64,000 nt of DNA from contig CAXXMW010000008.1 in the NCBI GenBank assembly GCA_963669225.2, positions 24,778-88,777 of the forward strand, given 5' to 3'. Both the position numbers and the translations under genes were made by a program. The DNA is from an uncultured Arenicella sp. GTDB taxonomy: Bacteria > Pseudomonadota > Gammaproteobacteria > Arenicellales > Arenicellaceae. This document shows, in pieces, positions 1-64,000 of this stretch (position 1 is the stretch's first letter; every line of letters begins with the position of its first letter). The notes under the pieces were generated by a model, which saw only the letters and a program-made list of their open reading frames with translations, searched no databases and had not been told where the DNA came from.

Positions 1-1950
1 TGCCAGGCCCGCTTTGTAGTTCAAGCCGACAAGGGGTAACGCATTTCGCACAAGTCGCCAGGTGAGCGAGAACTCGGAGTTGTTCAAGAAGCTCCATCCT
101 GGCGCCCAATTCCAATGAGAGCGAATCTCCTCCGTCGTCCAGCCGTGCCGCTCGCTGAGAGGATCAGAAGCGGAACCCACCACTAGCTCCCGATATAGTT
201 CTTTTCGAGGCCGTGAAAGGTCACTGGACCCAAGAAGGTTACGAAGGGCCGTTCGGCACTCGCGGACAAACAGTGTTTCGCCCAAAGGCCTACGTCGACC
301 TTCAGCCTTTGGGTCTGACTTTAGGCGAGGAAAAGTCCGACTCGCCTTCAGTCTCCACACTGCGTCCCCCGTCAAAGCTCTGCCCAGGTATGCAAGTCTT
401 TCAGCAAGCCAGTGGCTCTCCAGATCAGGCATACCTAGACCCCCGTTGCGTGTACGTTGGATACAGACCTGCCTACGGACCATCGGCCTTGCACCTCCCC
501 AGAGCAATCTGGAAAGGGATCGTTGCAGCGCCAACCGATTTACCTTAGGCAGAGGAAGTACAGCCAATCGGTAAAGGATCAAGGGGAAGACGTACACGGC
601 GCACGCCTCCGCCCTGCCCTTTAAGGACAACCTCCTTGAAAGCCAGATTCCCACCTGAGCATTCACCTTGGCTTGTACTTCCGACCAATTTCGCTCCAGT
701 TGGAGGCCGGGCCCGAACCACACCCCGAGGATGCGGACGGGTCCGTCACTCCAGCGGAACGGCCCCGGAAGAGTATTGCTACCCCTCCAAGCACCGAGCC
801 GCAAACCTTCGCTTTTGTCAAAATTGACCTTGGCTCCTGCAATCCGCTCGTACTCGCTAACCGCCTTCTTCACAGCCTTTATATCCAGACGGCGGGATAC
901 AAACACTGTGATATCATCGGCGAACGCGGAAACCCCTGCCGTAAGAGGGCCAGCAAAAGGGACACCGCGCAGGGCCGGATTTGCCGTCCTATCCCTAAGC
1001 CTACGGAGCAGGGGCTCCAAAGCTAGGACATAGAGAAGAGGAGACAACGGGCAGCCCTGCCGGACCGACCGCTCGACCGCGAACACCGTCGAACGCCTTC
1101 CGTTCACCTGCACCACTGCCTGAGGGTTGTGGTACATCATGCTAATCCATCTGCGGAACTCCGGTTTGAATCCGGCAGTCTCCAAAACAGTCGCCAAAAA
1201 CCGATGGTCAACCCTATCGAAGGCCTTGGACTGATCTAAACTGATCAGCGCGGCCTCGGTGTCGTCTTCTATACCCTCTAGGACCTCGCGAATCAAGTGC
1301 AGGTTGTCCTGGATCGATCTTCCCTTCACAGCAAAGGTCTGCTCAGAGCCGATCAGATCGCTAATGACAAGCTGTAAACGATTCGCTAAGACCCGGGCCA
1401 AAATCTTTAACTCTGTGTTAAGCAGAGTTATGGGCCTGTAATCGTCTAAACCCTCCCAAACATGCCTGCCACCTTTCTTCAGCAATGTGATCACGCCCTT
1501 GGTAACGCTACCAGGGATGGCTCCCTGGGCGAACCAATGGTTGAACATATCCGTCAGAATAGGCACAAACATGTGCGACATCCTCAAGTACACTTCGTAG
1601 GGCAAACCATCTAGTCCCGGCGACTTGTTCAGGCCGACCTGCTTCAACGCGTCACGGACTTCGCATTCAGTAACCACACCCTCGCAGCTAGCCGCTTCAG
1701 CCACCCCAAGGCGGGGGAAGTCGGCAAGATAGCTACGAAACTCCCGGAGCGGGAGATCAGTACAGCGGGCAAAGCGATCCCGAAAGTGCGCCCGAAAGGC
1801 GTCACGAATCTCACGAGTCGATCGCAGCAGTCGCCCATCCGGGGCCTTGACAGAACCGATATACCGATCGGGGAACCTTCGCACTTCTTCTTCACGCGCA
1901 GTCGCGTTCGTTTTCACAGCTTCGTTGAGAACTCTCTTTAACCTAGATCT
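1..1950 (-). pseudogene. ORF2 fragment lacking the endonuclease; retains RT core (QGCPLSP, AFADD); open at the window edge
   Basis: In frame with the equivalent ORF2 region of U1; the upstream UTR sequence has an in-frame TAG at 1960-1962, so there is no fusion ORF. Confidence 0.9.
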
Positions 1951-1951
1951 A
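1..1951 (-). mobile_element. U0: 5'-truncated copy (starts at ORF2 codon ~350, continues beyond left edge)
   Basis: 1-1951 matches U1 3137-5087 (offset 3136). At 1951/1952 the ORF2 sequence AACCTAGATCTA is followed by TTTACCTTCTAG (3' terminus of U1) instead of ACTACGTATCC. Confidence 0.95.
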
Positions 1952-1968
1952 TTTACCTTCTAGTCTAC

Positions 1969-1974
1969 TTTATT
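1969..1974 (-). promoter_or_regulatory. Putative polyadenylation signal AATAAA 17 nt before the element 3' end (same position in every unit, e.g. 8403-8408)
   Basis: Sense strand reads CAGA-AATAAA-GTAGACTAGAAGGTAAA to the terminus defined by the U0 junction; the spacing fits canonical cleavage/polyadenylation. Confidence 0.6.
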
Positions 1975-2659
1975 TCTGTGTAGTGTACACAGAAGGCACA
2001 AGGCCTTGAAGTTTTTGGGGAGGGGAAGGGAGCGGTCATACTTTTCTATATAAACTAAGGAGACCTAGCTAGCCACATTCGCCGACCCATTCAACAATAC
2101 AATAAATATTCATTCATCCATCGCCTTTTGCGCTACAATCACCAAAATACCACATTTGCTCTATGAAGAAGTCCTACTTAAAATCCCGAGATTCGTGAAT
2201 GATTTTATGATTTATTTACAATGAATGTGATGGGAATGGGAGAAAAACCCCGAAATATATACAAAAACAAAGGAAAAATCCCCCGTTTGGTTGCCCTCCC
2301 ATCCCCCCGTCTATAAAATTGGAGGCCGACTGTTTTCCGGGGCGAAAGAACCGGAAACAAGTCGGACCTACCCTAGGTGGGGCAGGGATCCTAATCTACA
2401 GGGGTGAAAAGAATTTAGGGGTCGGGCGCGGTATGGGTTAATACAAGTAGGTGATATGATTTTTATACATATGAATGTTCAAGATCTTCAGTAAACGTGG
2501 ACTGGGATACGGATTGAGGTACAAAAATAATGGGGATGGGGAAGATCTTGAGAACTAACAACTAGATGACGGGGACAATGACTCACAAACATACTGCTAA
2601 CTAGGTACCTGGGTACCAAAAGAAAAAGGGAACAGTTTTACTCACCAGGGGTGGGGTCC

Positions 2660-5600
2660 CTAAGGACCCGTACCGTAGACGCCATGAGCCGGCAGAGGAG
2701 GGAAGGATGACTCCAACGTTGCTCCCTTTCGCACGACCAGGCTCGCTGCATTCACCCACCTTTTGCTGAATGTTATGCGATCCAAGCGTTTTCTATCGCA
2801 TCTGATTTTGACCCTCAGCTGATGCCGAAAATACAAAATCAGATCACGATGAGAAAAGTTTGCATCGTCATACAATCCCTTGTTTCGCGTCGTCCAAATC
2901 ACCATTCTAGCTACAGCTAGGATCGCGAGAAACACCACACGCTTCTCACCCTGATACGGAGGAAGAACGTTGTCCACGACGTAACCAACGTCGAGCAGCA
3001 CGAGCTGTTTGGGTTCGATGCGAGCCGTCCACTCGCCGACGTGATCCCAAAACGGGCGAACTCGCTCGCAGTAGTAGAAGGCGTGCTCAGCCGTTTCTTC
3101 CAAGCCACTGCCGCAGCGAGCGCAATCGGGCATGTCTGCCAGGCCCGCTTTGTAGTTCAAGCCGACAAGGGGTAACGCATTTCGCACAAGTCGCCAGGTG
3201 AGCGAGAACTCGGAGTTGTTCAAGAAGCTCGATCCTGGCGCCCAATTCCAATGAGAGCGAATCTCCTCCGTCGTCCAGCCGTGCCGCTCGCTGAGAGGAT
3301 CAGAAGCGGAACCCACCACTAGCTCCCGATATAGTTCTTTTCGAGGCCGTGAAAGGTCACTGGACCCAAGAAGGTTACGAAGGGCCGTTCGGCACTCGCG
3401 GACAAACAGTGTTTCGCCCAAAGGCCTACGTCGACCTTCAGCCTTTGGGTCTGACTTTAGGCGAGGAAAAGTCCGACTCGCCTTCAGTCTCCACACTGCG
3501 TCCCCCGTCAAGGCTCTGCCCAAGTATGCAAGTCTTTCAGCAAGCCAGTGGCTCTCCAGATCAGGCATACCTAGACCCCCGTTGCGTGTACGTTGGATAC
3601 AGACCTGCCTACGGACCATCGGCCTTGCACCTCCCCAGAGCAATCTGGAAAGGGATCGTTGCAGCGCCAACCGATTTACCTTAGGCAGAGGAAGTACAGC
3701 CAATCGGTAAAGGATCAAGGGGAAGACGTACACGGCGCACGCCTCCGCCCTGCCCTTTAAGGACAACCTCCTTGAAAGCCAGATTCCCACCTGAGCATTC
3801 ACCTTGGCTTGTATTTCCGACCAATTTCGCTCCAGTTGGAGGCCGGGCCCGAACCACACCCCGAGGATGCGGACGGGTCCGTCACTCCAGCGGAACGGCC
3901 CCGGAAGAGTATTGCTACCCCTCCAAGCACCGAGCCGCAAACCTTCGCTTTTGTCAAAATTGACCTTGGCTCCTGCAATCCGCTCGTACTCGCTAACCGC
4001 CTTCTTCACAGCCTTTATATCCAGACGGCGGGATACAAACACTGTGATATCATCGGCGAACGCGGAAACCCTTGCCGTAAGAGGGCCAGCAAAAGGGACA
4101 CCGCGCAGGGCCGGATTTGCCGTCCTATCCCTAAGCCTACGGAGCAGGGGCTCCAAAGCTAGGACATAGAGAAGAGGAGACAACGGGCAGCCCTGCCGGA
4201 CCGACCGCTCGACCGCGAACACCGTCGAACGCCTTCCGTTCACCTGCACCACTGCCTGAGGGTTGTGGTACATCATGCTAATCCATCTGCGGAACTCCGG
4301 TTTGAATCCGGCAGTCTCCAAAACAGTCGCCAAAAACCGATGGTCAACCCTATCGAAGGCCTTGGACTGATCTAAACTGATCAGCGCGGCCTCGGTGCCG
4401 TCTTCTATACCCTCTAGGACCTCGCGAATCAAGTGCAGGTTGTCCTGGATCGATCTTCCCTTCACAGCAAAGGTCTGCTCAGAGCCGATCAGATCGCTAA
4501 TGACAAGCTGTAAACGATTCGCTAAGACCCGGGCCAAAATCTTTAACTCTGTGTTAAGCAGAGTTATGGGCCTGTAATCGTCTAAACCCTCCCAAACATG
4601 CCTGCCACCTTTCTTCAGCAATGTGATCACGCCCTTGGTAACGCTACCAGGGATGGCTCCCTGGGCGAACCAATGGTTGAACATATCCGTCAGAATAGGC
4701 ACAAACATGTGCGACATCCTCAAGTACACTTCGTAGGGCAAACCATCTAGTCCCGGCGACTTGTTCAGGCCGACCTGCTTCAACGCGTCACGGACTTCGC
4801 ATTCAGTAACCACACCCTCGCAGCTAGCCGCTTCAGCCACCCCAAGGCGGGGAAAGTCGGCAAGATAGCTACGAAACTCCCGGAGCGGGAGATCAGTACA
4901 GCGGGCAAAGCGATCCCGAAAGTGCGCCCGAAAGGCGTCACGAATCTCGCGAGCCGATCGCAGCAGTCGCCCATCCGGGGCCTTGACAGAACCGATATAC
5001 CGATCGGGGAACCTTCGCACTTCTTCTTCACGCGCAGTCGCGTTCGTTTTCACAGCTTCGTTGAGAACTCTCTTTAACCTAGATCTAACTACGTATCCCT
5101 TGTAGCGCTCGCTACTCTCGCGCTCAAGGTCCCCCCTAGCTAGCTCTACGTTTAGGGAGTCCCCCCCAGCCACCGCCCGGGAAAGTCTATCGTCTATAGA
5201 TTTCGCTTCCTTGGTCCTATCTAGGTTGAGCTGTTGACCGTACTTGGTAGCGAAATCTCTAATCCTATGTTTAAGAGATCCCCACCACCTATTCCCGGTA
5301 ACCGCCCCCACTAACGCCCGCTGAATTAGGGATTCCAGCCGGTCCCGGAAGTCCCGTATCTCCAGTAAGGAGGTATTGAACTTCCAGTAGCCGGCCAGAC
5401 TAGGCCTATTTGCTAACCGTAGACTGACTCTAACAAGTTTATGGTCAGTCCACGCTATCAAGTGGAACGTGGGACAACTAACAAAATCAATGTCAGCTCG
5501 TCTCACTAACACTCTGTCCAAGTAGGAGCCTACTTTGGCAGAGGGCGAACTATCTAGCCACGTCCACATCTCCCGCCCTGGGTGATCCAGACGAAACCTG

Positions 5601-6127
5601 TCGACGAGGTCATGACGAGTCATGAGGCCGGCAAGGCTGCTTTCACACCTTCCCACACGCCTAGCTCCCCGCCCGACCTTATCTATCTTGGGATCAAGGA
5701 TCGCATTCCAATCACCCATTAAAACTAGCCGCTTCGTATCGTCCAGGAACGGCGCCAACCGACGAAAAAAGGAAACCCTCTCCACAACGATATTGGGCGC
5801 ATAAACCGCAACCAGACGAAACTTGAAACTTTTCACGGCAACATCGGCCACAACCAGTCGGCCCCCGTCACCTGCAAAAACAACGTCAACATCAGCATCA
5901 AGGCTGCGTCCAACTAGCAAAGAAACCCCAACGCTGGTACGGCTGCCGTATGCTGAGAAAACGTTAAAATCGCTTTCCAGCACACGACAGTCGGCACCGC
6001 AAGTGAAATGGGTTTCCTGCACTGCAGCAACATCTACGCCGAGAGTTTTAAGTTCACCAAGCAAGCGCGTACACTTGCCCGGATCCCTCAATCCCCTCAC
6101 ATTCAAAGTAGCAAGGTTTAGAGCCAT
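2660..6127 (-). CDS. U1 ORF2p: APE endonuclease + reverse transcriptase + C-terminal CCHC, 1155 aa
   Basis: EN motifs LNVRG, QETH, VYAP, GDWN, LDR, TDH; RT motifs KSPGLDG, YRPITLLN, LDQSKAFDRV, QGCPLSP, AFADD, ILGV; GGLG motif; CARC-x9-H-x4-C. The ATG at 6127 (MALNLATLNVRG) is preferred over the GTG at 6136. Confidence 0.96.
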   Translation of the reverse strand: MALNLATLNVRGLRDPGKCTRLLGELKTLGVDVAAVQETHFTCGADCRVLESDFNVFSAYGSRTSVGVSLLVGRSLDADVDVVFAGDGGRLVVADVAVKSFKFRLVAVYAPNIVVERVSFFRRLAPFLDDTKRLVLMGDWNAILDPKIDKVGRGARRVGRCESSLAGLMTRHDLVDRFRLDHPGREMWTWLDSSPSAKVGSYLDRVLVRRADIDFVSCPTFHLIAWTDHKLVRVSLRLANRPSLAGYWKFNTSLLEIRDFRDRLESLIQRALVGAVTGNRWWGSLKHRIRDFATKYGQQLNLDRTKEAKSIDDRLSRAVAGGDSLNVELARGDLERESSERYKGYVVRSRLKRVLNEAVKTNATAREEEVRRFPDRYIGSVKAPDGRLLRSAREIRDAFRAHFRDRFARCTDLPLREFRSYLADFPRLGVAEAASCEGVVTECEVRDALKQVGLNKSPGLDGLPYEVYLRMSHMFVPILTDMFNHWFAQGAIPGSVTKGVITLLKKGGRHVWEGLDDYRPITLLNTELKILARVLANRLQLVISDLIGSEQTFAVKGRSIQDNLHLIREVLEGIEDGTEAALISLDQSKAFDRVDHRFLATVLETAGFKPEFRRWISMMYHNPQAVVQVNGRRSTVFAVERSVRQGCPLSPLLYVLALEPLLRRLRDRTANPALRGVPFAGPLTARVSAFADDITVFVSRRLDIKAVKKAVSEYERIAGAKVNFDKSEGLRLGAWRGSNTLPGPFRWSDGPVRILGVWFGPGLQLERNWSEIQAKVNAQVGIWLSRRLSLKGRAEACAVYVFPLILYRLAVLPLPKVNRLALQRSLSRLLWGGARPMVRRQVCIQRTRNGGLGMPDLESHWLAERLAYLGRALTGDAVWRLKASRTFPRLKSDPKAEGRRRPLGETLFVRECRTALRNLLGSSDLSRPRKELYRELVVGSASDPLSERHGWTTEEIRSHWNWAPGSSFLNNSEFSLTWRLVRNALPLVGLNYKAGLADMPDCARCGSGLEETAEHAFYYCERVRPFWDHVGEWTARIEPKQLVLLDVGYVVDNVLPPYQGEKRVVFLAILAVARMVIWTTRNKGLYDDANFSHRDLILYFRHQLRVKIRCDRKRLDRITFSKRWVNAASLVVRKGATLESSFPPLPAHGVYGTGP

Positions 6128-6141
6128 CAATCCCACTTACC

Positions 6142-8089
6142 TTACTCAGTGTCGACTACGGGCCGGAAATCCTTCGGGGTGAGGATGCCGACGGCCTGAC
6201 GCAGGGATCCGGTGCCGAGCTCAGTACTTACTCGGTCGTCCCTGGTAATTCCACCGACATCCATAGGGTACCGCAACTTTAGGGACCTATAGAATGATGG
6301 GTGAACCAAAATCGGGACCCTGCCCGCACAGAAGGGTAGCATTTTTTTCAGCATTGGATTTTTCGTATCGACCAGCATTACATCCGCCCGGCTGGCTTCG
6401 TCAATAAAGTTCCAGAGTTCTTTGGTCCGATTGCCAGCCAAGCGGACGAATGTGGTCAACTTTGGTGCGTCCTTGAATAGATGTGGCTTTGTGATGTCTT
6501 TAGTGTCAATTTTTTGGAGTGAGCGTAATGGTTTTAATGATTGTTTTAAAGTGTGGTCTATGTGTGGATTGTCCATGATATCTTCGCAGAAGTAAAAAGA
6601 GTTTATGGCACGTCGGGCTTCCGTAGAGCGTGCTCTTGGTTTTTGAACAGTTGCTGCTGATGTTGACGGTGTTTGGGGAGAGGGTGTAAGTCTGGTTGCT
6701 GAATAGGATCGAGTAAGCATTTTGGGGGTTTTAATTGGTGAAAGAGAGGGGGGTAATGGTATTTCCGTTGGGATGATAGGGGTTGTTTTTGTTTTTTGTG
6801 GGAGAGGAATCAATTGTGCTGGTCTTTGTTTATTTGGGACTGGTGATTTTTCTGTTGTTTTTTCCCCCTTATTTTGAGGTATGGTGGGTGTTTGTGTGGG
6901 TTTTTTTGGATGTTTTTTCTCCCCCTCTTTAGTTGGTGAATCCTCGCTGTCTCTCCTTCTTTTTAAATTCATGGACATATCCATCGGTTCAATGTTTTGG
7001 TTGTCTTCTTTTGTTGATTGTTTTGCAGTTGATTGTTTCGTATTTGTGGTCGTTGGTTTCGTAGTTGTAGTCAAAAGAGTTGTTGTATCTGTTGTTGCTG
7101 GGTTTTTTAGGGGGAGTTTTTTTCCCTCCCTTTTTTCTGGTGACTTGCGTCCACCCTTCTTCATTTTCTTTAGGGGTTTCTTGTTTGTTTTCTGAGGTTT
7201 CTGTTGGTATTATTGCTGCTATGACAGGTGAAGGAGTAGCAGTAGTAGTAGTAGTAGTATTCGTTGTTGTGGTGGTGATTGTTGATTTTTGAGGGCAGTT
7301 TTTTGAAAAGTGGCCGATGTTATTGCAAAACCAACATAGCGGTTTCCTGCCCTCAACTATGACTGTCATGGTTTGATCGCGGTAACGTATTTTATGGGGA
7401 ATTTTGTTAAACCCTCCCCTATCGAGGCATATAACGAATACGTAGTCACCGTACGCAGTTCCCCGTGTTGACGTTACTTGTGTGACTTGTTCCACGCCGC
7501 CGTATATACTTAGATAGGCGGCGAGGACGTCACCACTCAATTGCATAGATACATTGCATACGGTGACTCGTATTCTTCTTTTGCCTCGATATTCCGGTTG
7601 TAGCCGGAAGAAGCGTGTGGTGATGTTACCACCGGCGAGGCTTTTCGCTACTTCCTCTGAGGGTAATAAGACATCCCAGGTCGCGAAACTTCTGCGGCAG
7701 AAGTACTTCCCTGGGATGTTTGCTGTTTTGAGAAGGTCCTCAAAAGTTTCCTTCTTAATCCCCGCTAGTCTCTTGGTCTTAATGTCTGTGACTACGAAGG
7801 ACAGGGTCTTCGGTTCGACCGCCTCGACCAATTCGGGTATTGGGAGAATTTCCCCGTCCTTGAAATACTTTTCATACTTTTCGACCCTGTCTCTTGCGTA
7901 GTCACAAGGGGATTTTTTATTCACGCAATGTGAAGACCAAGAGACAGCCGTTTGTTTTTGTTTTTGTGCCGGTGGTATTGTACTTGCCGATGAAGAGAGG
8001 TCGAATGGAGCTTCTTCCGGCATTGGGGAGGGTTGCGTTTTGAATATGTCGGTCGGTGATTGCGATTTCATGTTGTTGGGCTCCCCCAT
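6142..8089 (-). pseudogene. U1 ORF1 with a +1 frameshift in the homopolymer tract near 7090-7100
   Basis: Span is 1948 nt (not a multiple of 3); the track splits it into 6989..8089 and 6142..7164. CTGGGTTTTTTAGGGGG has one base more than intact alleles; could be a sequencing error. Confidence 0.85.
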
Positions 8090-8385
8090 AGTTGTGAAAA
8101 CACAACCAGAGGGAGATGAAACGCGTATGGTGTTGCAAAAAATTCAGGCGAGACGAATAAATGTAGAACGATGAATGTTGATAAAAATGGCGGTCGTTTT
8201 TTTTTTAAAAAAGTTCAACAAAAAAATCGAGTCGCGTTTGACCCTCCTCACAAACAAAGAACAATAGTTTGAGGGGGGTCACAAAACTTTAACAACAATA
8301 ACAATATTCAATAACAATAATTTTAACAAATTTTTAACAATAAAGAACTTACTTTTTCGTGGTGAAAAAGAACTCAGACAAAAAA
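8090..8385 (-). promoter_or_regulatory. 5' UTR (~296 nt), presumed internal Pol II promoter region; repeated in each unit
   Basis: Lies between the unit head and the ORF1 ATG; AT-rich, with AACAAT repeats and two hairpins. Promoter function is inferred from L1-clade biology. Confidence 0.55.
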
Positions 8386-8407
8386 TTTACCTTCTAGTCT
8401 GCTTTAT

Positions 8408-8428
8408 TTCTGTGTAGTGTACACAGAA
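8408..8428. other. Perfect 9-bp hairpin TTCTGTGTA-GTG-TACACAGAA immediately 5' of AATAAA in the sense RNA
   Basis: The arms are exact reverse complements; present in all tails, altered at two positions in U5 (around 27710-27722). Confidence 0.7.
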
Positions 8429-8450
8429 GGCACAAGGCCTTGAAGTTTTT

Positions 8451-8513
8451 GGGGAGGGGAAGGGAGCGGTCATACTTTTCTATATAAACTAAGGAGACCT
8501 AGCTAGCCACATT
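8451..8513 (+). promoter_or_regulatory. Candidate antisense core promoter: GGGGAGGGG, TATATAAA (8481), Inr-like CCACATT (8507)
   Basis: The Inr A at 8509 lies 28 nt after the first T of the TATA box; motif order and spacing are the same in all ten tails. Motif match only. Confidence 0.4.
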
Positions 8514-8758
8514 CGCCGACCCATTCAACAATACAATAAATATCCATTCATCCATCGCCTTTTGCGCTACAATCACCAAAATACCACATTTGCTCTATGA
8601 AGAAGTCCTACTTAAAATCCCGAGATTCATGAATGATTTTATGATTTATTTACAATGAATGTGATGGGAATGGGAGAAAAACCCCGAAATATATATAAAA
8701 ACAAGGAAAAATCCCCCGTTTGGTTGCCCTCCCATCCCCCCGTCTATAAAATTGGAGG

Positions 8759-8798
8759 CCGACTGTTTTCCGGGGCGAAAGAACCGGAAACAAGTCGG
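8759..8798. other. 3' UTR stem-loop CCGACT-GTTTTCCGG-GGCGAAAGAA-CCGGAAAC-A-AGTCGG
   Basis: About 14 bp of stem with two single-base bulges; unchanged in all tails inspected. Confidence 0.65.
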
Positions 8799-8911
8799 AC
8801 CTACCCTAGGTGGGGCAGGGATCCTAATCTACAGGGGTGAAAAGAATTTAGGGGTCGGGCGCGGTATGGGTTAATACAAGTAGGTGATATGATTTTTATA
8901 CATATGAATGT

Positions 8912-8984
8912 TCAAGATCTTCAGTAAACGTGGACTGGGATACGGATTGAGGTACAAAAATAATGGGGATGGGGAAGATCTTGA
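8912..8984. other. 11-bp perfect inverted repeat TCAAGATCTTC ... GAAGATCTTGA enclosing 51 nt
   Basis: 8912-8922 and 8974-8984 are exact reverse complements; conserved between units. Confidence 0.6.
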
Positions 8985-9092
8985 GAACTAACAACTAGAT
9001 GACGGGGACAATGACTCACAAACATACTGCTAACTAGGTACCTGGGTACCAAAAGAAAAAGGGAACAGTTTTACTCACCAGGGGTGGGGTCC

Positions 9093-12000
9093 CTAAGGAC
9101 CCGTACCGTAGACGCCATGAGCCGGCAGAGGAGGGAAGGATGACTCCAACGTTGCTCCCTTTCGCACGACCAGGCTCGCTGCATTCACCCACCTTTTGCT
9201 GAATGTTATGCGATCCAAGCGTTTTCTATCGCATCTGATTTTGACCCTCAGCTGATGCCGAAAATACAAAATCAGATCACGATGAGAAAAGTTTGCATCG
9301 TCATACAATCCCTTGTTTCGCGTCGTCCAAATCACCATTCTAGCTACAGCTAGGATCGCGAGAAACACCACACGCTTCTCACCCTGATACGGAGGAAGAA
9401 CGTTGTCCACGACGTAACCAACGTCGAGCAGCACGAGCTGTTTGGGTTCGATGCGAGCCGTCCACTCGCCGACGTGATCCCAAAACGGGCGAACTCGCTC
9501 GCAGTAGTAGAAGGCGTGCTCAGCCGTTTCTTCCAAGCCACTGCCGCAGCGAGCGCAATCGGGCATGTCTGCCAGGCCCGCTTTGTAGTTCAAGCCGACA
9601 AGGGGTAACGCATTTCGCACAAGTCGCCAGGTGAGCGAGAACTCGGAGTTGTTCAAGAAGCTCGATCCTGGCGCCCAATTCCAATGAGAGCGAATCTCCT
9701 CCGTCGTCCAGCCGTGCCGCTCGCTGAGAGGATCAGAAGCGGAACCCACCACTAGCTCCCGATATAGTTCTTTTCGAGGCCGTGAAAGGTCACTGGACCC
9801 AAGAAGGTTACGAAGGGCCGTTCGGCACTCGCGGACAAACAGTGTTTCGCCCAAAGGCCTACGTCGACCTTCAGCCTTTGGGTCTGACTTTAGGCGAGGA
9901 AAAGTCCGACTCGCCTTCAGTCTCCACACTGCGTCCCCCGTCAAAGCTCTGCCCAGGTATGCAAGTCTTTCAGCAAGCCAGTGGCTCTCCAGATCAGGCA
10001 TACCTAGACCCCCGTTGCGTGTACGTTGGATACAGACCTGCCTACGGACCATCGGCCTTGCACCTCCCCAGAGCAATCTGGAAAGGGATCGTTGCAGCGC
10101 CAACCGATTTACCTTAGGCAGAGGAAGTACAGCCAATCGGTAAAGGATCAAGGGGAAGACGTACACGGCGCACGCCTCCGCCCTGCCCTTTAAGGACAAC
10201 CTCCTTGAAAGCCAGATTCCCACCTGAGCATTCACCTTGGCTTGTATTTCCGACCAATTTCGCTCCAGTTGGAGGCCGGGCCCGAACCACACCCCGAGGA
10301 TGCGGACGGGTCCGTCACTCCAGCGGAACGGCCCCGGAAGAGTATTGCTACCCCTCCAAGCACCGAGCCGCAAACCTTCGCTTTTGTCAAAATTGACCTT
10401 GGCTCCTGCAATCCGCTCGTACTCGCTAACCGCCTTCTTCACAGCCTTTATATCCAGACGGCGGGATACAAACACTGTGATATCATCGGCGAACGCGGAA
10501 ACCCTTGCCGTAAGAGGGCCAGCAAAAGGGACACCGCGCAGGGCCGGATTTGCCGTCCTATCCCTAAGCCTACGGAGCAGGGGCTCCAAAGCTAGGACAT
10601 AGAGAAGAGGAGACAACGGGCAGCCCTGCCGGACCGACCGCTCGACCGCGAACACCGTCGAACGCCTTCCGTTCACCTGCACCACTGCCTGAGGGTTGTG
10701 GTACATCATGCTAATCCATCTGCGGAACTCCGGTTTGAATCCGGCAGTCTCCAAAACAGTCGCCAAAAACCGATGGTCAACCCTATCGAAGGCCTTGGAC
10801 TGATCTAAACTGATCAGCGCGGCCTCGGTGCCGTCTTCTATACCCTCTAGGACCTCGCGAATCAAGTGCAGGTTGTCCTGGATCGATCTTCCCTTCACAG
10901 CAAAGGTCTGCTCAGAGCCGATCAGATCGCTAATGACAAGCTGTAAACGATTCGCTAAGACCCGGGCCAAAATCTTTAACTCTGTGTTAAGCAGAGTTAT
11001 GGGCCTGTAATCGTCTAAACCCTCCCAAACATGCCTGCCACCTTTCTTCAGCAATGTGATCACGCCCTTGGTAACGCTACCAGGGATGGCTCCCTGGGCG
11101 AACCAATGGTTGAACATATCCGTCAGAATAGGCACAAACATGTGCGACATCCTCAAGTACACTTCGTAGGGCAAACCATCTAGTCCCGGCGACTTGTTCA
11201 GGCCGACCTGCTTCAACGCGTCACGGACTTCGCATTCAGTAACCACACCCTCGCAGCTAGCCGCTTCAGCCACCCCAAGGCGGGGAAAGTCGGCAAGATA
11301 GCTACGAAACTCCCGGAGCGGGAGATCAGTACAGCGGGCAAAGCGATCCCGAAAGTGCGCCCGAAAGGCGTCACGAATCTCACGAGTCGATCGCAGCAGT
11401 CGCCCATCCGGGGCCTTGACAGAACCGATATACCGATCGGGGAACCTTCGCACTTCTTCTTCACGCGCAGTCGCGTTCGTTTTCACAGCTTCGTTGAGAA
11501 CTCTCTTTAACCTAGATCTAACTACGTATCCCTTGTAGCGCTCGCTACTCTCGCGCTCAAGGTCCCCCCTAGCTAGCTCTACGTTTAGGGAGTCCCCCCC
11601 AGCCACCGCCCGGGAAAGTCTATCGTCTATAGATTTCGCTTCCTTGGTCCTATCTAGGTTGAGCTGTCGACCGTACTTGGTAGCGAAATCTCTAATCCTA
11701 TGTTTAAGAGATCCCCACCACCTATTCCCGGTAACCGCCCCCACTAACGCCCGCTGAATTAGGGATTCCAACCGGTCCCGGAAGTCCCGTATCTCCAGTA
11801 AGGAGGTATTGAACTTCCAGTAGCCGGCCAGACTAGGCCTATTTGCTAACCGTAGACTGACTCTAACAAGTTTATGGTCAGTCCACGCTATCAAGTGGAA
11901 CGTGGGACAACTAACAAAATCAATGTCAGCTCGTCTCACTAACACTCTGTCCAAGTAGGAGCCTACTTTGGCAGAGGGCGAACTATCTAGCCACGTCCAC

Positions 12001-12560
12001 ATCTCCCGCCCTGGGTGATCCAGACGAAACCTGTCGACGAGGTCATGACGAGTCATGAGGCCGGCAAGGCTGCTTTCACACCTTCCCACACGCCTAGCTC
12101 CCCGCCCGACCTTATCTATCTTGGGATCAAGGATCGCATTCCAATCACCCATTAAAACTAGCCGCTTCGTATCGTCCAGGAACGGCGCCAACCGACGAAA
12201 AAAGGAAACCCTCTCCACAACGATATTGGGCGCATAAACCGCAACCAGACGAAACTTGAAACTTTTCACGGCAACATCGGCCACAACCAGTCGGCCCCCG
12301 TCACCTGCAAAAACAACGTCAACATCAGCATCAAGGCTGCGTCCAACTAGCAAAGAAACCCCAACGCTGGTACGGCTGCCGTATGCTGAGAAAACGTTAA
12401 AATCGCTTTCCAGCACACGACAGTCGGCACCGCAAGTGAAGTGGGTTTCCTGCACTGCAGCAACATCTACGCCGAGAGTTTTAAGTTCACCAAGCAAGCG
12501 CGTACACTTGCCCGGATCCCTCAATCCCCTCACATTCAAAGTAGCAAGGTTTAGAGCCAT
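9093..12560 (-). CDS. U2 ORF2p (APE-EN/RT/CCHC), intact
   Basis: Open frame in the track (9093..12569); same catalytic motifs as U1. Confidence 0.96.
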   Translation of the reverse strand: MALNLATLNVRGLRDPGKCTRLLGELKTLGVDVAAVQETHFTCGADCRVLESDFNVFSAYGSRTSVGVSLLVGRSLDADVDVVFAGDGGRLVVADVAVKSFKFRLVAVYAPNIVVERVSFFRRLAPFLDDTKRLVLMGDWNAILDPKIDKVGRGARRVGRCESSLAGLMTRHDLVDRFRLDHPGREMWTWLDSSPSAKVGSYLDRVLVRRADIDFVSCPTFHLIAWTDHKLVRVSLRLANRPSLAGYWKFNTSLLEIRDFRDRLESLIQRALVGAVTGNRWWGSLKHRIRDFATKYGRQLNLDRTKEAKSIDDRLSRAVAGGDSLNVELARGDLERESSERYKGYVVRSRLKRVLNEAVKTNATAREEEVRRFPDRYIGSVKAPDGRLLRSTREIRDAFRAHFRDRFARCTDLPLREFRSYLADFPRLGVAEAASCEGVVTECEVRDALKQVGLNKSPGLDGLPYEVYLRMSHMFVPILTDMFNHWFAQGAIPGSVTKGVITLLKKGGRHVWEGLDDYRPITLLNTELKILARVLANRLQLVISDLIGSEQTFAVKGRSIQDNLHLIREVLEGIEDGTEAALISLDQSKAFDRVDHRFLATVLETAGFKPEFRRWISMMYHNPQAVVQVNGRRSTVFAVERSVRQGCPLSPLLYVLALEPLLRRLRDRTANPALRGVPFAGPLTARVSAFADDITVFVSRRLDIKAVKKAVSEYERIAGAKVNFDKSEGLRLGAWRGSNTLPGPFRWSDGPVRILGVWFGPGLQLERNWSEIQAKVNAQVGIWLSRRLSLKGRAEACAVYVFPLILYRLAVLPLPKVNRLALQRSLSRLLWGGARPMVRRQVCIQRTRNGGLGMPDLESHWLAERLAYLGRALTGDAVWRLKASRTFPRLKSDPKAEGRRRPLGETLFVRECRTALRNLLGSSDLSRPRKELYRELVVGSASDPLSERHGWTTEEIRSHWNWAPGSSFLNNSEFSLTWRLVRNALPLVGLNYKAGLADMPDCARCGSGLEETAEHAFYYCERVRPFWDHVGEWTARIEPKQLVLLDVGYVVDNVLPPYQGEKRVVFLAILAVARMVIWTTRNKGLYDDANFSHRDLILYFRHQLRVKIRCDRKRLDRITFSKRWVNAASLVVRKGATLESSFPPLPAHGVYGTGP

Positions 12561-12574
12561 CAATCCCACTTACC

Positions 12575-14518
12575 TTACTCAGTGTCGACTACGGGCCGGA
12601 AATCCTTGGGAGTAAGGATGCCGACGGCCTGACGCAGGGATCCGGTGCCGAGCTCAGTACTTACTCGGTCGTCCCTGGTAATTCCACCGACATCCATAGG
12701 GTACCGCAACTTTAGGGACCTATAGAATGATGGGTGAACCAAAATCGGGACCCTGCCCGCACAGAAGGGTAGCATTTTTTTCAGCATTGGATTTTTCGTA
12801 TCGACCAGCATTACATCCGCCCGGCTGGCTTCGTCAATAAAGTTCCAAAGTTCTTTGGTCCGATTGCCAGCCAAGCGGACGAATGTGGTCAATTTTGGTG
12901 CGTCCTTGAATAGATGTGGTTTTGTGATGTCTTTAGTGTCAATTTTTTGGAGTGAGCGTAATGGTTTTAATGATTGTTTTAAAGTGTGGTCTATGTGTGG
13001 ATTGTCCATGATATCTTCGCAGAAGTAAAAAGAGTTTATGGCACGTCGGGCTTCCGTAGAGCGTGCTCTTGGTTTTTGAACAGTTGCTGCTGATGTTGAC
13101 GGTGTTTGGGGAGAGGGTGTAAGTCTGGTTGCTGAATAGGATCGAGTAAGCATTTTGGGGGTTTTAATTGGTGAAAGAGAGGGGGGTAATGGTGTTTCTG
13201 TTGGGATGATAGGGGTGGTTTTTGTTTTTTGTGGGAGAGGAATCAATTGTGCTGGTCTTTGTTTATTTTGGACTGGCGATTTTTCTGTTGTTTTTTCCCC
13301 CTTATGCTGAGGTATGGTGGTTGTTTGTGTGGGTTTTTTTGGATGTTTTTTCTCCCCCTCTTTAGTTGGTGAATCCTCGCTGTTTCTCCTTCTTTTTAAA
13401 TTCATGGACATATCCATCGGTTCAATGTTTTGATTGTCTTCTTTTGTTGATTGTTTTGCAGTTGATTGTTTCGTATTTGTGGTCGTTGGTTTCGTAGTTG
13501 TAGTCAAAAGAGTTGTTGTATCTGTTGTTGCTGGTTTTTTAGGGGGAGTTTTTTTCCCTCCCTTTTTTTTGGTGACTTGCGTCCACCCTTCTTCATTTTC
13601 TTTAGGGGTTTCTTGTTTGTTTTCTGAGGTTTCTGTTTGTATTATTGCTGCTATGACAGGTGAAGGAGTAGCAGTAGTAGTAGTAGTATTCGTTGTTGTG
13701 GTGGTGATTGTTGATTTTTGAGGGCAGTTTTTTGAAAAGTGGCCGATGTTATTGCAAAACCAACATAGCGGTTTCCTGCCCTCAACTATGACTGTCATGG
13801 TTTGTTCGCGGTATCGTATTTTATGGGGAATTTTGTTAAACCCTCCCCTATCGAGGCACATAACGAATACGTAGTCACCGTACGCGGTTCCCCGTGTTGA
13901 CGTTACTTGTGTGACTTGTTCCACGCCGCCGTATATACTTAGATAGGCGGCGAGGACGTCACCACTCAATTGCATAGATACATTGCATACGGTGACTCGT
14001 ATTCTTCTTTTGCCTCGATATTCCGGTTGTAGCCGGAAGAAGCGTGTGGTGATGTTACCACCGGCGAGGCTTTTCGCTACTTCCTCTGAGGGTAATAAGA
14101 CATCCCAGGTCGCGAAACTTCTGCGGCAGAAGTATTTCCCTGGGATGTTTGCTGTTTTGAGAAGGTCCTCAAATGTCTCCTTTTTTATCCCCGCTAGTCT
14201 CTTGGTCTTAATGTCCGTGACTACGAAGGACAGGGTCTTTGGTTCGACCGCCTCGACCAATTCGGGTATTGGGAGAATTTCCCCGTCCTTGAAATATTTT
14301 TCATATTTTTCGACCCTGTCTCTTGCGTAGTCACAAGGGGATTTTTTATTCACGCAATGTGAAGACCAAGAGACAGCCGTTTGTTTTTGTTTTTGTGCCG
14401 GTGGTATTGTACTTGCCGATGAAGAGAGGTCGAATGGAGCTTCTTCCGGCATTGGGGAGGGTTGCGTTTGGAATATGTCGGTCGGTGATTGCGATTTCAT
14501 GTTGTTGGGCTCCCCCAT
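12575..14518 (-). CDS. U2 ORF1p, 647 aa nucleic-acid-binding protein
   Basis: RRM-like segment (IRVTVCNV...YLSIYGGVEQV...EGRKP) followed by a C-x2-C-x4-H-x4-C knuckle (CWFCNNIGHFSKNC, 13724-13765), as is typical of Tx1-type ORF1; then a T/P/K-rich tract and a C-terminal domain. Confidence 0.92.
   Translation of the reverse strand: MGEPNNMKSQSPTDIFQTQPSPMPEEAPFDLSSSASTIPPAQKQKQTAVSWSSHCVNKKSPCDYARDRVEKYEKYFKDGEILPIPELVEAVEPKTLSFVVTDIKTKRLAGIKKETFEDLLKTANIPGKYFCRRSFATWDVLLPSEEVAKSLAGGNITTRFFRLQPEYRGKRRIRVTVCNVSMQLSGDVLAAYLSIYGGVEQVTQVTSTRGTAYGDYVFVMCLDRGGFNKIPHKIRYREQTMTVIVEGRKPLCWFCNNIGHFSKNCPQKSTITTTTTNTTTTTATPSPVIAAIIQTETSENKQETPKENEEGWTQVTKKKGGKKTPPKKPATTDTTTLLTTTTKPTTTNTKQSTAKQSTKEDNQNIEPMDMSMNLKRRRNSEDSPTKEGEKKHPKKPTQTTTIPQHKGEKTTEKSPVQNKQRPAQLIPLPQKTKTTPIIPTETPLPPSLSPIKTPKMLTRSYSATRLTPSPQTPSTSAATVQKPRARSTEARRAINSFYFCEDIMDNPHIDHTLKQSLKPLRSLQKIDTKDITKPHLFKDAPKLTTFVRLAGNRTKELWNFIDEASRADVMLVDTKNPMLKKMLPFCAGRVPILVHPSFYRSLKLRYPMDVGGITRDDRVSTELGTGSLRQAVGILTPKDFRPVVDTE
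13668..13712 (-). repeat. Coding trinucleotide microsatellite (ACC/ACA/ACT)n giving a poly-Thr tract in ORF1
   Basis: Plus strand reads GCAGTAGTAGTAGTAGTATTCGTTGTTGTGGTGGTG; length varies by whole codons among units. Confidence 0.8.
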
Positions 14519-15527
14519 AGTTGTGAAAACACAACCAGAGGGAGATGAAACGCGTATGGTGTTGCAAAAAATTCAGGCGAGACGAATAAATGTAGAACGA
14601 TGAATGTTGATAAAAATGGCGGTCGTTTTTTTAAAAAAGTTCAACAAAAAAATCGAGTCGCGTTTGACCCTCCTCACAAACAAAGAACAATAGTTTGAGG
14701 GGGGTCACAAAACTTTAACAATGATAACAATATTCAATAACAATAATTTAAACAAATTTTTAACAATAAAGAACTTACTTTTTCGTGGTGAAAAAGAACT
14801 CAGACAAAAAATTCACCTTCTAGTCTGCTTTATTTCTGTGTAGTGTACACAGAAGGCACAAGGCCTTGAAGTTTTTGGGGAGGGGAAGGGAGCGGTCATA
14901 CTTTTCTATATAAACTAAGGAGACCTAGCTAGCCACATTCGCCGACCCATTCAACAATACAATAAATATCCATTCATCCATCGCCTTTTGCGCTACAATC
15001 ACCACAATACCACATTTGCTCTATGAAGAAGTCCTACTTAAAATCCCGAGATTCATGAATGATTTTATTTACAAGTATGATTTATTTACAATGAATGTGA
15101 TGGGAATGGGAGAAAAACCCCGAAATATATATAAAAACAAGGAAAAATCCCCCGTTTGGTTGCCCTCCCATCCCCCCGTCTATAAAATTGGAGGCCGACT
15201 GTTTTCCGGGGCGAAAGAACCGGAAACAAGTCGGACCTACCCTAGGTGGGGCAGGGATCCTAATCTACAGGGGTGAAAAGAATTTAGGGGTCGGGCGCGG
15301 TATGGGTTAATACAAGTAGGTGATATGATTTTTATACATATGAATGTTCAAGATCTTCAGTAAACGTGGACTGGGATGCGGGTTCAGGTACAAAAATAAT
15401 GGGGATGGGGAAGATCTTGAGAACTAACAACTAGATGACGGGGACAATGACTCACAAACATACTGCTAACTAGGTACCTGGGTACCAAAGAAAAAGGGAA
15501 CAGTTTTACTCACCAGGGGTGGGGTCC

Positions 15528-18500
15528 CTAAGGACCCGTACCGTAGACGCCATGAGCCGGCAGAGGAGGGAAGGATGACTCCAACGTTGCTCCCTTTCGC
15601 ACGACCAGGCTCGCTGCATTCACCCACCTTTTGCTGAATGTTATGCGATCCAAGCGTTTTCTATCGCATCTGATTTTGACCCTCAGCTGATGCCGAAAAT
15701 ACAAAATCAGATCACGATGAGAAAAGTTTGCATCGTCATACAATCCCTTGTTTCGCGTCGTCCAAATCACCATTCTAGCTACAGCTAGGATCGCGAGAAA
15801 CACCACACGCTTCTCACCCTGATACGGAGGAAGAACGTTGTCCACGACGTAACCAACGTCGAGCAGCACGAGCTGTTTGGGTTCGATGCGAGCCGTCCAC
15901 TCGCCGACGTGATCCCAAAACGGGCGAACTCGCTCGCAGTAGTAGAAGGCGTGCTCAGCCGTTTCTTCCAAGCCACTGCCGCAGCGAGCGCAATCGGGCA
16001 TGTCTGCCAGGCCCGCTTTGTAGTTCAAGCCGACAAGGGGTAACGCATTTCGCACAAGTCGCCAGGTGAGCGAGAACTCGGAGTTGTTCAAGAAGCTCGA
16101 TCCTGGCGCCCAATTCCAATGAGAGCGAATCTCCTCCGTCGTCCAGCCGTGCCGCTCGCTGAGAGGATCAGAAGCGGAACCCACCACTAGCTCCCGATAT
16201 AGTTCTTTTCGAGGCCGTGAAAGGTCACTGGACCCAAGAAGGTTACGAAGGGCCGTTCGGCACTCGCGGACAAACAGTGTTTCGCCCAAAGGCCTACGTC
16301 GACCTTCAGCCTTTGGGTCTGACTTTAGGCGAGGAAAAGTCCGACTCGCCTTCAGTCTCCACACTGCGTCCCCCGTCAAAGCTCTGCCCAGGTATGCAAG
16401 TCTTTCAGCAAGCCAGTGGCTCTCCAGATCAGGCATACCTAGACCCCCGTTGCGTGTACGTTGGATACAGACCTGCCTACGGACCATCGGCCTTGCACCT
16501 CCCCAGAGCAATCTGGAAAGGGATCGTTGCAGCGCCAACCGATTTACCTTAGGCAGAGGAAGTACAGCCAATCGGTAAAGGATCAAGGGGAAGACGTACA
16601 CGGCGCACGCCTCCGCCCTGCCCTTTAAGGACAACCTCCTTGAAAGCCAGATTCCCACCTGAGCATTCACCTTGGCTTGTATTTCCGACCAATTTCGCTC
16701 CAGTTGGAGGCCGGGCCCGAACCACACCCCGAGGATGCGGACGGGTCCGTCACTCCAGCGGAACGGCCCCGGAAGAGTATTGCTACCCCTCCAAGCACCG
16801 AGCCGCAAACCTTCGCTTTTGTCAAAATTGACCTTGGCTCCTGCAATCCGCTCGTACTCGCTAACCGCCTTCTTCACAGCCTTTATATCCAGACGGCGGG
16901 ATACAAACACTGTGATATCATCGGCGAACGCGGAAACCCTTGCCGTAAGAGGGCCAGCAAAAGGGACACCGCGCAGGGCCGGATTTGCCGTCCTATCCCT
17001 AAGCCTACGGAGCAGGGGCTCCAAAGCTAGGACATAGAGAAGAGGAGACAACGGGCAGCCCTGCCGGACCGACCGCTCGACCGCGAACACCGTCGAACGC
17101 CTTCCGTTCACCTGCACCACTGCCTGAGGGTTGTGGTACATCATGCTAATCCATCTGCGGAACTCCGGTTTGAATCCGGCAGTCTCCAAAACAGTCGCCA
17201 AAAACCGATGGTCAACCCTATCGAAGGCCTTGGACTGATCTAAACTGATCAGCGCGGCCTCGGTGTCGTCTTCTATACCCTCTAGGACCTCGCGAATCAA
17301 GTGCAGGTTGTCCTGGATCGATCTTCCCTTCACAGCAAAGGTCTGCTCAGAGCCGATCAGATCGCTAATGACAAGCTGTAAACGATTCGCTAAGACCCGG
17401 GCCAAAATCTTTAACTCTGTGTTAAGCAGAGTTATGGGCCTGTAATCGTCTAAACCCTCCCAAACATGCCTGCCACCTTTCTTCAGCAATGTGATCACGC
17501 CCTTGGTAACGCTACCAGGGATGGCTCCCTGGGCGAACCAATGGTTGAACATATCCGTCAGAATAGGCACAAACATGTGCGACATCCTCAAGTACACTTC
17601 GTAGGGCAAACCATCTAGTCCCGGCGACTTGTTCAGGCCGACCTGCTTCAACGCGTCACGGACTTCGCATTCAGTAACCACACCCTCGCAGCTAGCCGCT
17701 TCAGCCACCCCAAGGCGGGGAAAGTCGGCAAGATAGCTACGAAACTCCCGGAGCGGGAGATCAGTACAGCGGGCAAAGCGATCCCGAAAGTGCGCCCGAA
17801 AGGCGTCACGAATCTCGCGAGCCGATCGCAGCAGTCGCCCATCCGGGGCCTTGACAGAACCGATATACCGATCGGGGAACCTTCGCACTTCTTCTTCACG
17901 CGCAGTCGCGTTCGTTTTCACAGCTTCGTTGAGAACTCTCTTTAACCTAGATCTAACTACGTATCCCTTGTAGCGCTCGCTACTCTCGCGCTCAAGGTCC
18001 CCCCTAGCTAGCTCTACGTTTAGGGAGTCCCCCCCAGCCACCGCCCGGGAAAGTCTATCGTCTATAGATTTCGCTTCCTTGGTCCTATCTAGGTTGAGCT
18101 GTCGACCGTACTTGGTAGCGAAATCTCTAATCCTATGTTTAAGAGATCCCCACCACCTATTCCCGGTAACCGCCCCCACTAACGCCCGCTGAATTAGGGA
18201 TTCCAGCCGGTCCCGGAAGTCCCGTATCTCCAGTAAGGAGGTATTGAACTTCCAGTAGCCGGCCAGACTAGGCCTATTTGCTAACCGTAGACTGACTCTA
18301 ACAAGTTTATGGTCAGTCCACGCTATCAAGTGGAACGTGGGACAACTAACAAAATCAATGTCAGCTCGTCTCACTAACACTCTGTCCAAGTAGGAGCCTA
18401 CTTTGGCAGAGGGCGAACTATCTAGCCACGTCCACATCTCCCGCCCTGGGTGATCCAGACGAAACCTGTCGACGAGGTCATGACGAGTCATGAGGCCGGC

Positions 18501-18995
18501 AAGGCTGCTTTCACACCTTCCCACACGCCTAGCTCCCCGCCCGACCTTATCTATCTTGGGATCAAGGATCGCATTCCAATCACCCATTAAAACTAGCCGC
18601 TTCGTATCGTCCAGGAACGGCGCCAACCGACGAAAAAAGGAAACCCTCTCCACAACGATATTGGGCGCATAAACCGCAACCAGACGAAACTTGAAACTTT
18701 TCACGGCAACATCGGCCACAACCAGTCGGCCCCCGTCACCTGCAAAAACAACGTCAACATCAGCATCAAGGCTGCGTCCAACTAGCAAAGAAACCCCAAC
18801 GCTGGTACGGCTGCCGTATGCTGAGAAAACGTTAAAATCGCTTTCCAGCACACGACAGTCGGCACCGCAAGTGAAGTGGGTTTCCTGCACTGCAGCAACA
18901 TCTACGCCGAGAGTTTTAAGTTCACCAAGCAAGCGCGTACACTTGCCCGGATCCCTCAATCCCCTCACATTCAAAGTAGCAAGGTTTAGAGCCAT
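15528..18995 (-). CDS. U3 ORF2p, intact
   Basis: Open frame in the track (15528..19004); motifs intact. Confidence 0.96.
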   Translation of the reverse strand: MALNLATLNVRGLRDPGKCTRLLGELKTLGVDVAAVQETHFTCGADCRVLESDFNVFSAYGSRTSVGVSLLVGRSLDADVDVVFAGDGGRLVVADVAVKSFKFRLVAVYAPNIVVERVSFFRRLAPFLDDTKRLVLMGDWNAILDPKIDKVGRGARRVGRCESSLAGLMTRHDLVDRFRLDHPGREMWTWLDSSPSAKVGSYLDRVLVRRADIDFVSCPTFHLIAWTDHKLVRVSLRLANRPSLAGYWKFNTSLLEIRDFRDRLESLIQRALVGAVTGNRWWGSLKHRIRDFATKYGRQLNLDRTKEAKSIDDRLSRAVAGGDSLNVELARGDLERESSERYKGYVVRSRLKRVLNEAVKTNATAREEEVRRFPDRYIGSVKAPDGRLLRSAREIRDAFRAHFRDRFARCTDLPLREFRSYLADFPRLGVAEAASCEGVVTECEVRDALKQVGLNKSPGLDGLPYEVYLRMSHMFVPILTDMFNHWFAQGAIPGSVTKGVITLLKKGGRHVWEGLDDYRPITLLNTELKILARVLANRLQLVISDLIGSEQTFAVKGRSIQDNLHLIREVLEGIEDDTEAALISLDQSKAFDRVDHRFLATVLETAGFKPEFRRWISMMYHNPQAVVQVNGRRSTVFAVERSVRQGCPLSPLLYVLALEPLLRRLRDRTANPALRGVPFAGPLTARVSAFADDITVFVSRRLDIKAVKKAVSEYERIAGAKVNFDKSEGLRLGAWRGSNTLPGPFRWSDGPVRILGVWFGPGLQLERNWSEIQAKVNAQVGIWLSRRLSLKGRAEACAVYVFPLILYRLAVLPLPKVNRLALQRSLSRLLWGGARPMVRRQVCIQRTRNGGLGMPDLESHWLAERLAYLGRALTGDAVWRLKASRTFPRLKSDPKAEGRRRPLGETLFVRECRTALRNLLGSSDLSRPRKELYRELVVGSASDPLSERHGWTTEEIRSHWNWAPGSSFLNNSEFSLTWRLVRNALPLVGLNYKAGLADMPDCARCGSGLEETAEHAFYYCERVRPFWDHVGEWTARIEPKQLVLLDVGYVVDNVLPPYQGEKRVVFLAILAVARMVIWTTRNKGLYDDANFSHRDLILYFRHQLRVKIRCDRKRLDRITFSKRWVNAASLVVRKGATLESSFPPLPAHGVYGTGP

Positions 18996-19009
18996 CAATC
19001 CCACTTACC

Positions 19010-20953
19010 TTACTCAGTGTCGACTACGGGCCGGAAATCCTTGGGAGTAAGGATGCCGACGGCCTGACGCAGGGATCCGGTGCCGAGCTCAGTACTTACT
19101 CGGTCGTCCCTGGTAATTCCACCGACATCCATAGGGTACCGCAACTTTAGGGACCTATAGAATGATGGGTGAACCAAAATCGGGACCCTGCCCGCACAGA
19201 AGGGTAGCATTTTTTTCAGCATTGGATTTTTCGTATCGACCAGCATTACATCCGCCCGGCTGGCTTCGTCAATAAAGTTCCAAAGTTCTTTGGTCCGATT
19301 GCCAGCCAAGCGGACGAATGTGGTCAATTTTGGTGCGTCCTTGAATAGATGTGGTTTTGTGATGTCTTTAGTGTCAATTTTTTGGAGTGAGCGTAATGGT
19401 TTTAATGATTGTTTTAAAGTGTGGTCTATGTGTGGATTGTCCATGATATCTTCGCAGAAGTAAAAAGAGTTTATGGCACGTCGGGCTTCCGTAGAGCGTG
19501 CTCTTGGTTTTTGAACAGTTGCTGCTGATGTTGACGGTGTTTGGGGAGAGGGTGTAAGTCTGGTTGCTGAATAGGATCGAGTAAGCATTTTGGGGGTTTT
19601 AATTGGTGAAAGAGAGGGGGGTAATGGTGTTTCTGTTGGGATGATAGGGGTGGTTTTTGTTTTTTGTGGGAGAGGAATCAATTGTGCTGGTCTTTGTTTA
19701 TTTTGGACTGGCGATTTTTCTGTTGTTTTTTCCCCCTTATGCTGAGGTATGGTGGTTGTTTGTGTGGGTTTTTTTGGATGTTTTTTCTCCCCCTCTTTAG
19801 TTGGTGAGTCCTCGCTGTCTCTCCTTCTTTTTAAATTCATGGACATATCCATCGGTTCAATGTTTTGATTGTCTTCTTTTGTTGATTGTTTTGCAGTTGA
19901 TTGTTTCGTATTTGTGGTTGTTGGTTTCGTAGTTGTAGTCAAAAGAGTTGTTGTATCTGTTGTTGCTGGTTTTTTAGGGGGAGTTTTTTTCCCTCCCTTT
20001 TTTTTGGTGACTTGCGTCCACCCTTCTTCATTTTCTTTAGGGGTTTCTTGTTTGTTTTCTGAGGTTTCTGTTGGTATTATTGCTGCTATGACAGGTGAAG
20101 GAGTATCAGTAGTAGTAGTAGTATTCGTTGTTGTGGTGGTGATTGTTGATTTTTGAGGGCAGTTTTTTGAAAAGTGGCCGATGTTATTGCAAAACCAACA
20201 TAGCGGTTTCCTGCCCTCAACTATGACTGTCATGGTTTGTTCGCGGTATCGTATTTTATGGGGAATTTTGTTAAACCCTCCCCTATCGAGGCACATAACG
20301 AATACGTAGTCACCGTACGCGGTTCCCCGTGTTGACGTTACTTGTGTGACTTGTTCCACGCCGCCGTATATACTTAGATAGGCGGCGAGGACGTCACCAC
20401 TCAATTGCATAGATACATTGCATACGGTGACTCGTATTCTTCTTTTGCCTCGATATTCCGGTTGTAGCCGGAAGAAGCGTGTGGTGATGTTACCACCGGC
20501 GAGGCTTTTCGCTACTTCCTCTGAGGGTAATAAGACATCCCAGGTCGCGAAACTTCTGCGGCAGAAGTATTTCCCTGGGATGTTTGCTGTTTTGAGTAGG
20601 TCTTCAAATGTCTCCTTTTTTATCCCCGCTAGTCTCTTGGTCTTAATGTCTGTGACTACGAAGGACAGGGTCTTCGGTTCGACCGCCTCGACCAATTCGG
20701 GTATTGGGAGAATTTCCCCGTCCTTGAAATATTTTTCATATTTTTCGACCCTGTCTCTTGCGTAGTCACAAGGGGATTTTTTATTCACGCAATGTGAAGA
20801 CCAAGAGACAGCCGTTTGTTTTTGTTTTTGTGCCGGTGGTATTGTACTTGCCGATGAAGAGAGGTCGAATGGAGCTTCTTCCGGCATTGGGGAGGGTTGC
20901 GTTTGGAATATGTCGGTCGGTGATTGCGATTTCATGTTGTTGGGCTCCCCCAT
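19010..20953 (-). CDS. U3 ORF1p, 647 aa
   Basis: Open frame; CCHC knuckle intact. Confidence 0.92.
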   Translation of the reverse strand: MGEPNNMKSQSPTDIFQTQPSPMPEEAPFDLSSSASTIPPAQKQKQTAVSWSSHCVNKKSPCDYARDRVEKYEKYFKDGEILPIPELVEAVEPKTLSFVVTDIKTKRLAGIKKETFEDLLKTANIPGKYFCRRSFATWDVLLPSEEVAKSLAGGNITTRFFRLQPEYRGKRRIRVTVCNVSMQLSGDVLAAYLSIYGGVEQVTQVTSTRGTAYGDYVFVMCLDRGGFNKIPHKIRYREQTMTVIVEGRKPLCWFCNNIGHFSKNCPQKSTITTTTTNTTTTTDTPSPVIAAIIPTETSENKQETPKENEEGWTQVTKKKGGKKTPPKKPATTDTTTLLTTTTKPTTTNTKQSTAKQSTKEDNQNIEPMDMSMNLKRRRDSEDSPTKEGEKKHPKKPTQTTTIPQHKGEKTTEKSPVQNKQRPAQLIPLPQKTKTTPIIPTETPLPPSLSPIKTPKMLTRSYSATRLTPSPQTPSTSAATVQKPRARSTEARRAINSFYFCEDIMDNPHIDHTLKQSLKPLRSLQKIDTKDITKPHLFKDAPKLTTFVRLAGNRTKELWNFIDEASRADVMLVDTKNPMLKKMLPFCAGRVPILVHPSFYRSLKLRYPMDVGGITRDDRVSTELGTGSLRQAVGILTPKDFRPVVDTE

Positions 20954-21955
20954 AGTTGTGAAAACACAACCAGAGGGAGATGAAACGCGTATGGTGTTGC
21001 AAAAAATTCAGGCGAGACGAATAAATGTAGAACGATGAATGTTGATAAAAATGGCGGTCGTTTTTTAAAAAAGTTCAACAAAAAAATCGAGTCGCGTTTG
21101 ACCCTCCTCACAAACAAAGAACAATAGTTTGAGGGGGGTCACAAAACTTTAACAATGATAACAATATTCAATAACAATAATTTTAACAAATTTTTAACAA
21201 TAAAGAACTTACTTTTTTTCGTGGTGAAAAAAGAACTCAGACAAAAAAATTTACCTTCTAGTCTGCTTTATTTCTGTGTAGTGTACACAGAAGGCACAAG
21301 GCCTTGAAGTTTTTGGGGAGGGGAAGGGAGCGGTCATACTTTTCTATATAAACTAAGGAGACCTAGCTAGCCACATTCGCCGACCCATTCAACAATACAA
21401 TAAATATCCATTCATCCATCGCCTTTTGCGCTACAATCACCACAATACCACATTTGCTCTATGAAGAAGTCCTACTTAAAATCCCGAGATTCATGAATGA
21501 TTTTATGATTTATTTACAATGAATGTGATGGGAATGGGAGAAAAACCCCGAAATATATATAAAAACAAGGAAAAATCCCCCGTTTGGTTGCCCTCCCATC
21601 CCCCCGTCTATAAAATTGGAGGCCGACTGTTTTCCGGGGCGAAAGAACCGGAAACAAGTCGGACCTACCCTAGGTGGGGCAGGGATCCTAATCTACAGGG
21701 GTGAAAAGAATTTAGGGGTCGGGCGCGGTATGGGTTAATACAAGTAGGTGATATGATTTTTATACATATGAATGTTCAAGATCTTCAGTAAACGTGGACT
21801 GGGATACGGATTGAGGTACAAAAATAATGGGGATGGGGAAGATCTTGAGAACTAACAACTAGATGACGGGGACAATGACTCACAAACATACTGCTAACTA
21901 GGTACCTGGGTACCAAAGAAAAAGGGAACAGTTTTACTCACCAGGGGTGGGGTCC

Positions 21956-24900
21956 CTAAGGACCCGTACCGTAGACGCCATGAGCCGGCAGAGGAGGGAA
22001 GGATGACTCCAACGTTGCTCCCTTTCGCACGACCAGGCTCGCTGCATTCACCCACCTTTTGCTGAATGTTATGCGATCCAAGCGTTTTCTATCGCATCTG
22101 ATTTTGACCCTCAGCTGATGCCGAAAATACAAAATCAGATCACGATGAGAAAAGTTTGCATCGTCATACAATCCCTTGTTTCGCGTCGTCCAAATCACCA
22201 TTCTAGCTACAGCTAGGATCGCGAGAAACACCACACGCTTCTCACCCTGATACGGAGGAAGAACGTTGTCCACGACGTAACCAACGTCGAGCAGCACGAG
22301 CTGTTTGGGTTCGATGCGAGCCGTCCACTCGCCGACGTGATCCCAAAACGGGCGAACTCGCTCGCAGTAGTAGAAGGCGTGCTCAGCCGTTTCTTCCAAG
22401 CCACTGCCGCAGCGAGCGCAATCGGGCATGTCTGCCAGGCCCGCTTTGTAGTTCAAGCCGACAAGGGGTAACGCATTTCGCACAAGTCGCCAGGTGAGCG
22501 AGAACTCGGAGTTGTTCAAGAAGCTCGATCCTGGCGCCCAATTCCAATGAGAGCGAATCTCCTCCGTCGTCCAGCCGTGCCGCTCGCTGAGAGGATCAGA
22601 AGCGGAACCCACCACTAGCTCCCGATATAGTTCTTTTCGAGGCCGTGAAAGGTCACTGGACCCAAGAAGGTTACGAAGGGCCGTTCGGCACTCGCGGACA
22701 AACAGTGTTTCGCCCAAAGGCCTACGTCGACCTTCAGCCTTTGGGTCTGACTTTAGGCGAGGAAAAGTCCGACTCGCCTTCAGTCTCCACACTGCGTCCC
22801 CCGTCAAAGCTCTGCCCAGGTATGCAAGTCTTTCAGCAAGCCAGTGGCTCTCCAGATCAGGCATACCTAGACCCCCGTTGCGTGTACGTTGGATACAGAC
22901 CTGCCTACGGACCATCGGCCTTGCACCTCCCCAGAGCAATCTGGAAAGGGATCGTTGCAGCGCCAACCGATTTACCTTAGGCAGAGGAAGTACAGCCAAT
23001 CGGTAAAGGATCAAGGGGAAGACGTACACGGCGCACGCCTCCGCCCTGCCCTTTAAGGACAACCTCCTTGAAAGCCAGATTCCCACCTGAGCATTCACCT
23101 TGGCTTGTACTTCCGACCAATTTCGCTCCAGTTGGAGGCCGGGCCCGAACCACACCCCGAGGATGCGGACGGGTCCGTCACTCCAGCGGAACGGCCCCGG
23201 AAGAGTATTGCTACCCCTCCAAGCACCGAGCCGCAAACCTTCGCTTTTGTCAAAATTGACCTTGGCTCCTGCAATCCGCTCGTACTCGCTAACCGCCTTC
23301 TTCACAGCCTTTATATCCAGACGGCGGGATACAAACACTGTGATATCATCGGCGAACGCGGAAACCCTTGCCGTAAGAGGGCCAGCAAAAGGGACACCGC
23401 GCAGGGCCGGATTTGCCGTCCTATCCCTAAGCCTACGGAGCAGGGGCTCCAAAGCTAGGACATAGAGAAGAGGAGACAACGGGCAGCCCTGCCGGACCGA
23501 CCGTTCGACCGCGAACACCCTCGAACGCCTTCCGTTCACCTGCACCACTGCCTGAGGGTTGTGGTACATCATGCTAATCCATCTGCGGAACTCCGGTTTG
23601 AATCCGGCAGTCTCCAAAACAGTCGCCAAAAACCGATGGTCAACCCTATCGAAGGCCTTGGACTGATCTAAACTGATCAGCGCGGCCTCGGTGCCGTCTT
23701 CTATACCCTCTAGGACCTCGCGAATCAAGTGCAGGTTGTCCTGGATCGATCTTCCCTTCACAGCAAAGGTCTGCTCAGAGCCGATCAGATCGCTAATGAC
23801 AAGCTGTAAACGATTCGCTAAGACCCGGGCCAAAATCTTTAACTCTGTGTTAAGCAGAGTTATGGGCCTGTAATCGTCTAAACCCTCCCAAACATGCCTG
23901 CCACCTTTCTTCAGCAATGTGATCACGCCCTTGGTAACGCTACCAGGGATGGCTCCCTGGGCGAACCAATGGTTGAACATATCCGTCAGAATAGGCACAA
24001 ACATGTGCGACATCCTCAAGTACACTTCGTAGGGCAAACCATCTAGTCCCGGCGACTTGTTCAGGCCGACCTGCTTCAACGCGTCACGGACTTCGCATTC
24101 AGTAACCACACCCTCGCAGCTAGCCGCTTCAGCCACCCCAAGGCGGGGGAAGTCGGCAAGATAGCTACGAAACTCCCGGAGCGGGAGATCAGTACAGCGG
24201 GCAAAGCGATCCCGAAAGTGCGCCCGAAAGGCGTCACGAATCTCACGAGTCGATCGCAGCAGTCGCCCATCCGGGGCCTTGACAGAACCGATATACCGAT
24301 CGGGGAACCTTCGCACTTCTTCTTCACGCGCAGTCGCGTTCGTTTTCACAGCTTCGTTGAGAACTCTCTTTAACCTAGATCTAACTACGTATCCCTTGTA
24401 GCGCTCGCTACTCTCGCGCTCAAGGTCCCCCCTAGCTAGCTCTACGTTTAGGGAGTCCCCCCCAGCCACCGCCCGGGAAAGTCTATCGTCTATAGATTTC
24501 GCTTCCTTGGTCCTATCTAGGTTGAGCTGTTGACCGTACTTGGTAGCGAAATCTCTAATCCTATGTTTAAGAGATCCCCACCACCTATTCCCGGTAACCG
24601 CCCCCACTAACGCCCGCTGAATTAGGGATTCCAACCGGTCCCGGAAGTCCCGTATCTCCAGTAAGGAGGTATTGAACTTCCAGTAGCCGGCCAGACTAGG
24701 CCTATTTGCTAACCGTAGACTGACTCTAACAAGTTTATGGTCTGTCCACGCTATCAAGTGGAACGTGGGACAACTAACAAAATCAATGTCAGCTCGTCTC
24801 ACTAACACTCTGTCCAAGTAGGAGCCTACTTTGGCAGAGGGCGAACTATCTAGCCACGTCCACATCTCCCGCCCTGGGTGATCCAGACGAAACCTGTCGA

Positions 24901-25423
24901 CGAGGTCATGACGAGTCATGAGGCCGGCAAGGCTGCTTTCACACCTTCCCACACGCCTAGCTCCCCGCCCGACCTTATCTATTTTGGGATCAAGGATCGC
25001 ATTCCAATCACCCATTAAAATTAGCCGCTTCGTATCGTCCAGGAACGGCGCCAACCGACGAAAAAAGGAAACCCTCTCCACAACGATATTGGGCGCATAA
25101 ACCGCAACCAGACGAAACTTGAAACTTTTCACGGCAACATCGGCCACAACCAGTCGGCCCCCGTCACCTGCAAAAACAACGTCAACATCAGCATCAAGGC
25201 TGCGTCCAACTAGCAAAGAAACCCCAACGCTGGTACGGCTGCCGTATGCTGAGAAAACGTTAAAATCGCTTTCCAGCACACGACAGTCGGCACCGCAAGT
25301 GAAGTGGGTTTCCTGCACTGCAGCAACATCTACGCCGAGAGTTTTAAGTTCACCAAGCAAGCGCGTACACTTGCCCGGATCCCTCAATCCCCTCACATTC
25401 AAAGTAGCAAGGTTTAGAGCCAT
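21956..25423 (-). CDS. U4 ORF2p, intact
   Basis: Open frame in the track (21956..25432); motifs intact. Confidence 0.96.
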   Translation of the reverse strand: MALNLATLNVRGLRDPGKCTRLLGELKTLGVDVAAVQETHFTCGADCRVLESDFNVFSAYGSRTSVGVSLLVGRSLDADVDVVFAGDGGRLVVADVAVKSFKFRLVAVYAPNIVVERVSFFRRLAPFLDDTKRLILMGDWNAILDPKIDKVGRGARRVGRCESSLAGLMTRHDLVDRFRLDHPGREMWTWLDSSPSAKVGSYLDRVLVRRADIDFVSCPTFHLIAWTDHKLVRVSLRLANRPSLAGYWKFNTSLLEIRDFRDRLESLIQRALVGAVTGNRWWGSLKHRIRDFATKYGQQLNLDRTKEAKSIDDRLSRAVAGGDSLNVELARGDLERESSERYKGYVVRSRLKRVLNEAVKTNATAREEEVRRFPDRYIGSVKAPDGRLLRSTREIRDAFRAHFRDRFARCTDLPLREFRSYLADFPRLGVAEAASCEGVVTECEVRDALKQVGLNKSPGLDGLPYEVYLRMSHMFVPILTDMFNHWFAQGAIPGSVTKGVITLLKKGGRHVWEGLDDYRPITLLNTELKILARVLANRLQLVISDLIGSEQTFAVKGRSIQDNLHLIREVLEGIEDGTEAALISLDQSKAFDRVDHRFLATVLETAGFKPEFRRWISMMYHNPQAVVQVNGRRSRVFAVERSVRQGCPLSPLLYVLALEPLLRRLRDRTANPALRGVPFAGPLTARVSAFADDITVFVSRRLDIKAVKKAVSEYERIAGAKVNFDKSEGLRLGAWRGSNTLPGPFRWSDGPVRILGVWFGPGLQLERNWSEVQAKVNAQVGIWLSRRLSLKGRAEACAVYVFPLILYRLAVLPLPKVNRLALQRSLSRLLWGGARPMVRRQVCIQRTRNGGLGMPDLESHWLAERLAYLGRALTGDAVWRLKASRTFPRLKSDPKAEGRRRPLGETLFVRECRTALRNLLGSSDLSRPRKELYRELVVGSASDPLSERHGWTTEEIRSHWNWAPGSSFLNNSEFSLTWRLVRNALPLVGLNYKAGLADMPDCARCGSGLEETAEHAFYYCERVRPFWDHVGEWTARIEPKQLVLLDVGYVVDNVLPPYQGEKRVVFLAILAVARMVIWTTRNKGLYDDANFSHRDLILYFRHQLRVKIRCDRKRLDRITFSKRWVNAASLVVRKGATLESSFPPLPAHGVYGTGP

Positions 25424-25437
25424 CAATCCCACTTACC

Positions 25438-27386
25438 TTACTCAGTGTCGACTACGGGCCGGAAATCCTTGGGAGTAAGGATGCCGACGGCCTGACGCAG
25501 GGATCCGGTGCCGAGCTCAGTACTTACTCGGTCGTCCCTGGTAATTCCACCGACATCCATAGGGTACCGCAACTTTAGGGACCTATAGAATGATGGGTGA
25601 ACCAAAATCGGGACCCTGCCCGCACAGAAGGGAAGCATTTTTTTCAGCATTGGATTTTTCGTATCGACCAGCATTACATCCGCCCGGCTGGCTTCGTCAA
25701 TAAAGTTCCAGAGTTCTTTGGTCCGATTGCCAGCCAAGCGGACGAATGTGGTCAATTTTGGTGCGTCCTTGAATAGATGTGGTTTTGTGATGTCTTTAGT
25801 GTCAATTTTTTGCAGTGAGCGTAATGGTTTTAATGATTGTTTTAAAGTGTGGTCTATGTGTGGATTGTCCATGATATCTTCGCAGAAGTAAAAAGAGTTT
25901 ATGGCACGTCGGGCTTCCGTAGAGCGTGCTCTTGGTTTTTGAACAGTTGCTGCTGATGTTGACGGTGTTTGGGGAGAGGGTGTAAGTCTGGTTGCTGAAT
26001 AGGATCGAGTAAGCATTTTGGGGGTTTTAATTGGTGAAAGAGAGGGGGGTAATGGTGTTTCTGTTGGGATGATAGGGGTGGTTTTTGTTTTTTGTGGGAG
26101 AGGAATCAATTGTGCTGGTCTTTGTTTATTTTGGACTGGCGATTTTTCTGTTGTTTTTTCCCCCTTATGCTGAGGTATGGTGGTTGTTTGTGTGGGTTTT
26201 TTTGGATGTTTTTTCTCCCCCTCTTTAGTTGGTGAGTCCTCGCTGTCTCTCCTTCTTTTTAAATTCATGGACATATCCATCGGTTCAATGTTTTGATTGT
26301 CTTCTTTTGTTGATTGTTTTGCAGTTGATTGTTTCGTATTTGTGGTTGTTAGTTTCGTAGTTGTAGTCAAAAGAGTTGTTGTATCTGTTGTTGCTGGTTT
26401 TTTAGGGGGAGTTTTTTTCCCTCCCTTTTTTTTGGTGACTTGCGTCCACCCTTCTTCATTTTCTTTAGGGGTTTCTTGTTTGTTTTCTGAGGTTTCTGTT
26501 GGTATTATTGCTGCTATGACAGGTGAAGGAGTATCAGTAGTAGTAGCAGTAGTAGTAGTCGTTGTTGTGGTGGTGATTGTTGATTTTTGAGGCAGTTTTT
26601 TGAGAAGTGGCCGATGTTATTGCAGGACCAACATAGCGGTTTCCTGCCCTCAACTATGACTGTCATGGTTTGATCGCGGTAACGTATTTTATGGGGAATT
26701 TTGTTAAACCCTCCCCTATCGAGGCATATAACGAATACGTAGTCACCGTACGCAGTTCCCCGTGTTGACGTTACTTGTGTGACTTGTTCCACGCCGCCGT
26801 ATATACTTAGATAGGCGGCGAGGACGTCACCACTCAATTGCATAGATACATTGCATACGGTGACTCGTATTCTTCTTTTGCCTCGATATTCCGGTTGTAG
26901 CCGGAAGAAGCGTGTGGTGATGTTACCACCGGCGAGGCTTTTCGCTACTTCCTCTGAGGGTAATAAGACATCCCAGGTCGCGAAACTTCTGCGGCAGAAG
27001 TATTTCCCTGGGATGTTTGCTGTTTTGAGAAGGTCCTCAAATGTCTCCTTTTTTATCCCCGCTAGTCTCTTGGTCTTAATGTCTGTGACTACGAAGGACA
27101 GGGTCTTTGGTTCGACCGCCTCGACCAATTCGGGTATTGGGAGAATTTCCCCGTCCTTGAAATATTTTTCATATTTTTCGACCCTGTCTCTTGCGTAGTC
27201 ACAAGGGGATTTTTTATTCACGCAATGTGAAGACCAAGAGACAGCCGTTTGTTTTTGTTTTTGTGCCGGTGGTATTGTACTTGCCGATGAAGAGAGGTCG
27301 AATGGAGCTTCTTCCGGCATTGGGGAGGGTTGCGTTTTGAATATGTCGGTCGGTGATTGCGATTTCATGTTGTTGGGCTCCCCCAT
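25438..27386 (-). pseudogene. U4 ORF1 with a -1 frameshift just after the zinc knuckle (~26590)
   Basis: TTTTGAGGCAG instead of TTTTGAGGGCAG; span 1949 nt; the track splits it into 26514..27386 and 25438..26370. Could be a homopolymer error. Confidence 0.85.
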
Positions 27387-28396
27387 AGTTGTGAAAACAC
27401 AACCAGAGGGAGATGAAACGCGTATGGTGTTGCAAAAAATTCAGGCGAGACGAATAAATGTAGAACGATGAATGTTGATAAAAATGGCGGTCGTTTTTTA
27501 AAAAAGTTCAACAAAAAAATCGAGTCGCGTTTGACCCTCCTCACAAACAAAGAACAATAGTTTGAGGGGGGTCACAAAACTTTAACAATGATAACAATAT
27601 TCAATAACAATAATTTTAACAAAATTTTTAACAATAAAGAACTTACTTTTTCGTGGTGAAAAAGAACTCAGACAAAAAATTTACCTTCTAGTCTGCTTTA
27701 TTTCTGTGTAGTGTACATAGTAGGCACAAGGCCTTGAAGTTTTTGGGGAGGGGAAGGGAGCGGTCATACTTTTCTATATAAACTAAGGAGACCTAGCTAG
27801 CCACATTCGCCGACCCATTCAACAATACAATAAATATCCATTCATCCATCGCCTTTTGCGCTACAATCACCACAATACCACATTTGCTCTATGAAGAAGT
27901 CCTACTTAAAATCCCGAGATTCGTGAGTGATTTTATTTACAAGTATGATTTATTTACAATGAATGTGATGGGAATGGGAGAAAAACCCCGAAATATATAT
28001 AAAAACAAGGAAAAATCCCCCGTTTGGTTGCCCTCCCATCCCCCCGTCTATAAAATTGGAGGCCGACTGTTTTCCGGGGCGAAAGAACCGGAAACAAGTC
28101 GGACCTACCCTAGGTGGGGCAGGGATCCTAATCTACAGGGGTGAAAAGAATTTAGGGGTCGGGCGCGGTATGGGTTAATACAAGTAGGTGATATGATTTT
28201 TATACATATGAATGTTCAAGATCTTCAGTAAACGTGGACTGGGATACGGATTGAGGTACAAAAATAATGGGGATGGGGAAGATCTTGAGAACTAACAACT
28301 AGATGACGGGGACAATGACTCACAAACATACTGCTAACTAGGTACCTGGGTACCGAAAGAAAAAGGGAACAGTTTTACTTACCAGGGGTGGGGTCC

Positions 28397-31300
28397 CTAA
28401 GGACCCGTACCGTAGACGCCATGAGCCGGCAGAGGAGGGAAGGATGACTCCAACGTTGCTCCCTTTCGCACGACCAGGCTCGCTGCATTCACCCACCTTT
28501 TGCTGAATGTTATGCGATCCAAGCGTTTTCTATCGCATCTGATTTTGACCCTCAGCTGATGCCGAAAATACAAAATCAGATCACGATGAGAAAAGTTTGC
28601 ATCGTCATACAATCCCTTGTTTCGCGTCGTCCAAATCACCATTCTAGCTACAGCTAGGATCGCGAGAAACACCACACGCTTCTCACCCTGATACGGAGGA
28701 AGAACGTTGTCCACGACGTAACCAACGTCGAGCAGCACGAGCTGTTTGGGTTCGATGCGAGCCGTCCACTCGCCGACGTGATCCCAAAACGGGCGAACTC
28801 GCTCGCAGTAGTAGAAGGCGTGCTCAGCCGTTTCTTCCAAGCCACTGGCGCAGCGAGCGCAATCGGGCATGTCTGCCAGGCCCGCTTTGTAGTTCAAGCC
28901 GACAAGGGGTAACGCATTTCGCACAAGTCGCCAGGTGAGCGAGAACTCGGAGTTGTTCAAGAAGCTCGGTCCTGGCGCCCAATTCCAATGAGAGCGAATC
29001 TCCTCCGTCGTCCAGCCGTGCCGCTCGCTGAGAGGATCAGAAGCGGAACCCACCACTAGCTCCCGATATAGTTCTTTTCGAGGCCGTGAAAGGTCACTGG
29101 ACCCAAGAAGGTTACGAAGGGCCGTTCGGCACTCGCGGACAAACAGTGTTTCGCCCAAAGGCCTACGTCGACCTTCAGCCTTTGGGTCTGACTTTAGGCG
29201 AGGAAAAGTCCGACTCGCCTTCAGTCTCCACACTGCGTCCCCCGTCAAAGCTCTGCCCAGGTATGCAAGTCTTTCAGCAAGCCAGTGGCTCTCCAGATCA
29301 GGCATACCTAGACCCCCGTTGCGTGTACGTTGGATACAGACCTGCCTACGGACCATCGGCCTTGCACCTCCCCAGAGCAATCTGGAAAAGGGATCGTTGC
29401 AGCGCCAACCGATTTACCTTAGGCAGAGGAAGTACAGCCAATCGGTAAAGGATCAAGGGGAAGACGTACACGGTGCACGCCTCCGCCCTGCCCTTTAAGG
29501 ACAACCTCCTTGAAAGCCAGATTCCCACCTGAGCATTCACCTTGGCTTGTACTTCCGACCAATTTCGCTCCAGTTGGAGGCCGGGCCCGAACCACACCCC
29601 GAGGATGCGGACGGGTCCGTCACTCCAGCGGAACGGCCCCGGAAGAGTATTGCTACCCTCCAAGCACCGAGCCGCAAACCTCGCTTTTGTCAAAATTGAC
29701 CTTGGCTCCTGCAATCCGCTCGTACTCGCTAACCGCCTTCTTCACAGCCTTTATATCCAGACGGCGGGATACAAACACTGTGATATCATCGGCGAACGCG
29801 GAAACCCTTGCCGTAAGAGGGCCAGCAAAAGGGACACCGCGCAGGGCCGGATTTGCCGTCCTATCCCTAAGCCTACGGAGCAGGGGCTCCAAAGCTAGGA
29901 CATAGAGAAGAGGAGACAACGGGCAGCCCTGCCGGACCGACCGCTCGACCGCGAACACCGTCGAACGCCTTCCGTTCACCTGCACCACTGCCTGAGGGTT
30001 GTGGTACATCATGCTAATCCATCTGCGGAACTCCGGTTTGAATCCGGCAGTCTCCAAAACAGTCAACCCTATCGAAGGCCTTGGACTGATCTAAACTGAT
30101 CAGCGCGGCCTCGGTGCCGTCTTCTATACCCTCTAGGACCTCGCGAATCAAGTGCAGGTTGTCCTGGATCGATCTTCCCTTCACAGCAAAGGTCTGCTCA
30201 GAGCCGATCAGATCGCTAATGACAAGCTGTAAACGATTCGCTAAGACCCGGGCCAAAATCTTTAACTCTGTGTTAAGCAGAGTTATGGGCCTGTAATCGT
30301 CTAAACCCTCCCAAACATGCCTGCCACCTTTCTTCAGCAATGTGATCACGCCCTTGGTAACGCTACCAGGGATGGCTCCCTGGGCGAACCAATGGTTGAA
30401 CATATCCGTCAGAATAGGCACAAACATGTGCGACATCCTCAAGTACACTTCGTAGGGCAAACCATCTAGTCCCGCGACTTGTTCAGCCGACCTGCTTCAA
30501 CGCGTCACGGACTTCACATTCAGTAACCACACCCTCGCAGCTAGCCGCTTCAGCCACCCCAAGGCGGGGGAAAGTCGGCAAGATAGCTACGAAACTCCCG
30601 GAGCGGGAGATCAGTACAGCGGGCAAAGCGATCCCGAAAGTGCGCCCGAAAGGCGTCACGAATCTCGCGAGCCGATCGCAGCAGTCGCCCATCCGGGGCC
30701 TTGACAGAACCGATATACCGATCGGGGAACCTTCGCACTTCTTCTTCACGCGCAGTCGCGTTCGTTTTCACAGCTTCGTTGAGAACTCTCTTTAACCTAG
30801 ATCTAACTACGTATCCCTTGTAGCGCTCGCTACTCTCGCGCTCAAGGTCCCCCCTAGCTAGCTCTACGTTTAGGGAGTCCCCCCCAGCCACCGCCCGGGA
30901 AAGTCTATCGTCTATAGATTTCGCTTCCGCGGTCCTATCTAGGTTGAGCTGTCGACCGTACTTGGTAGCGAAATCTCTAATCCTATGTTTAAGAGATCCC
31001 ACCACCTATTCCCGGTAACCGCCCCCACTAACGCCCGCTGAATTAGGGATTCCAACCGGTCCCGGAAGTCCCGTATCTCCAGTAAGGAGGTATTGAACTT
31101 CCAGTAGCCGGCCAGACTAGGCCTATTTGCTAACCGTAGACTGACTCTAACAAGTTTATGGTCAGTCCACGCTATCAAGTGGAACGTGGGACAACTAACA
31201 AAGTTAATGTCAGCTCGTCTCACTAACACTCTGTCCAAGTAGGAACCTACTTTGGCAGAGGGCGAACTATCTAGCCACGTCCACATCTCCCGCCCTGGGT

Positions 31301-31840
31301 GATCCAGACGAAACCTGTCGACGAGGTCATGACGAGTCATGAGGCCGGCAAGGCTGCTTTCACACCTTCCCACACGCCTAGCTCCCGCCCGACCTTATCT
31401 ATCTTGGGATCAAGGATCGCATTCCAATCACCCATTAAAACTAGCCGCTTCGTATCGTCCAGGAACGGCGCCAACCGACGAAAAAAGGAAACCTCTCCAC
31501 AACGATATTGGGCGCATAAACCGCAACCAGACGAAACTTGAAACTTTTCACGGCAACATCGGCCACAACCAGTCGGCCCCCGTCACCTGCAAAAACAACG
31601 TCAACATCAGCATCAAGGCTGCGTCCAACTAGCAAAGAAACCCCAACGCTGGTACGGCTGCGTATGCTGAGAAAACGTTAAAATCGCTTTCCAGCACACG
31701 ACAGTCGGCACGCAAGTGAAGTGGGTTTCCTGCACTGCAGCAACATCTACGCCGAGAGTTTTAAGTTCACCAAGCAAGCGCGTACACTTGCCCGGATCCC
31801 TCAATCCCCTCACATTCAAAGTAGCAAGGTTTAGAGCCAT
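28397..31840 (-). pseudogene. U5 ORF2, disrupted (11 single-base indels plus a 17-nt deletion)
   Basis: Span is 3444 nt versus 3468 in intact copies; the -24 is accounted for by a 17-nt deletion after 30064 plus two insertions and nine deletions of one base. Confidence 0.85.
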
Positions 31841-31854
31841 CAATCCCACTTACC

Positions 31855-33801
31855 TTACTCAGTGTCGACTACGGGCCGGAAATCCTTCGGGTGAGGATGC
31901 CGACGGCCTGACGCAGGGATCCGGTGCCGAGCTCAGTACTTACTCGGTTGTCCCTGGTTATTCCACCGACATCCATAGGGTACCGCAACTTTAGGGACCT
32001 ATAGAATGATGGGTGAACCAAAATCGGGACCCTGCCCGCACAGAAGGGAAGCATTTTTTTCAGCATTGGATTTTTCGTATCGACCAGCATTACATCCGCC
32101 GGCTGGCTTCGTCAATAAAGTTCCAGAGTTCTTTGGTCCGATTGCCAGCCAAGCGGACGAATGTGGTCAATTTTGGTGCGTCCTTGAATAGATGTGGTTT
32201 TGTGATGTCTTTAGTGTCAATTTTTTGGAGTGAGCGTAATGGTTTTAATGATTGTTTTAAAGTGTGGTCTATGTGTGGATTGTCCATGATATCTTCGCAG
32301 AAGTAAAAGGAGTTTATGGCACGTCGGGCTTCCGTAGAGCGTGCTCTTGGTTTTTGAACAGTTGCTGCTGATGTTGACGGTGTTTGGGGAGAGGGTGTAA
32401 GTCTGGTTGCTGAATAGGATCGAGTAAGCATTTTGGGGGTTTTAATTGGTGAAAGAGAGGGGGGTAATGGTGTTTCTGTTGGGATGATAGGGGTGGTTTT
32501 TGTTTTTTGTGGGAGAGGAATCAATTGTGCTGGTCTTTGTTTATTTTGGACTGGCGATTTTTCTGTTGTTTTTTCCCCCTTATGCTGAGGTATGGTGGTT
32601 GTTTGTGTGGGTTTTTTTGGATGTTTTTTCTCCCCCTCTTTAGTTGGTGAGTCCTCGCTGTCTCTCCTTCTTTTTAATTCATGGACATATCCATCGGTTC
32701 AATGTTTTGATTGTCTTCTTTTGTTGATTGTTTTGCAGTTGATTGTTTCGTATTTGTTGTCGTTGGTTTCGTAGTTGTAGTCAAAAGAGTTGTTGTATCT
32801 GTTGTTGCTGGGTTTTTTGGGGGAGTTTTTTTCCCTCCCTTTTTTCTGGTGACTTGCGTCCACCCTTTCTCATTTTCTTTAGGGGTTTCTTGTTTGTTTT
32901 CTGAGGTTTCTGTTGGTATTATTGCTGCTATGACAGGTGAAGGAGTATCAGTAGTAGTAGCAGTAGTAGTAGTCGTTGTTGTGGTGGTGATTGTTGATTT
33001 TTGAGGGCAGTTTTTTGAAAAGTGGCCGATGTTATTGCAGGACCAACATAGCGGTTTCCTGCCCTCAACTATGACTGTCATGGTTTGTTCGCGGTATCGT
33101 ATTTTATGGGGAATTTTGTTAAACCCTCCCCTATCGAGGCACATAACGAATACGTAGTCACCGTACGCGGTTCCCCGTGTTGACGTTACTTGTGTGACTT
33201 GTTCCACGCCGCCGTATATACTTAGATAGGCGGCGAGGACGTCACCACTCAATTGCATAGATACATTGCATACGGTGACTCGTATTCTTCTTTTGCCTCG
33301 ATATTCCGGTTGTAGCCGGAAGAAGCGTGTGGTGATGTTACCACCGGCGAGGCTTTTCGCTACTTCCTCTGAGGGTAATAAGACATCCCAGGTCGCGAAA
33401 CTTCTGCGGCAGAAGTATTTCCCTGGGATGTTTGCTGTTTTCAAAAGGTCCTCAAATGTCTCCTTTTTTACCCCCGCTAGTCTCTTGGTCTTAATGTCTG
33501 TGACTACGAAGGACAGGGTCTTCGGTTCGACCGCCTCGACCAATTCGGGTATTGGGAGAATTTCCCCGTCCTTGAAATATTTTTCATATTTTTCGACCCT
33601 GTCTCTTGCGTAGTCACAAGGGGATTTTTTATTCACGCAATGTGAAGACCAAGAGACAGCCGTTTGTTTTTGTTTTTGTGCCGGTGGTATTGTACTTGCC
33701 GATGAAGAGAGGTCGAATGGAGCTTCTTCCGGCATTGGGGAGGGTTGCGTTTGGAATATGTCGGTCGGTGATTGCGATTTCATGTTGTTGGGCTCCCCCA
33801 T
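31855..33801 (-). pseudogene. U5 ORF1, three single-base deletions in the C-terminal half
   Basis: Span is 1947 nt versus 1950; deletions near 31890, 32100 and 32675. Confidence 0.85.
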
Positions 33802-34797
33802 AGTTGTGAAAACACAACCAGAGGGAGATGAAACGCGTATGGTGTTACAAAAAAATTCAGGCGAGACGAATAAATGTAGAACGATGAATGTTGATAAAAA
33901 TGGCGGTCGTTTTTTAAAAAAGTTCAACAAAAAAAATCGAGTCGCGTTTGACCCTCCTCACAAACAAAGAACAATAGTTTGAGGGGGGTCACAAAACTTT
34001 AACAACAATAACAATATTCAATAACAATAATTTTAACAAATTTTTAACAATAAAGAACTTACTTTTTCGTGGTGAAAAAGAACTCAGACAAAAAATTTAC
34101 CTTCTAGTCTGCTTTATTTCTGTGTAGTGTACACAGAAGGCACAAGGCCTTGAAGTTTTTGGGGAGGGGAAGGGAGCGGTCATACTTTTCTATATAAACT
34201 AAGGAGACCTAGCTAGCCACATTCGCCGACCCATTCACAATACAATAAATATCCATTCATCAATCGCCTTTTGCGCTACAATCACCACAATACCACATTT
34301 GCTCTATGAAGAAGTCCTACTTAAATCCCGAGATTCATGAATGATTTTATGATTTATTTACAATGAATGTGATGGAATGGGAGAAAAACCCCGAAATATA
34401 TACAAAAACAAGGAAAAATCCCCCGTTTGGTTGCCCTCCCATCCCCCGTCTATAAAATTGGAGGCCGACTGTTTTCCGGGGCGAAAGAACCGGAAACAAG
34501 TCGGACCTACCCTAGGTGGGGCAGGGATCCTAATCTACAGGAGTGAAAAGAAATAAGGGGTCGGGCATGGGTATGGGTTGATACAAGCAGGTGATATGAT
34601 TTTTATACATATGAAAGTTCAAGATCTTCAGTAAACGTGGACTGGGATACGGATTGAGGTACAAAAATAATGGGGATGGGGAAGATCTTGAGAACTAACA
34701 ACTAGATGACGGGGACAATGACTCACAAACATACTGCTAACTAGGTACCTGGGTACCAAGGAAAAAGGAACCTTTTTACTCACCAGGGGTGGGGTCC

Positions 34798-37700
34798 CTA
34801 AGGACCCGTACCGTAGACGCCATGAGCCGGCAGAGGAGGGAAGGATGACTCCAACGTTGCTCCCTTTCGCACGACCAGGCTCGCTGCATTCACCCACCTT
34901 TTGCTGAATGTTATGCGATCCAAGCGTTTTCTATCGCATCTGATTTTGACCCTCAGCTGATGCCGAAAATACAAAATCAGATCACGATGAGAAAAGTTTG
35001 CATCGTCATACAATCCCTTGTTTCGCGTCGTCCAAATCACCATTCTAGCTACAGCTAGGATCGCGAGAAACACCACACGCTTCTCACCCTGATACGGAGG
35101 AAGAACGTTGTCCACGACGTAACCAACGTCGAGCAGCACGAGCTGTTTGGGTTCGATGCGAGCCGTCCACTCGCCGACGTGATCCCAAAACGGGCGAACT
35201 CGCTCGCAGTAGTAGAAGGCGTGCTCAGCCGTTTCTTCCAAGCCACTGCCGCAGCGAGCGCAATCGGGCATGTCTGCCAGGCCCGCTTTGTAGCTCAAGC
35301 CGACAAGGGGTAACGCATTTCGCACAAGTCGCCAGGTGAGCGAGAACTCGGAGTTGTTCAAGAAGCTCGATCCTGGCGCCCAATTCCAATGAGAGCGAAT
35401 CTCCTCCGTCGTCCAGCCGCGCCGCTCGCTGAGAGGATCAGAAGCGGAACCCACCACTAGCTCCCGATATAGTTCTTTTCGAGGCCGTGAAAGGTCACTG
35501 GACCCAAGAAGGTTACGAAGGGCCGTTCGGCACTCGCGGACAAACAGTGTTTCGCCCAAAGGCCTACGTCGACCTTCAGCCTTTGGGTCTGACTTTAGGC
35601 GAGGAAAAGTCCGACTCGCCTTCAGTCTCCACACTGCGTCCCCCGTCAAGGCTCTGCCCAAGTATGCAAGTCTTTCAGCAAGCCAGTGGCTCTCCAGATC
35701 AGGCATACCTAGACCCCCGTTGCGTGTACGTTGGATACAGACCTGCCTACGGACCATCGGCCTTGCACCTCCCCAGAGCAATCTGGAAAGGGATCGTTGC
35801 AGCGCCAACCGATTTACCTTAGGCAGAGGAAGTACAGCCAATCGGTAAAGGATCAAGGGGAAGACGTACACGGCGCACGCCTCCGCCCTGCCCTTTAAGG
35901 ACAACCTCCTTGAAAGCCAGATTCCCACCTGAGCATTCACCTTGGCTTGTACTTCCGACCAATTTCGCTACAGTTGGAGGCCGGGCCCGAACCACACCCC
36001 GAGGATGCGGACGGGTCCGTCACTCCAGCGGAACGGCCCCGGAAGAGTATTGCTACCCCTCCAAGCACCGAGCCGCAAACCTTCGCTTTTGTCAAAATTG
36101 ACCTTGGCTCCTGCAATCCGCTCGTACTCACTAACCGCCTTCTTCACAGCCTTTATATCCAGACGGCGGGATACAAACACTGTGATATCATCGGCGAACG
36201 CGGAAACCCTTGCCGTAAGAGGGCCAGCAAAAGGGACACCGCGCAGGGCCGGATTTGCCGTCCTATCCCTAAGCCTACGGAGCAGGGGCTCCAAAGCTAG
36301 GACATAGAGAAGAGGAGACAACGGGCAGCCCTGCCGGACCGACCGCTCGACCGCGAACACCGTCGAACGCCTTCCGTTCACCTGCACCACTGCCTGAGGG
36401 TTGTGGTACATCATGCTAATCCATCTGCGGAACTCCGGTTTGAATCCGGCAGTCTCCAAAACAGTCGCCAAAAACCGATGGTCAACCCTATCGAAGGCCT
36501 TGGACTGATCTAAACTGATCAGCGCGGCCTCGGTGTCGTCTTCTATACCCTCTAGGACCTCGCGAATCAAGTGCAGGTTGTCCTGGATCGATCTTCCCTT
36601 CACAGCAAAGGTCTGCTCAGAGCCGATCAGATCGCTAATGACAAGCTGTAAACGATTCGCTAAGACCCGGGCCAAAATCTTTAACTCTGTGTTAAGCAGA
36701 GTTATGGGCCTGTAATCGTCTAAACCCTCCCAAACATGCCTGCCACCTTTCTTCAGCAATGTGATCACGCCCTTGGTAACGCTACCAGGGATGGCTCCCT
36801 GGGCGAACCAATGGTTGAACATATCCGTCAGAATAGGCACAAACATGTGCGACATCCTCAAGTACACTTCGTAGGGTAAACCATCTAGTCCCGGCGACTT
36901 GTTCAGGCTGACCTGCTTCAACGCGTCACGGACTTCGCATTCAGTAACCACACCCTCGCAGCTAGCCGCTTCAGCCACCCCAAGGCGGGGGAAGTCGGCA
37001 AGATAGCTACGAAACTCCCGGAGCGGGAGATCAGTACAGCGGGCAAAGCGATCCCGAAAGTGCGCCCGAAAGGCGTCACGAATCTCACGAGTCGATCGCA
37101 GCAGTCGCCCATCCGGGGCCTTGACAGAACCGATATACCGATCGGGGAACCCTCGCACTTCTTCTTCACGCGCAGTCGCGTTCGTTTTCACAGCTTCGTT
37201 GAGAACTCTCTTTAACCTAGATCTAACTACGTATCCCTTGTAGCGCTCGCTACTCTCGCGCTCAAGGTCCCCCCTAGCTAGCTCTACGTTTAGGGAGTCC
37301 CCCCCAGCCACCGCCCGGGAAAGTCTATCGTCTATAGATTTCGCTTCCTTGGTCCTATCTAGGTTGAGCTGTCGACCGTACTTGGTAGCGAAATCTCTAA
37401 TCCTATGTTTAAGAGATCCCCACCACCTATTCCCGGTAACCGCCCCCACTAACGCCCGCTGAATTAGGGATTCCAGCCGGTCCCGGAAGTCCCGTATCTC
37501 CAGTAAGGAGGTATTGAACTTCCAGTAGCCGGCCAGACTAGGCCTATTTGCTAACCGTAGACTGACTCTAACAAGTTTATGGTCAGTCCACGCTATCAAG
37601 TGGAACGTGGGACAACTAACAAAATCAATGTCAGCTCGTCTCACTAACACTCTGTCCAAGTAGGAGCCTACTTTGGCAGAGGGCGAACTATCTAGCCACG

Positions 37701-38265
37701 TCCACATCTCCCGCCCTGGGTGATCCAGACGAAACCTGTCGACGAGGTCATGACGAGTCATGAGGCCGGCAAGGCTGCTTTCACACCTTCCCACACGCCT
37801 AGCTCCCCGCCCGACCTTATCTATCTTGGGATCAAGGATCGCATTCCAATCACCCATTAAAACTAGCCGCTTCGTATCGTCCAGGAACGGCGCCAACCGA
37901 CGAAAAAAGGAAACCCTCTCCACAACGATATTGGGCGCATAAACCGCAACCAGACGAAACTTGAAACTTTTCACGGCAACATCGGCCACAACCAGTCGGC
38001 CCCCGTCACCTGCAAAAACAACGTCAACATCAGCATCAAGGCTGCGTCCAACTAGCAAAGAAACCCCAACGCTGGTACGGCTGCCGTATGCTGAGAAAAC
38101 GTTAAAATCGCTTTCCAGCACACGACAGTCGGCACCGCAAGTGAAGTGGGTTTCCTGCACTGCAGCAACATCTACGCCGAGAGTTTTAAGTTCACCAAGC
38201 AAGCGCGTACACTTGCCCGGATCCCTCAATCCCCTCACATTCAAAGTAGCAAGGTTTAGAGCCAT
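34798..38265 (-). pseudogene. U6 ORF2 with a premature stop (GAG to TAG at 35968-35970)
   Basis: Plus strand TTCGCTACAG versus TTCGCTCCAG in other copies; the frame is preserved on both sides. Confidence 0.9.
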
Positions 38266-38279
38266 CAATCCCACTTACC

Positions 38280-40229
38280 TTACTCAGTGTCGACTACGGG
38301 CCGGAAATCCTTCGGGGTGAGGATGCCGACGGCCTGACGCAGGGATCCGGTGCCGAGCTCAGTACTTACTCGGTCGTCCCTGGTTATTCCACCGACATCC
38401 ATAGGGTACCGCAACTTTAGGGACCTATAGAATGATGGGTGAACCAAAATCGGGACCCTGCCCGCACAGAAGGGAAGCATTTTTTTCAGCATTGGATTTT
38501 TCGTATCGACCAGCATTACATCCGCCCGGCTGGCTTCGTCAATAAAGTTCCAGAGTTCTTTGGTCCGATTGCCAGCCAAGCGGACGAATGTGGTCAATTT
38601 TGGTGCGTCCTTGAATAGATGTGGTTTTGTGATGTCTTTAGTGTCAATTTTTTGGAGTGAGCGTAATGGTTTTAATGATTGTTTTAAAGTGTGGTCTATG
38701 TGTGGATTGTCCATGATATCTTCGCAGAAGTAAAAGGAGTTTATGGCACGTCGGGCTTCCGTAGAGCGTGCTCTTGGTTTTTGAACAGTTGCTGCTGATG
38801 TTGACGGTGTTTGGGGAGAGGGTGTAAGTCTGGTTGCTGAATAGGATCGAGTAAGCATTTTGGGGGTTTTAATTGGTGAAAGAGAGGGGGGTAATGGTGT
38901 TTCTGTTGGGATGATAGGGGTGGTTTTTGTTTTTTGTGGGAGAGGAATCAATTGTGCTGGTCTTTGTTTATTTTGGACTGGCGATTTTTCTGTTGTTTTT
39001 TCCCCCTTATGCTGAGGTATGGTGGTTGTTTGTGTGGGTTTTTTTGGATGTTTTTTCTCCCCCTCTTTAGTTGGTGAGTCCTCGCTGTCTCTCCTTCTTT
39101 TTAAATTCATGGACATATCCATCGGTTCAATGTTTTGATTGTCTTCTTTTGTTGATTGTTTTGCAGTTGATTGTTTCGTATTTGTTGTCGTTGGTTTCGT
39201 AGTTGTAGTCAAAAGAGTTGTTGTATCTGTTGTTGCTGGGTTTTTTGGGGGAGTTTTTTTCCCTCCCTTTTTTCTGGTGACTTGCGTCCACCCTTTCTCA
39301 TTTTCTTTAGGGGTTTCTTGTTTGTTTTCTGAGGTTTCTGTTGGTATTATTGCTGCTATGACAGGTGAAGGAGTATCAGTAGTAGTAGCAGTAGTAGTAG
39401 TCGTTGTTGTGGTGGTGATTGTTGATTTTTGAGGGCAGTTTTTTGAAAAGTGGCCGATGTTATTGCAGGACCAACATAGCGGTTTCCTGCCCTCAACTAT
39501 GACTGTCATGGTTTGATCGCGGTATCGTATTTTATGGGGAATTTTGTTAAACCCTCCCCTATCGAGGCACATAACGAATACGTAGTCACCGTACGCGGTT
39601 CCCCGTGTTGACGTTACTTGTGTGACTTGTTCCACGCCGCCGTATATACTTAGATAGGCGGCGAGGACGTCACCACTCAATTGCATAGATACATTGCATA
39701 CGGTGACTCGTATTCTTCTTTTGCCTCGATATTCCGGTTGTAGCCGGAAGAAGCGTGTGGTGATGTTACCACCGGCGAGGCTTTTCGCTACTTCCTCTGA
39801 GGGTAATAAGACATCCCAGGTCGCGAAACTTCTGCGGCAGAAGTACTTCCCTGGGATGTTTGCTGTTTTGAGAAGGTCCTCAAAAGTTTCCTTCTTAATC
39901 CCCGCTAGTCTCTTGGTCTTAATGTCTGTGACTACGAAGGACAGGGTCTTCGGTTCGACCGCCTCGACCAATTCGGGTATTGGGAGAATTTCCCCGTCCT
40001 TGAAATACTTTTCATACTTTTCGACCCTGTCTCTTGCGTAGTCACAAGGGGATTTTTTATTCACGCAATGTGAAGACCAAGAGACAGCCGTTTGTTTTTG
40101 TTTTTGTGCCGGTGGTATTGTACTTGCCGATGAAGAGAGGTCGAATGGAGCTTCTTCCGGCATTGGGGAGGGTTGCGTTTGGAATATGTCGGTCGGTGAT
40201 TGCGATTTCATGTTGTTGGGCTCCCCCAT
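38280..40229 (-). CDS. U6 ORF1p, 649 aa
   Basis: Open frame; knuckle CWSCNNIGHFSKNC. Confidence 0.92.
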   Translation of the reverse strand: MGEPNNMKSQSPTDIFQTQPSPMPEEAPFDLSSSASTIPPAQKQKQTAVSWSSHCVNKKSPCDYARDRVEKYEKYFKDGEILPIPELVEAVEPKTLSFVVTDIKTKRLAGIKKETFEDLLKTANIPGKYFCRRSFATWDVLLPSEEVAKSLAGGNITTRFFRLQPEYRGKRRIRVTVCNVSMQLSGDVLAAYLSIYGGVEQVTQVTSTRGTAYGDYVFVMCLDRGGFNKIPHKIRYRDQTMTVIVEGRKPLCWSCNNIGHFSKNCPQKSTITTTTTTTTTATTTDTPSPVIAAIIPTETSENKQETPKENEKGWTQVTRKKGGKKTPPKNPATTDTTTLLTTTTKPTTTNTKQSTAKQSTKEDNQNIEPMDMSMNLKRRRDSEDSPTKEGEKKHPKKPTQTTTIPQHKGEKTTEKSPVQNKQRPAQLIPLPQKTKTTPIIPTETPLPPSLSPIKTPKMLTRSYSATRLTPSPQTPSTSAATVQKPRARSTEARRAINSFYFCEDIMDNPHIDHTLKQSLKPLRSLQKIDTKDITKPHLFKDAPKLTTFVRLAGNRTKELWNFIDEASRADVMLVDTKNPMLKKMLPFCAGRVPILVHPSFYRSLKLRYPMDVGGITRDDRVSTELGTGSLRQAVGILTPKDFRPVVDTE

Positions 40230-41229
40230 AGTTGTGAAAACACAACCAGAGGGAGATGAAACGCGTATGGTGTTACAAAAAATTCAGGCGAGACGAATAA
40301 ATGTAGAACGATGAATGTTGATAAAAATGGCGGTCGTTTTTTAAAAAAGTTCAACAAAAAAAATCGAGTCGCGTTTGACCCTCCTCACAAACAAAGAACA
40401 ATAGTTTGAGGGGGGTCACAAAACTTTAACAACAATAACAATATTCAATAACAATAATTTTAACAAATTTTTAACAATAAAGAACTTACTTTTTCGTGGT
40501 GAAAAAGAACTCAGACAAAAAATTTACCTTCTAGTCTGCTTTATTTCTGTGTAGTGTACACAGAAGGCACAAGGCCTTGAAGTTTTTGGGGAGGGGAAGG
40601 GAGCGGTCATACTTTTCTATATAAACTAAGGAGACCTAGCTAGCCACATTCGCCGACCCATTCAACAATACAATAAATATCCATTCATCCATCGCCTTTT
40701 GCGCTGCAATCACCAAAATACCACATTTGCTCTATGAAGAAGTCCTACTTAAAATCCCGAGATTCATGAATGATTTTATGATTTATTTACAATGAATGTG
40801 ATGGGAATGGGAGAAAAACCCCGAAATATATACAAAAACAAGGAAAAATCCCCCGTTTGGTTGCCCTCCCATCCCCCCGTCTATAAAATTGGAGGCCGAC
40901 TGTTTTCCGGGGCGAAAGAACCGGAAACAAGTCGGACCTACCCTAGGTGGGGCAGGGATCCTAATCTACAGGGGTGAAAAGAAATAAGGGGTCGGGCATG
41001 GTATGGGTTAATACAAGCAGGTGATATGATTTTTATACATATGAATGTTCAAGATCTTCAGTAAACGTGGACTGGGATACGGATTGAGGTACAAAAATAA
41101 TGGGGATGGGGAAGATCTTGAGAACTAACAACTAGATGACGGGGACAATGACTCACAAACATACTGCTAACTAGGTACCTGGGTACCAAAAGAAAAAGGG
41201 AACAGTTTTACTCACCAGGGGTGGGGTCC

Positions 41230-44200
41230 CTAAGGACCCGTACCGTAGACGCCATGAGCCGGCAGAGGAGGGAAGGATGACTCCAACGTTGCTCCCTTTC
41301 GCACGACCAGGCTCGCTGCATTCACCCACCTTTTGCTGAATGTTATGCGATCCAAGCGTTTTCTATCGCATCTGATTTTGACCCTCAGCTGATGCCGAAA
41401 ATACAAAATCAGATCACGATGAGAAAAGTTTGCATCGTCATACAATCCCTTGTTTCGCGTCGTCCAAATCACCATTCTAGCTACAGCTAGGATCGCGAGA
41501 AACACCACACGCTTCTCACCCTGATACGGAGGAAGAACGTTGTCCACGACGTAACCAACGTCGAGCAGCACGAGCTGTTTGGGTTCGATGCGAGCCGTCC
41601 ACTCGCCGACGTGATCCCAAAACGGGCGAACTCGCTCGCAGTAGTAGAAGGCGTGCTCAGCCGTTTCTTCCAAGCCACTGCCGCAGCGAGCGCAATCGGG
41701 CATGTCTGCCAGGCCCGCTTTGTAGTTCAAGCCGACAAGGGGTAACGCATTTCGCACAAGTCGCCAGGTGAGCGAGAACTCGGAGTTGTTCAAGAAGCTC
41801 GATCCTGGCGCCCAATTCCAATGAGAGCGAATCTCCTCCGTCGTCCAGCCGTGCCGCTCGCTGAGAGGATCAGAAGCGGAACCCACCACTAGCTCCCGAT
41901 ATAGTTCTTTTCGAGGCCGTGAAAGGTCACTGGACCCAAGAAGGTTACGAAGGGCCGTTCGGCACTCGCGGACAAACAGTGTTTCGCCCAAAGGCCTACG
42001 TCGACCTTCAGCCTTTGGGTCTGACTTTAGGCGAGGAAAAGTCCGACTCGCCTTCAGTCTCCACACTGCGTCCCCCGTCAAAGCTCTGCCCAAGTATGCA
42101 AGTCTTTCAGCAAGCCAGTGGCTCTCCAGATCAGGCATACCTAGACCCCCGTTGCGTGTACGTTGGATACAGACCTGCCTACGGACCATCGGCCTTGCAC
42201 CTCCCCAGAGCAATCTGGAAAGGGATCGTTGCAGCGCCAACCGATTTACCTTAGGCAGAGGAAGTACAGCCAATCGGTAAAGGATCAAGGGGAAGACGTA
42301 CACGGCGCACGCCTCCGCCCTGCCCTTTAAGGACAACCTCCTTGAAAGCCAGATTCCCACCTGAGCATTCACCTTGGCTTGTACTTCCGACCAATTTCGC
42401 TCCAGTTGGAGGCCGGGCCCGAACCACACCCCGAGGATGCGGACGGGTCCGTCACTCCAGCGGAACGGCCCCGGAAGAGTATTGCTACCCCTCCAAGCAC
42501 CGAGCCGCAAACCTTCGCTTTTGTCAAAATTGACCTTGGCTCCTGCAATCCGCTCGTACTCGCTAACCGCCTTCTTCACAGCCTTTATATCCAGACGGCG
42601 GGATACAAACACTGTGATATCATCGGCGAACGCGGAAACCCTTGCCGTAAGAGGGCCAGCAAAAGGGACACCGCGCAGGGCCGGATTTGCCGTCCTATCC
42701 CTAAGCCTACGGAGCAGGGGCTCCAAAGCTAGGACATAGAGAAGAGGAGACAACGGGCAGCCCTGCCGGACCGACCGCTCGACCGCGAACACCGTCGAAC
42801 GCCTTCCGTTCACCTGCACCACTGCCTGAGGGTTGTGGTACATCATGCTAATCCATCTGCGGAACTCCGGTTTGAATCCGGCAGTCTCCAAAACAGTCGC
42901 CAAAAACCGATGGTCAACCCTATCGAAGGCCTTGGACTGATCTAAACTGATCAGCGCGGCCTCGGTGCCGTCTTCTATACCCTCTAGGACCTCGCGAATC
43001 AAGTGCAGGTTGTCCTGGATCGATCTTCCCTTCACAGCAAAGGTCTGCTCAGAGCCGATCAGATCGCTAATGACAAGCTGTAAACGATTCGCTAAGACCC
43101 GGGCCAAAATCTTTAACTCTGTGTTAAGCAGAGTTATGGGCCTGTAATCGTCTAAACCCTCCCAAACATGCCTGCCACCTTTCTTCAGCAATGTGATCAC
43201 GCCCTTGGTAACGCTACCAGGGATGGCTCCCTGGGCGAACCAATGGTTGAACATATCCGTCAGAATAGGCACAAACATGTGCGACATCCTCAAGTACACT
43301 TCGTAGGGCAAACCATCTAGTCCCGGCGACTTGTTCAGGCCGACCTGCTTCAACGCGTCACGGACTTCGCATTCAGTAACCACACCCTCGCAGCTAGCCG
43401 CTTCAGCCACCCCAAGGCGGGGAAAGTCGGCAAGATAGCTACGAAACTCCCGGAGCGGGAGATCAGTACAGCGGGCAAAGCGATCCCGAAAGTGCGCCCG
43501 AAAGGCGTCACGAATCTCACGAGCCGATCGCAGCAGTCGCCCATCCGGGGCCTTGACAGAACCGATATACCGATCGGGGAACCTTCGCACTTCTTCTTCA
43601 CGCGCAGTCGCGTTCGTTTTCACAGCTTCGTTGAGAACTCTCTTTAACCTAGATCTAACTACGTATCCCTTGTAGCGCTCGCTACTCTCGCGCTCAAGGT
43701 CCCCCCTAGCTAGCTCTACGTTTAGGGAGTCCCCCCCAGCCACCGCCCGGGAAAGTCTATCGTCTATAGATTTCGCTTCCTTGGTCCTATCTAGGTTGAG
43801 CTGTTGACCGTACTTGGTAGCGAAATCTCTAATCCTATGTTTAAGAGATCCCCACCACCTATTCCCGGTAACCGCCCCCACTAACGCCCGCTGAATTAGG
43901 GATTCCAGCCGGTCCCGGAAGTCCCGTATCTCCAGTAAGGAGGTATTGAACTTCCAGTAGCCGGCCAGACTAGGCCTATTTGCTAACCGTAGACTGACTC
44001 TAACAAGTTTATGGTCAGTCCACGCTATCAAGTGGAACGTGGGACAACTAACAAAATCAATGTCAGCTCGTCTCACTAACACTCTGTCCAAGTAGGAGCC
44101 TACTTTGGCAGAGGGCGAACTATCTAGCCACGTCCACATCTCCCGCCCTGGGTGATCCAGACGAAACCTGTCGACGAGGTCATGACGAGTCATGAGGCCG

Positions 44201-44697
44201 GCAAGGCTGCTTTCACACCTTCCCACACGCCTAGCTCCCCGCCCGACCTTATCTATCTTGGGATCAAGGATCGCATTCCAATCACCCATTAAAACTAGCC
44301 GCTTCGTATCGTCCAGGAACGGCGCCAACCGACGAAAAAAGGAAACCCTCTCCACAACGATATTGGGCGCATAAACCGCAACCAGACGAAACTTGAAACT
44401 TTTCACGGCAACATCGGCCACAACCAGTCGGCCCCCGTCACCTGCAAAAACAACGTCAACATCAGCATCAAGGCTGCGTCCAACTAGCAAAGAAACCCCA
44501 ACGCTGGTACGGCTGCCGTATGCTGAGAAAACGTTAAAATCGCTTTCCAGCACACGACAGTCGGCACCGCAAGTGAAGTGGGTTTCCTGCACTGCAGCAA
44601 CATCTACGCCGAGAGTTTTAAGTTCACCAAGCAAGCGCGTACACTTGCCCGGATCCCTCAATCCCCTCACATTCAAAGTAGCAAGGTTTAGAGCCAT
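41230..44697 (-). CDS. U7 ORF2p, intact
   Basis: Open frame in the track (41230..44706); motifs intact. Confidence 0.96.
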   Translation of the reverse strand: MALNLATLNVRGLRDPGKCTRLLGELKTLGVDVAAVQETHFTCGADCRVLESDFNVFSAYGSRTSVGVSLLVGRSLDADVDVVFAGDGGRLVVADVAVKSFKFRLVAVYAPNIVVERVSFFRRLAPFLDDTKRLVLMGDWNAILDPKIDKVGRGARRVGRCESSLAGLMTRHDLVDRFRLDHPGREMWTWLDSSPSAKVGSYLDRVLVRRADIDFVSCPTFHLIAWTDHKLVRVSLRLANRPSLAGYWKFNTSLLEIRDFRDRLESLIQRALVGAVTGNRWWGSLKHRIRDFATKYGQQLNLDRTKEAKSIDDRLSRAVAGGDSLNVELARGDLERESSERYKGYVVRSRLKRVLNEAVKTNATAREEEVRRFPDRYIGSVKAPDGRLLRSAREIRDAFRAHFRDRFARCTDLPLREFRSYLADFPRLGVAEAASCEGVVTECEVRDALKQVGLNKSPGLDGLPYEVYLRMSHMFVPILTDMFNHWFAQGAIPGSVTKGVITLLKKGGRHVWEGLDDYRPITLLNTELKILARVLANRLQLVISDLIGSEQTFAVKGRSIQDNLHLIREVLEGIEDGTEAALISLDQSKAFDRVDHRFLATVLETAGFKPEFRRWISMMYHNPQAVVQVNGRRSTVFAVERSVRQGCPLSPLLYVLALEPLLRRLRDRTANPALRGVPFAGPLTARVSAFADDITVFVSRRLDIKAVKKAVSEYERIAGAKVNFDKSEGLRLGAWRGSNTLPGPFRWSDGPVRILGVWFGPGLQLERNWSEVQAKVNAQVGIWLSRRLSLKGRAEACAVYVFPLILYRLAVLPLPKVNRLALQRSLSRLLWGGARPMVRRQVCIQRTRNGGLGMPDLESHWLAERLAYLGRALTGDAVWRLKASRTFPRLKSDPKAEGRRRPLGETLFVRECRTALRNLLGSSDLSRPRKELYRELVVGSASDPLSERHGWTTEEIRSHWNWAPGSSFLNNSEFSLTWRLVRNALPLVGLNYKAGLADMPDCARCGSGLEETAEHAFYYCERVRPFWDHVGEWTARIEPKQLVLLDVGYVVDNVLPPYQGEKRVVFLAILAVARMVIWTTRNKGLYDDANFSHRDLILYFRHQLRVKIRCDRKRLDRITFSKRWVNAASLVVRKGATLESSFPPLPAHGVYGTGP

Positions 44698-44711
44698 CAA
44701 TCCCACTTACC

Positions 44712-46661
44712 TTACTCAGTGTCGACTACGGGCCGGAAATCCTTCGGAGTAAGGATGCCGACGGCCTGACGCAGGGATCCGGTGCCGAGCTCAGTACTTA
44801 CTCGGTCGTCCCTGGTAATTCCACCGACATCCATAGGGTACCGCAACTTTAGGGACCTATAGAATGATGGGTGAACCAAAATCGGGACCCTGCCCGCACA
44901 GAAGGGTAGCATTTTTTTCAGCATTGGATTTTTCGTATCGACCAGCATTACATCCGCCCGGCTGGCTTCGTCAATAAAGTTCCAGAGTTCTTTGGTCCGA
45001 TTGCCAGCCAAGCGGACGAATGTGGTCAATTTTGGTGCGTCCTTGAATAGATGTGGTTTTGTGATGTCTTTAGTGTCAATTTTTTGGAGTGAGCGTAATG
45101 GTTTTAATGATTGTTTTAAAGTGTGGTCTATGTGTGGATTGTCCATGATATCTTCGCAGAAGTAAAAAGAGTTTATGGCACGTCGGGCTTCCGTAGAGCG
45201 TGCTCTTGGTTTTTGAACAGTTGCTGCTGATGTTGACGGTGTTTGGGGAGAGGGTGTAAGTCTGGTTGCTGAATAGGATCGAGTAAGCATTTTGGGGGTT
45301 TTAATTGGTGAAAGAGAGGGGGGTAATGGTGTTTCTGTTGGGATGATAGGGGTGGTTTTTGTTTTTTGTGGGAGAGGAATCAATTGTGCTGGTCTTTGTT
45401 TATTTTGGACTGGCGATTTTTCTGTTGTTTTTTCCCCCTTATGCTGAGGTATGGTGGTTGTTTGTGTGGGTTTTTTTGGATGTTTTTTCTCCCCCTCTTT
45501 AGTTGGTGAGTCCTCGCTGTCTCTCCTTCTTTTTAAATTCATGGACATATCCATCGGTTCAATGTTTTGATTGTCTTCTTTTGTTGATTGTTTTGCAGTT
45601 GATTGTTTCGTATTTGTTGTCGTTGGTTTCGTAGTTGTAGTCAAAAGAGTTGTTGTATCTGTTGTTGCTGGGTTTTTTGGGGGAGTTTTTTTCCCTCCCT
45701 TTTTTCTGGTGACTTGCGTCCACCCTTTCTCATTTTCTTTAGGGGTTTCTTGTTTGTTTTCTGAGGTTTCTGTTGGTATTATTGCTGCTATGACAGGTGA
45801 AGGAGTATCAGTAGTAGTAGCAGTAGTAGTAGTCGTTGTTGTGGTGGTGATTGTTGGTTTTTGAGGGCAGTTTTTTGAAAAGTGGCCGATGTTATTGCAG
45901 GACCAACATAGCGGTTTCCTGCCCTCAACGATGACTGTCATGGTTTGATCGCGGTAACGTATTTTATGGGGAATTTTGTTAAACCCTCCCCTATCGAGGC
46001 ACATAACGAATACGTAGTCACCGTACGCGGTTCCCCGTGTTGACGTTACTTGTGTGACTTGTTCCACGCCGCCGTATATACTTAGATAGGCGGCGAGGAC
46101 GTCACCACTCAATTGCATAGATACATTGCATACGGTGACTCGTATTCTTCTTTTGCCTCGATATTCCGGTTGTAGCCGGAAGAAGCGTGTGGTGATGTTA
46201 CCACCGGCGAGGCTTTTCGCTACTTCCTCTGAGGGTAATAAGACATCCCAGGTCGCGAAACTTCTGCGGCAGAAGTACTTCCCTGGGATGTTTGCTGTTT
46301 TGAGAAGGTCCTCAAAAGTTTCCTTCTTAATCCCCGCTAGTCTCTTGGTCTTAATGTCTGTGACTACGAAGGACAGGGTCTTCGGTTCGACCGCCTCGAC
46401 CAATTCGGGTATTGGGAGAATTTCCCCGTCCTTGAAATACTTTTCATACTTTTCGACCCTGTCTCTTGCGTAGTCACAAGGGGATTTTTTATTCACGCAA
46501 TGTGAAGACCAAGAGACAGCTGTTTGTTTTTGTTTTTGTGCCGGTGGTATTGTACTTGCCGATGAAGAGAGGTCGAATGGAGCTTCTTCCGGCATTGGGG
46601 AGGGTTGCGTTTGGAATATGTCGGTCGGTGATTGCGATTTCATGTTGTTGGGCTCCCCCAT
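44712..46661 (-). CDS. U7 ORF1p, 649 aa
   Basis: Open frame. Confidence 0.92.
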   Translation of the reverse strand: MGEPNNMKSQSPTDIFQTQPSPMPEEAPFDLSSSASTIPPAQKQKQTAVSWSSHCVNKKSPCDYARDRVEKYEKYFKDGEILPIPELVEAVEPKTLSFVVTDIKTKRLAGIKKETFEDLLKTANIPGKYFCRRSFATWDVLLPSEEVAKSLAGGNITTRFFRLQPEYRGKRRIRVTVCNVSMQLSGDVLAAYLSIYGGVEQVTQVTSTRGTAYGDYVFVMCLDRGGFNKIPHKIRYRDQTMTVIVEGRKPLCWSCNNIGHFSKNCPQKPTITTTTTTTTTATTTDTPSPVIAAIIPTETSENKQETPKENEKGWTQVTRKKGGKKTPPKNPATTDTTTLLTTTTKPTTTNTKQSTAKQSTKEDNQNIEPMDMSMNLKRRRDSEDSPTKEGEKKHPKKPTQTTTIPQHKGEKTTEKSPVQNKQRPAQLIPLPQKTKTTPIIPTETPLPPSLSPIKTPKMLTRSYSATRLTPSPQTPSTSAATVQKPRARSTEARRAINSFYFCEDIMDNPHIDHTLKQSLKPLRSLQKIDTKDITKPHLFKDAPKLTTFVRLAGNRTKELWNFIDEASRADVMLVDTKNPMLKKMLPFCAGRVPILVHPSFYRSLKLRYPMDVGGITRDDRVSTELGTGSLRQAVGILTPKDFRPVVDTE

Positions 46662-47675
46662 AGTTGTGAAAACACAACCAGAGGGAGATGAAACGCGTAT
46701 GGTGTTGCAAAAAATTCAGGCGAGACGAATAAATGTAGAACGATGAATGTTGATAAAAATGGCGGTCGTTTTTTTAAAAAAGTTCAACAAAAAAATCGAG
46801 TCGCGTTTGACCCTCCTCACAAACAAAGAACAATAGTTTGAGGGGGGTCACAAAACTTTAACAATGATAACAATATTCAATAACAATAATTTTAACAAAT
46901 TTTTAACAATAAAGAACTTACTTTTTTTCGTGGTGAAAAAAGAACTCAGACAAAAAATTTTACCTTCTAGTCTGCTTTATTTCTGTGTAGTGTACACAGA
47001 AGGCACAAGGCCTTGAAGTTTTTGGGGAGGGGAAGGGAGCGGTCATACTTTTCTATATAAACTAAGGAGACCTAGCTAGCCACATTCGCCGACCCATTCA
47101 ACAATACAATAAATATCCATTCATCCATCGCCTTTTGCGCTACAATCACCACAATACCACATTTGCTCTATGAAGAAGTCCTACTTAAAATCCCGAGATT
47201 CGTGAATGATTTTATTTACAAGTATGATTTATTTACAATGAATGTGATGGGAATGGGAGAAAAACCCCGAAATATATATAAAAACAAGGAAAAATCCCCC
47301 GTTTGGTTGCCCTCCCATCCCCCCGTCTATAAAATTGGAGGCCGACTGTTTTCCGGGGCGAAAGAACCGGAAACAAGTCGGACCTACCCTAGGTGGGGCA
47401 GGGATCCTAATCTACAGGGGTGAAAAGAATTTAGGGGTCGGGCGCGGTATGGGTTAATACAAGTAGGTGATATGATTTTTATACATATGAATGTTCAAGA
47501 TCTTCAGTAAACGTGGACTGGGATACGGATTGAGGTACAAAAATAATGGGGATGGGGAAGATCTTGAGAACTAACAACTAGATGACGGGGACAATGACTC
47601 ACAAACATACTGCTAACTAGGTACCTGGGTACCAAAAGAAAAAGGGAACAGTTTTACTCACCAGGGGTGGGGTCC

Positions 47676-50600
47676 CTAAGGACCCGTACCGTAGACGCCA
47701 TGAGCCGGCAGAGGAGGGAAGGATGACTCCAACGTTGCTCCCTTTCGCACGACCAGGCTCGCTGCATTCACCCACCTTTTGCTGAATGTTATGCGATCCA
47801 AGCGTTTTCTATCGCATCTGATTTTGACCCTCAGCTGATGCCGAAAATACAAAATCAGATCACGATGAGAAAAGTTTGCATCGTCATACAATCCCTTGTT
47901 TCGCGTCGTCCAAATCACCATTCTAGCTACAGCTAGGATCGCGAGAAACACCACACGCTTCTCACCCTGATACGGAGGAAGAACGTTGTCCACGACGTAA
48001 CCAACGTCGAGCAGCACGAGCTGTTTGGGTTCGATGCGAGCCGTCCACTCGCCGACGTGATCCCAAAACGGGCGAACTCGCTCGCAGTAGTAGAAGGCGT
48101 GCTCAGCCGTTTCTTCCAAGCCACTGCCGCAGCGAGCGCAATCGGGCATGTCTGCCAGGCCCGCTTTGTAGTTCAAGCCGACAAGGGGTAACGCATTTCG
48201 CACAAGTCGCCAGGTGAGCGAGAACTCGGAGTTGTTCAAGAAGCTCGATCCTGGCGCCCAATTCCAATGAGAGCGAATCTCCTCCGTCGTCCAGCCGTGC
48301 CGCTCGCTGAGAGGATCAGAAGCGGAACCCACCACTAGCTCCCGATATAGTTCTTTTCGAGGCCGTGAAAGGTCACTGGACCCAAGAAGGTTACGAAGGG
48401 CCGTTCGGCACTCGCGGACAAACAGTGTTTCGCCCAAAGGCCTACGTCGACCTTCAGCCTTTGGGTCTGACTTTAGGCGAGGAAAAGTCCGACTCGCCTT
48501 CAGTCTCCACACTGCGTCCCCCGTCAAAGCTCTGCCCAGGTATGCAAGTCTTTCAGCAAGCCAGTGGCTCTCCAGATCAGGCATACCTAGACCCCCGTTG
48601 CGTGTACGTTGGATACAGACCTGCCTACGGACCATCGGCCTTGCACCTCCCCAGAGCAATCTGGAAAGGGATCGTTGCAGCGCCAACCGATTTACCTTAG
48701 GCAGAGGAAGTACAGCCAATCGGTAAAGGATCAAGGGGAAGACGTACACGGCGCACGCCTCCGCCCTGCCCTTTAAGGACAACCTCCTTGAAAGCCAGAT
48801 TCCCACCTGAGCATTCACCTTGGCTTGTATTTCCGACCAATTTCGCTCCAGTTGGAGGCCGGGCCCGAACCACACCCCGAGGATGCGGACGGGTCCGTCA
48901 CTCCAGCGGAACGGCCCCGGAAGAGTATTGCTACCCCTCCAAGCACCGAGCCGCAAACCTTCGCTTTTGTCAAAATTGACCTTGGCTCCTGCAATCCGCT
49001 CGTACTCGCTAACCGCCTTCTTCACAGCCTTTATATCCAGACGGCGGGATACAAACACTGTGATATCATCGGCGAACGCGGAAACCCTTGCCGTAAGAGG
49101 GCCAGCAAAAGGGACACCGCGCAGGGCCGGATTTGCCGTCCTATCCCTAAGCCTACGGAGCAGGGGCTCCAAAGCTAGGACATAGAGAAGAGGAGACAAC
49201 GGGCAGCCCTGCCGGACCGACCGCTCGACCGCGAACACCGTCGAACGCCTTCCGTTCACCTGCACCACTGCCTGAGGGTTGTGGTACATCATGCTAATCC
49301 ATCTGCGGAACTCCGGTTTGAATCCGGCAGTCTCCAAAACAGTCGCCAAAAACCGATGGTCAACCCTATCGAAGGCCTTGGACTGATCTAAACTGATCAG
49401 CGCGGCCTCGGTGCCGTCTTCTATACCCTCTAGGACCTCGCGAATCAAGTGCAGGTTGTCCTGGATCGATCTTCCCTTCACAGCAAAGGTCTGCTCAGAG
49501 CCGATCAGATCGCTAATGACAAGCTGTAAACGATTCGCTAAGACCCGGGCCAAAATCTTTAACTCTGTGTTAAGCAGAGTTATGGGCCTGTAATCGTCTA
49601 AACCCTCCCAAACATGCCTGCCACCTTTCTTCAGCAATGTGATCACGCCCTTGGTAACGCTACCAGGGATGGCTCCCTGGGCGAACCAATGGTTGAACAT
49701 ATCCGTCAGAATAGGCACAAACATGTGCGACATCCTCAAGTACACTTCGTAGGGCAAACCATCTAGTCCCGGCGACTTGTTCAGGCCGACCTGCTTCAAC
49801 GCGTCACGGACTTCGCATTCAGTAACCACACCCTCGCAGCTAGCCGCTTCAGCCACCCCAAGGCGGGGAAAGTCGGCAAGATAGCTACGAAACTCCCGGA
49901 GCGGGAGATCAGTACAGCGGGCAAAGCGATCCCGAAAGTGCGCCCGAAAGGCGTCACGAATCTCGCGAGCCGATCGCAGCAGTCGCCCATCCGGGGCCTT
50001 GACAGAACCGATATACCGATCGGGGAACCTTCGCACTTCTTCTTCACGCGCAGTCGCGTTCGTTTTCACAGCTTCGTTGAGAACTCTCTTTAACCTAGAT
50101 CTAACTACGTATCCCTTGTAGCGCTCGCTACTCTCGCGCTCAAGGTCCCCCCTAGCTAGCTCTACGTTTAGGGAGTCCCCCCCAGCCACCGCCCGGGAAA
50201 GTCTATCGTCTATAGATTTCGCTTCCTTGGTCCTATCTAGGTTGAGCTGTTGACCGTACTTGGTAGCGAAATCTCTAATCCTATGTTTAAGAGATCCCCA
50301 CCACCTATTCCCGGTAACCGCCCCCACTAACGCCCGCTGAATTAGGGATTCCAACCGGTCCCGGAAGTCCCGTATCTCCAGTAAGGAGGTATTGAACTTC
50401 CAGTAGCCGGCCAGACTAGGCCTATTTGCTAACCGTAGACTGACTCTAACAAGTTTATGGTCAGTCCACGCTATCAAGTGGAACGTGGGACAACTAACAA
50501 AATCAATGTCAGCTCGTCTCACTAACACTCTGTCCAAGTAGGAGCCTACTTTGGCAGAGGGCGAACTATCTAGCCACGTCCACATCTCCCGCCCTGGGTG

Positions 50601-51143
50601 ATCCAGACGAAACCTGTCGACGAGGTCATGACGAGTCATGAGGCCGGCAAGGCTGCTTTCACACCTTCCCACACGCCTAGCTCCCCGCCCGACCTTATCT
50701 ATCTTGGGATCAAGGATCGCATTCCAATCACCCATTAAAACTAGCCGCTTCGTATCGTCCAGGAACGGCGCCAACCGACGAAAAAAGGAAACCCTCTCCA
50801 CAACGATATTGGGCGCATAAACCGCAACCAGACGAAACTTGAAACTTTTCACGGCAACATCGGCCACAACCAGTCGGCCCCCGTCACCTGCAAAAACAAC
50901 GTCAACATCAGCATCAAGGCTGCGTCCAACTAGCAAAGAAACCCCAACGCTGGTACGGCTGCCGTATGCTGAGAAAACGTTAAAATCGCTTTCCAGCACA
51001 CGACAGTCGGCACCGCAAGTGAAGTGGGTTTCCTGCACTGCAGCAACATCTACGCCGAGAGTTTTAAGTTCACCAAGCAAGCGCGTACACTTGCCCGGAT
51101 CCCTCAATCCCCTCACATTCAAAGTAGCAAGGTTTAGAGCCAT
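47676..51143 (-). CDS. U8 ORF2p, intact
   Basis: Open frame in the track (47676..51152). Confidence 0.96.
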   Translation of the reverse strand: MALNLATLNVRGLRDPGKCTRLLGELKTLGVDVAAVQETHFTCGADCRVLESDFNVFSAYGSRTSVGVSLLVGRSLDADVDVVFAGDGGRLVVADVAVKSFKFRLVAVYAPNIVVERVSFFRRLAPFLDDTKRLVLMGDWNAILDPKIDKVGRGARRVGRCESSLAGLMTRHDLVDRFRLDHPGREMWTWLDSSPSAKVGSYLDRVLVRRADIDFVSCPTFHLIAWTDHKLVRVSLRLANRPSLAGYWKFNTSLLEIRDFRDRLESLIQRALVGAVTGNRWWGSLKHRIRDFATKYGQQLNLDRTKEAKSIDDRLSRAVAGGDSLNVELARGDLERESSERYKGYVVRSRLKRVLNEAVKTNATAREEEVRRFPDRYIGSVKAPDGRLLRSAREIRDAFRAHFRDRFARCTDLPLREFRSYLADFPRLGVAEAASCEGVVTECEVRDALKQVGLNKSPGLDGLPYEVYLRMSHMFVPILTDMFNHWFAQGAIPGSVTKGVITLLKKGGRHVWEGLDDYRPITLLNTELKILARVLANRLQLVISDLIGSEQTFAVKGRSIQDNLHLIREVLEGIEDGTEAALISLDQSKAFDRVDHRFLATVLETAGFKPEFRRWISMMYHNPQAVVQVNGRRSTVFAVERSVRQGCPLSPLLYVLALEPLLRRLRDRTANPALRGVPFAGPLTARVSAFADDITVFVSRRLDIKAVKKAVSEYERIAGAKVNFDKSEGLRLGAWRGSNTLPGPFRWSDGPVRILGVWFGPGLQLERNWSEIQAKVNAQVGIWLSRRLSLKGRAEACAVYVFPLILYRLAVLPLPKVNRLALQRSLSRLLWGGARPMVRRQVCIQRTRNGGLGMPDLESHWLAERLAYLGRALTGDAVWRLKASRTFPRLKSDPKAEGRRRPLGETLFVRECRTALRNLLGSSDLSRPRKELYRELVVGSASDPLSERHGWTTEEIRSHWNWAPGSSFLNNSEFSLTWRLVRNALPLVGLNYKAGLADMPDCARCGSGLEETAEHAFYYCERVRPFWDHVGEWTARIEPKQLVLLDVGYVVDNVLPPYQGEKRVVFLAILAVARMVIWTTRNKGLYDDANFSHRDLILYFRHQLRVKIRCDRKRLDRITFSKRWVNAASLVVRKGATLESSFPPLPAHGVYGTGP

Positions 51144-51157
51144 CAATCCCACTTACC

Positions 51158-53107
51158 TTACTCAGTGTCGACTACGGGCCGGAAATCCTTCGGGGTGAGG
51201 ATGCCGACGGCCTGACGCAGGGATCCGGTGCCGAGCTCAGTACTTACTCGGTCGTCCCTGGTAATTCCACCGACATCCATAGGGTACCGCAACTTTAGGG
51301 ACCTATAGAATGATGGGTGAACCAAAATCGGGACCCTGCCCGCACAGAAGGGTAGCATTTTTTTCAGCATTGGATTTTTCGTATCGACCAGCATTACATC
51401 CGCCCGGCTGGCTTCGTCAATAAAGTTCCAGAGTTCTTTGGTCCGATTGCCAGCCAAGCGGACGAATGTGGTCAATTTTGGTGCGTCCTTGAATAGATGT
51501 GGTTTTGTGATGTCTTTAGTGTCAATTTTTTGGAGTGAGCGTAATGGTTTTAATGATTGTTTTAAAGTGTGGTCTATGTGTGGATTGTCCATGATATCTT
51601 CGCAGAAGTAAAAAGAGTTTATGGCACGTCGGGCTTCCGTAGAGCGTGCTCTTGGTTTTTGAACAGTTGCTGCTGATGTTGACGGTGTTTGGGGAGAGGG
51701 TGTAAGTCTGGTTGCTGAATAGGATCGAGTAAGCATTTTGGGGGTTTTAATTGGTGAAAGAGAGGGGGGTAATGGTGTTTCTGTTGGGATGATAGGGGTG
51801 GTTTTTGTTTTTTGTGGGAGAGGAATCAATTGTGCTGGTCTTTGTTTATTTTGGACTGGCGATTTTTCTGTTGTTTTTTCCCCCTTATGCTGAGGTATGG
51901 TGGTTGTTTGTGTGGGTTTTTTTGGATGTTTTTTCTCCCCCTCTTTAGTTGGTGAGTCCTCGCTGTCTCTCCTTCTTTTTAAATTCATGGACATATCCAT
52001 CGGTTCAATGTTTTGATTGTCTTCTTTTGTTGATTGTTTTGCAGTTGATTGTTTCGTATTTGTTGTCGTTGGTTTCGTAGTTGTAGTCAAAAGAGTTGTT
52101 GTATCTGTTGTTGCTGGGTTTTTTGGGGGAGTTTTTTTCCCTCCCTTTTTTCTGGTGACTTGCGTCCACCCTTTCTCATTTTCTTTAGGGGTTTCTTGTT
52201 TGTTTTCTGAGGTTTCTGTTGGTATTATTGCTGCTATGACAGGTGAAGGAGTATCAGTAGTAGTAGCAGTAGTAGTAGTCGTTGTTGTGGTGGTGATTGT
52301 TGATTTTTGAGGGCAGTTTTTTGAAAAGTGGCCGATGTTATTGCAGGACCAACATAGCGGTTTCCTGCCCTCAACGATGACTGTCATGGTTTGATCGCGG
52401 TAACGTATTTTATGGGGAATTTTGTTAAACCCTCCCCTATCGAGGCACATAACGAATACGTAGTCACCGTACGCGGTTCCCCGTGTTGACGTTACTTGTG
52501 TGACTTGTTCCACGCCGCCGTATATACTTAGATAGGCGGCGAGGACGTCACCACTCAATTGCATAGATACATTGCATACGGTGACTCGTATTCTTCTTTT
52601 GCCTCGATATTCCGGTTGTAGCCGGAAGAAGCGTGTGGTGATGTTACCACCGGCGAGGCTTTTCGCTACTTCCTCTGAGGGTAATAAGACATCCCAGGTC
52701 GCGAAACTTCTGCGGCAGAAGTACTTCCCTGGGATGTTTGCTGTTTTGAGAAGGTCCTCAAAAGTTTCCTTCTTAATCCCCGCTAGTCTCTTGGTCTTAA
52801 TGTCTGTGACTACGAAGGACAGGGTCTTCGGTTCGACCGCCTCGACCAATTCGGGTATTGGGAGAATTTCCCCGTCCTTGAAATACTTTTCATACTTTTC
52901 GACCCTGTCTCTTGCGTAGTCACAAGGGGATTTTTTATTCACGCAATGTGAAGACCAAGAGACAGCTGTTTGTTTTGGTTTTTGTGCCGGTGGTATTGTA
53001 CTTGCCGATGAAGAGAGGTCGAATGGAGCTTCTTCCGGCATTGGGGAGGGTTGCGTTTGGAATATGTCGGTCGGTGATTGCGATTTCATGTTGTTGGGCT
53101 CCCCCAT
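51158..53107 (-). CDS. U8 ORF1p, 649 aa
   Basis: Open frame. Confidence 0.92.
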   Translation of the reverse strand: MGEPNNMKSQSPTDIFQTQPSPMPEEAPFDLSSSASTIPPAQKPKQTAVSWSSHCVNKKSPCDYARDRVEKYEKYFKDGEILPIPELVEAVEPKTLSFVVTDIKTKRLAGIKKETFEDLLKTANIPGKYFCRRSFATWDVLLPSEEVAKSLAGGNITTRFFRLQPEYRGKRRIRVTVCNVSMQLSGDVLAAYLSIYGGVEQVTQVTSTRGTAYGDYVFVMCLDRGGFNKIPHKIRYRDQTMTVIVEGRKPLCWSCNNIGHFSKNCPQKSTITTTTTTTTTATTTDTPSPVIAAIIPTETSENKQETPKENEKGWTQVTRKKGGKKTPPKNPATTDTTTLLTTTTKPTTTNTKQSTAKQSTKEDNQNIEPMDMSMNLKRRRDSEDSPTKEGEKKHPKKPTQTTTIPQHKGEKTTEKSPVQNKQRPAQLIPLPQKTKTTPIIPTETPLPPSLSPIKTPKMLTRSYSATRLTPSPQTPSTSAATVQKPRARSTEARRAINSFYFCEDIMDNPHIDHTLKQSLKPLRSLQKIDTKDITKPHLFKDAPKLTTFVRLAGNRTKELWNFIDEASRADVMLVDTKNPMLKKMLPFCAGRVPILVHPSFYRSLKLRYPMDVGGITRDDRVSTELGTGSLRQAVGILTPKDFRPVVDTE

Positions 53108-54121
53108 AGTTGTGAAAACACAACCAGAGGGAGATGAAACGCGTATGGTGTTGCAAAAAATTCAGGCGAGACGAATAAATGTAGAACGATGAATGTTGAT
53201 AAAAATGGCGGTCGTTTTTTTAAAAAAGTTCAACAAAAAAATCGAGTCGCGTTTGACCCTCCTCACAAACAAAGAACAATAGTTTGAGGGGGGTCACAAA
53301 ACTTTAACAATGATAACAATATTCAATAACAATAATTTTAACAAATTTTTAACAATAAAGAACTTACTTTTTTTCGTGGTGAAAAAAGAACTCAGACAAA
53401 AAATTTTACCTTCTAGTCTGCTTTATTTCTGTGTAGTGTACACAGAAGGCACAAGGCCTTGAAGTTTTTGGGGAGGGGAAGGGAGCGGTCATACTTTTCT
53501 ATATAAACTAAGGAGACCTAGCTAGCCACATTCGCCGACCCATTCAACAATACAATAAATATCCATTCATCCATCGCCTTTTGCGCTACAATCACCACAA
53601 TACCACATTTGCTCTATGAAGAAGTCCTACTTAAAATCCCGAGATTCGTGAATGATTTTATTTACAAGTATGATTTATTTACAATGAATGTGATGGGAAT
53701 GGGAGAAAAACCCCGAAATATATATAAAAACAAGGAAAAATCCCCCGTTTGGTTGCCCTCCCATCCCCCCGTCTATAAAATTGGAGGCCGACTGTTTTCC
53801 GGGGCGAAAGAACCGGAAACAAGTCGGACCTACCCTAGGTGGGGCAGGGATCCTAATCTACAGGGGTGAAAAGAATTTAGGGGTCGGGCGCGGTATGGGT
53901 TAATACAAGTAGGTGATATGATTTTTATACATATGAATGTTCAAGATCTTCAGTAAACGTGGACTGGGATACGGATTGAGGTACAAAAATAATGGGGATG
54001 GGGAAGATCTTGAGAACTAACAACTAGATGACGGGGACAATGACTCACAAACATACTGCTAACTAGGTACCTGGGTACCAAAAGAAAAAGGGAACAGTTT
54101 TACTCACCAGGGGTGGGGTCC

Positions 54122-57100
54122 CTAAGGACCCGTACCGTAGACGCCATGAGCCGGCAGAGGAGGGAAGGATGACTCCAACGTTGCTCCCTTTCGCACGACC
54201 AGGCTCGCTGCATTCACCCACCTTTTGCTGAATGTTATGCGATCCAAGCGTTTTCTATCGCATCTGATTTTGACCCTCAGCTGATGCCGAAAATACAAAA
54301 TCAGATCACGATGAGAAAAGTTTGCATCGTCATACAATCCCTTGTTTCGCGTCGTCCAAATCACCATTCTAGCTACAGCTAGGATCGCGAGAAACACCAC
54401 ACGCTTCTCACCCTGATACGGAGGAAGAACGTTGTCCACGACGTAACCAACGTCGAGCAGCACGAGCTGTTTGGGTTCGATGCGAGCCGTCCACTCGCCG
54501 ACGTGATCCCAAAACGGGCGAACTCGCTCGCAGTAGTAGAAGGCGTGCTCAGCCGTTTCTTCCAAGCCACTGCCGCAGCGAGCGCAATCGGGCATGTCTG
54601 CCAGGCCCGCTTTGTAGTTCAAGCCGACAAGGGGTAACGCATTTCGCACAAGTCGCCAGGTGAGCGAGAACTCGGAGTTGTTCAAGAAGCTCGATCCTGG
54701 CGCCCAATTCCAATGAGAGCGAATCTCCTCCGTCGTCCAGCCGTGCCGCTCGCTGAGAGGATCAGAAGCGGAACCCACCACTAGCTCCCGATATAGTTCT
54801 TTTCGAGGCCGTGAAAGGTCACTGGACCCAAGAAGGTTACGAAGGGCCGTTCGGCACTCGCGGACAAACAGTGTTTCGCCCAAAGGCCTACGTCGACCTT
54901 CAGCCTTTGGGTCTGACTTTAGGCGAGGAAAAGTCCGACTCGCCTTCAGTCTCCACACTGCGTCCCCCGTCAAAGCTCTGCCCAGGTATGCAAGTCTTTC
55001 AGCAAGCCAGTGGCTCTCCAGATCAGGCATACCTAGACCCCCGTTGCGTGTACGTTGGATACAGACCTGCCTACGGACCATCGGCCTTGCACCTCCCCAG
55101 AGCAATCTGGAAAGGGATCGTTGCAGCGCCAACCGATTTACCTTAGGCAGAGGAAGTACAGCCAATCGGTAAAGGATCAAGGGGAAGACGTACACGGCGC
55201 ACGCCTCCGCCCTGCCCTTTAAGGACAACCTCCTTGAAAGCCAGATTCCCACCTGAGCATTCACCTTGGCTTGTATTTCCGACCAATTTCGCTCCAGTTG
55301 GAGGCCGGGCCCGAACCACACCCCGAGGATGCGGACGGGTCCGTCACTCCAGCGGAACGGCCCCGGAAGAGTATTGCTACCCCTCCAAGCACCGAGCCGC
55401 AAACCTTCGCTTTTGTCAAAATTGACCTTGGCTCCTGCAATCCGCTCGTACTCGCTAACCGCCTTCTTCACAGCCTTTATATCCAGACGGCGGGATACAA
55501 ACACTGTGATATCATCGGCGAACGCGGAAACCCTTGCCGTAAGAGGGCCAGCAAAAGGGACACCGCGCAGGGCCGGATTTGCCGTCCTATCCCTAAGCCT
55601 ACGGAGCAGGGGCTCCAAAGCTAGGACATAGAGAAGAGGAGACAACGGGCAGCCCTGCCGGACCGACCGCTCGACCGCGAACACCGTCGAACGCCTTCCG
55701 TTCACCTGCACCACTGCCTGAGGGTTGTGGTACATCATGCTAATCCATCTGCGGAACTCCGGTTTGAATCCGGCAGTCTCCAAAACAGTCGCCAAAAACC
55801 GATGGTCAACCCTATCGAAGGCCTTGGACTGATCTAAACTGATCAGCGCGGCCTCGGTGCCGTCTTCTATACCCTCTAGGACCTCGCGAATCAAGTGCAG
55901 GTTGTCCTGGATCGATCTTCCCTTCACAGCAAAGGTCTGCTCAGAGCCGATCAGATCGCTAATGACAAGCTGTAAACGATTCGCTAAGACCCGGGCCAAA
56001 ATCTTTAACTCTGTGTTAAGCAGAGTTATGGGCCTGTAATCGTCTAAACCCTCCCAAACATGCCTGCCACCTTTCTTCAGCAATGTGATCACGCCCTTGG
56101 TAACGCTACCAGGGATGGCTCCCTGGGCGAACCAATGGTTGAACATATCCGTCAGAATAGGCACAAACATGTGCGACATCCTCAAGTACACTTCGTAGGG
56201 CAAACCATCTAGTCCCGGCGACTTGTTCAGGCCGACCTGCTTCAACGCGTCACGGACTTCGCATTCAGTAACCACACCCTCGCAGCTAGCCGCTTCAGCC
56301 ACCCCAAGGCGGGGAAAGTCGGCAAGATAGCTACGAAACTCCCGGAGCGGGAGATCAGTACAGCGGGCAAAGCGATCCCGAAAGTGCGCCCGAAAGGCGT
56401 CACGAATCTCGCGAGCCGATCGCAGCAGTCGCCCATCCGGGGCCTTGACAGAACCGATATACCGATCGGGGAACCTTCGCACTTCTTCTTCACGCGCAGT
56501 CGCGTTCGTTTTCACAGCTTCGTTGAGAACTCTCTTTAACCTAGATCTAACTACGTATCCCTTGTAGCGCTCGCTACTCTCGCGCTCAAGGTCCCCCCTA
56601 GCTAGCTCTACGTTTAGGGAGTCCCCCCCAGCCACCGCCCGGGAAAGTCTATCGTCTATAGATTTCGCTTCCTTGGTCCTATCTAGGTTGAGCTGTTGAC
56701 CGTACTTGGTAGCGAAATCTCTAATCCTATGTTTAAGAGATCCCCACCACCTATTCCCGGTAACCGCCCCCACTAACGCCCGCTGAATTAGGGATTCCAG
56801 CCGGTCCCGGAAGTCCCGTATCTCCAGTAAGGAGGTATTGAACTTCCAGTAGCCGGCCAGACTAGGCCTATTTGCTAACCGTAGACTGACTCTAACAAGT
56901 TTATGGTCAGTCCACGCTATCAAGTGGAACGTGGGACAACTAACAAAATCAATGTCAGCTCGTCTCACTAACACTCTGTCCAAGTAGGAGCCTACTTTGG
57001 CAGAGGGCGAACTATCTAGCCACGTCCACATCTCCCGCCCTGGGTGATCCAGACGAAACCTGTCGACGAGGTCATGACGAGTCATGAGGCCGGCAAGGCT

Positions 57101-57589
57101 GCTTTCACACCTTCCCACACGCCTAGCTCCCCGCCCGACCTTATCTATCTTGGGATCAAGGATCGCATTCCAATCACCCATTAAAACTAGCCGCTTCGTA
57201 TCGTCCAGGAACGGCGCCAACCGACGAAAAAAGGAAACCCTCTCCACAACGATATTGGGCGCATAAACCGCAACCAGACGAAACTTGAAACTTTTCACGG
57301 CAACATCGGCCACAACCAGTCGGCCCCCGTCACCTGCAAAAACAACGTCAACATCAGCATCAAGGCTGCGTCCAACTAGCAAAGAAACCCCAACGCTGGT
57401 ACGGCTGCCGTATGCTGAGAAAACGTTAAAATCGCTTTCCAGCACACGACAGTCGGCACCGCAAGTGAAGTGGGTTTCCTGCACTGCAGCAACATCTACG
57501 CCGAGAGTTTTAAGTTCACCAAGCAAGCGCGTACACTTGCCCGGATCCCTCAATCCCCTCACATTCAAAGTAGCAAGGTTTAGAGCCAT
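54122..57589 (-). CDS. U9 ORF2p, intact
   Basis: Open frame in the track (54122..57598). Confidence 0.96.
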   Translation of the reverse strand: MALNLATLNVRGLRDPGKCTRLLGELKTLGVDVAAVQETHFTCGADCRVLESDFNVFSAYGSRTSVGVSLLVGRSLDADVDVVFAGDGGRLVVADVAVKSFKFRLVAVYAPNIVVERVSFFRRLAPFLDDTKRLVLMGDWNAILDPKIDKVGRGARRVGRCESSLAGLMTRHDLVDRFRLDHPGREMWTWLDSSPSAKVGSYLDRVLVRRADIDFVSCPTFHLIAWTDHKLVRVSLRLANRPSLAGYWKFNTSLLEIRDFRDRLESLIQRALVGAVTGNRWWGSLKHRIRDFATKYGQQLNLDRTKEAKSIDDRLSRAVAGGDSLNVELARGDLERESSERYKGYVVRSRLKRVLNEAVKTNATAREEEVRRFPDRYIGSVKAPDGRLLRSAREIRDAFRAHFRDRFARCTDLPLREFRSYLADFPRLGVAEAASCEGVVTECEVRDALKQVGLNKSPGLDGLPYEVYLRMSHMFVPILTDMFNHWFAQGAIPGSVTKGVITLLKKGGRHVWEGLDDYRPITLLNTELKILARVLANRLQLVISDLIGSEQTFAVKGRSIQDNLHLIREVLEGIEDGTEAALISLDQSKAFDRVDHRFLATVLETAGFKPEFRRWISMMYHNPQAVVQVNGRRSTVFAVERSVRQGCPLSPLLYVLALEPLLRRLRDRTANPALRGVPFAGPLTARVSAFADDITVFVSRRLDIKAVKKAVSEYERIAGAKVNFDKSEGLRLGAWRGSNTLPGPFRWSDGPVRILGVWFGPGLQLERNWSEIQAKVNAQVGIWLSRRLSLKGRAEACAVYVFPLILYRLAVLPLPKVNRLALQRSLSRLLWGGARPMVRRQVCIQRTRNGGLGMPDLESHWLAERLAYLGRALTGDAVWRLKASRTFPRLKSDPKAEGRRRPLGETLFVRECRTALRNLLGSSDLSRPRKELYRELVVGSASDPLSERHGWTTEEIRSHWNWAPGSSFLNNSEFSLTWRLVRNALPLVGLNYKAGLADMPDCARCGSGLEETAEHAFYYCERVRPFWDHVGEWTARIEPKQLVLLDVGYVVDNVLPPYQGEKRVVFLAILAVARMVIWTTRNKGLYDDANFSHRDLILYFRHQLRVKIRCDRKRLDRITFSKRWVNAASLVVRKGATLESSFPPLPAHGVYGTGP

Positions 57590-57603
57590 CAATCCCACTT
57601 ACC

Positions 57604-59553
57604 TTACTCAGTGTCGACTACGGGCCGGAAATCCTTCGGGGTGAGGATGCCGACGGCCTGACGCAGGGATCCGGTGCCGAGCTCAGTACTTACTCGGTCG
57701 TCCCTGGTAATTCCACCGACATCCATAGGGTACCGCAACTTTAGGGACCTATAGAATGATGGGTGAACCAAAATCGGGACCCTGCCCGCACAGAAGGGTA
57801 GCATTTTTTTCAGCATTGGATTTTTCGTATCGACCAGCATTACATCCGCCCGGCTGGCTTCGTCAATAAAGTTCCAGAGTTCTTTGGTCCGATTGCCAGC
57901 CAAGCGGACGAATGTGGTCAATTTTGGTGCGTCCTTGAATAGATGTGGTTTTGTGATGTCTTTAGTGTCAATTTTTTGGAGTGAGCGTAATGGTTTTAAT
58001 GATTGTTTTAAAGTGTGGTCTATGTGTGGATTGTCCATGATATCTTCGCAGAAGTAAAAAGAGTTTATGGCACGTCGGGCTTCCGTAGAGCGTGCTCTTG
58101 GTTTTTGAACAGTTGCTGCTGATGTTGACGGTGTTTGGGGAGAGGGTGTAAGTCTGGTTGCTGAATAGGATCGAGTAAGCATTTTGGGGGTTTTAATTGG
58201 TGAAAGAGAGGGGGGTAATGGTGTTTCTGTTGGGATGATAGGGGTGGTTTTTGTTTTTTGTGGGAGAGGAATCAATTGTGCTGGTCTTTGTTTATTTTGG
58301 ACTGGCGATTTTTCTGTTGTTTTTTCCCCCTTATGCTGAGGTATGGTGGTTGTTTGTGTGGGTTTTTTTGGATGTTTTTTCTCCCCCTCTTTAGTTGGTG
58401 AGTCCTCGCTGTCTCTCCTTCTTTTTAAATTCATGGACATATCCATCGGTTCAATGTTTTGATTGTCTTCTTTTGTTGATTGTTTTGCAGTTGATTGTTT
58501 CGTATTTGTTGTCGTTGGTTTCGTAGTTGTAGTCAAAAGAGTTGTTGTATCTGTTGTTGCTGGGTTTTTTGGGGGAGTTTTTTTCCCTCCCTTTTTTCTG
58601 GTGACTTGCGTCCACCCTTTCTCATTTTCTTTAGGGGTTTCTTGTTTGTTTTCTGAGGTTTCTGTTGGTATTATTGCTGCTATGACAGGTGAAGGAGTAT
58701 CAGTAGTAGTAGCAGTAGTAGTAGTCGTTGTTGTGGTGGTGATTGTTGGTTTTTGAGGGCAGTTTTTTGAAAAGTGGCCGATGTTATTGCAGGACCAACA
58801 TAGCGGTTTCCTGCCCTCAACGATGACTGTCATGGTTTGATCGCGGTAACGTATTTTATGGGGAATTTTGTTAAACCCTCCCCTATCGAGGCACATAACG
58901 AATACGTAGTCACCGTACGCGGTTCCCCGTGTTGACGTTACTTGTGTGACTTGTTCCACGCCGCCGTATATACTTAGATAGGCGGCGAGGACGTCACCAC
59001 TCAATTGCATAGATACATTGCATACGGTGACTCGTATTCTTCTTTTGCCTCGATATTCCGGTTGTAGCCGGAAGAAGCGTGTGGTGATGTTACCACCGGC
59101 GAGGCTTTTCGCTACTTCCTCTGAGGGTAATAAGACATCCCAGGTCGCGAAACTTCTGCGGCAGAAGTACTTCCCTGGGATGTTTGCTGTTTTGAGAAGG
59201 TCCTCAAAAGTTTCCTTCTTAATCCCCGCTAGTCTCTTGGTCTTAATGTCTGTGACTACGAAGGACAGGGTCTTCGGTTCGACCGCCTCGACCAATTCGG
59301 GTATTGGGAGAATTTCCCCGTCCTTGAAATACTTTTCATACTTTTCGACCCTGTCTCTTGCGTAGTCACAAGGGGATTTTTTATTCACGCAATGTGAAGA
59401 CCAAGAGACAGCCGTTTCTTTTTGTTTTTGTGCCGGTGGTATTGTACTTGCCGATGAAGAGAGGTCGAATGGAGCTTCTTCCGGCATTGGGGAGGGTTGC
59501 GTTTGGAATATGTCGGTCGGTGATTGCGATTTCATGTTGTTGGGCTCCCCCAT
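57604..59553 (-). CDS. U9 ORF1p, 649 aa
   Basis: Open frame. Confidence 0.92.
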   Translation of the reverse strand: MGEPNNMKSQSPTDIFQTQPSPMPEEAPFDLSSSASTIPPAQKQKETAVSWSSHCVNKKSPCDYARDRVEKYEKYFKDGEILPIPELVEAVEPKTLSFVVTDIKTKRLAGIKKETFEDLLKTANIPGKYFCRRSFATWDVLLPSEEVAKSLAGGNITTRFFRLQPEYRGKRRIRVTVCNVSMQLSGDVLAAYLSIYGGVEQVTQVTSTRGTAYGDYVFVMCLDRGGFNKIPHKIRYRDQTMTVIVEGRKPLCWSCNNIGHFSKNCPQKPTITTTTTTTTTATTTDTPSPVIAAIIPTETSENKQETPKENEKGWTQVTRKKGGKKTPPKNPATTDTTTLLTTTTKPTTTNTKQSTAKQSTKEDNQNIEPMDMSMNLKRRRDSEDSPTKEGEKKHPKKPTQTTTIPQHKGEKTTEKSPVQNKQRPAQLIPLPQKTKTTPIIPTETPLPPSLSPIKTPKMLTRSYSATRLTPSPQTPSTSAATVQKPRARSTEARRAINSFYFCEDIMDNPHIDHTLKQSLKPLRSLQKIDTKDITKPHLFKDAPKLTTFVRLAGNRTKELWNFIDEASRADVMLVDTKNPMLKKMLPFCAGRVPILVHPSFYRSLKLRYPMDVGGITRDDRVSTELGTGSLRQAVGILTPKDFRPVVDTE

Positions 59554-59848
59554 AGTTGTGAAAACACAACCAGAGGGAGATGAAACGCGTATGGTGTTGC
59601 AAAAAATTCAGGCGAGACGAATAAATGTAGAACGATGAATGTTGATAAAAATGGCGGTCGTTTTTTTAAAAAAGTTCAACAAAAAAATCGAGTCGCGTTT
59701 GACCCTCCTCACAAACAAAGAACAATAGTTTGAGGGGGGTCACAAAACTTTAACAATGATAACAATATTCAATAACAATAATTTTAACAAATTTTTAACA
59801 ATAAAGAACTTACTTTTTTTCGTGGTGAAAAAGAACTCAGACAAAAAA

Positions 59849-62800
59849 TTTACCTTCTAGTCTGCTTTATTTCTGTGTAGTGTACACAGAAGGCACAAGG
59901 CCTTGAAGTTTTTGGGGAGGGGAAGGGAGCGGTCATACTTTTCTATATAAACTAAGGAGACCTAGCTAGCCACATTCGCCGACCCATTCAACAATACAAT
60001 AAATATCCATTCATCCATCGCCTTTTGCGCTACAATCACCACAATACCACATTTGCTCTATGAAGAAGTCCTACTTAAAATCCCGAGATTCATGAATGAT
60101 TTTATGATTTATTTACAATGAATGTGATGGGAATGGGAGAAAAACCCCGAAATATATATAAAAACAAGGAAAAATCCCCCGTTTGGTTGCCCTCCCATCC
60201 CCCCGTCTATAAAATTGGAGGCCGACTGTTTTCCGGGGCGAAAGAACCGGAAACAAGTCGGACCTACCCTAGGTGGGGCAGGGATCCTAATCTACAGGGG
60301 TGAAAAGAATTTAGGGGTCGGGCGCGGTATGGGTTAATACAAGTAGGTGATATGATTTTTATACATATGAATGTTCAAGATCTTCAGTAAACGTGGACTG
60401 GGATACGGATTGAGGTACAAAAATAATGGGGATGGGGAAGATCTTGAGAACTAACAACTAGATGACGGGGACAATGACTCACAAACATACTGCTAACTAG
60501 GTACCTGGGTACCAAAAGAAAAAGGGAACAGTTTTACTCACCAGGGGTGGGGTCCCTAAGGACCCGTACCGTAGACGCCATGAGCCGGCAGAGGAGGGAA
60601 GGATGACTCCAACGTTGCTCCCTTTCGCACGACCAGGCTCGCTGCATTCACCCACCTTTTGCTGAATGTTATGCGATCCAAGCGTTTTCTATCGCATCTG
60701 ATTTTGACCCTCAGCTGATGCCGAAAATACAAAATCAGATCACGATGAGAAAAGTTTGCATCGTCATACAATCCCTTGTTTCGCGTCGTCCAAATCACCA
60801 TTCTAGCTACAGCTAGGATCGCGAGAAACACCACACGCTTCTCACCCTGATACGGAGGAAGAACGTTGTCCACGACGTAACCAACGTCGAGCAGCACGAG
60901 CTGTTTGGGTTCGATGCGAGCCGTCCACTCGCCGACGTGATCCCAAAACGGGCGAACTCGCTCGCAGTAGTAGAAGGCGTGCTCAGCCGTTTCTTCCAAG
61001 CCACTGCCGCAGCGAGCGCAATCGGGCATGTCTGCCAGGCCCGCTTTGTAGTTCAAGCCGACAAGGGGTAACGCATTTCGCACAAGTCGCCAGGTGAGCG
61101 AGAACTCGGAGTTGTTCAAGAAGCTCGATCCTGGCGCCCAATTCCAATGAGAGCGAATCTCCTCCGTCGTCCAGCCGTGCCGCTCGCTGAGAGGATCAGA
61201 AGCGGAACCCACCACTAGCTCCCGATATAGTTCTTTTCGAGGCCGTGAAAGGTCACTGGACCCAAGAAGGTTACGAAGGGCCGTTCGGCACTCGCGGACA
61301 AACAGTGTTTCGCCCAAAGGCCTACGTCGACCTTCAGCCTTTGGGTCTGACTTTAGGCGAGGAAAAGTCCGACTCGCCTTCAGTCTCCACACTGCGTCCC
61401 CCGTCAAAGCTCTGCCCAGGTATGCAAGTCTTTCAGCAAGCCAGTGGCTCTCCAGATCAGGCATACCTAGACCCCCGTTGCGTGTACGTTGGATACAGAC
61501 CTGCCTACGGACCATCGGCCTTGCACCTCCCCAGAGCAATCTGGAAAGGGATCGTTGCAGCGCCAACCGATTTACCTTAGGCAGAGGAAGTACAGCCAAT
61601 CGGTAAAGGATCAAGGGGAAGACGTACACGGCGCACGCCTCCGCCCTGCCCTTTAAGGACAACCTCCTTGAAAGCCAGATTCCCACCTGAGCATTCACCT
61701 TGGCTTGTATTTCCGACCAATTTCGCTCCAGTTGGAGGCCGGGCCCGAACCACACCCCGAGGATGCGGACGGGTCCGTCACTCCAGCGGAACGGCCCCGG
61801 AAGAGTATTGCTACCCCTCCAAGCACCGAGCCGCAAACCTTCGCTTTTGTCAAAATTGACCTTGGCTCCTGCAATCCGCTCGTACTCGCTAACCGCCTTC
61901 TTCACAGCCTTTATATCCAGACGGCGGGATACAAACACTGTGATATCATCGGCGAACGCGGAAACCCTTGCCGTAAGAGGGCCAGCAAAAGGGACACCGC
62001 GCAGGGCCGGATTTGCCGTCCTATCCCTAAGCCTACGGAGCAGGGGCTCCAAAGCTAGGACATAGAGAAGAGGAGACAACGGGCAGCCCTGCCGGACCGA
62101 CCGCTCGACCGCGAACACCGTCGAACGCCTTCCGTTCACCTGCACCACTGCCTGAGGGTTGTGGTACATCATGCTAATCCATCTGCGGAACTCCGGTTTG
62201 AATCCGGCAGTCTCCAAAACAGTCGCCAAAAACCGATGGTCAACCCTATCGAAGGCCTTGGACTGATCTAAACTGATCAGCGCGGCCTCGGTGTCGTCTT
62301 CTATACCCTCTAGGACCTCGCGAATCAAGTGCAGGTTGTCCTGGATCGATCTTCCCTTCACAGCAAAGGTCTGCTCAGAGCCGATCAGATCGCTAATGAC
62401 AAGCTGTAAACGATTCGCTAAGACCCGGGCCAAAATCTTTAACTCTGTGTTAAGCAGAGTTATGGGCCTGTAATCGTCTAAACCCTCCCAAACATGCCTG
62501 CCACCTTTCTTCAGCAATGTGATCACGCCCTTGGTAACGCTACCAGGGATGGCTCCCTGGGCGAACCAATGGTTGAACATATCCGTCAGAATAGGCACAA
62601 ACATGTGCGACATCCTCAAGTACACTTCGTAGGGCAAACCATCTAGTCCCGGCGACTTGTTCAGGCCGACCTGCTTCAACGCGTCACGGACTTCGCATTC
62701 AGTAACCACACCCTCGCAGCTAGCCGCTTCAGCCACCCCAAGGCGGGGAAAGTCGGCAAGATAGCTACGAAACTCCCGGAGCGGGAGATCAGTACAGCGG

Positions 62801-64000
62801 GCAAAGCGATCCCGAAAGTGCGCCCGAAAGGCGTCACGAATCTCACGAGCCGATCGCAGCAGTCGCCCATCCGGGGCCTTGACAGAACCGATATACCGAT
62901 CGGGGAACCTTCGCACTTCTTCTTCACGCGCAGTCGCGTTCGTTTTCACAGCTTCGTTGAGAACTCTCTTTAACCTAGATCTAACTACGTATCCCTTGTA
63001 GCGCTCGCTACTCTCGCGCTCAAGGTCCCCCCTAGCTAGCTCTACGTTTAGGGAGTCCCCCCCAGCCACCGCCCGGGAAAGTCTATCGTCTATAGATTTC
63101 GCTTCCTTGGTCCTATCTAGGTTGAGCTGTTGACCGTACTTGGTAGCGAAATCTCTAATCCTATGTTTAAGAGATCCCCACCACCTATTCCCGGTAACCG
63201 CCCCCACTAACGCCCGCTGAATTAGGGATTCCAGCCGGTCCCGGAAGTCCCGTATCTCCAGTAAGGAGGTATTGAACTTCCAGTAGCCGGCCAGACTAGG
63301 CCTATTTGCTAACCGTAGACTGACTCTAACAAGTTTATGGTCAGTCCACGCTATCAAGTGGAACGTGGGACAACTAACAAAATCAATGTCAGCTCGTCTC
63401 ACTAACACTCTGTCCAAGTAGGAGCCTACTTTGGCAGAGGGCGAACTATCTAGCCACGTCCACATCTCCCGCCCTGGGTGATCCAGACGAAACCTGTCGA
63501 CGAGGTCATGACGAGTCATGAGGCCGGCAAGGCTGCTTTCACACCTTCCCACACGCCTAGCTCCCCGCCCGACCTTATCTATCTTGGGATCAAGGATCGC
63601 ATTCCAATCACCCATTAAAACTAGCCGCTTCGTATCGTCCAGGAACGGCGCCAACCGACGAAAAAAGGAAACCCTCTCCACAACGATATTGGGCGCATAA
63701 ACCGCAACCAGACGAAACTTGAAACTTTTCACGGCAACATCGGCCACAACCAGTCGGCCCCCGTCACCTGCAAAAACAACGTCAACATCAGCATCAAGGC
63801 TGCGTCCAACTAGCAAAGAAACCCCAACGCTGGTACGGCTGCCGTATGCTGAGAAAACGTTAAAATCGCTTTCCAGCACACGACAGTCGGCACCGCAAGT
63901 GAAGTGGGTTTCCTGCACTGCAGCAACATCTACGCCGAGAGTTTTAAGTTCACCAAGCAAGCGCGTACACTTGCCCGGATCCCTCAATCCCCTCACATTC
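59849..64000 (-). mobile_element. U10, partial (cut by the right window edge)
   Basis: 3' UTR and nearly all of ORF2 are present; the 5' part lies outside the window. Confidence 0.93.
60556..64000 (-). CDS. U10 ORF2p, open as far as visible; first ~8 codons lie outside the window
   Basis: The track's start at 63996 is the GTG of LNVRG, not a real start; all downstream motifs are intact. Confidence 0.92.
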   Translation of the reverse strand, partial: NVRGLRDPGKCTRLLGELKTLGVDVAAVQETHFTCGADCRVLESDFNVFSAYGSRTSVGVSLLVGRSLDADVDVVFAGDGGRLVVADVAVKSFKFRLVAVYAPNIVVERVSFFRRLAPFLDDTKRLVLMGDWNAILDPKIDKVGRGARRVGRCESSLAGLMTRHDLVDRFRLDHPGREMWTWLDSSPSAKVGSYLDRVLVRRADIDFVSCPTFHLIAWTDHKLVRVSLRLANRPSLAGYWKFNTSLLEIRDFRDRLESLIQRALVGAVTGNRWWGSLKHRIRDFATKYGQQLNLDRTKEAKSIDDRLSRAVAGGDSLNVELARGDLERESSERYKGYVVRSRLKRVLNEAVKTNATAREEEVRRFPDRYIGSVKAPDGRLLRSAREIRDAFRAHFRDRFARCTDLPLREFRSYLADFPRLGVAEAASCEGVVTECEVRDALKQVGLNKSPGLDGLPYEVYLRMSHMFVPILTDMFNHWFAQGAIPGSVTKGVITLLKKGGRHVWEGLDDYRPITLLNTELKILARVLANRLQLVISDLIGSEQTFAVKGRSIQDNLHLIREVLEGIEDDTEAALISLDQSKAFDRVDHRFLATVLETAGFKPEFRRWISMMYHNPQAVVQVNGRRSTVFAVERSVRQGCPLSPLLYVLALEPLLRRLRDRTANPALRGVPFAGPLTARVSAFADDITVFVSRRLDIKAVKKAVSEYERIAGAKVNFDKSEGLRLGAWRGSNTLPGPFRWSDGPVRILGVWFGPGLQLERNWSEIQAKVNAQVGIWLSRRLSLKGRAEACAVYVFPLILYRLAVLPLPKVNRLALQRSLSRLLWGGARPMVRRQVCIQRTRNGGLGMPDLESHWLAERLAYLGRALTGDAVWRLKASRTFPRLKSDPKAEGRRRPLGETLFVRECRTALRNLLGSSDLSRPRKELYRELVVGSASDPLSERHGWTTEEIRSHWNWAPGSSFLNNSEFSLTWRLVRNALPLVGLNYKAGLADMPDCARCGSGLEETAEHAFYYCERVRPFWDHVGEWTARIEPKQLVLLDVGYVVDNVLPPYQGEKRVVFLAILAVARMVIWTTRNKGLYDDANFSHRDLILYFRHQLRVKIRCDRKRLDRITFSKRWVNAASLVVRKGATLESSFPPLPAHGVYGTGP

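Follow-up and report, generated by a model that had tools for sequence, protein, structure and literature searches.

The window, that is, the whole 64-kb stretch of DNA analyzed here, consists of a head-to-tail tandem array, on the minus strand, of at least 10 copies of a 6.4-kb element, with a period of 6416-6446 bp. The interpretation that we favor, and consider probable, is that a site-preferring Tx1-like LINE built this array by repeated insertion into its own duplicated target, the units subsequently undergoing unequal exchange or conversion. The boundary between the tail of a LINE and a target-site duplication (TSD) is unreadable from the array alone, and single copies of the element are required to place it.

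At the left edge of the window lies T0, a 5'-truncated copy (1-1951, minus strand) that aligns to the full units at offset 3136, starts at ORF2 codon ~350 and continues past window position 1, with its 3' end outside; 2.6-5.6 substitutions per kb set it apart from the other units. A 17-bp spacer (1952-1968; sense GTAGACTAGAAGGTAAA), which is a copy of the target, separates it from the 3' end of the adjacent unit. From there on, unit bodies and target copies alternate, all on the minus strand: U1 (1969-8385; sense TTTTTTGTCTGAG to CACAGAAATAAA), with ORF2 intact (2660-6136) and ORF1 frameshifted (6142-7164 and 6989-8089); the 17-bp target copy GCAGACTAGAAGGTAAA (8386-8402); U2 (8403-14811), both ORFs intact; a 17-bp target copy in the native spelling GCAGACTAGAAGGTGAA (14812-14828), the same as the target at loci L010 and L008; U3 (14829-21249), with both ORFs intact and seven T at its head; a 17-bp target copy (21250-21266); U4 (21267-27679), with ORF2 intact and ORF1 broken; a 17-bp target copy (27680-27696); U5 (27697-34095), with both ORFs broken and 18 private substitutions; a 17-bp target copy (34096-34112); U6 (34113-40522), with ORF1 intact and ORF2 broken (768-aa product P0020, 35968-38274); a 17-bp target copy (40523-40539); U7 (40540-46957), both ORFs intact; a target copy with one additional A (GGTAAAA; 46958-46975); U8 (46976-53403), with both ORFs intact and 0.8 substitutions per kb relative to U9; another target copy with the additional A (GGTAAAA; 53404-53421); U9 (53422-59848), both ORFs intact; a 17-bp target copy (59849-59865); and U10 (59866-64000), the 3' portion of another unit that ends at the window edge. 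Both ORFs are thus intact in five of the nine complete units. The earlier note described nine uniform tail-head junctions; nine full junctions do exist, but their spelling varies, with GGTGAA at 14812, GGTAAAA at 46958 and 53404, and seven T at 21249.

In the alignment of the window units, divergence reaches up to 1%, and pairwise comparison finds the highest similarity between adjacent units. The variants that units have in common are distributed as a mosaic, and two columns of the window variant matrix alternate between U1 and U6; this pattern is consistent with unequal exchange or conversion between units, without constituting proof. Among the private substitutions of the window units, no A>G excess was found, that is, no direct RNA signature in the window array.

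The element itself appears to be a Tx1-like non-LTR retrotransposon of the L1 superfamily, in agreement with the earlier assignment to Tx1-lineage LINEs with an APE endonuclease and a reverse transcriptase. In U2, ORF2 (9093-12569, 1158 aa) encompasses the endonuclease domain (aa 9-232; Exo_endo_phos, E 6.6e-9) and the reverse transcriptase (aa 510-761; RVT_1, E 4.6e-33), and a zf-RVT match at 21.4 bits lies under the 27.5 cut-off; ORF1 (12575-14518, 647 aa) carries a putative CCHC knuckle (zf-CCHC, 21.3 bits versus the 20.8 cut-off). The best named homologue of ORF2 is that of Xenopus Tx1 (30% identity, E 1e-90), and the Tx1 kinship, taken from this best named match, would be distant. A search for a host RNA gene inside the unit yielded no Rfam match in three units (E<=1) and no tRNAs.

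Comparison with single copies and array edges suggests what the inter-unit sequence is. Judging by these junctions, GCAGACTAGAAGGT(G/A)AA is a 17-bp TSD derived from a site within a ~345-bp dispersed repeat, not a 3' tail. The clearest case is the singleton L010, a member of the window subfamily (98% identical) that sits in the ~345-bp repeat and reads ...aaataccaga/GCAGACTAGAAGGTGAA/aTTTTTTGTCTGAG...CACAGAAATAAA/GCAGACTAGAAGGTGAA/gagcagtttc, with a clean 17-bp TSD. At L008, an array edge of the same subfamily, the last unit reads AATAAA/GCAGACTAGAAGGTGAAGAGCAGCTTCTTATAGG, and the downstream flank matches L006 and L010; this array ends inside a 364-kb contig, in internal native flank. L006, whose subfamily differs in its 5' UTR, lies in a third repeat copy and has the 14-bp TSD GCAAACTAGAAGGT. 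The alignment of the repeat flanks extends over 77 bp on the upstream side and about 260 bp on the downstream side; beyond these limits, the sequences diverge. The sequence-specific insertion proposed earlier is thereby borne out, four independent loci (the window, L006, L008 and L010) having the element at one and the same point of the target repeat. In Hi-C reads, ACTAATACCAGG+GCAGACTAGAAGGTGAAT precedes the element head (18 and 24 reads), and in DNA and RNA contigs, the element tail is followed by GGT/GAAGAGCAGCTTCTTA. Target-derived sequence is present between all the window units, the same 17-mer that flanks the L010 singleton and is found at the L008 edge. The target repeat itself is MITE-sized and gave no credible RNA-gene match; as to terminal inverted repeats, it showed nothing beyond a weak GTTG(G/C)GT match. 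Among the copies of the repeat recovered, none was empty.

The preference for this site is not absolute. Copies L003, L004, L005 and L007 end at GAAATAAA with their own unrelated TSD directly after (18, 17, 15 and 13 bp, respectively) and without the 14- or 17-mer; the off-target sites of L004, L005 and L007 start with a similar CAG..CT..TAG motif. On the sequences at hand, the element is best described as site-preferring: it favors the 17-bp site but inserts elsewhere, too.

From these junctions, a mechanism can be outlined. The preferred site would be ...ACCAG(G/A/T)^GCAGACTAGAAGGTGAA^GAGCAG... in the ~345-bp dispersed repeat, where the left caret marks the presumed endonuclease nick in the bottom strand, after ...CTAGTCTGC, with reverse transcription beginning from the RNA end ...GAAAUAAA; the right caret marks the point, ~17 bp further downstream, at which the top strand would then be cut, leaving the 17-mer on both sides of the insertion. 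The nick positions are those that we infer from the junction sequences. Each 17-mer would retain the site, permitting new insertions beside the first ([17-mer][unit][17-mer][unit]...), such that the earlier proposal that insertion rebuilds the target, allowing the array to grow by repeated insertion, holds in this modified form. Unequal exchange and gene conversion among units would have reshuffled and probably enlarged the array. The sufficiency of an internal 17-mer alone as a target, and how much reinsertion and unequal exchange each contributed as the window array grew, are likewise parts of the scheme that we infer. It is conceivable, although we hold it to be rather doubtful, that the 17-bp spacer suffices even without the flanks of the 345-bp repeat; the element would then make its own targets, generating a satellite-like array of coding-competent, full-length LINEs via retrotransposition, not recombination. 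The TSD of L005 contains an 18-nt spacer-like leader, which hints at transcripts starting in the upstream spacer. For R1/R2 co-transcripts, pairing of the cDNA end with the cut target has been proposed, and by analogy, such pairing could guide precise full-length joining here.

The truncated copy T0 bears directly on the proposed repeated insertion. The join at 1951/1952 is present in the assembled sequence as it was originally described: a unit, then ...GAAGGTAAA, then ORF2 codon ~350, with a 1-nt overlap. The plus strand at 1940-1968 reads CTAGATCTA/TTTACCTTCTAGTCTAC, to be compared with CTAGATCTA-ACTACG in the interior of all full units and with CAAAAAA/TTTACC at normal junctions (apart from the T-count and spacer variants of individual junctions); the microhomology is a single common A (T in sense). 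In U1 coordinates, position 1951 is equivalent to 5087, and 3298 bp are absent. The spacer beside T0 has a variant unique in the window (GTAGAC, with A at 1967). The start of the T0 body coincides exactly with the end of the L010 TSD, and accordingly T0 looks like a 5'-truncated target-primed insertion at the inter-unit site, as first suggested, although no read or contig in eight public runs crosses the join; the second member of a matching TSD pair would lie beyond the window edge. Under the mechanism outlined above, the cDNA would have stopped at ORF2 codon ~350, and the 1-nt microhomology would have mediated its joining to the point where the upstream 17-mer ends. An origin of T0 by splicing was considered as well, given that GAAG/GTAAAT resembles a splice donor, but it was rejected since GGTAAA is retained at the join.

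The alternative that fares best, unlikely as we take it to be, is that a single double insertion gave rise to a dimer and the array grew by unequal exchange alone, T0 being a later 3.3-kb end-joining deletion within a full unit. The mosaic and partly alternating variants, the greater similarity of adjacent units and the absence of the A>G signature from the window units all fit this scenario, a 1-nt microhomology is compatible with end joining, and the Drosophila R1 array provides a documented instance of such a route (PMC5932611). However, the deletion breakpoint must then have hit a TSD/element boundary that is set independently by L010, and the chance that a random breakpoint falls within 1 nt of that boundary is about 3 in 6430. 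Furthermore, truncated insertions appear to be frequent in the family, because read depth over ORF2 is 6-10 times that of the 5' region, and the sister array L011 includes an RNA-derived unit: compared with its neighbor, unit A of L011 shows 144 sense-strand A>G changes among 177 substitutions, and because such hyperediting is a signature of RNA editing, this unit entered the array by retrotransposition. Hence, array units can arise through RNA. L001/L002 is a sister array of another subfamily.

It seems more improbable still that a chimeric read or a wrong repeat join created the 1951/1952 junction during assembly. It is the read data that speak for such an artefact: none of the 280 and 351 reads matching 1922-1951 in two Hi-C runs enters 1952 and beyond, and no contig crosses the join in six other public runs, for a total of eight public runs. 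Yet ~2-9 crossing reads per Hi-C run were to be expected, given that U1-private alleles are found in Hi-C reads, in 5-7 reads at the rarest sites. Some U1-private alleles are missing from the tested runs (e.g., 2110 T is not in X1), which makes other individuals or haplotypes the probable source of these runs; with no crossing read or contig in any of the eight runs, the join would be either an artefact or a feature confined to the individual or haplotype that was assembled. Overlap-based assembly, however, joins homologous sequences and creates no non-homologous breakpoints, and a random chimera is unlikely to coincide so precisely with a TSD end.

The self-targeting mechanism advanced in the earlier note can hardly be sustained. 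It held that the element itself supplies GAAGGTAAA as its 3' tail, the RNA 3' end; that the nick occurs at AAAAAATTT^ACC, with priming on the terminal A's and a 3-4-nt duplication; and that no host site is needed. The same sequence does recur in the nine tail-head junctions and next to T0, most internal spacers end in AAA that could pass for a short A tail, and AATAAA followed by the 14-mer occurs in RNA contigs. Yet those RNA contigs continue into the native flank GAAGAGCAGC instead of ending there in poly(A), L010 has the 17-mer on both sides within unrelated repeat sequence, and the four off-site copies stop at AATAAA without the 14- or 17-mer; the model would call for dispersed copies ending in ...AATAAAGCAGACTAGAAGGTAAA. 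In all copies examined, the RNA-derived part stops at ...GAAATAAA, and what follows in the array is duplicated target. The spelling of the spacer, moreover, tracks the locus and not the element subfamily: GGTAAA in the window, GGTAAAA at L008 and GCAGACCAGAATGTGAA at L011, where the spacer is the 17-mer with two substitutions. In place of a 3-4-nt duplication, we find 17 bp (14 bp in L006) and a range of 13-18 bp across the family; the first-strand nick, as read from the junctions, would lie at AATAAA/GCAGAC, 17 bp away from TTT^ACC, which would be the second-strand cut. The 17-bp site pre-exists in the ~345-bp dispersed repeat, copies of which are occupied at L006, L008 and L010, contrary to a mechanism that dispenses with a host target. 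Nor does the prediction that truncated copies abut GAAGGTAAA hold as a genome-wide rule: upstream of L007, the 5' truncation of which lies at unit nt 2606, the flank is unrelated, and of the truncated copies examined, T0 alone adjoins the spacer.

Least credible of all is a concatemer formed by end-to-end template jumping or by end addition of the kind that HeT-A/TART perform at telomeres: Drosophila telomere arrays do look similar, in that the units run head to tail and an older, 5'-truncated copy lies downstream, and R2 reverse transcriptase is able to jump between templates, but target-derived 17-mers lie between all units, the L008 array terminates within a contig in native flank, and the units differ by up to 1%, unlike the product of a single cDNA.

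Repeated insertion into the duplicated target provides a clear, long case (at least 10 units spanning 64 kb, with both ORFs intact in five of them) of a site-specific LINE that seeds a satellite-like array via its own TSD, and offers a defined 17-bp site together with a compact endonuclease for studies of target recognition in the Tx1 lineage. Array formation via a duplicated target is already known for mobile elements, and there is no new self-targeting mechanism here. HeT-A and TART form arrays at chromosome ends, without a target duplication between units. The arrays described here share with them the head-to-tail arrangement of LINEs including 5'-truncated members (PMC5932611) but are located in an internal repeat, the native flank of which is seen at the right end in L008 and at the left end in Hi-C reads. 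The Zepp elements of Chlorella and Coccomyxa similarly build up in their own clusters, where, however, the elements are nested (PMC3446292), whereas the present units are arranged head to tail with a fixed target duplication. Another parallel is the crocodilian SINEU-3, which inserts at one preferred site in the DNA-transposon-derived repeat Mariner-N4_AMi with a ~16-bp TSD, and the tandem copies of which, 'sandwiching a TSD', were ascribed to sequential insertion (Kojima 2015, PMC4494074); those are short SINEs that mostly form dimers, in contrast to the 6.4-kb autonomous units in arrays of at least 10 seen here. In Xenopus, the Tx1-lineage LINE Tx1L has its specific target inside Tx1D (Kojima 2015, PMC4494074), and the Tx1-like LINE here likewise targets another, small, non-autonomous repeat family; Tx1D has been characterized as derived from piggyBac, whereas the repeat targeted here is unclassified. 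A further parallel is the R1 tandem array of Drosophila melanogaster, for which the 'double insertion' model of tandem transposable elements was presented (McGurk & Barbash 2018, PMC5932611). There, too, the tandem units belong to an APE-type site-specific LINE and have an identical target duplication between them, 5'-truncated tandems are read as independent insertions, and unequal exchange later expands and reshuffles the arrays. R1, however, targets the 28S rRNA gene and leaves a 33-nt spacer, in contrast to the 17-bp site in a ~345-bp dispersed repeat that is occupied here by an element of a different, probably Tx1-like clade, with both ORFs intact in five of nine complete units.

Throughout its 64 kb, the window consists of units repeated head to tail on the minus strand in a single tandem array: nine are complete (U1-U9, 6416-6446 bp), a tenth runs off the window end, and T0 (1-1951, minus strand), at the low-coordinate end, is a partial copy whose 3' end falls outside the window. 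The units differ from each other by 0.08-1.0%, and the highest similarity tends to be between neighbors. Each encompasses an ORF1 of 647-649 aa with a CCHC knuckle and an ORF2 of 1158 aa with an APE-type endonuclease (aa 9-232), a reverse transcriptase (aa 510-761), and a weak zf-RVT match; the top named homologue of ORF2 is that of Xenopus Tx1 (30% identity, E 1e-90). Of the nine complete units, seven retain an intact ORF2 and six an intact ORF1, and U2, U3, U7, U8, and U9 retain both; searches of the unit for Rfam families and tRNAs found none. A 121-aa ORF antisense to ORF2 in every unit (668-1033, 3804-4169, 10237-10602, plus strand) is most likely a by-product of ORF2 codon composition. 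Short repeats are present in the 5' UTR, (TAACAATAATTT)n at 8312-8343 and equivalents, and in the Thr-rich low-complexity part of ORF1, (AGTAGCAGTAGT)n at 26530-26558 and equivalents, the latter being where the unit length differences are concentrated.

Because arrays cannot reveal the end of the element, we examined other copies of the family, taken from a public assembly via their ORF2 proteins. Four copies located off the preferred site (L003, L004, L005, and L007) all terminate at ...GAAATAAA, where a direct repeat of 18, 17, 15, and 13 bp, respectively, begins at once and is found again at the 5' side; L007, 5'-truncated at unit nt 2606, has two additional bases, and its upstream flank is unrelated. 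Therefore, the target-site duplications (TSDs) of this family are 13-18 bp long, rather than the 3-4 nt envisaged in the earlier note, and the RNA-derived part ends at AATAAA, so that the GCAGACTAGAAGGTAAA previously taken for the tail lies beyond it.

The 17-bp spacer between the units is such a TSD, as L010 shows. This solitary full-length element, which belongs to the same subfamily as the window units (98% identical), reads ...aaataccaga, GCAGACTAGAAGGTGAA, the element from aTTTTTTGTCTGAG to CACAGAAATAAA, GCAGACTAGAAGGTGAA again, and then gagcagtttcttatagg. In L008, where another array of this subfamily ends, the internal junctions resemble those in the window, and GCAGACTAGAAGGTGAAGAGCAGCTTCTTATAGG comes after the last unit; L006, whose subfamily differs in its 5' UTR, has the TSD GCAAACTAGAAGGT within the same flanks. 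Between all three, the flanks are alignable (85-93% identity) for 77 bp on the upstream side and some 260 bp on the downstream side, beyond which they diverge; hence the site lies in a dispersed repeat of about 345 bp, TGTTGGGTATCACCC...CAGAACGCAAC, for which the Rfam search yielded no match. It is bordered at both ends by AAAAAT in L010 (7649-7742 plus 14188-14438) and by AGTTTA/AGTTGA in L006 (7530-7620 plus 14171-14432), and its terminal inverted match is weak; it could be a MITE with TSDs of 6 bp. The self-targeting proposed in the earlier note is not supported, as the 17-mer flanks a single copy within a dispersed repeat. In Hi-C reads, the element head is preceded by ACTAATACCAGG plus GCAGACTAGAAGGTGAAT, and in DNA contigs and three RNA data sets, the tail is followed by GGT and GAAGAGCAGCTTCTTA. 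At this spacer position, GAA is commoner genome-wide than AAA, so AAA in the window represents a local variant. In L008, the spelling is AAAA, and in the third array, L011 (sister subfamily, 6593-bp period), it is GCAGACCAGAATGTGAA. The spelling of the spacer tracks the locus, as expected of a duplicated target.

The junctions point to a bottom-strand nick between AATAAA and GCAGAC, and not at the position suggested earlier, whereas the top strand would be cut about 17 bp downstream, after GGTGAA. Because both flanking copies would retain the site, new insertions could land beside old ones, giving [17-mer][unit][17-mer][unit]... The off-target sites open with similar motifs, GTCAGTCTAGA (L004), (A)GCAGCTGTAG (L005), and (A)CAGTAGCTGTA (L007), so recognition may rely on a short motif near the nick. 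The isolated full-length copy L005 carries an 18-nt spacer-like leader (GCAGACTAATAGTTTTGA, 7682-7699) inside its own 15-bp TSD, and accordingly, its template RNA would have begun in the target copy upstream of the source element, amounting to a 5' transduction of the landing site. In four RNA runs (X6, X8, X13, and X14; window 8236-8535), contigs cover the 3' UTR and pass through the 14-mer into native flank; tail-to-head junctions and the first ~70 nt of the head are represented in none of them. Expression seems to come from singletons or from units at array edges, unless transcription initiates further downstream.

The partial copy T0 fits this scheme of target-primed insertion at an inter-unit site. 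At 1940-1968 (plus strand), CTAGATCTA is joined to TTTACCTTCTAGTCTAC, whereas in the interior of all full units CTAGATCTA continues into -ACTACG, and normal inter-unit junctions read CTCAGACAAAAAA followed by TTTACCTTC; the nine full junctions themselves vary, with GGTGAA once, GGTAAAA twice, and seven T once. As described in the earlier note, T0 starts in mid-ORF2 (codon ~350, 3298 bp missing), with one base common to either side. Its body sets in exactly where the duplication of L010 ends, a boundary that a random deletion or chimera would hit with a chance of about 3 in 6430. Moreover, 5' truncation is common in the family given that read depth is 6-10 times higher over ORF2 than over the 5' region, L007 being an example. 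Nevertheless, the join at 1951/1952 is absent from all eight public read sets examined: in the two Hi-C runs, 0/280 and 0/351 reads matching 1922-1951 extend into 1952+, and the contigs of runs X1-X5 and X16 do not contain it. Since alleles private to U1 occur in Hi-C reads, with 5-7 reads at the rarest sites, a few join-crossing reads per run would be expected. Some U1 alleles are also missing from the tested runs, which probably come from other individuals, and therefore, the join may be private to the assembled haplotype, with an artefact as the less likely option. The central intuition of the earlier note, a truncated target-primed insertion at an inter-unit site that is rebuilt by each insertion, holds.

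Independent support for units arising through RNA comes from L011 (ERZ21867824 ctg67091l; protein P0007), where one unit differs from its neighbor (912-5589 versus 7504-12182) by 177 substitutions, 144 of these being sense-strand A>G, with a preference for U/A as the 5' neighbor and G as the 3' neighbor. A>G alone explains 93 of the 95 amino-acid changes relative to the window's ORF2, all within codons 78-513; this unit is hyperedited in an ADAR-like pattern that retrotransposition has fixed in the copy. Among the window units, variants are also shared in a mosaic manner, and in the ORF2 region, columns 3441 and 3446 of the unit alignment alternate across U1-U6 (A at 3441 in U2/U4/U6, C at 3446 in U1/U3/U5), which looks like a two-unit higher-order repeat, as unequal exchange in dimer register would give. 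Unequal exchange or conversion, therefore, probably also acted, and both this and reinsertion may have contributed to the growth of the array. A sister subfamily (92.7% identity in ORF2) fills a whole 31.5-kb contig (L001/L002, ERZ21867824 ctg88761c) with a tandem array that has a 6820-bp period, a different 375-bp 5' region, and the junction AATAAA(A) followed by TTGTGTGTTTTATTGC, without a recognizable 17-mer.

The 17-mer by itself may suffice as a target. The window array is a case of the 'double insertion' route to tandem transposable elements. In the Drosophila R1 array, a 33-nt duplication of the rDNA target, in place of the 17-mer, separates the units, and 5'-truncated R1 tandems are marks of independent insertions in arrays expanded by unequal exchange (PMC5932611). 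The Tx1 lineage itself provides a precedent, with Tx1 inserting into the non-autonomous transposon Tx1D (PMC4494074), whereas the Zepp clusters are nested (PMC3446292), unlike the head-to-tail units described here. The element is a site-preferring Tx1-like LINE that builds arrays on its own target duplication, and as such, belongs to a kind already known.

Follow-up and report, generated by a model that had tools for sequence, protein, structure and literature searches.

How does a long stretch of DNA come to be filled with head-to-tail copies of one retrotransposon, and does such an array build a chromosome end? We addressed this question for a window of 64,000 nucleotides (the whole stretch of DNA analysed). 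BLAST of one unit against the window, together with repeat finding, resolves it into nine full-length units, one unit cut by the high-coordinate edge and one 5′-truncated unit at positions 1–1951, all on the minus strand, head-to-tail, and spaced by 6401–6446 bp (period ~6.43 kb). The units are 98.4–100% identical, and TRF finds no short-period structure in the window. Seven complete ORF2s are intact, each of 1158 aa, with a further ORF2 open at the window edge; six ORF1s are intact (647 or 649 aa), and both ORFs are coding in five units (S1, S2, S3, S7, and S8). An earlier sequence-only reading had reported at least 11 same-orientation copies of very low divergence, with five fully coding units and seven intact ORF2s; the ORF list returns the same counts, and the measured copy number and identity agree with it. 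The features, in window coordinates, are the following.

S0p, 59849–64000, minus strand: 3′ portion of a unit, the 5′ end falling beyond the window; ORF2 (60556–63996) open to the edge.
S1, 53404–59848, minus strand: full length, fully coding; ORF1 57604–59553, ORF2 54122–57598; target 17/18-mer 53404–53421.
S2, 46958–53403, minus strand: full length, fully coding; ORF1 51158–53107, ORF2 47676–51152; 14-mer 46962–46975, AAAA 46958–46961.
S3, reference unit, 40523–46957, minus strand: fully coding; ORF1 44712–46661 (649 aa, CCHC knuckle), ORF2 41230–44706.
S3 non-coding parts, minus strand: 5′UTR 46662–46957; 3′UTR 40540–41229; AATAAA 40540–40545; target 17-mer 40523–40539.
S4, 34096–40522, minus strand: ORF1 intact (38280–40229); ORF2 split by a frameshift (35968–38274 and 34798–35940).
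S5, 27680–34095, minus strand: most degenerate unit; ~20 single-base deletions, plus a loss of 17 bp near 30064, break both ORFs.
S6, 21249–27679, minus strand: ORF1 broken; ORF2 intact (21956–25432).
S7, 14812–21248, minus strand: fully coding; ORF1 19010–20953, ORF2 15528–19004; 3′ joint 14812–14828 is GCAGACTAGAAGGTGAA, the exact target.
S8, 8386–14811, minus strand: fully coding; ORF1 12575–14518, ORF2 9093–12569.
S9 (U1 in the sequence-only reading), 1952–8385, minus strand: ORF1 broken; ORF2 intact (2660–6136); terminus AATAAA followed by GTAGACTAGAAGGTAAA (1952–1968).
S10t (formerly U0), 1–1951, minus strand: 5′-truncated, begins in ORF2 at about codon 350, directly behind the S9 17-mer; 3′ end beyond the window.
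Representative joint, 46958–46975, minus strand: AATAAA, then GCAGACTAGAAGGT with AAA(A) or GAA, then the 5′ end TTTTTTGTCTGAG.
Other joints, minus strand: 59849–59865, 53404–53421, 40523–40539, 34096–34112, 27680–27696, 21250–21266, 14812–14828, 8386–8402, and 1952–1968.
3′UTR (example), 46976–47675, minus strand: ~700 nt, present in every unit.

The array is real and young. That its copy number was inflated, or its units misjoined, during assembly is very improbable, since an independent assembly (ERZ21867824) contains this element in arrays on at least five contigs, raw reads cross the 3′-to-5′ joints (depth ~75–80 in a 1–2% sample), and each unit carries its own variant pattern. What would fit such an artefact is found in S5: its private 17-bp deletion was recovered neither from the contigs of three runs nor from Hi-C reads sampled at 1%, and its homopolymer-type single-base deletions resemble consensus errors. 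Neither the window ORF1, in its 649-aa and its 643-aa form, nor the frameshifted ORF2 (P0020) matched a record on look-up, so the window array's own locus was not located in the other assembly. Array boundaries were read at related loci, the flanks of the window array itself falling outside the window.

The joints between units are uniform. Every unit in the window stops exactly at AATAAA and is followed by 17 nt, consisting of GCAGACTAGAAGGT and GAA or AAA, before the next 5′ end begins. This single structure, 14–17 nt of GCAGACTAGAAGGT plus AAA(A), or GAA at 14812–14828, is present at 10/10 joints, nine of them full-length and the tenth belonging to the truncated unit at 1–1951. As the sequence-only reading had stated, poly(A) is absent from every window joint; its further statement that there is neither spacer nor target remnant fails, each joint holding what we read as a 14–17-nt target-site duplication (TSD). 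Nor does U0 need to be an eroded end capped by U1: it is a 5′-truncated ORF2 fragment joined exactly behind the 17-mer, and its place right behind the AATAAA and 17-mer of S9 fixes the exact 3′ terminus of the element. The 17-mer is kept likewise at the joints of arrays L001, L010, and L002, and matches the target at array termini. Variation is limited to 3–4 nt (GAA/AAA/TCAG). AAA takes the place of the target's GAA at 8/9 full-length window joints, and joints of this AAA class recur in arrays elsewhere that terminate in GAA, a pattern that is unexpected under simple re-insertion at the terminal site. Genome-wide, GGTGAA, the exact target, makes up about half to 60% of joints.

Judged from the sequence around it, the 17-mer is the TSD of one specific target. 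Its assignment as a TSD, and not as a terminal redundancy borne by the RNA, rests on copy L008, which has the 14-mer at both ends, on the continuity of GAA with the flank, and on the analogous empty site of L012, a 67%-identical relative inserted with a 20-bp TSD in a gypsy 5′ LTR, whose 3′ LTR keeps the site intact. The insertion sequence of the subfamily reads ...TATATAGCAGTAGCTACTAATACCAG / GCAGACTAGAAGGTGAA / GAGCAGCTTCTTATAGG.... A conserved downstream flank of 262 bp lies behind the last unit in three arrays (L001, L003, L010) and behind L008, a solo or terminal copy, on four contigs; it is 88–95% identical among them and gives way to unrelated sequence beyond. At the 5′ ends, the upstream half of the target (GCTACTAATACCAG..GCAGACTAGAA.GTGAA) was found in Hi-C raw reads and contigs and is the same as in L008; this upstream flank is drawn from one long example (L008) and 30-nt read ends. 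Past a 3′ end, a loose contig end reads GAAGAGCAGCTTCTT. For subfamilies A and B, 4/4 termini examined lie in the common flank. The specificity is not absolute, as two solo copies, L009 and L011, were found outside the target. We also asked whether the 262-bp flank belongs to the element, as a 3′ extension or a former 5′UTR, and rejected this, as the flank resembles none of the units; the 14-mer bracketing the L008 copy and the relatives that share the layout of AATAAA and TSD with other flanks contradict it as well.

The target lies within a dispersed repeat of roughly 0.5 kb. This repeat may be a solo LTR, its LTR-like ends (TG..CA with a 4-bp flank) being suggestive only (chance ~0.1–0.3); a search of the upstream arm of the target against its downstream arm found no terminal inverted repeats. 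In exact-pattern scans of JGI metagenome contigs, neither the target junction nor the conserved flank module had a match, and no empty copy of the target was found in the collections searched. No small-RNA gene was found as target by tRNA scans or by Rfam (gathering threshold for the window, L001, and L003; E-value mode for both L008 flanks), the sole Rfam exception being a sub-threshold hammerhead match upstream in L008. Arrays L001 and L010 are collinear, at 98.3%, as far as the exact end of the target module, which could reflect copying of the array plus its target at the DNA level.

These boundaries bear directly on the proposal of the sequence-only reading that copies were added end-on, as by HeT-A/TART, with the 3′ ends on the eroding end and the chromosome end beyond 64000. 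Telomeric retroelement arrays show variable truncation at their joints and oligo(A) tails, lack a target duplication, and occupy the ends of chromosomes. The window does share with them a uniform orientation, a truncated member capped by a complete 3′ end and, on the high-coordinate (5′) side, the units that are most alike and look youngest (S0p–S3); its flanks, moreover, are unseen. However, where end-on addition predicts varied truncation points and no target sequence, 9/10 joints here are those of full-length units, all with one and the same 17-nt target sequence and without oligo(A), and the degenerate units S4 and S5 lie in the middle of the array, not at its proximal end. In addition, three related arrays and a lone copy end in one and the same flank, and 5′ ends adjoin the other target half; the related arrays are internal to contigs of 160–364 kb, the nearest contig end being roughly 100–140 kb from the termini of the three arrays and ~49 kb from the lone copy. 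Telomere-type repeats, for which the sequence-only reading had suggested a search, were sought as at least three units of (TTAGGG)n, (TTAGG)n, (TTAGGC)n, (TTTAGGG)n, (TCAGG)n, or (TTGGGG)n, and none was found in the window or the 12 related loci. Insertion into canonical telomere repeats of the SART/TRAS type does not apply here, the target being a different sequence. We consider a telomeric origin of the array extremely unlikely; an interstitial retro-satellite, which that reading offered as a fallback, is close to the evidence.

The element itself extends from TTTTTTGTCTGAG... to the terminal AATAAA, lacks poly(A), and is flanked by a TSD of 14–20 nt in all solo copies examined. In ORF2 an apurinic-type endonuclease (APE) precedes the reverse transcriptase (RT): the Pfam domains are Exo_endo_phos (residues 9–232) and RVT_1 (510–761), and residues 7–866 align to human L1 ORF2p structures (E 7e-74). 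Its best named relative is Xenopus Tx1, with 30% identity over 943 aa (E 2e-96, 323 bits, versus 253 bits for human L1), and pairwise similarity scores of this kind, together with the APE and RT domains, make the element a probable Tx1-type LINE of the L1/Tx1 group. A C-terminal zinc motif (CARCGSG...H...C) is visible in ORF2; the zf-RVT match, at 21.4 bits, is below the cut-off of 27.5, and the family is pre-annotated in many close relatives. The CCHC knuckle of ORF1 scores above the cut-off (zf-CCHC, 22.1 bits). The k-mer depth of the 3′UTR is 10–100 times that of ORF1 and the 5′UTR, which indicates that this tail is common to far more abundant relatives, either truncated copies or SINE-like elements. 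RNA-labelled runs contain the complete element together with both flank joints, and from these unstranded contigs, which may contain DNA, we take it to be probably transcribed. One RNA contig reaches further upstream than the predicted start. A TATATAG box precedes the duplication by 27 nt; across two relatives that share only 67% identity and have unrelated targets, this distance is 27–29 nt.

Two subfamilies, A and B, which differ in 1.8 kb, occur together within single arrays (L002 and L003), and one A/B recombinant was seen. A third, subfamily C, is inserted in a 466-bp tandem repeat (satellite) with an 18-bp TSD, and relatives with other targets share the anatomy of AATAAA plus a long TSD. 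Sister subfamilies have switched targets among a dispersed repeat, the 466-bp satellite, and the gypsy LTR. That a single array mixes subfamilies, and that the truncated unit is joined so precisely, points to several separate insertions. At least in part, then, the array was built from separate retrotransposition events, and to this extent the sequence-only reading is supported.

Could the array nevertheless have been amplified purely as DNA? Pairwise differences between window units range from 3–5 substitutions (S0p/S1/S2) to 65 per 6.4 kb, the closest pairs are neighbours, and variants are distributed over the units as a mosaic. Together with the nearly invariant joints, most of them of the AAA variant, and the collinearity of L001 and L010, this pattern suits a satellite in which one dimer or composite was multiplied by unequal crossing-over or segmental duplication, without further retrotransposition. 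Such a satellite does not account for two distinct subfamilies in single arrays, for a 5′-truncated unit joined at the exact terminus, or for the intact ORFs kept by most units; furthermore, the commonest joint genome-wide is the virgin target, and the presence of arrays at several loci argues for ongoing insertion. Amplification by DNA exchange alone is a serious but unlikely account. A narrower point is that neighbour-biased, mosaic sharing and the spread of AAA joints fit unequal exchange, and insertion at internal joints would look alike.

Several units could also have arisen in one integration event. On reaching an RNA 5′ end, the R2 reverse transcriptase can jump to the 3′ end of a second RNA, and the off-target copy L009 starts exactly with a diverged copy of the 17-mer and finishes at AATAAA; a jump from such an RNA 5′ end to the next RNA 3′ end would yield AATAAA, 17-mer, and body in the order seen in the arrays, the GAA/AAA/TCAG variants being possible non-templated additions. 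The truncated unit is still preceded by a 17-mer, though, which would be missing after a jump involving broken RNA; the units diverge from one another by as much as 1%, and at least ten units of 6.4 kb demand cDNAs of more than 60 kb. Concatemer formation of this kind seems to us quite improbable.

We therefore favour, as probable though by no means certain, the view that a young and transcribed LINE of the L1/Tx1 group, specific for its target, has stacked up in tandem across the window by re-insertion and by exchange between units. The duplication would place a fresh target 17-mer at either end of each new insertion and leave the site cleavable; since each insertion would regenerate the target, copies would stack. 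Later insertions, full-length or 5′-truncated and of more than one subfamily, would land beside earlier ones, separated from them by the 17-mer only, and unequal exchange or gene conversion among units would then reshuffle the array and probably expand it. The endonuclease would recognise mainly the 17-mer and its right side, re-insertion and unequal exchange would each contribute a share, and the element, by the layout of its upstream sequence, may use the target's promoter. A bolder version, to which we give only a small chance, holds that the 17-nt joint alone is a sufficient target, so that arrays grow autocatalytically at any joint, and that the element aims at the transcription start of the host repeat (an LTR U3/R border). 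It would then borrow the host-repeat promoter and produce an RNA beginning with target sequence, a leader visible at the 5′ end of L009; the same sequence at the RNA 3′ end, like a retroviral R, is conjecture, since L009 ends at AATAAA. Target-derived RNA ends of this type could guide precise integration at both joints, and, if this holds true, self-renewing arrays could feed large heterochromatic or centromeric blocks in the host.

The stacking of insertions replaces an unsupported telomere story with an ordinary, testable mechanism, and offers a natural example of a target-specific LINE becoming a satellite-like array. The full target sequence and the exact termini (AATAAA and an unusually long duplication of 14–20 nt) are now known. 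The family is suited to the study of how APE-type endonucleases gain new sequence specificity and is a possible source of site-specific insertion enzymes. For annotation, orientation alone is insufficient to call an array telomeric or centromeric.

Among known systems, HeT-A/TART/TAHRE and the Giardia elements GilM/GilT also form unidirectional head-to-tail non-LTR arrays with 5′-truncated members; unlike the HeT-A/TART type, the window has uniform joints without A-tails and with a 17-nt target, and the related arrays are bounded by both target halves. LINEs that are co-transcribed with their target, R2 and R1 among them, resemble the element in a possible dependence on the target promoter, discussed for R2 and SINEU (PMC4494074), and in target-derived RNA ends, features that are here predicted from sequence. 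In the Tx1 clade, whose targets include DNA transposons, LTR retrotransposons, satellites, and snRNA genes, target specificity and tandem insertions "sandwiching a TSD" are known, and SINEU-3, which is mobilised by elements of this clade, forms tandem insertions around a 16-bp TSD (PMC4494074); the remark that arrays are not standard for Tx1-type elements overlooked both properties. Like Tx1L in Tx1D, Keno, Kibi/Koshi, Tx1-Mar, and Tx1-8_Crp/Tx1-4_AMi, the present element is an APE LINE that inserts sequence-specifically into another repeat. It differs from these families in its new target sequence and in an ORF2 only 30% identical to Tx1, and from the tandems of the clade, mostly dimers of short SINEs, in stacking at least ten full-length autonomous units of 6.4 kb. 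The R1 array in the X heterochromatin of Drosophila melanogaster is likewise made of a site-specific APE-type non-LTR element, head-to-tail and with truncated or deleted members; its 33-nt rDNA duplications, attributed to double insertion plus unequal exchange (bioRxiv 10.1101/158386), correspond to the 17 nt found here. That array belongs to the R1 clade and targets the 28S gene, whereas the present one belongs to the L1/Tx1 group and targets a dispersed repeat of ~0.5 kb, occurs at several loci, mixes two subfamilies, and keeps most of its units coding. As closest precedents we regard the R1 array, whose joints consist of 33 nt of rDNA, and the insertions of Tx1L in Tx1D or of Tx1-Mar.

A single repeat of approximately 6.43 kb occupies all 64 kb of the window on the minus strand, as found by repeat finding and BLAST. 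Comparison of one period with the window returned nine complete copies, one copy clipped at the high-coordinate edge, and a further match at 1-2619, seemingly a copy without 3.3 kb. The units are 98.4-100% identical to the reference unit, and their pairwise differences range from 3-5 substitutions, among the three units nearest the high-coordinate edge, up to 65 per 6.4 kb. We found seven complete ORF2 of 1158 aa and six ORF1 that are intact, and five units code fully; the array of the sequence-only reading is thus real, and its ORF counts were reproduced exactly. ORF2 combines an endonuclease of the apurinic type with a reverse transcriptase, and ORF1 has a CCHC knuckle. Among named relatives, ORF2 is closest to Xenopus Tx1 (30% identity over 943 aa, E 2e-96); human L1 ORF2p ranks behind it (E 7e-74). 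On this comparison of best relatives, the earlier designation "Tx1-type APE element" appears a fair label. In the most degenerate unit, S5 (27680-34095), about 20 single bases are deleted, and a further deletion, of 17 bp, lies near 30064. The latter was absent from the contigs of three runs and from a 1% read sample; it may reflect true decay, an allele specific to the individual or a consensus error.

In sense orientation, the short low-coordinate copy reads ...CAGAAATAAAGTAGACTAGAAGGTAAA followed directly by TAGATCTAGG..., the right side being mid-ORF2. Full-length units meet at ...AATAAAGCAGACTAGAAGGTAAA(A) followed by TTTTTTGTCTGAG..., and the left breakpoint of the short copy falls at the same base. 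This copy is therefore a 5′-truncated retrotransposed copy rather than the product of an internal deletion, and it fixes the unit boundary. Public runs of this organism likewise show an abrupt shift in k-mer depth at the boundary base. No poly(A) is present at the boundary, in agreement with the sequence-only reading. The claim that the joints contain neither spacer nor target remnant fails, since one copy of a 17-mer lies between every two units: the 14-17 nt following AATAAA at the joints are target-derived and foreign to the element. Of the ten joints in the window, the one at 14812-14828 shows GAA exactly; the other nine, including that of the truncated unit, carry a G-to-A variant.

The insertion target was deduced using loci from an independent assembly (ENA ERZ21867824) whose ORF2 is identical, or nearly so, to that of the window; this assembly likewise contains arrays, on five contigs or more. 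In three of these arrays (L001, L003 and L010), ...AATAAAGCAGACTAGAAGGT closes the last unit and is followed by a module beginning GAAGAGCAGCTTCTTATAGGAATA..., which is 88-95% conserved for 262 bp, the flanks beyond being unrelated. The same downstream module is present at L008, a diverged copy with no adjacent unit in the locus, which bears GCAAACTAGAAGGT at both ends, the left one preceded by ...ATATATAGCAGTAGATACTAATACCAGT. Furthermore, in raw Hi-C reads and contigs the loose ends on the 5′ end of the window element are this same upstream sequence (the reverse complement of CACATTCTAGTCTGCTCTGGTATTAGTAGC and similar); they amount to about 7-15% of the 5′-end reads. Finally, the first base after GGT is G in 52-62% of reads, giving GGTGAA, the exact target. 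From the shared module, the two ends of L008, the upstream reads and GGTGAA, the target is deduced to be ...TACTAATACCAG / GCAGACTAGAAGGTGAA / GAGCAGCTTC.... The 17-mer is doubled upon insertion, one copy being left between adjacent units. For the two flanks of the window array, this explanation predicts ...TATATAGCAGTAGCTACTAATACCAG plus the 17-mer upstream and GAGCAGCTTCTTATAGG... (262 bp) downstream. The element adds a new, target-specific member to the L1/Tx1 group. The target, a dispersed repeat of about 0.5 kb, might conceivably be a solo LTR (261 + 17 + 263 bp with 4-bp flanks).

The same anatomy, AATAAA followed directly by a long duplication, was found in every solo copy that could be read (L006-L009 and L012).

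Length of the target-site duplication in solo copies
L008: 14 bp
L009: 15 bp
L006 and L007: 18 bp
L012: 20 bp

The subfamily C copies, L006 (7549-14187) and L007 (7571-14202), occupy an identical position in a 466-bp tandem repeat. Their 18-bp duplications (GAATCC... and TAATCC...) match within each locus, each locus having its own variant; subfamily C is therefore a sister lineage that switched to a different specific target. L012 (700-7419), a 67%-identical relative from another sample, lies inside the 133-bp 5′ LTR of a Ty3/gypsy element (TG...CA ends, followed by a TGGCG primer-binding site). In the 3′ LTR (11217-11349) of this gypsy element the site is intact and unduplicated, which provides the family with a direct "empty site" control. 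L009 (7667-14166) is an older solo copy off the usual target, in the middle of a 1.1-Mb contig. Another subfamily, with 94% identical ORF2, forms an array of its own (L004/L005; 6.82-kb period, joint AATAAA/ATTGTGTGTTTTATTG) that fills the entire 31.5-kb contig ctg88761c, flagged circular. In DNA runs, the 3′ UTR of each unit (about 700 nt; 46976-47675) has a k-mer depth 10-100 times that of ORF1 and the 5′ UTR, and its abundant relatives differ only in the final 25-30 nt; this tail is common to a SINE-like or truncated population or to other LINE subfamilies.

The best explanation for the arrays is that the element inserted repeatedly into a site that regenerates itself, combined with unequal exchange between units. 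The duplication would leave a 17-mer on either side of each new copy, so that the site is regenerated and open to further hits. Several insertions are indicated by the truncated unit abutting the exact terminus and by the mixing of subfamilies A and B in single arrays (B, B, B, A in L002; A, A, B in L003). A and B have ORF2 and the 3′ UTR in common, whereas the first ~1.8 kb (5′ UTR and most of ORF1) are wholly different. One unit (L001, 1188-7749) is a recombinant, A-like for 1.1 kb and then B-like; together with the divergent 5′ 1.8 kb, its sequence indicates a likely modular exchange of the ORF1 region. As to exchange between units, 194 variant columns form a mosaic common to neighbours and non-neighbours, adjacent units are the most alike, and the AAA joint variant has spread through the window array. 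Since an AAA-type 17-mer precedes the truncated unit, this unit is most simply taken to have entered at an internal joint. Joints fall into three classes (GAA, AAA and TCAG), which are independent of the subfamily of either neighbour and recur at different loci. L001 (3081-14452) and L010 (3072-14445) are collinear at 98.3% right up to the base where the 262-bp target module stops, with unrelated flanks beyond; independent build-up, ectopic conversion, or target and array moving together are possible causes.

The proposal that the array is telomeric found no support: the joints are uniform, not eroded, and the arrays are bounded by both halves of one target. Related arrays lie on contigs of 211-364 kb, and roughly 100-140 kb separate their termini from the closest contig end. 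A search for telomere-type repeats returned none in the window or the 12 related loci. Because the flanks of the window array lie beyond the window, a small residual possibility of a telomere role persists. Past the target module (L001 14588-16233, and others), array flanks carry RTE-like RT fragments, 71-89-bp minisatellites and long (TA)n tracts; these are ordinary interspersed repeats and not subtelomeric-looking.

The whole element is present in RNA-labelled runs, and RNA-labelled contigs span both the upstream and downstream target joints; these contigs are unstranded and may include DNA. A TATATAG box lies upstream of the duplication, at 27 nt in the target of the window element and at 29 nt in the unrelated L012 target, and the off-target copy L009 opens precisely on an 18-nt diverged version of the A-type target 17-mer, GCAGACTAATAGTTTTGA, as though its source RNA had started where the duplication starts. 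The boxes and this leader suggest, as a lead rather than a finding, that the element may sit at the transcription start of the host repeat and use its promoter, so that the RNA 5′ end would carry target sequence. One RNA contig reaches 15 nt further upstream, which speaks against a strict start at that position. A weak type III hammerhead ribozyme match about 500 bp upstream of the L008 insertion (7068-7114; E 0.023, its 23 bits falling far short of the gathering score) is probably due to chance.

AATAAA followed by a long duplication and the specific targets found here agree with the published Tx1 clade, whose targets include a piggyBac-type transposon (Tx1D), Mariner and Harbinger elements, LTR retrotransposons, satellites, microsatellites and snRNA genes, and for which tandem insertions "sandwiching a TSD" have been described (PMC4494074). 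In the Drosophila R1 array, units are set apart by an identical 33-nt rDNA duplication, and the two-step origin proposed for that array (bioRxiv 10.1101/158386) is the same as that proposed here for the array of the window.
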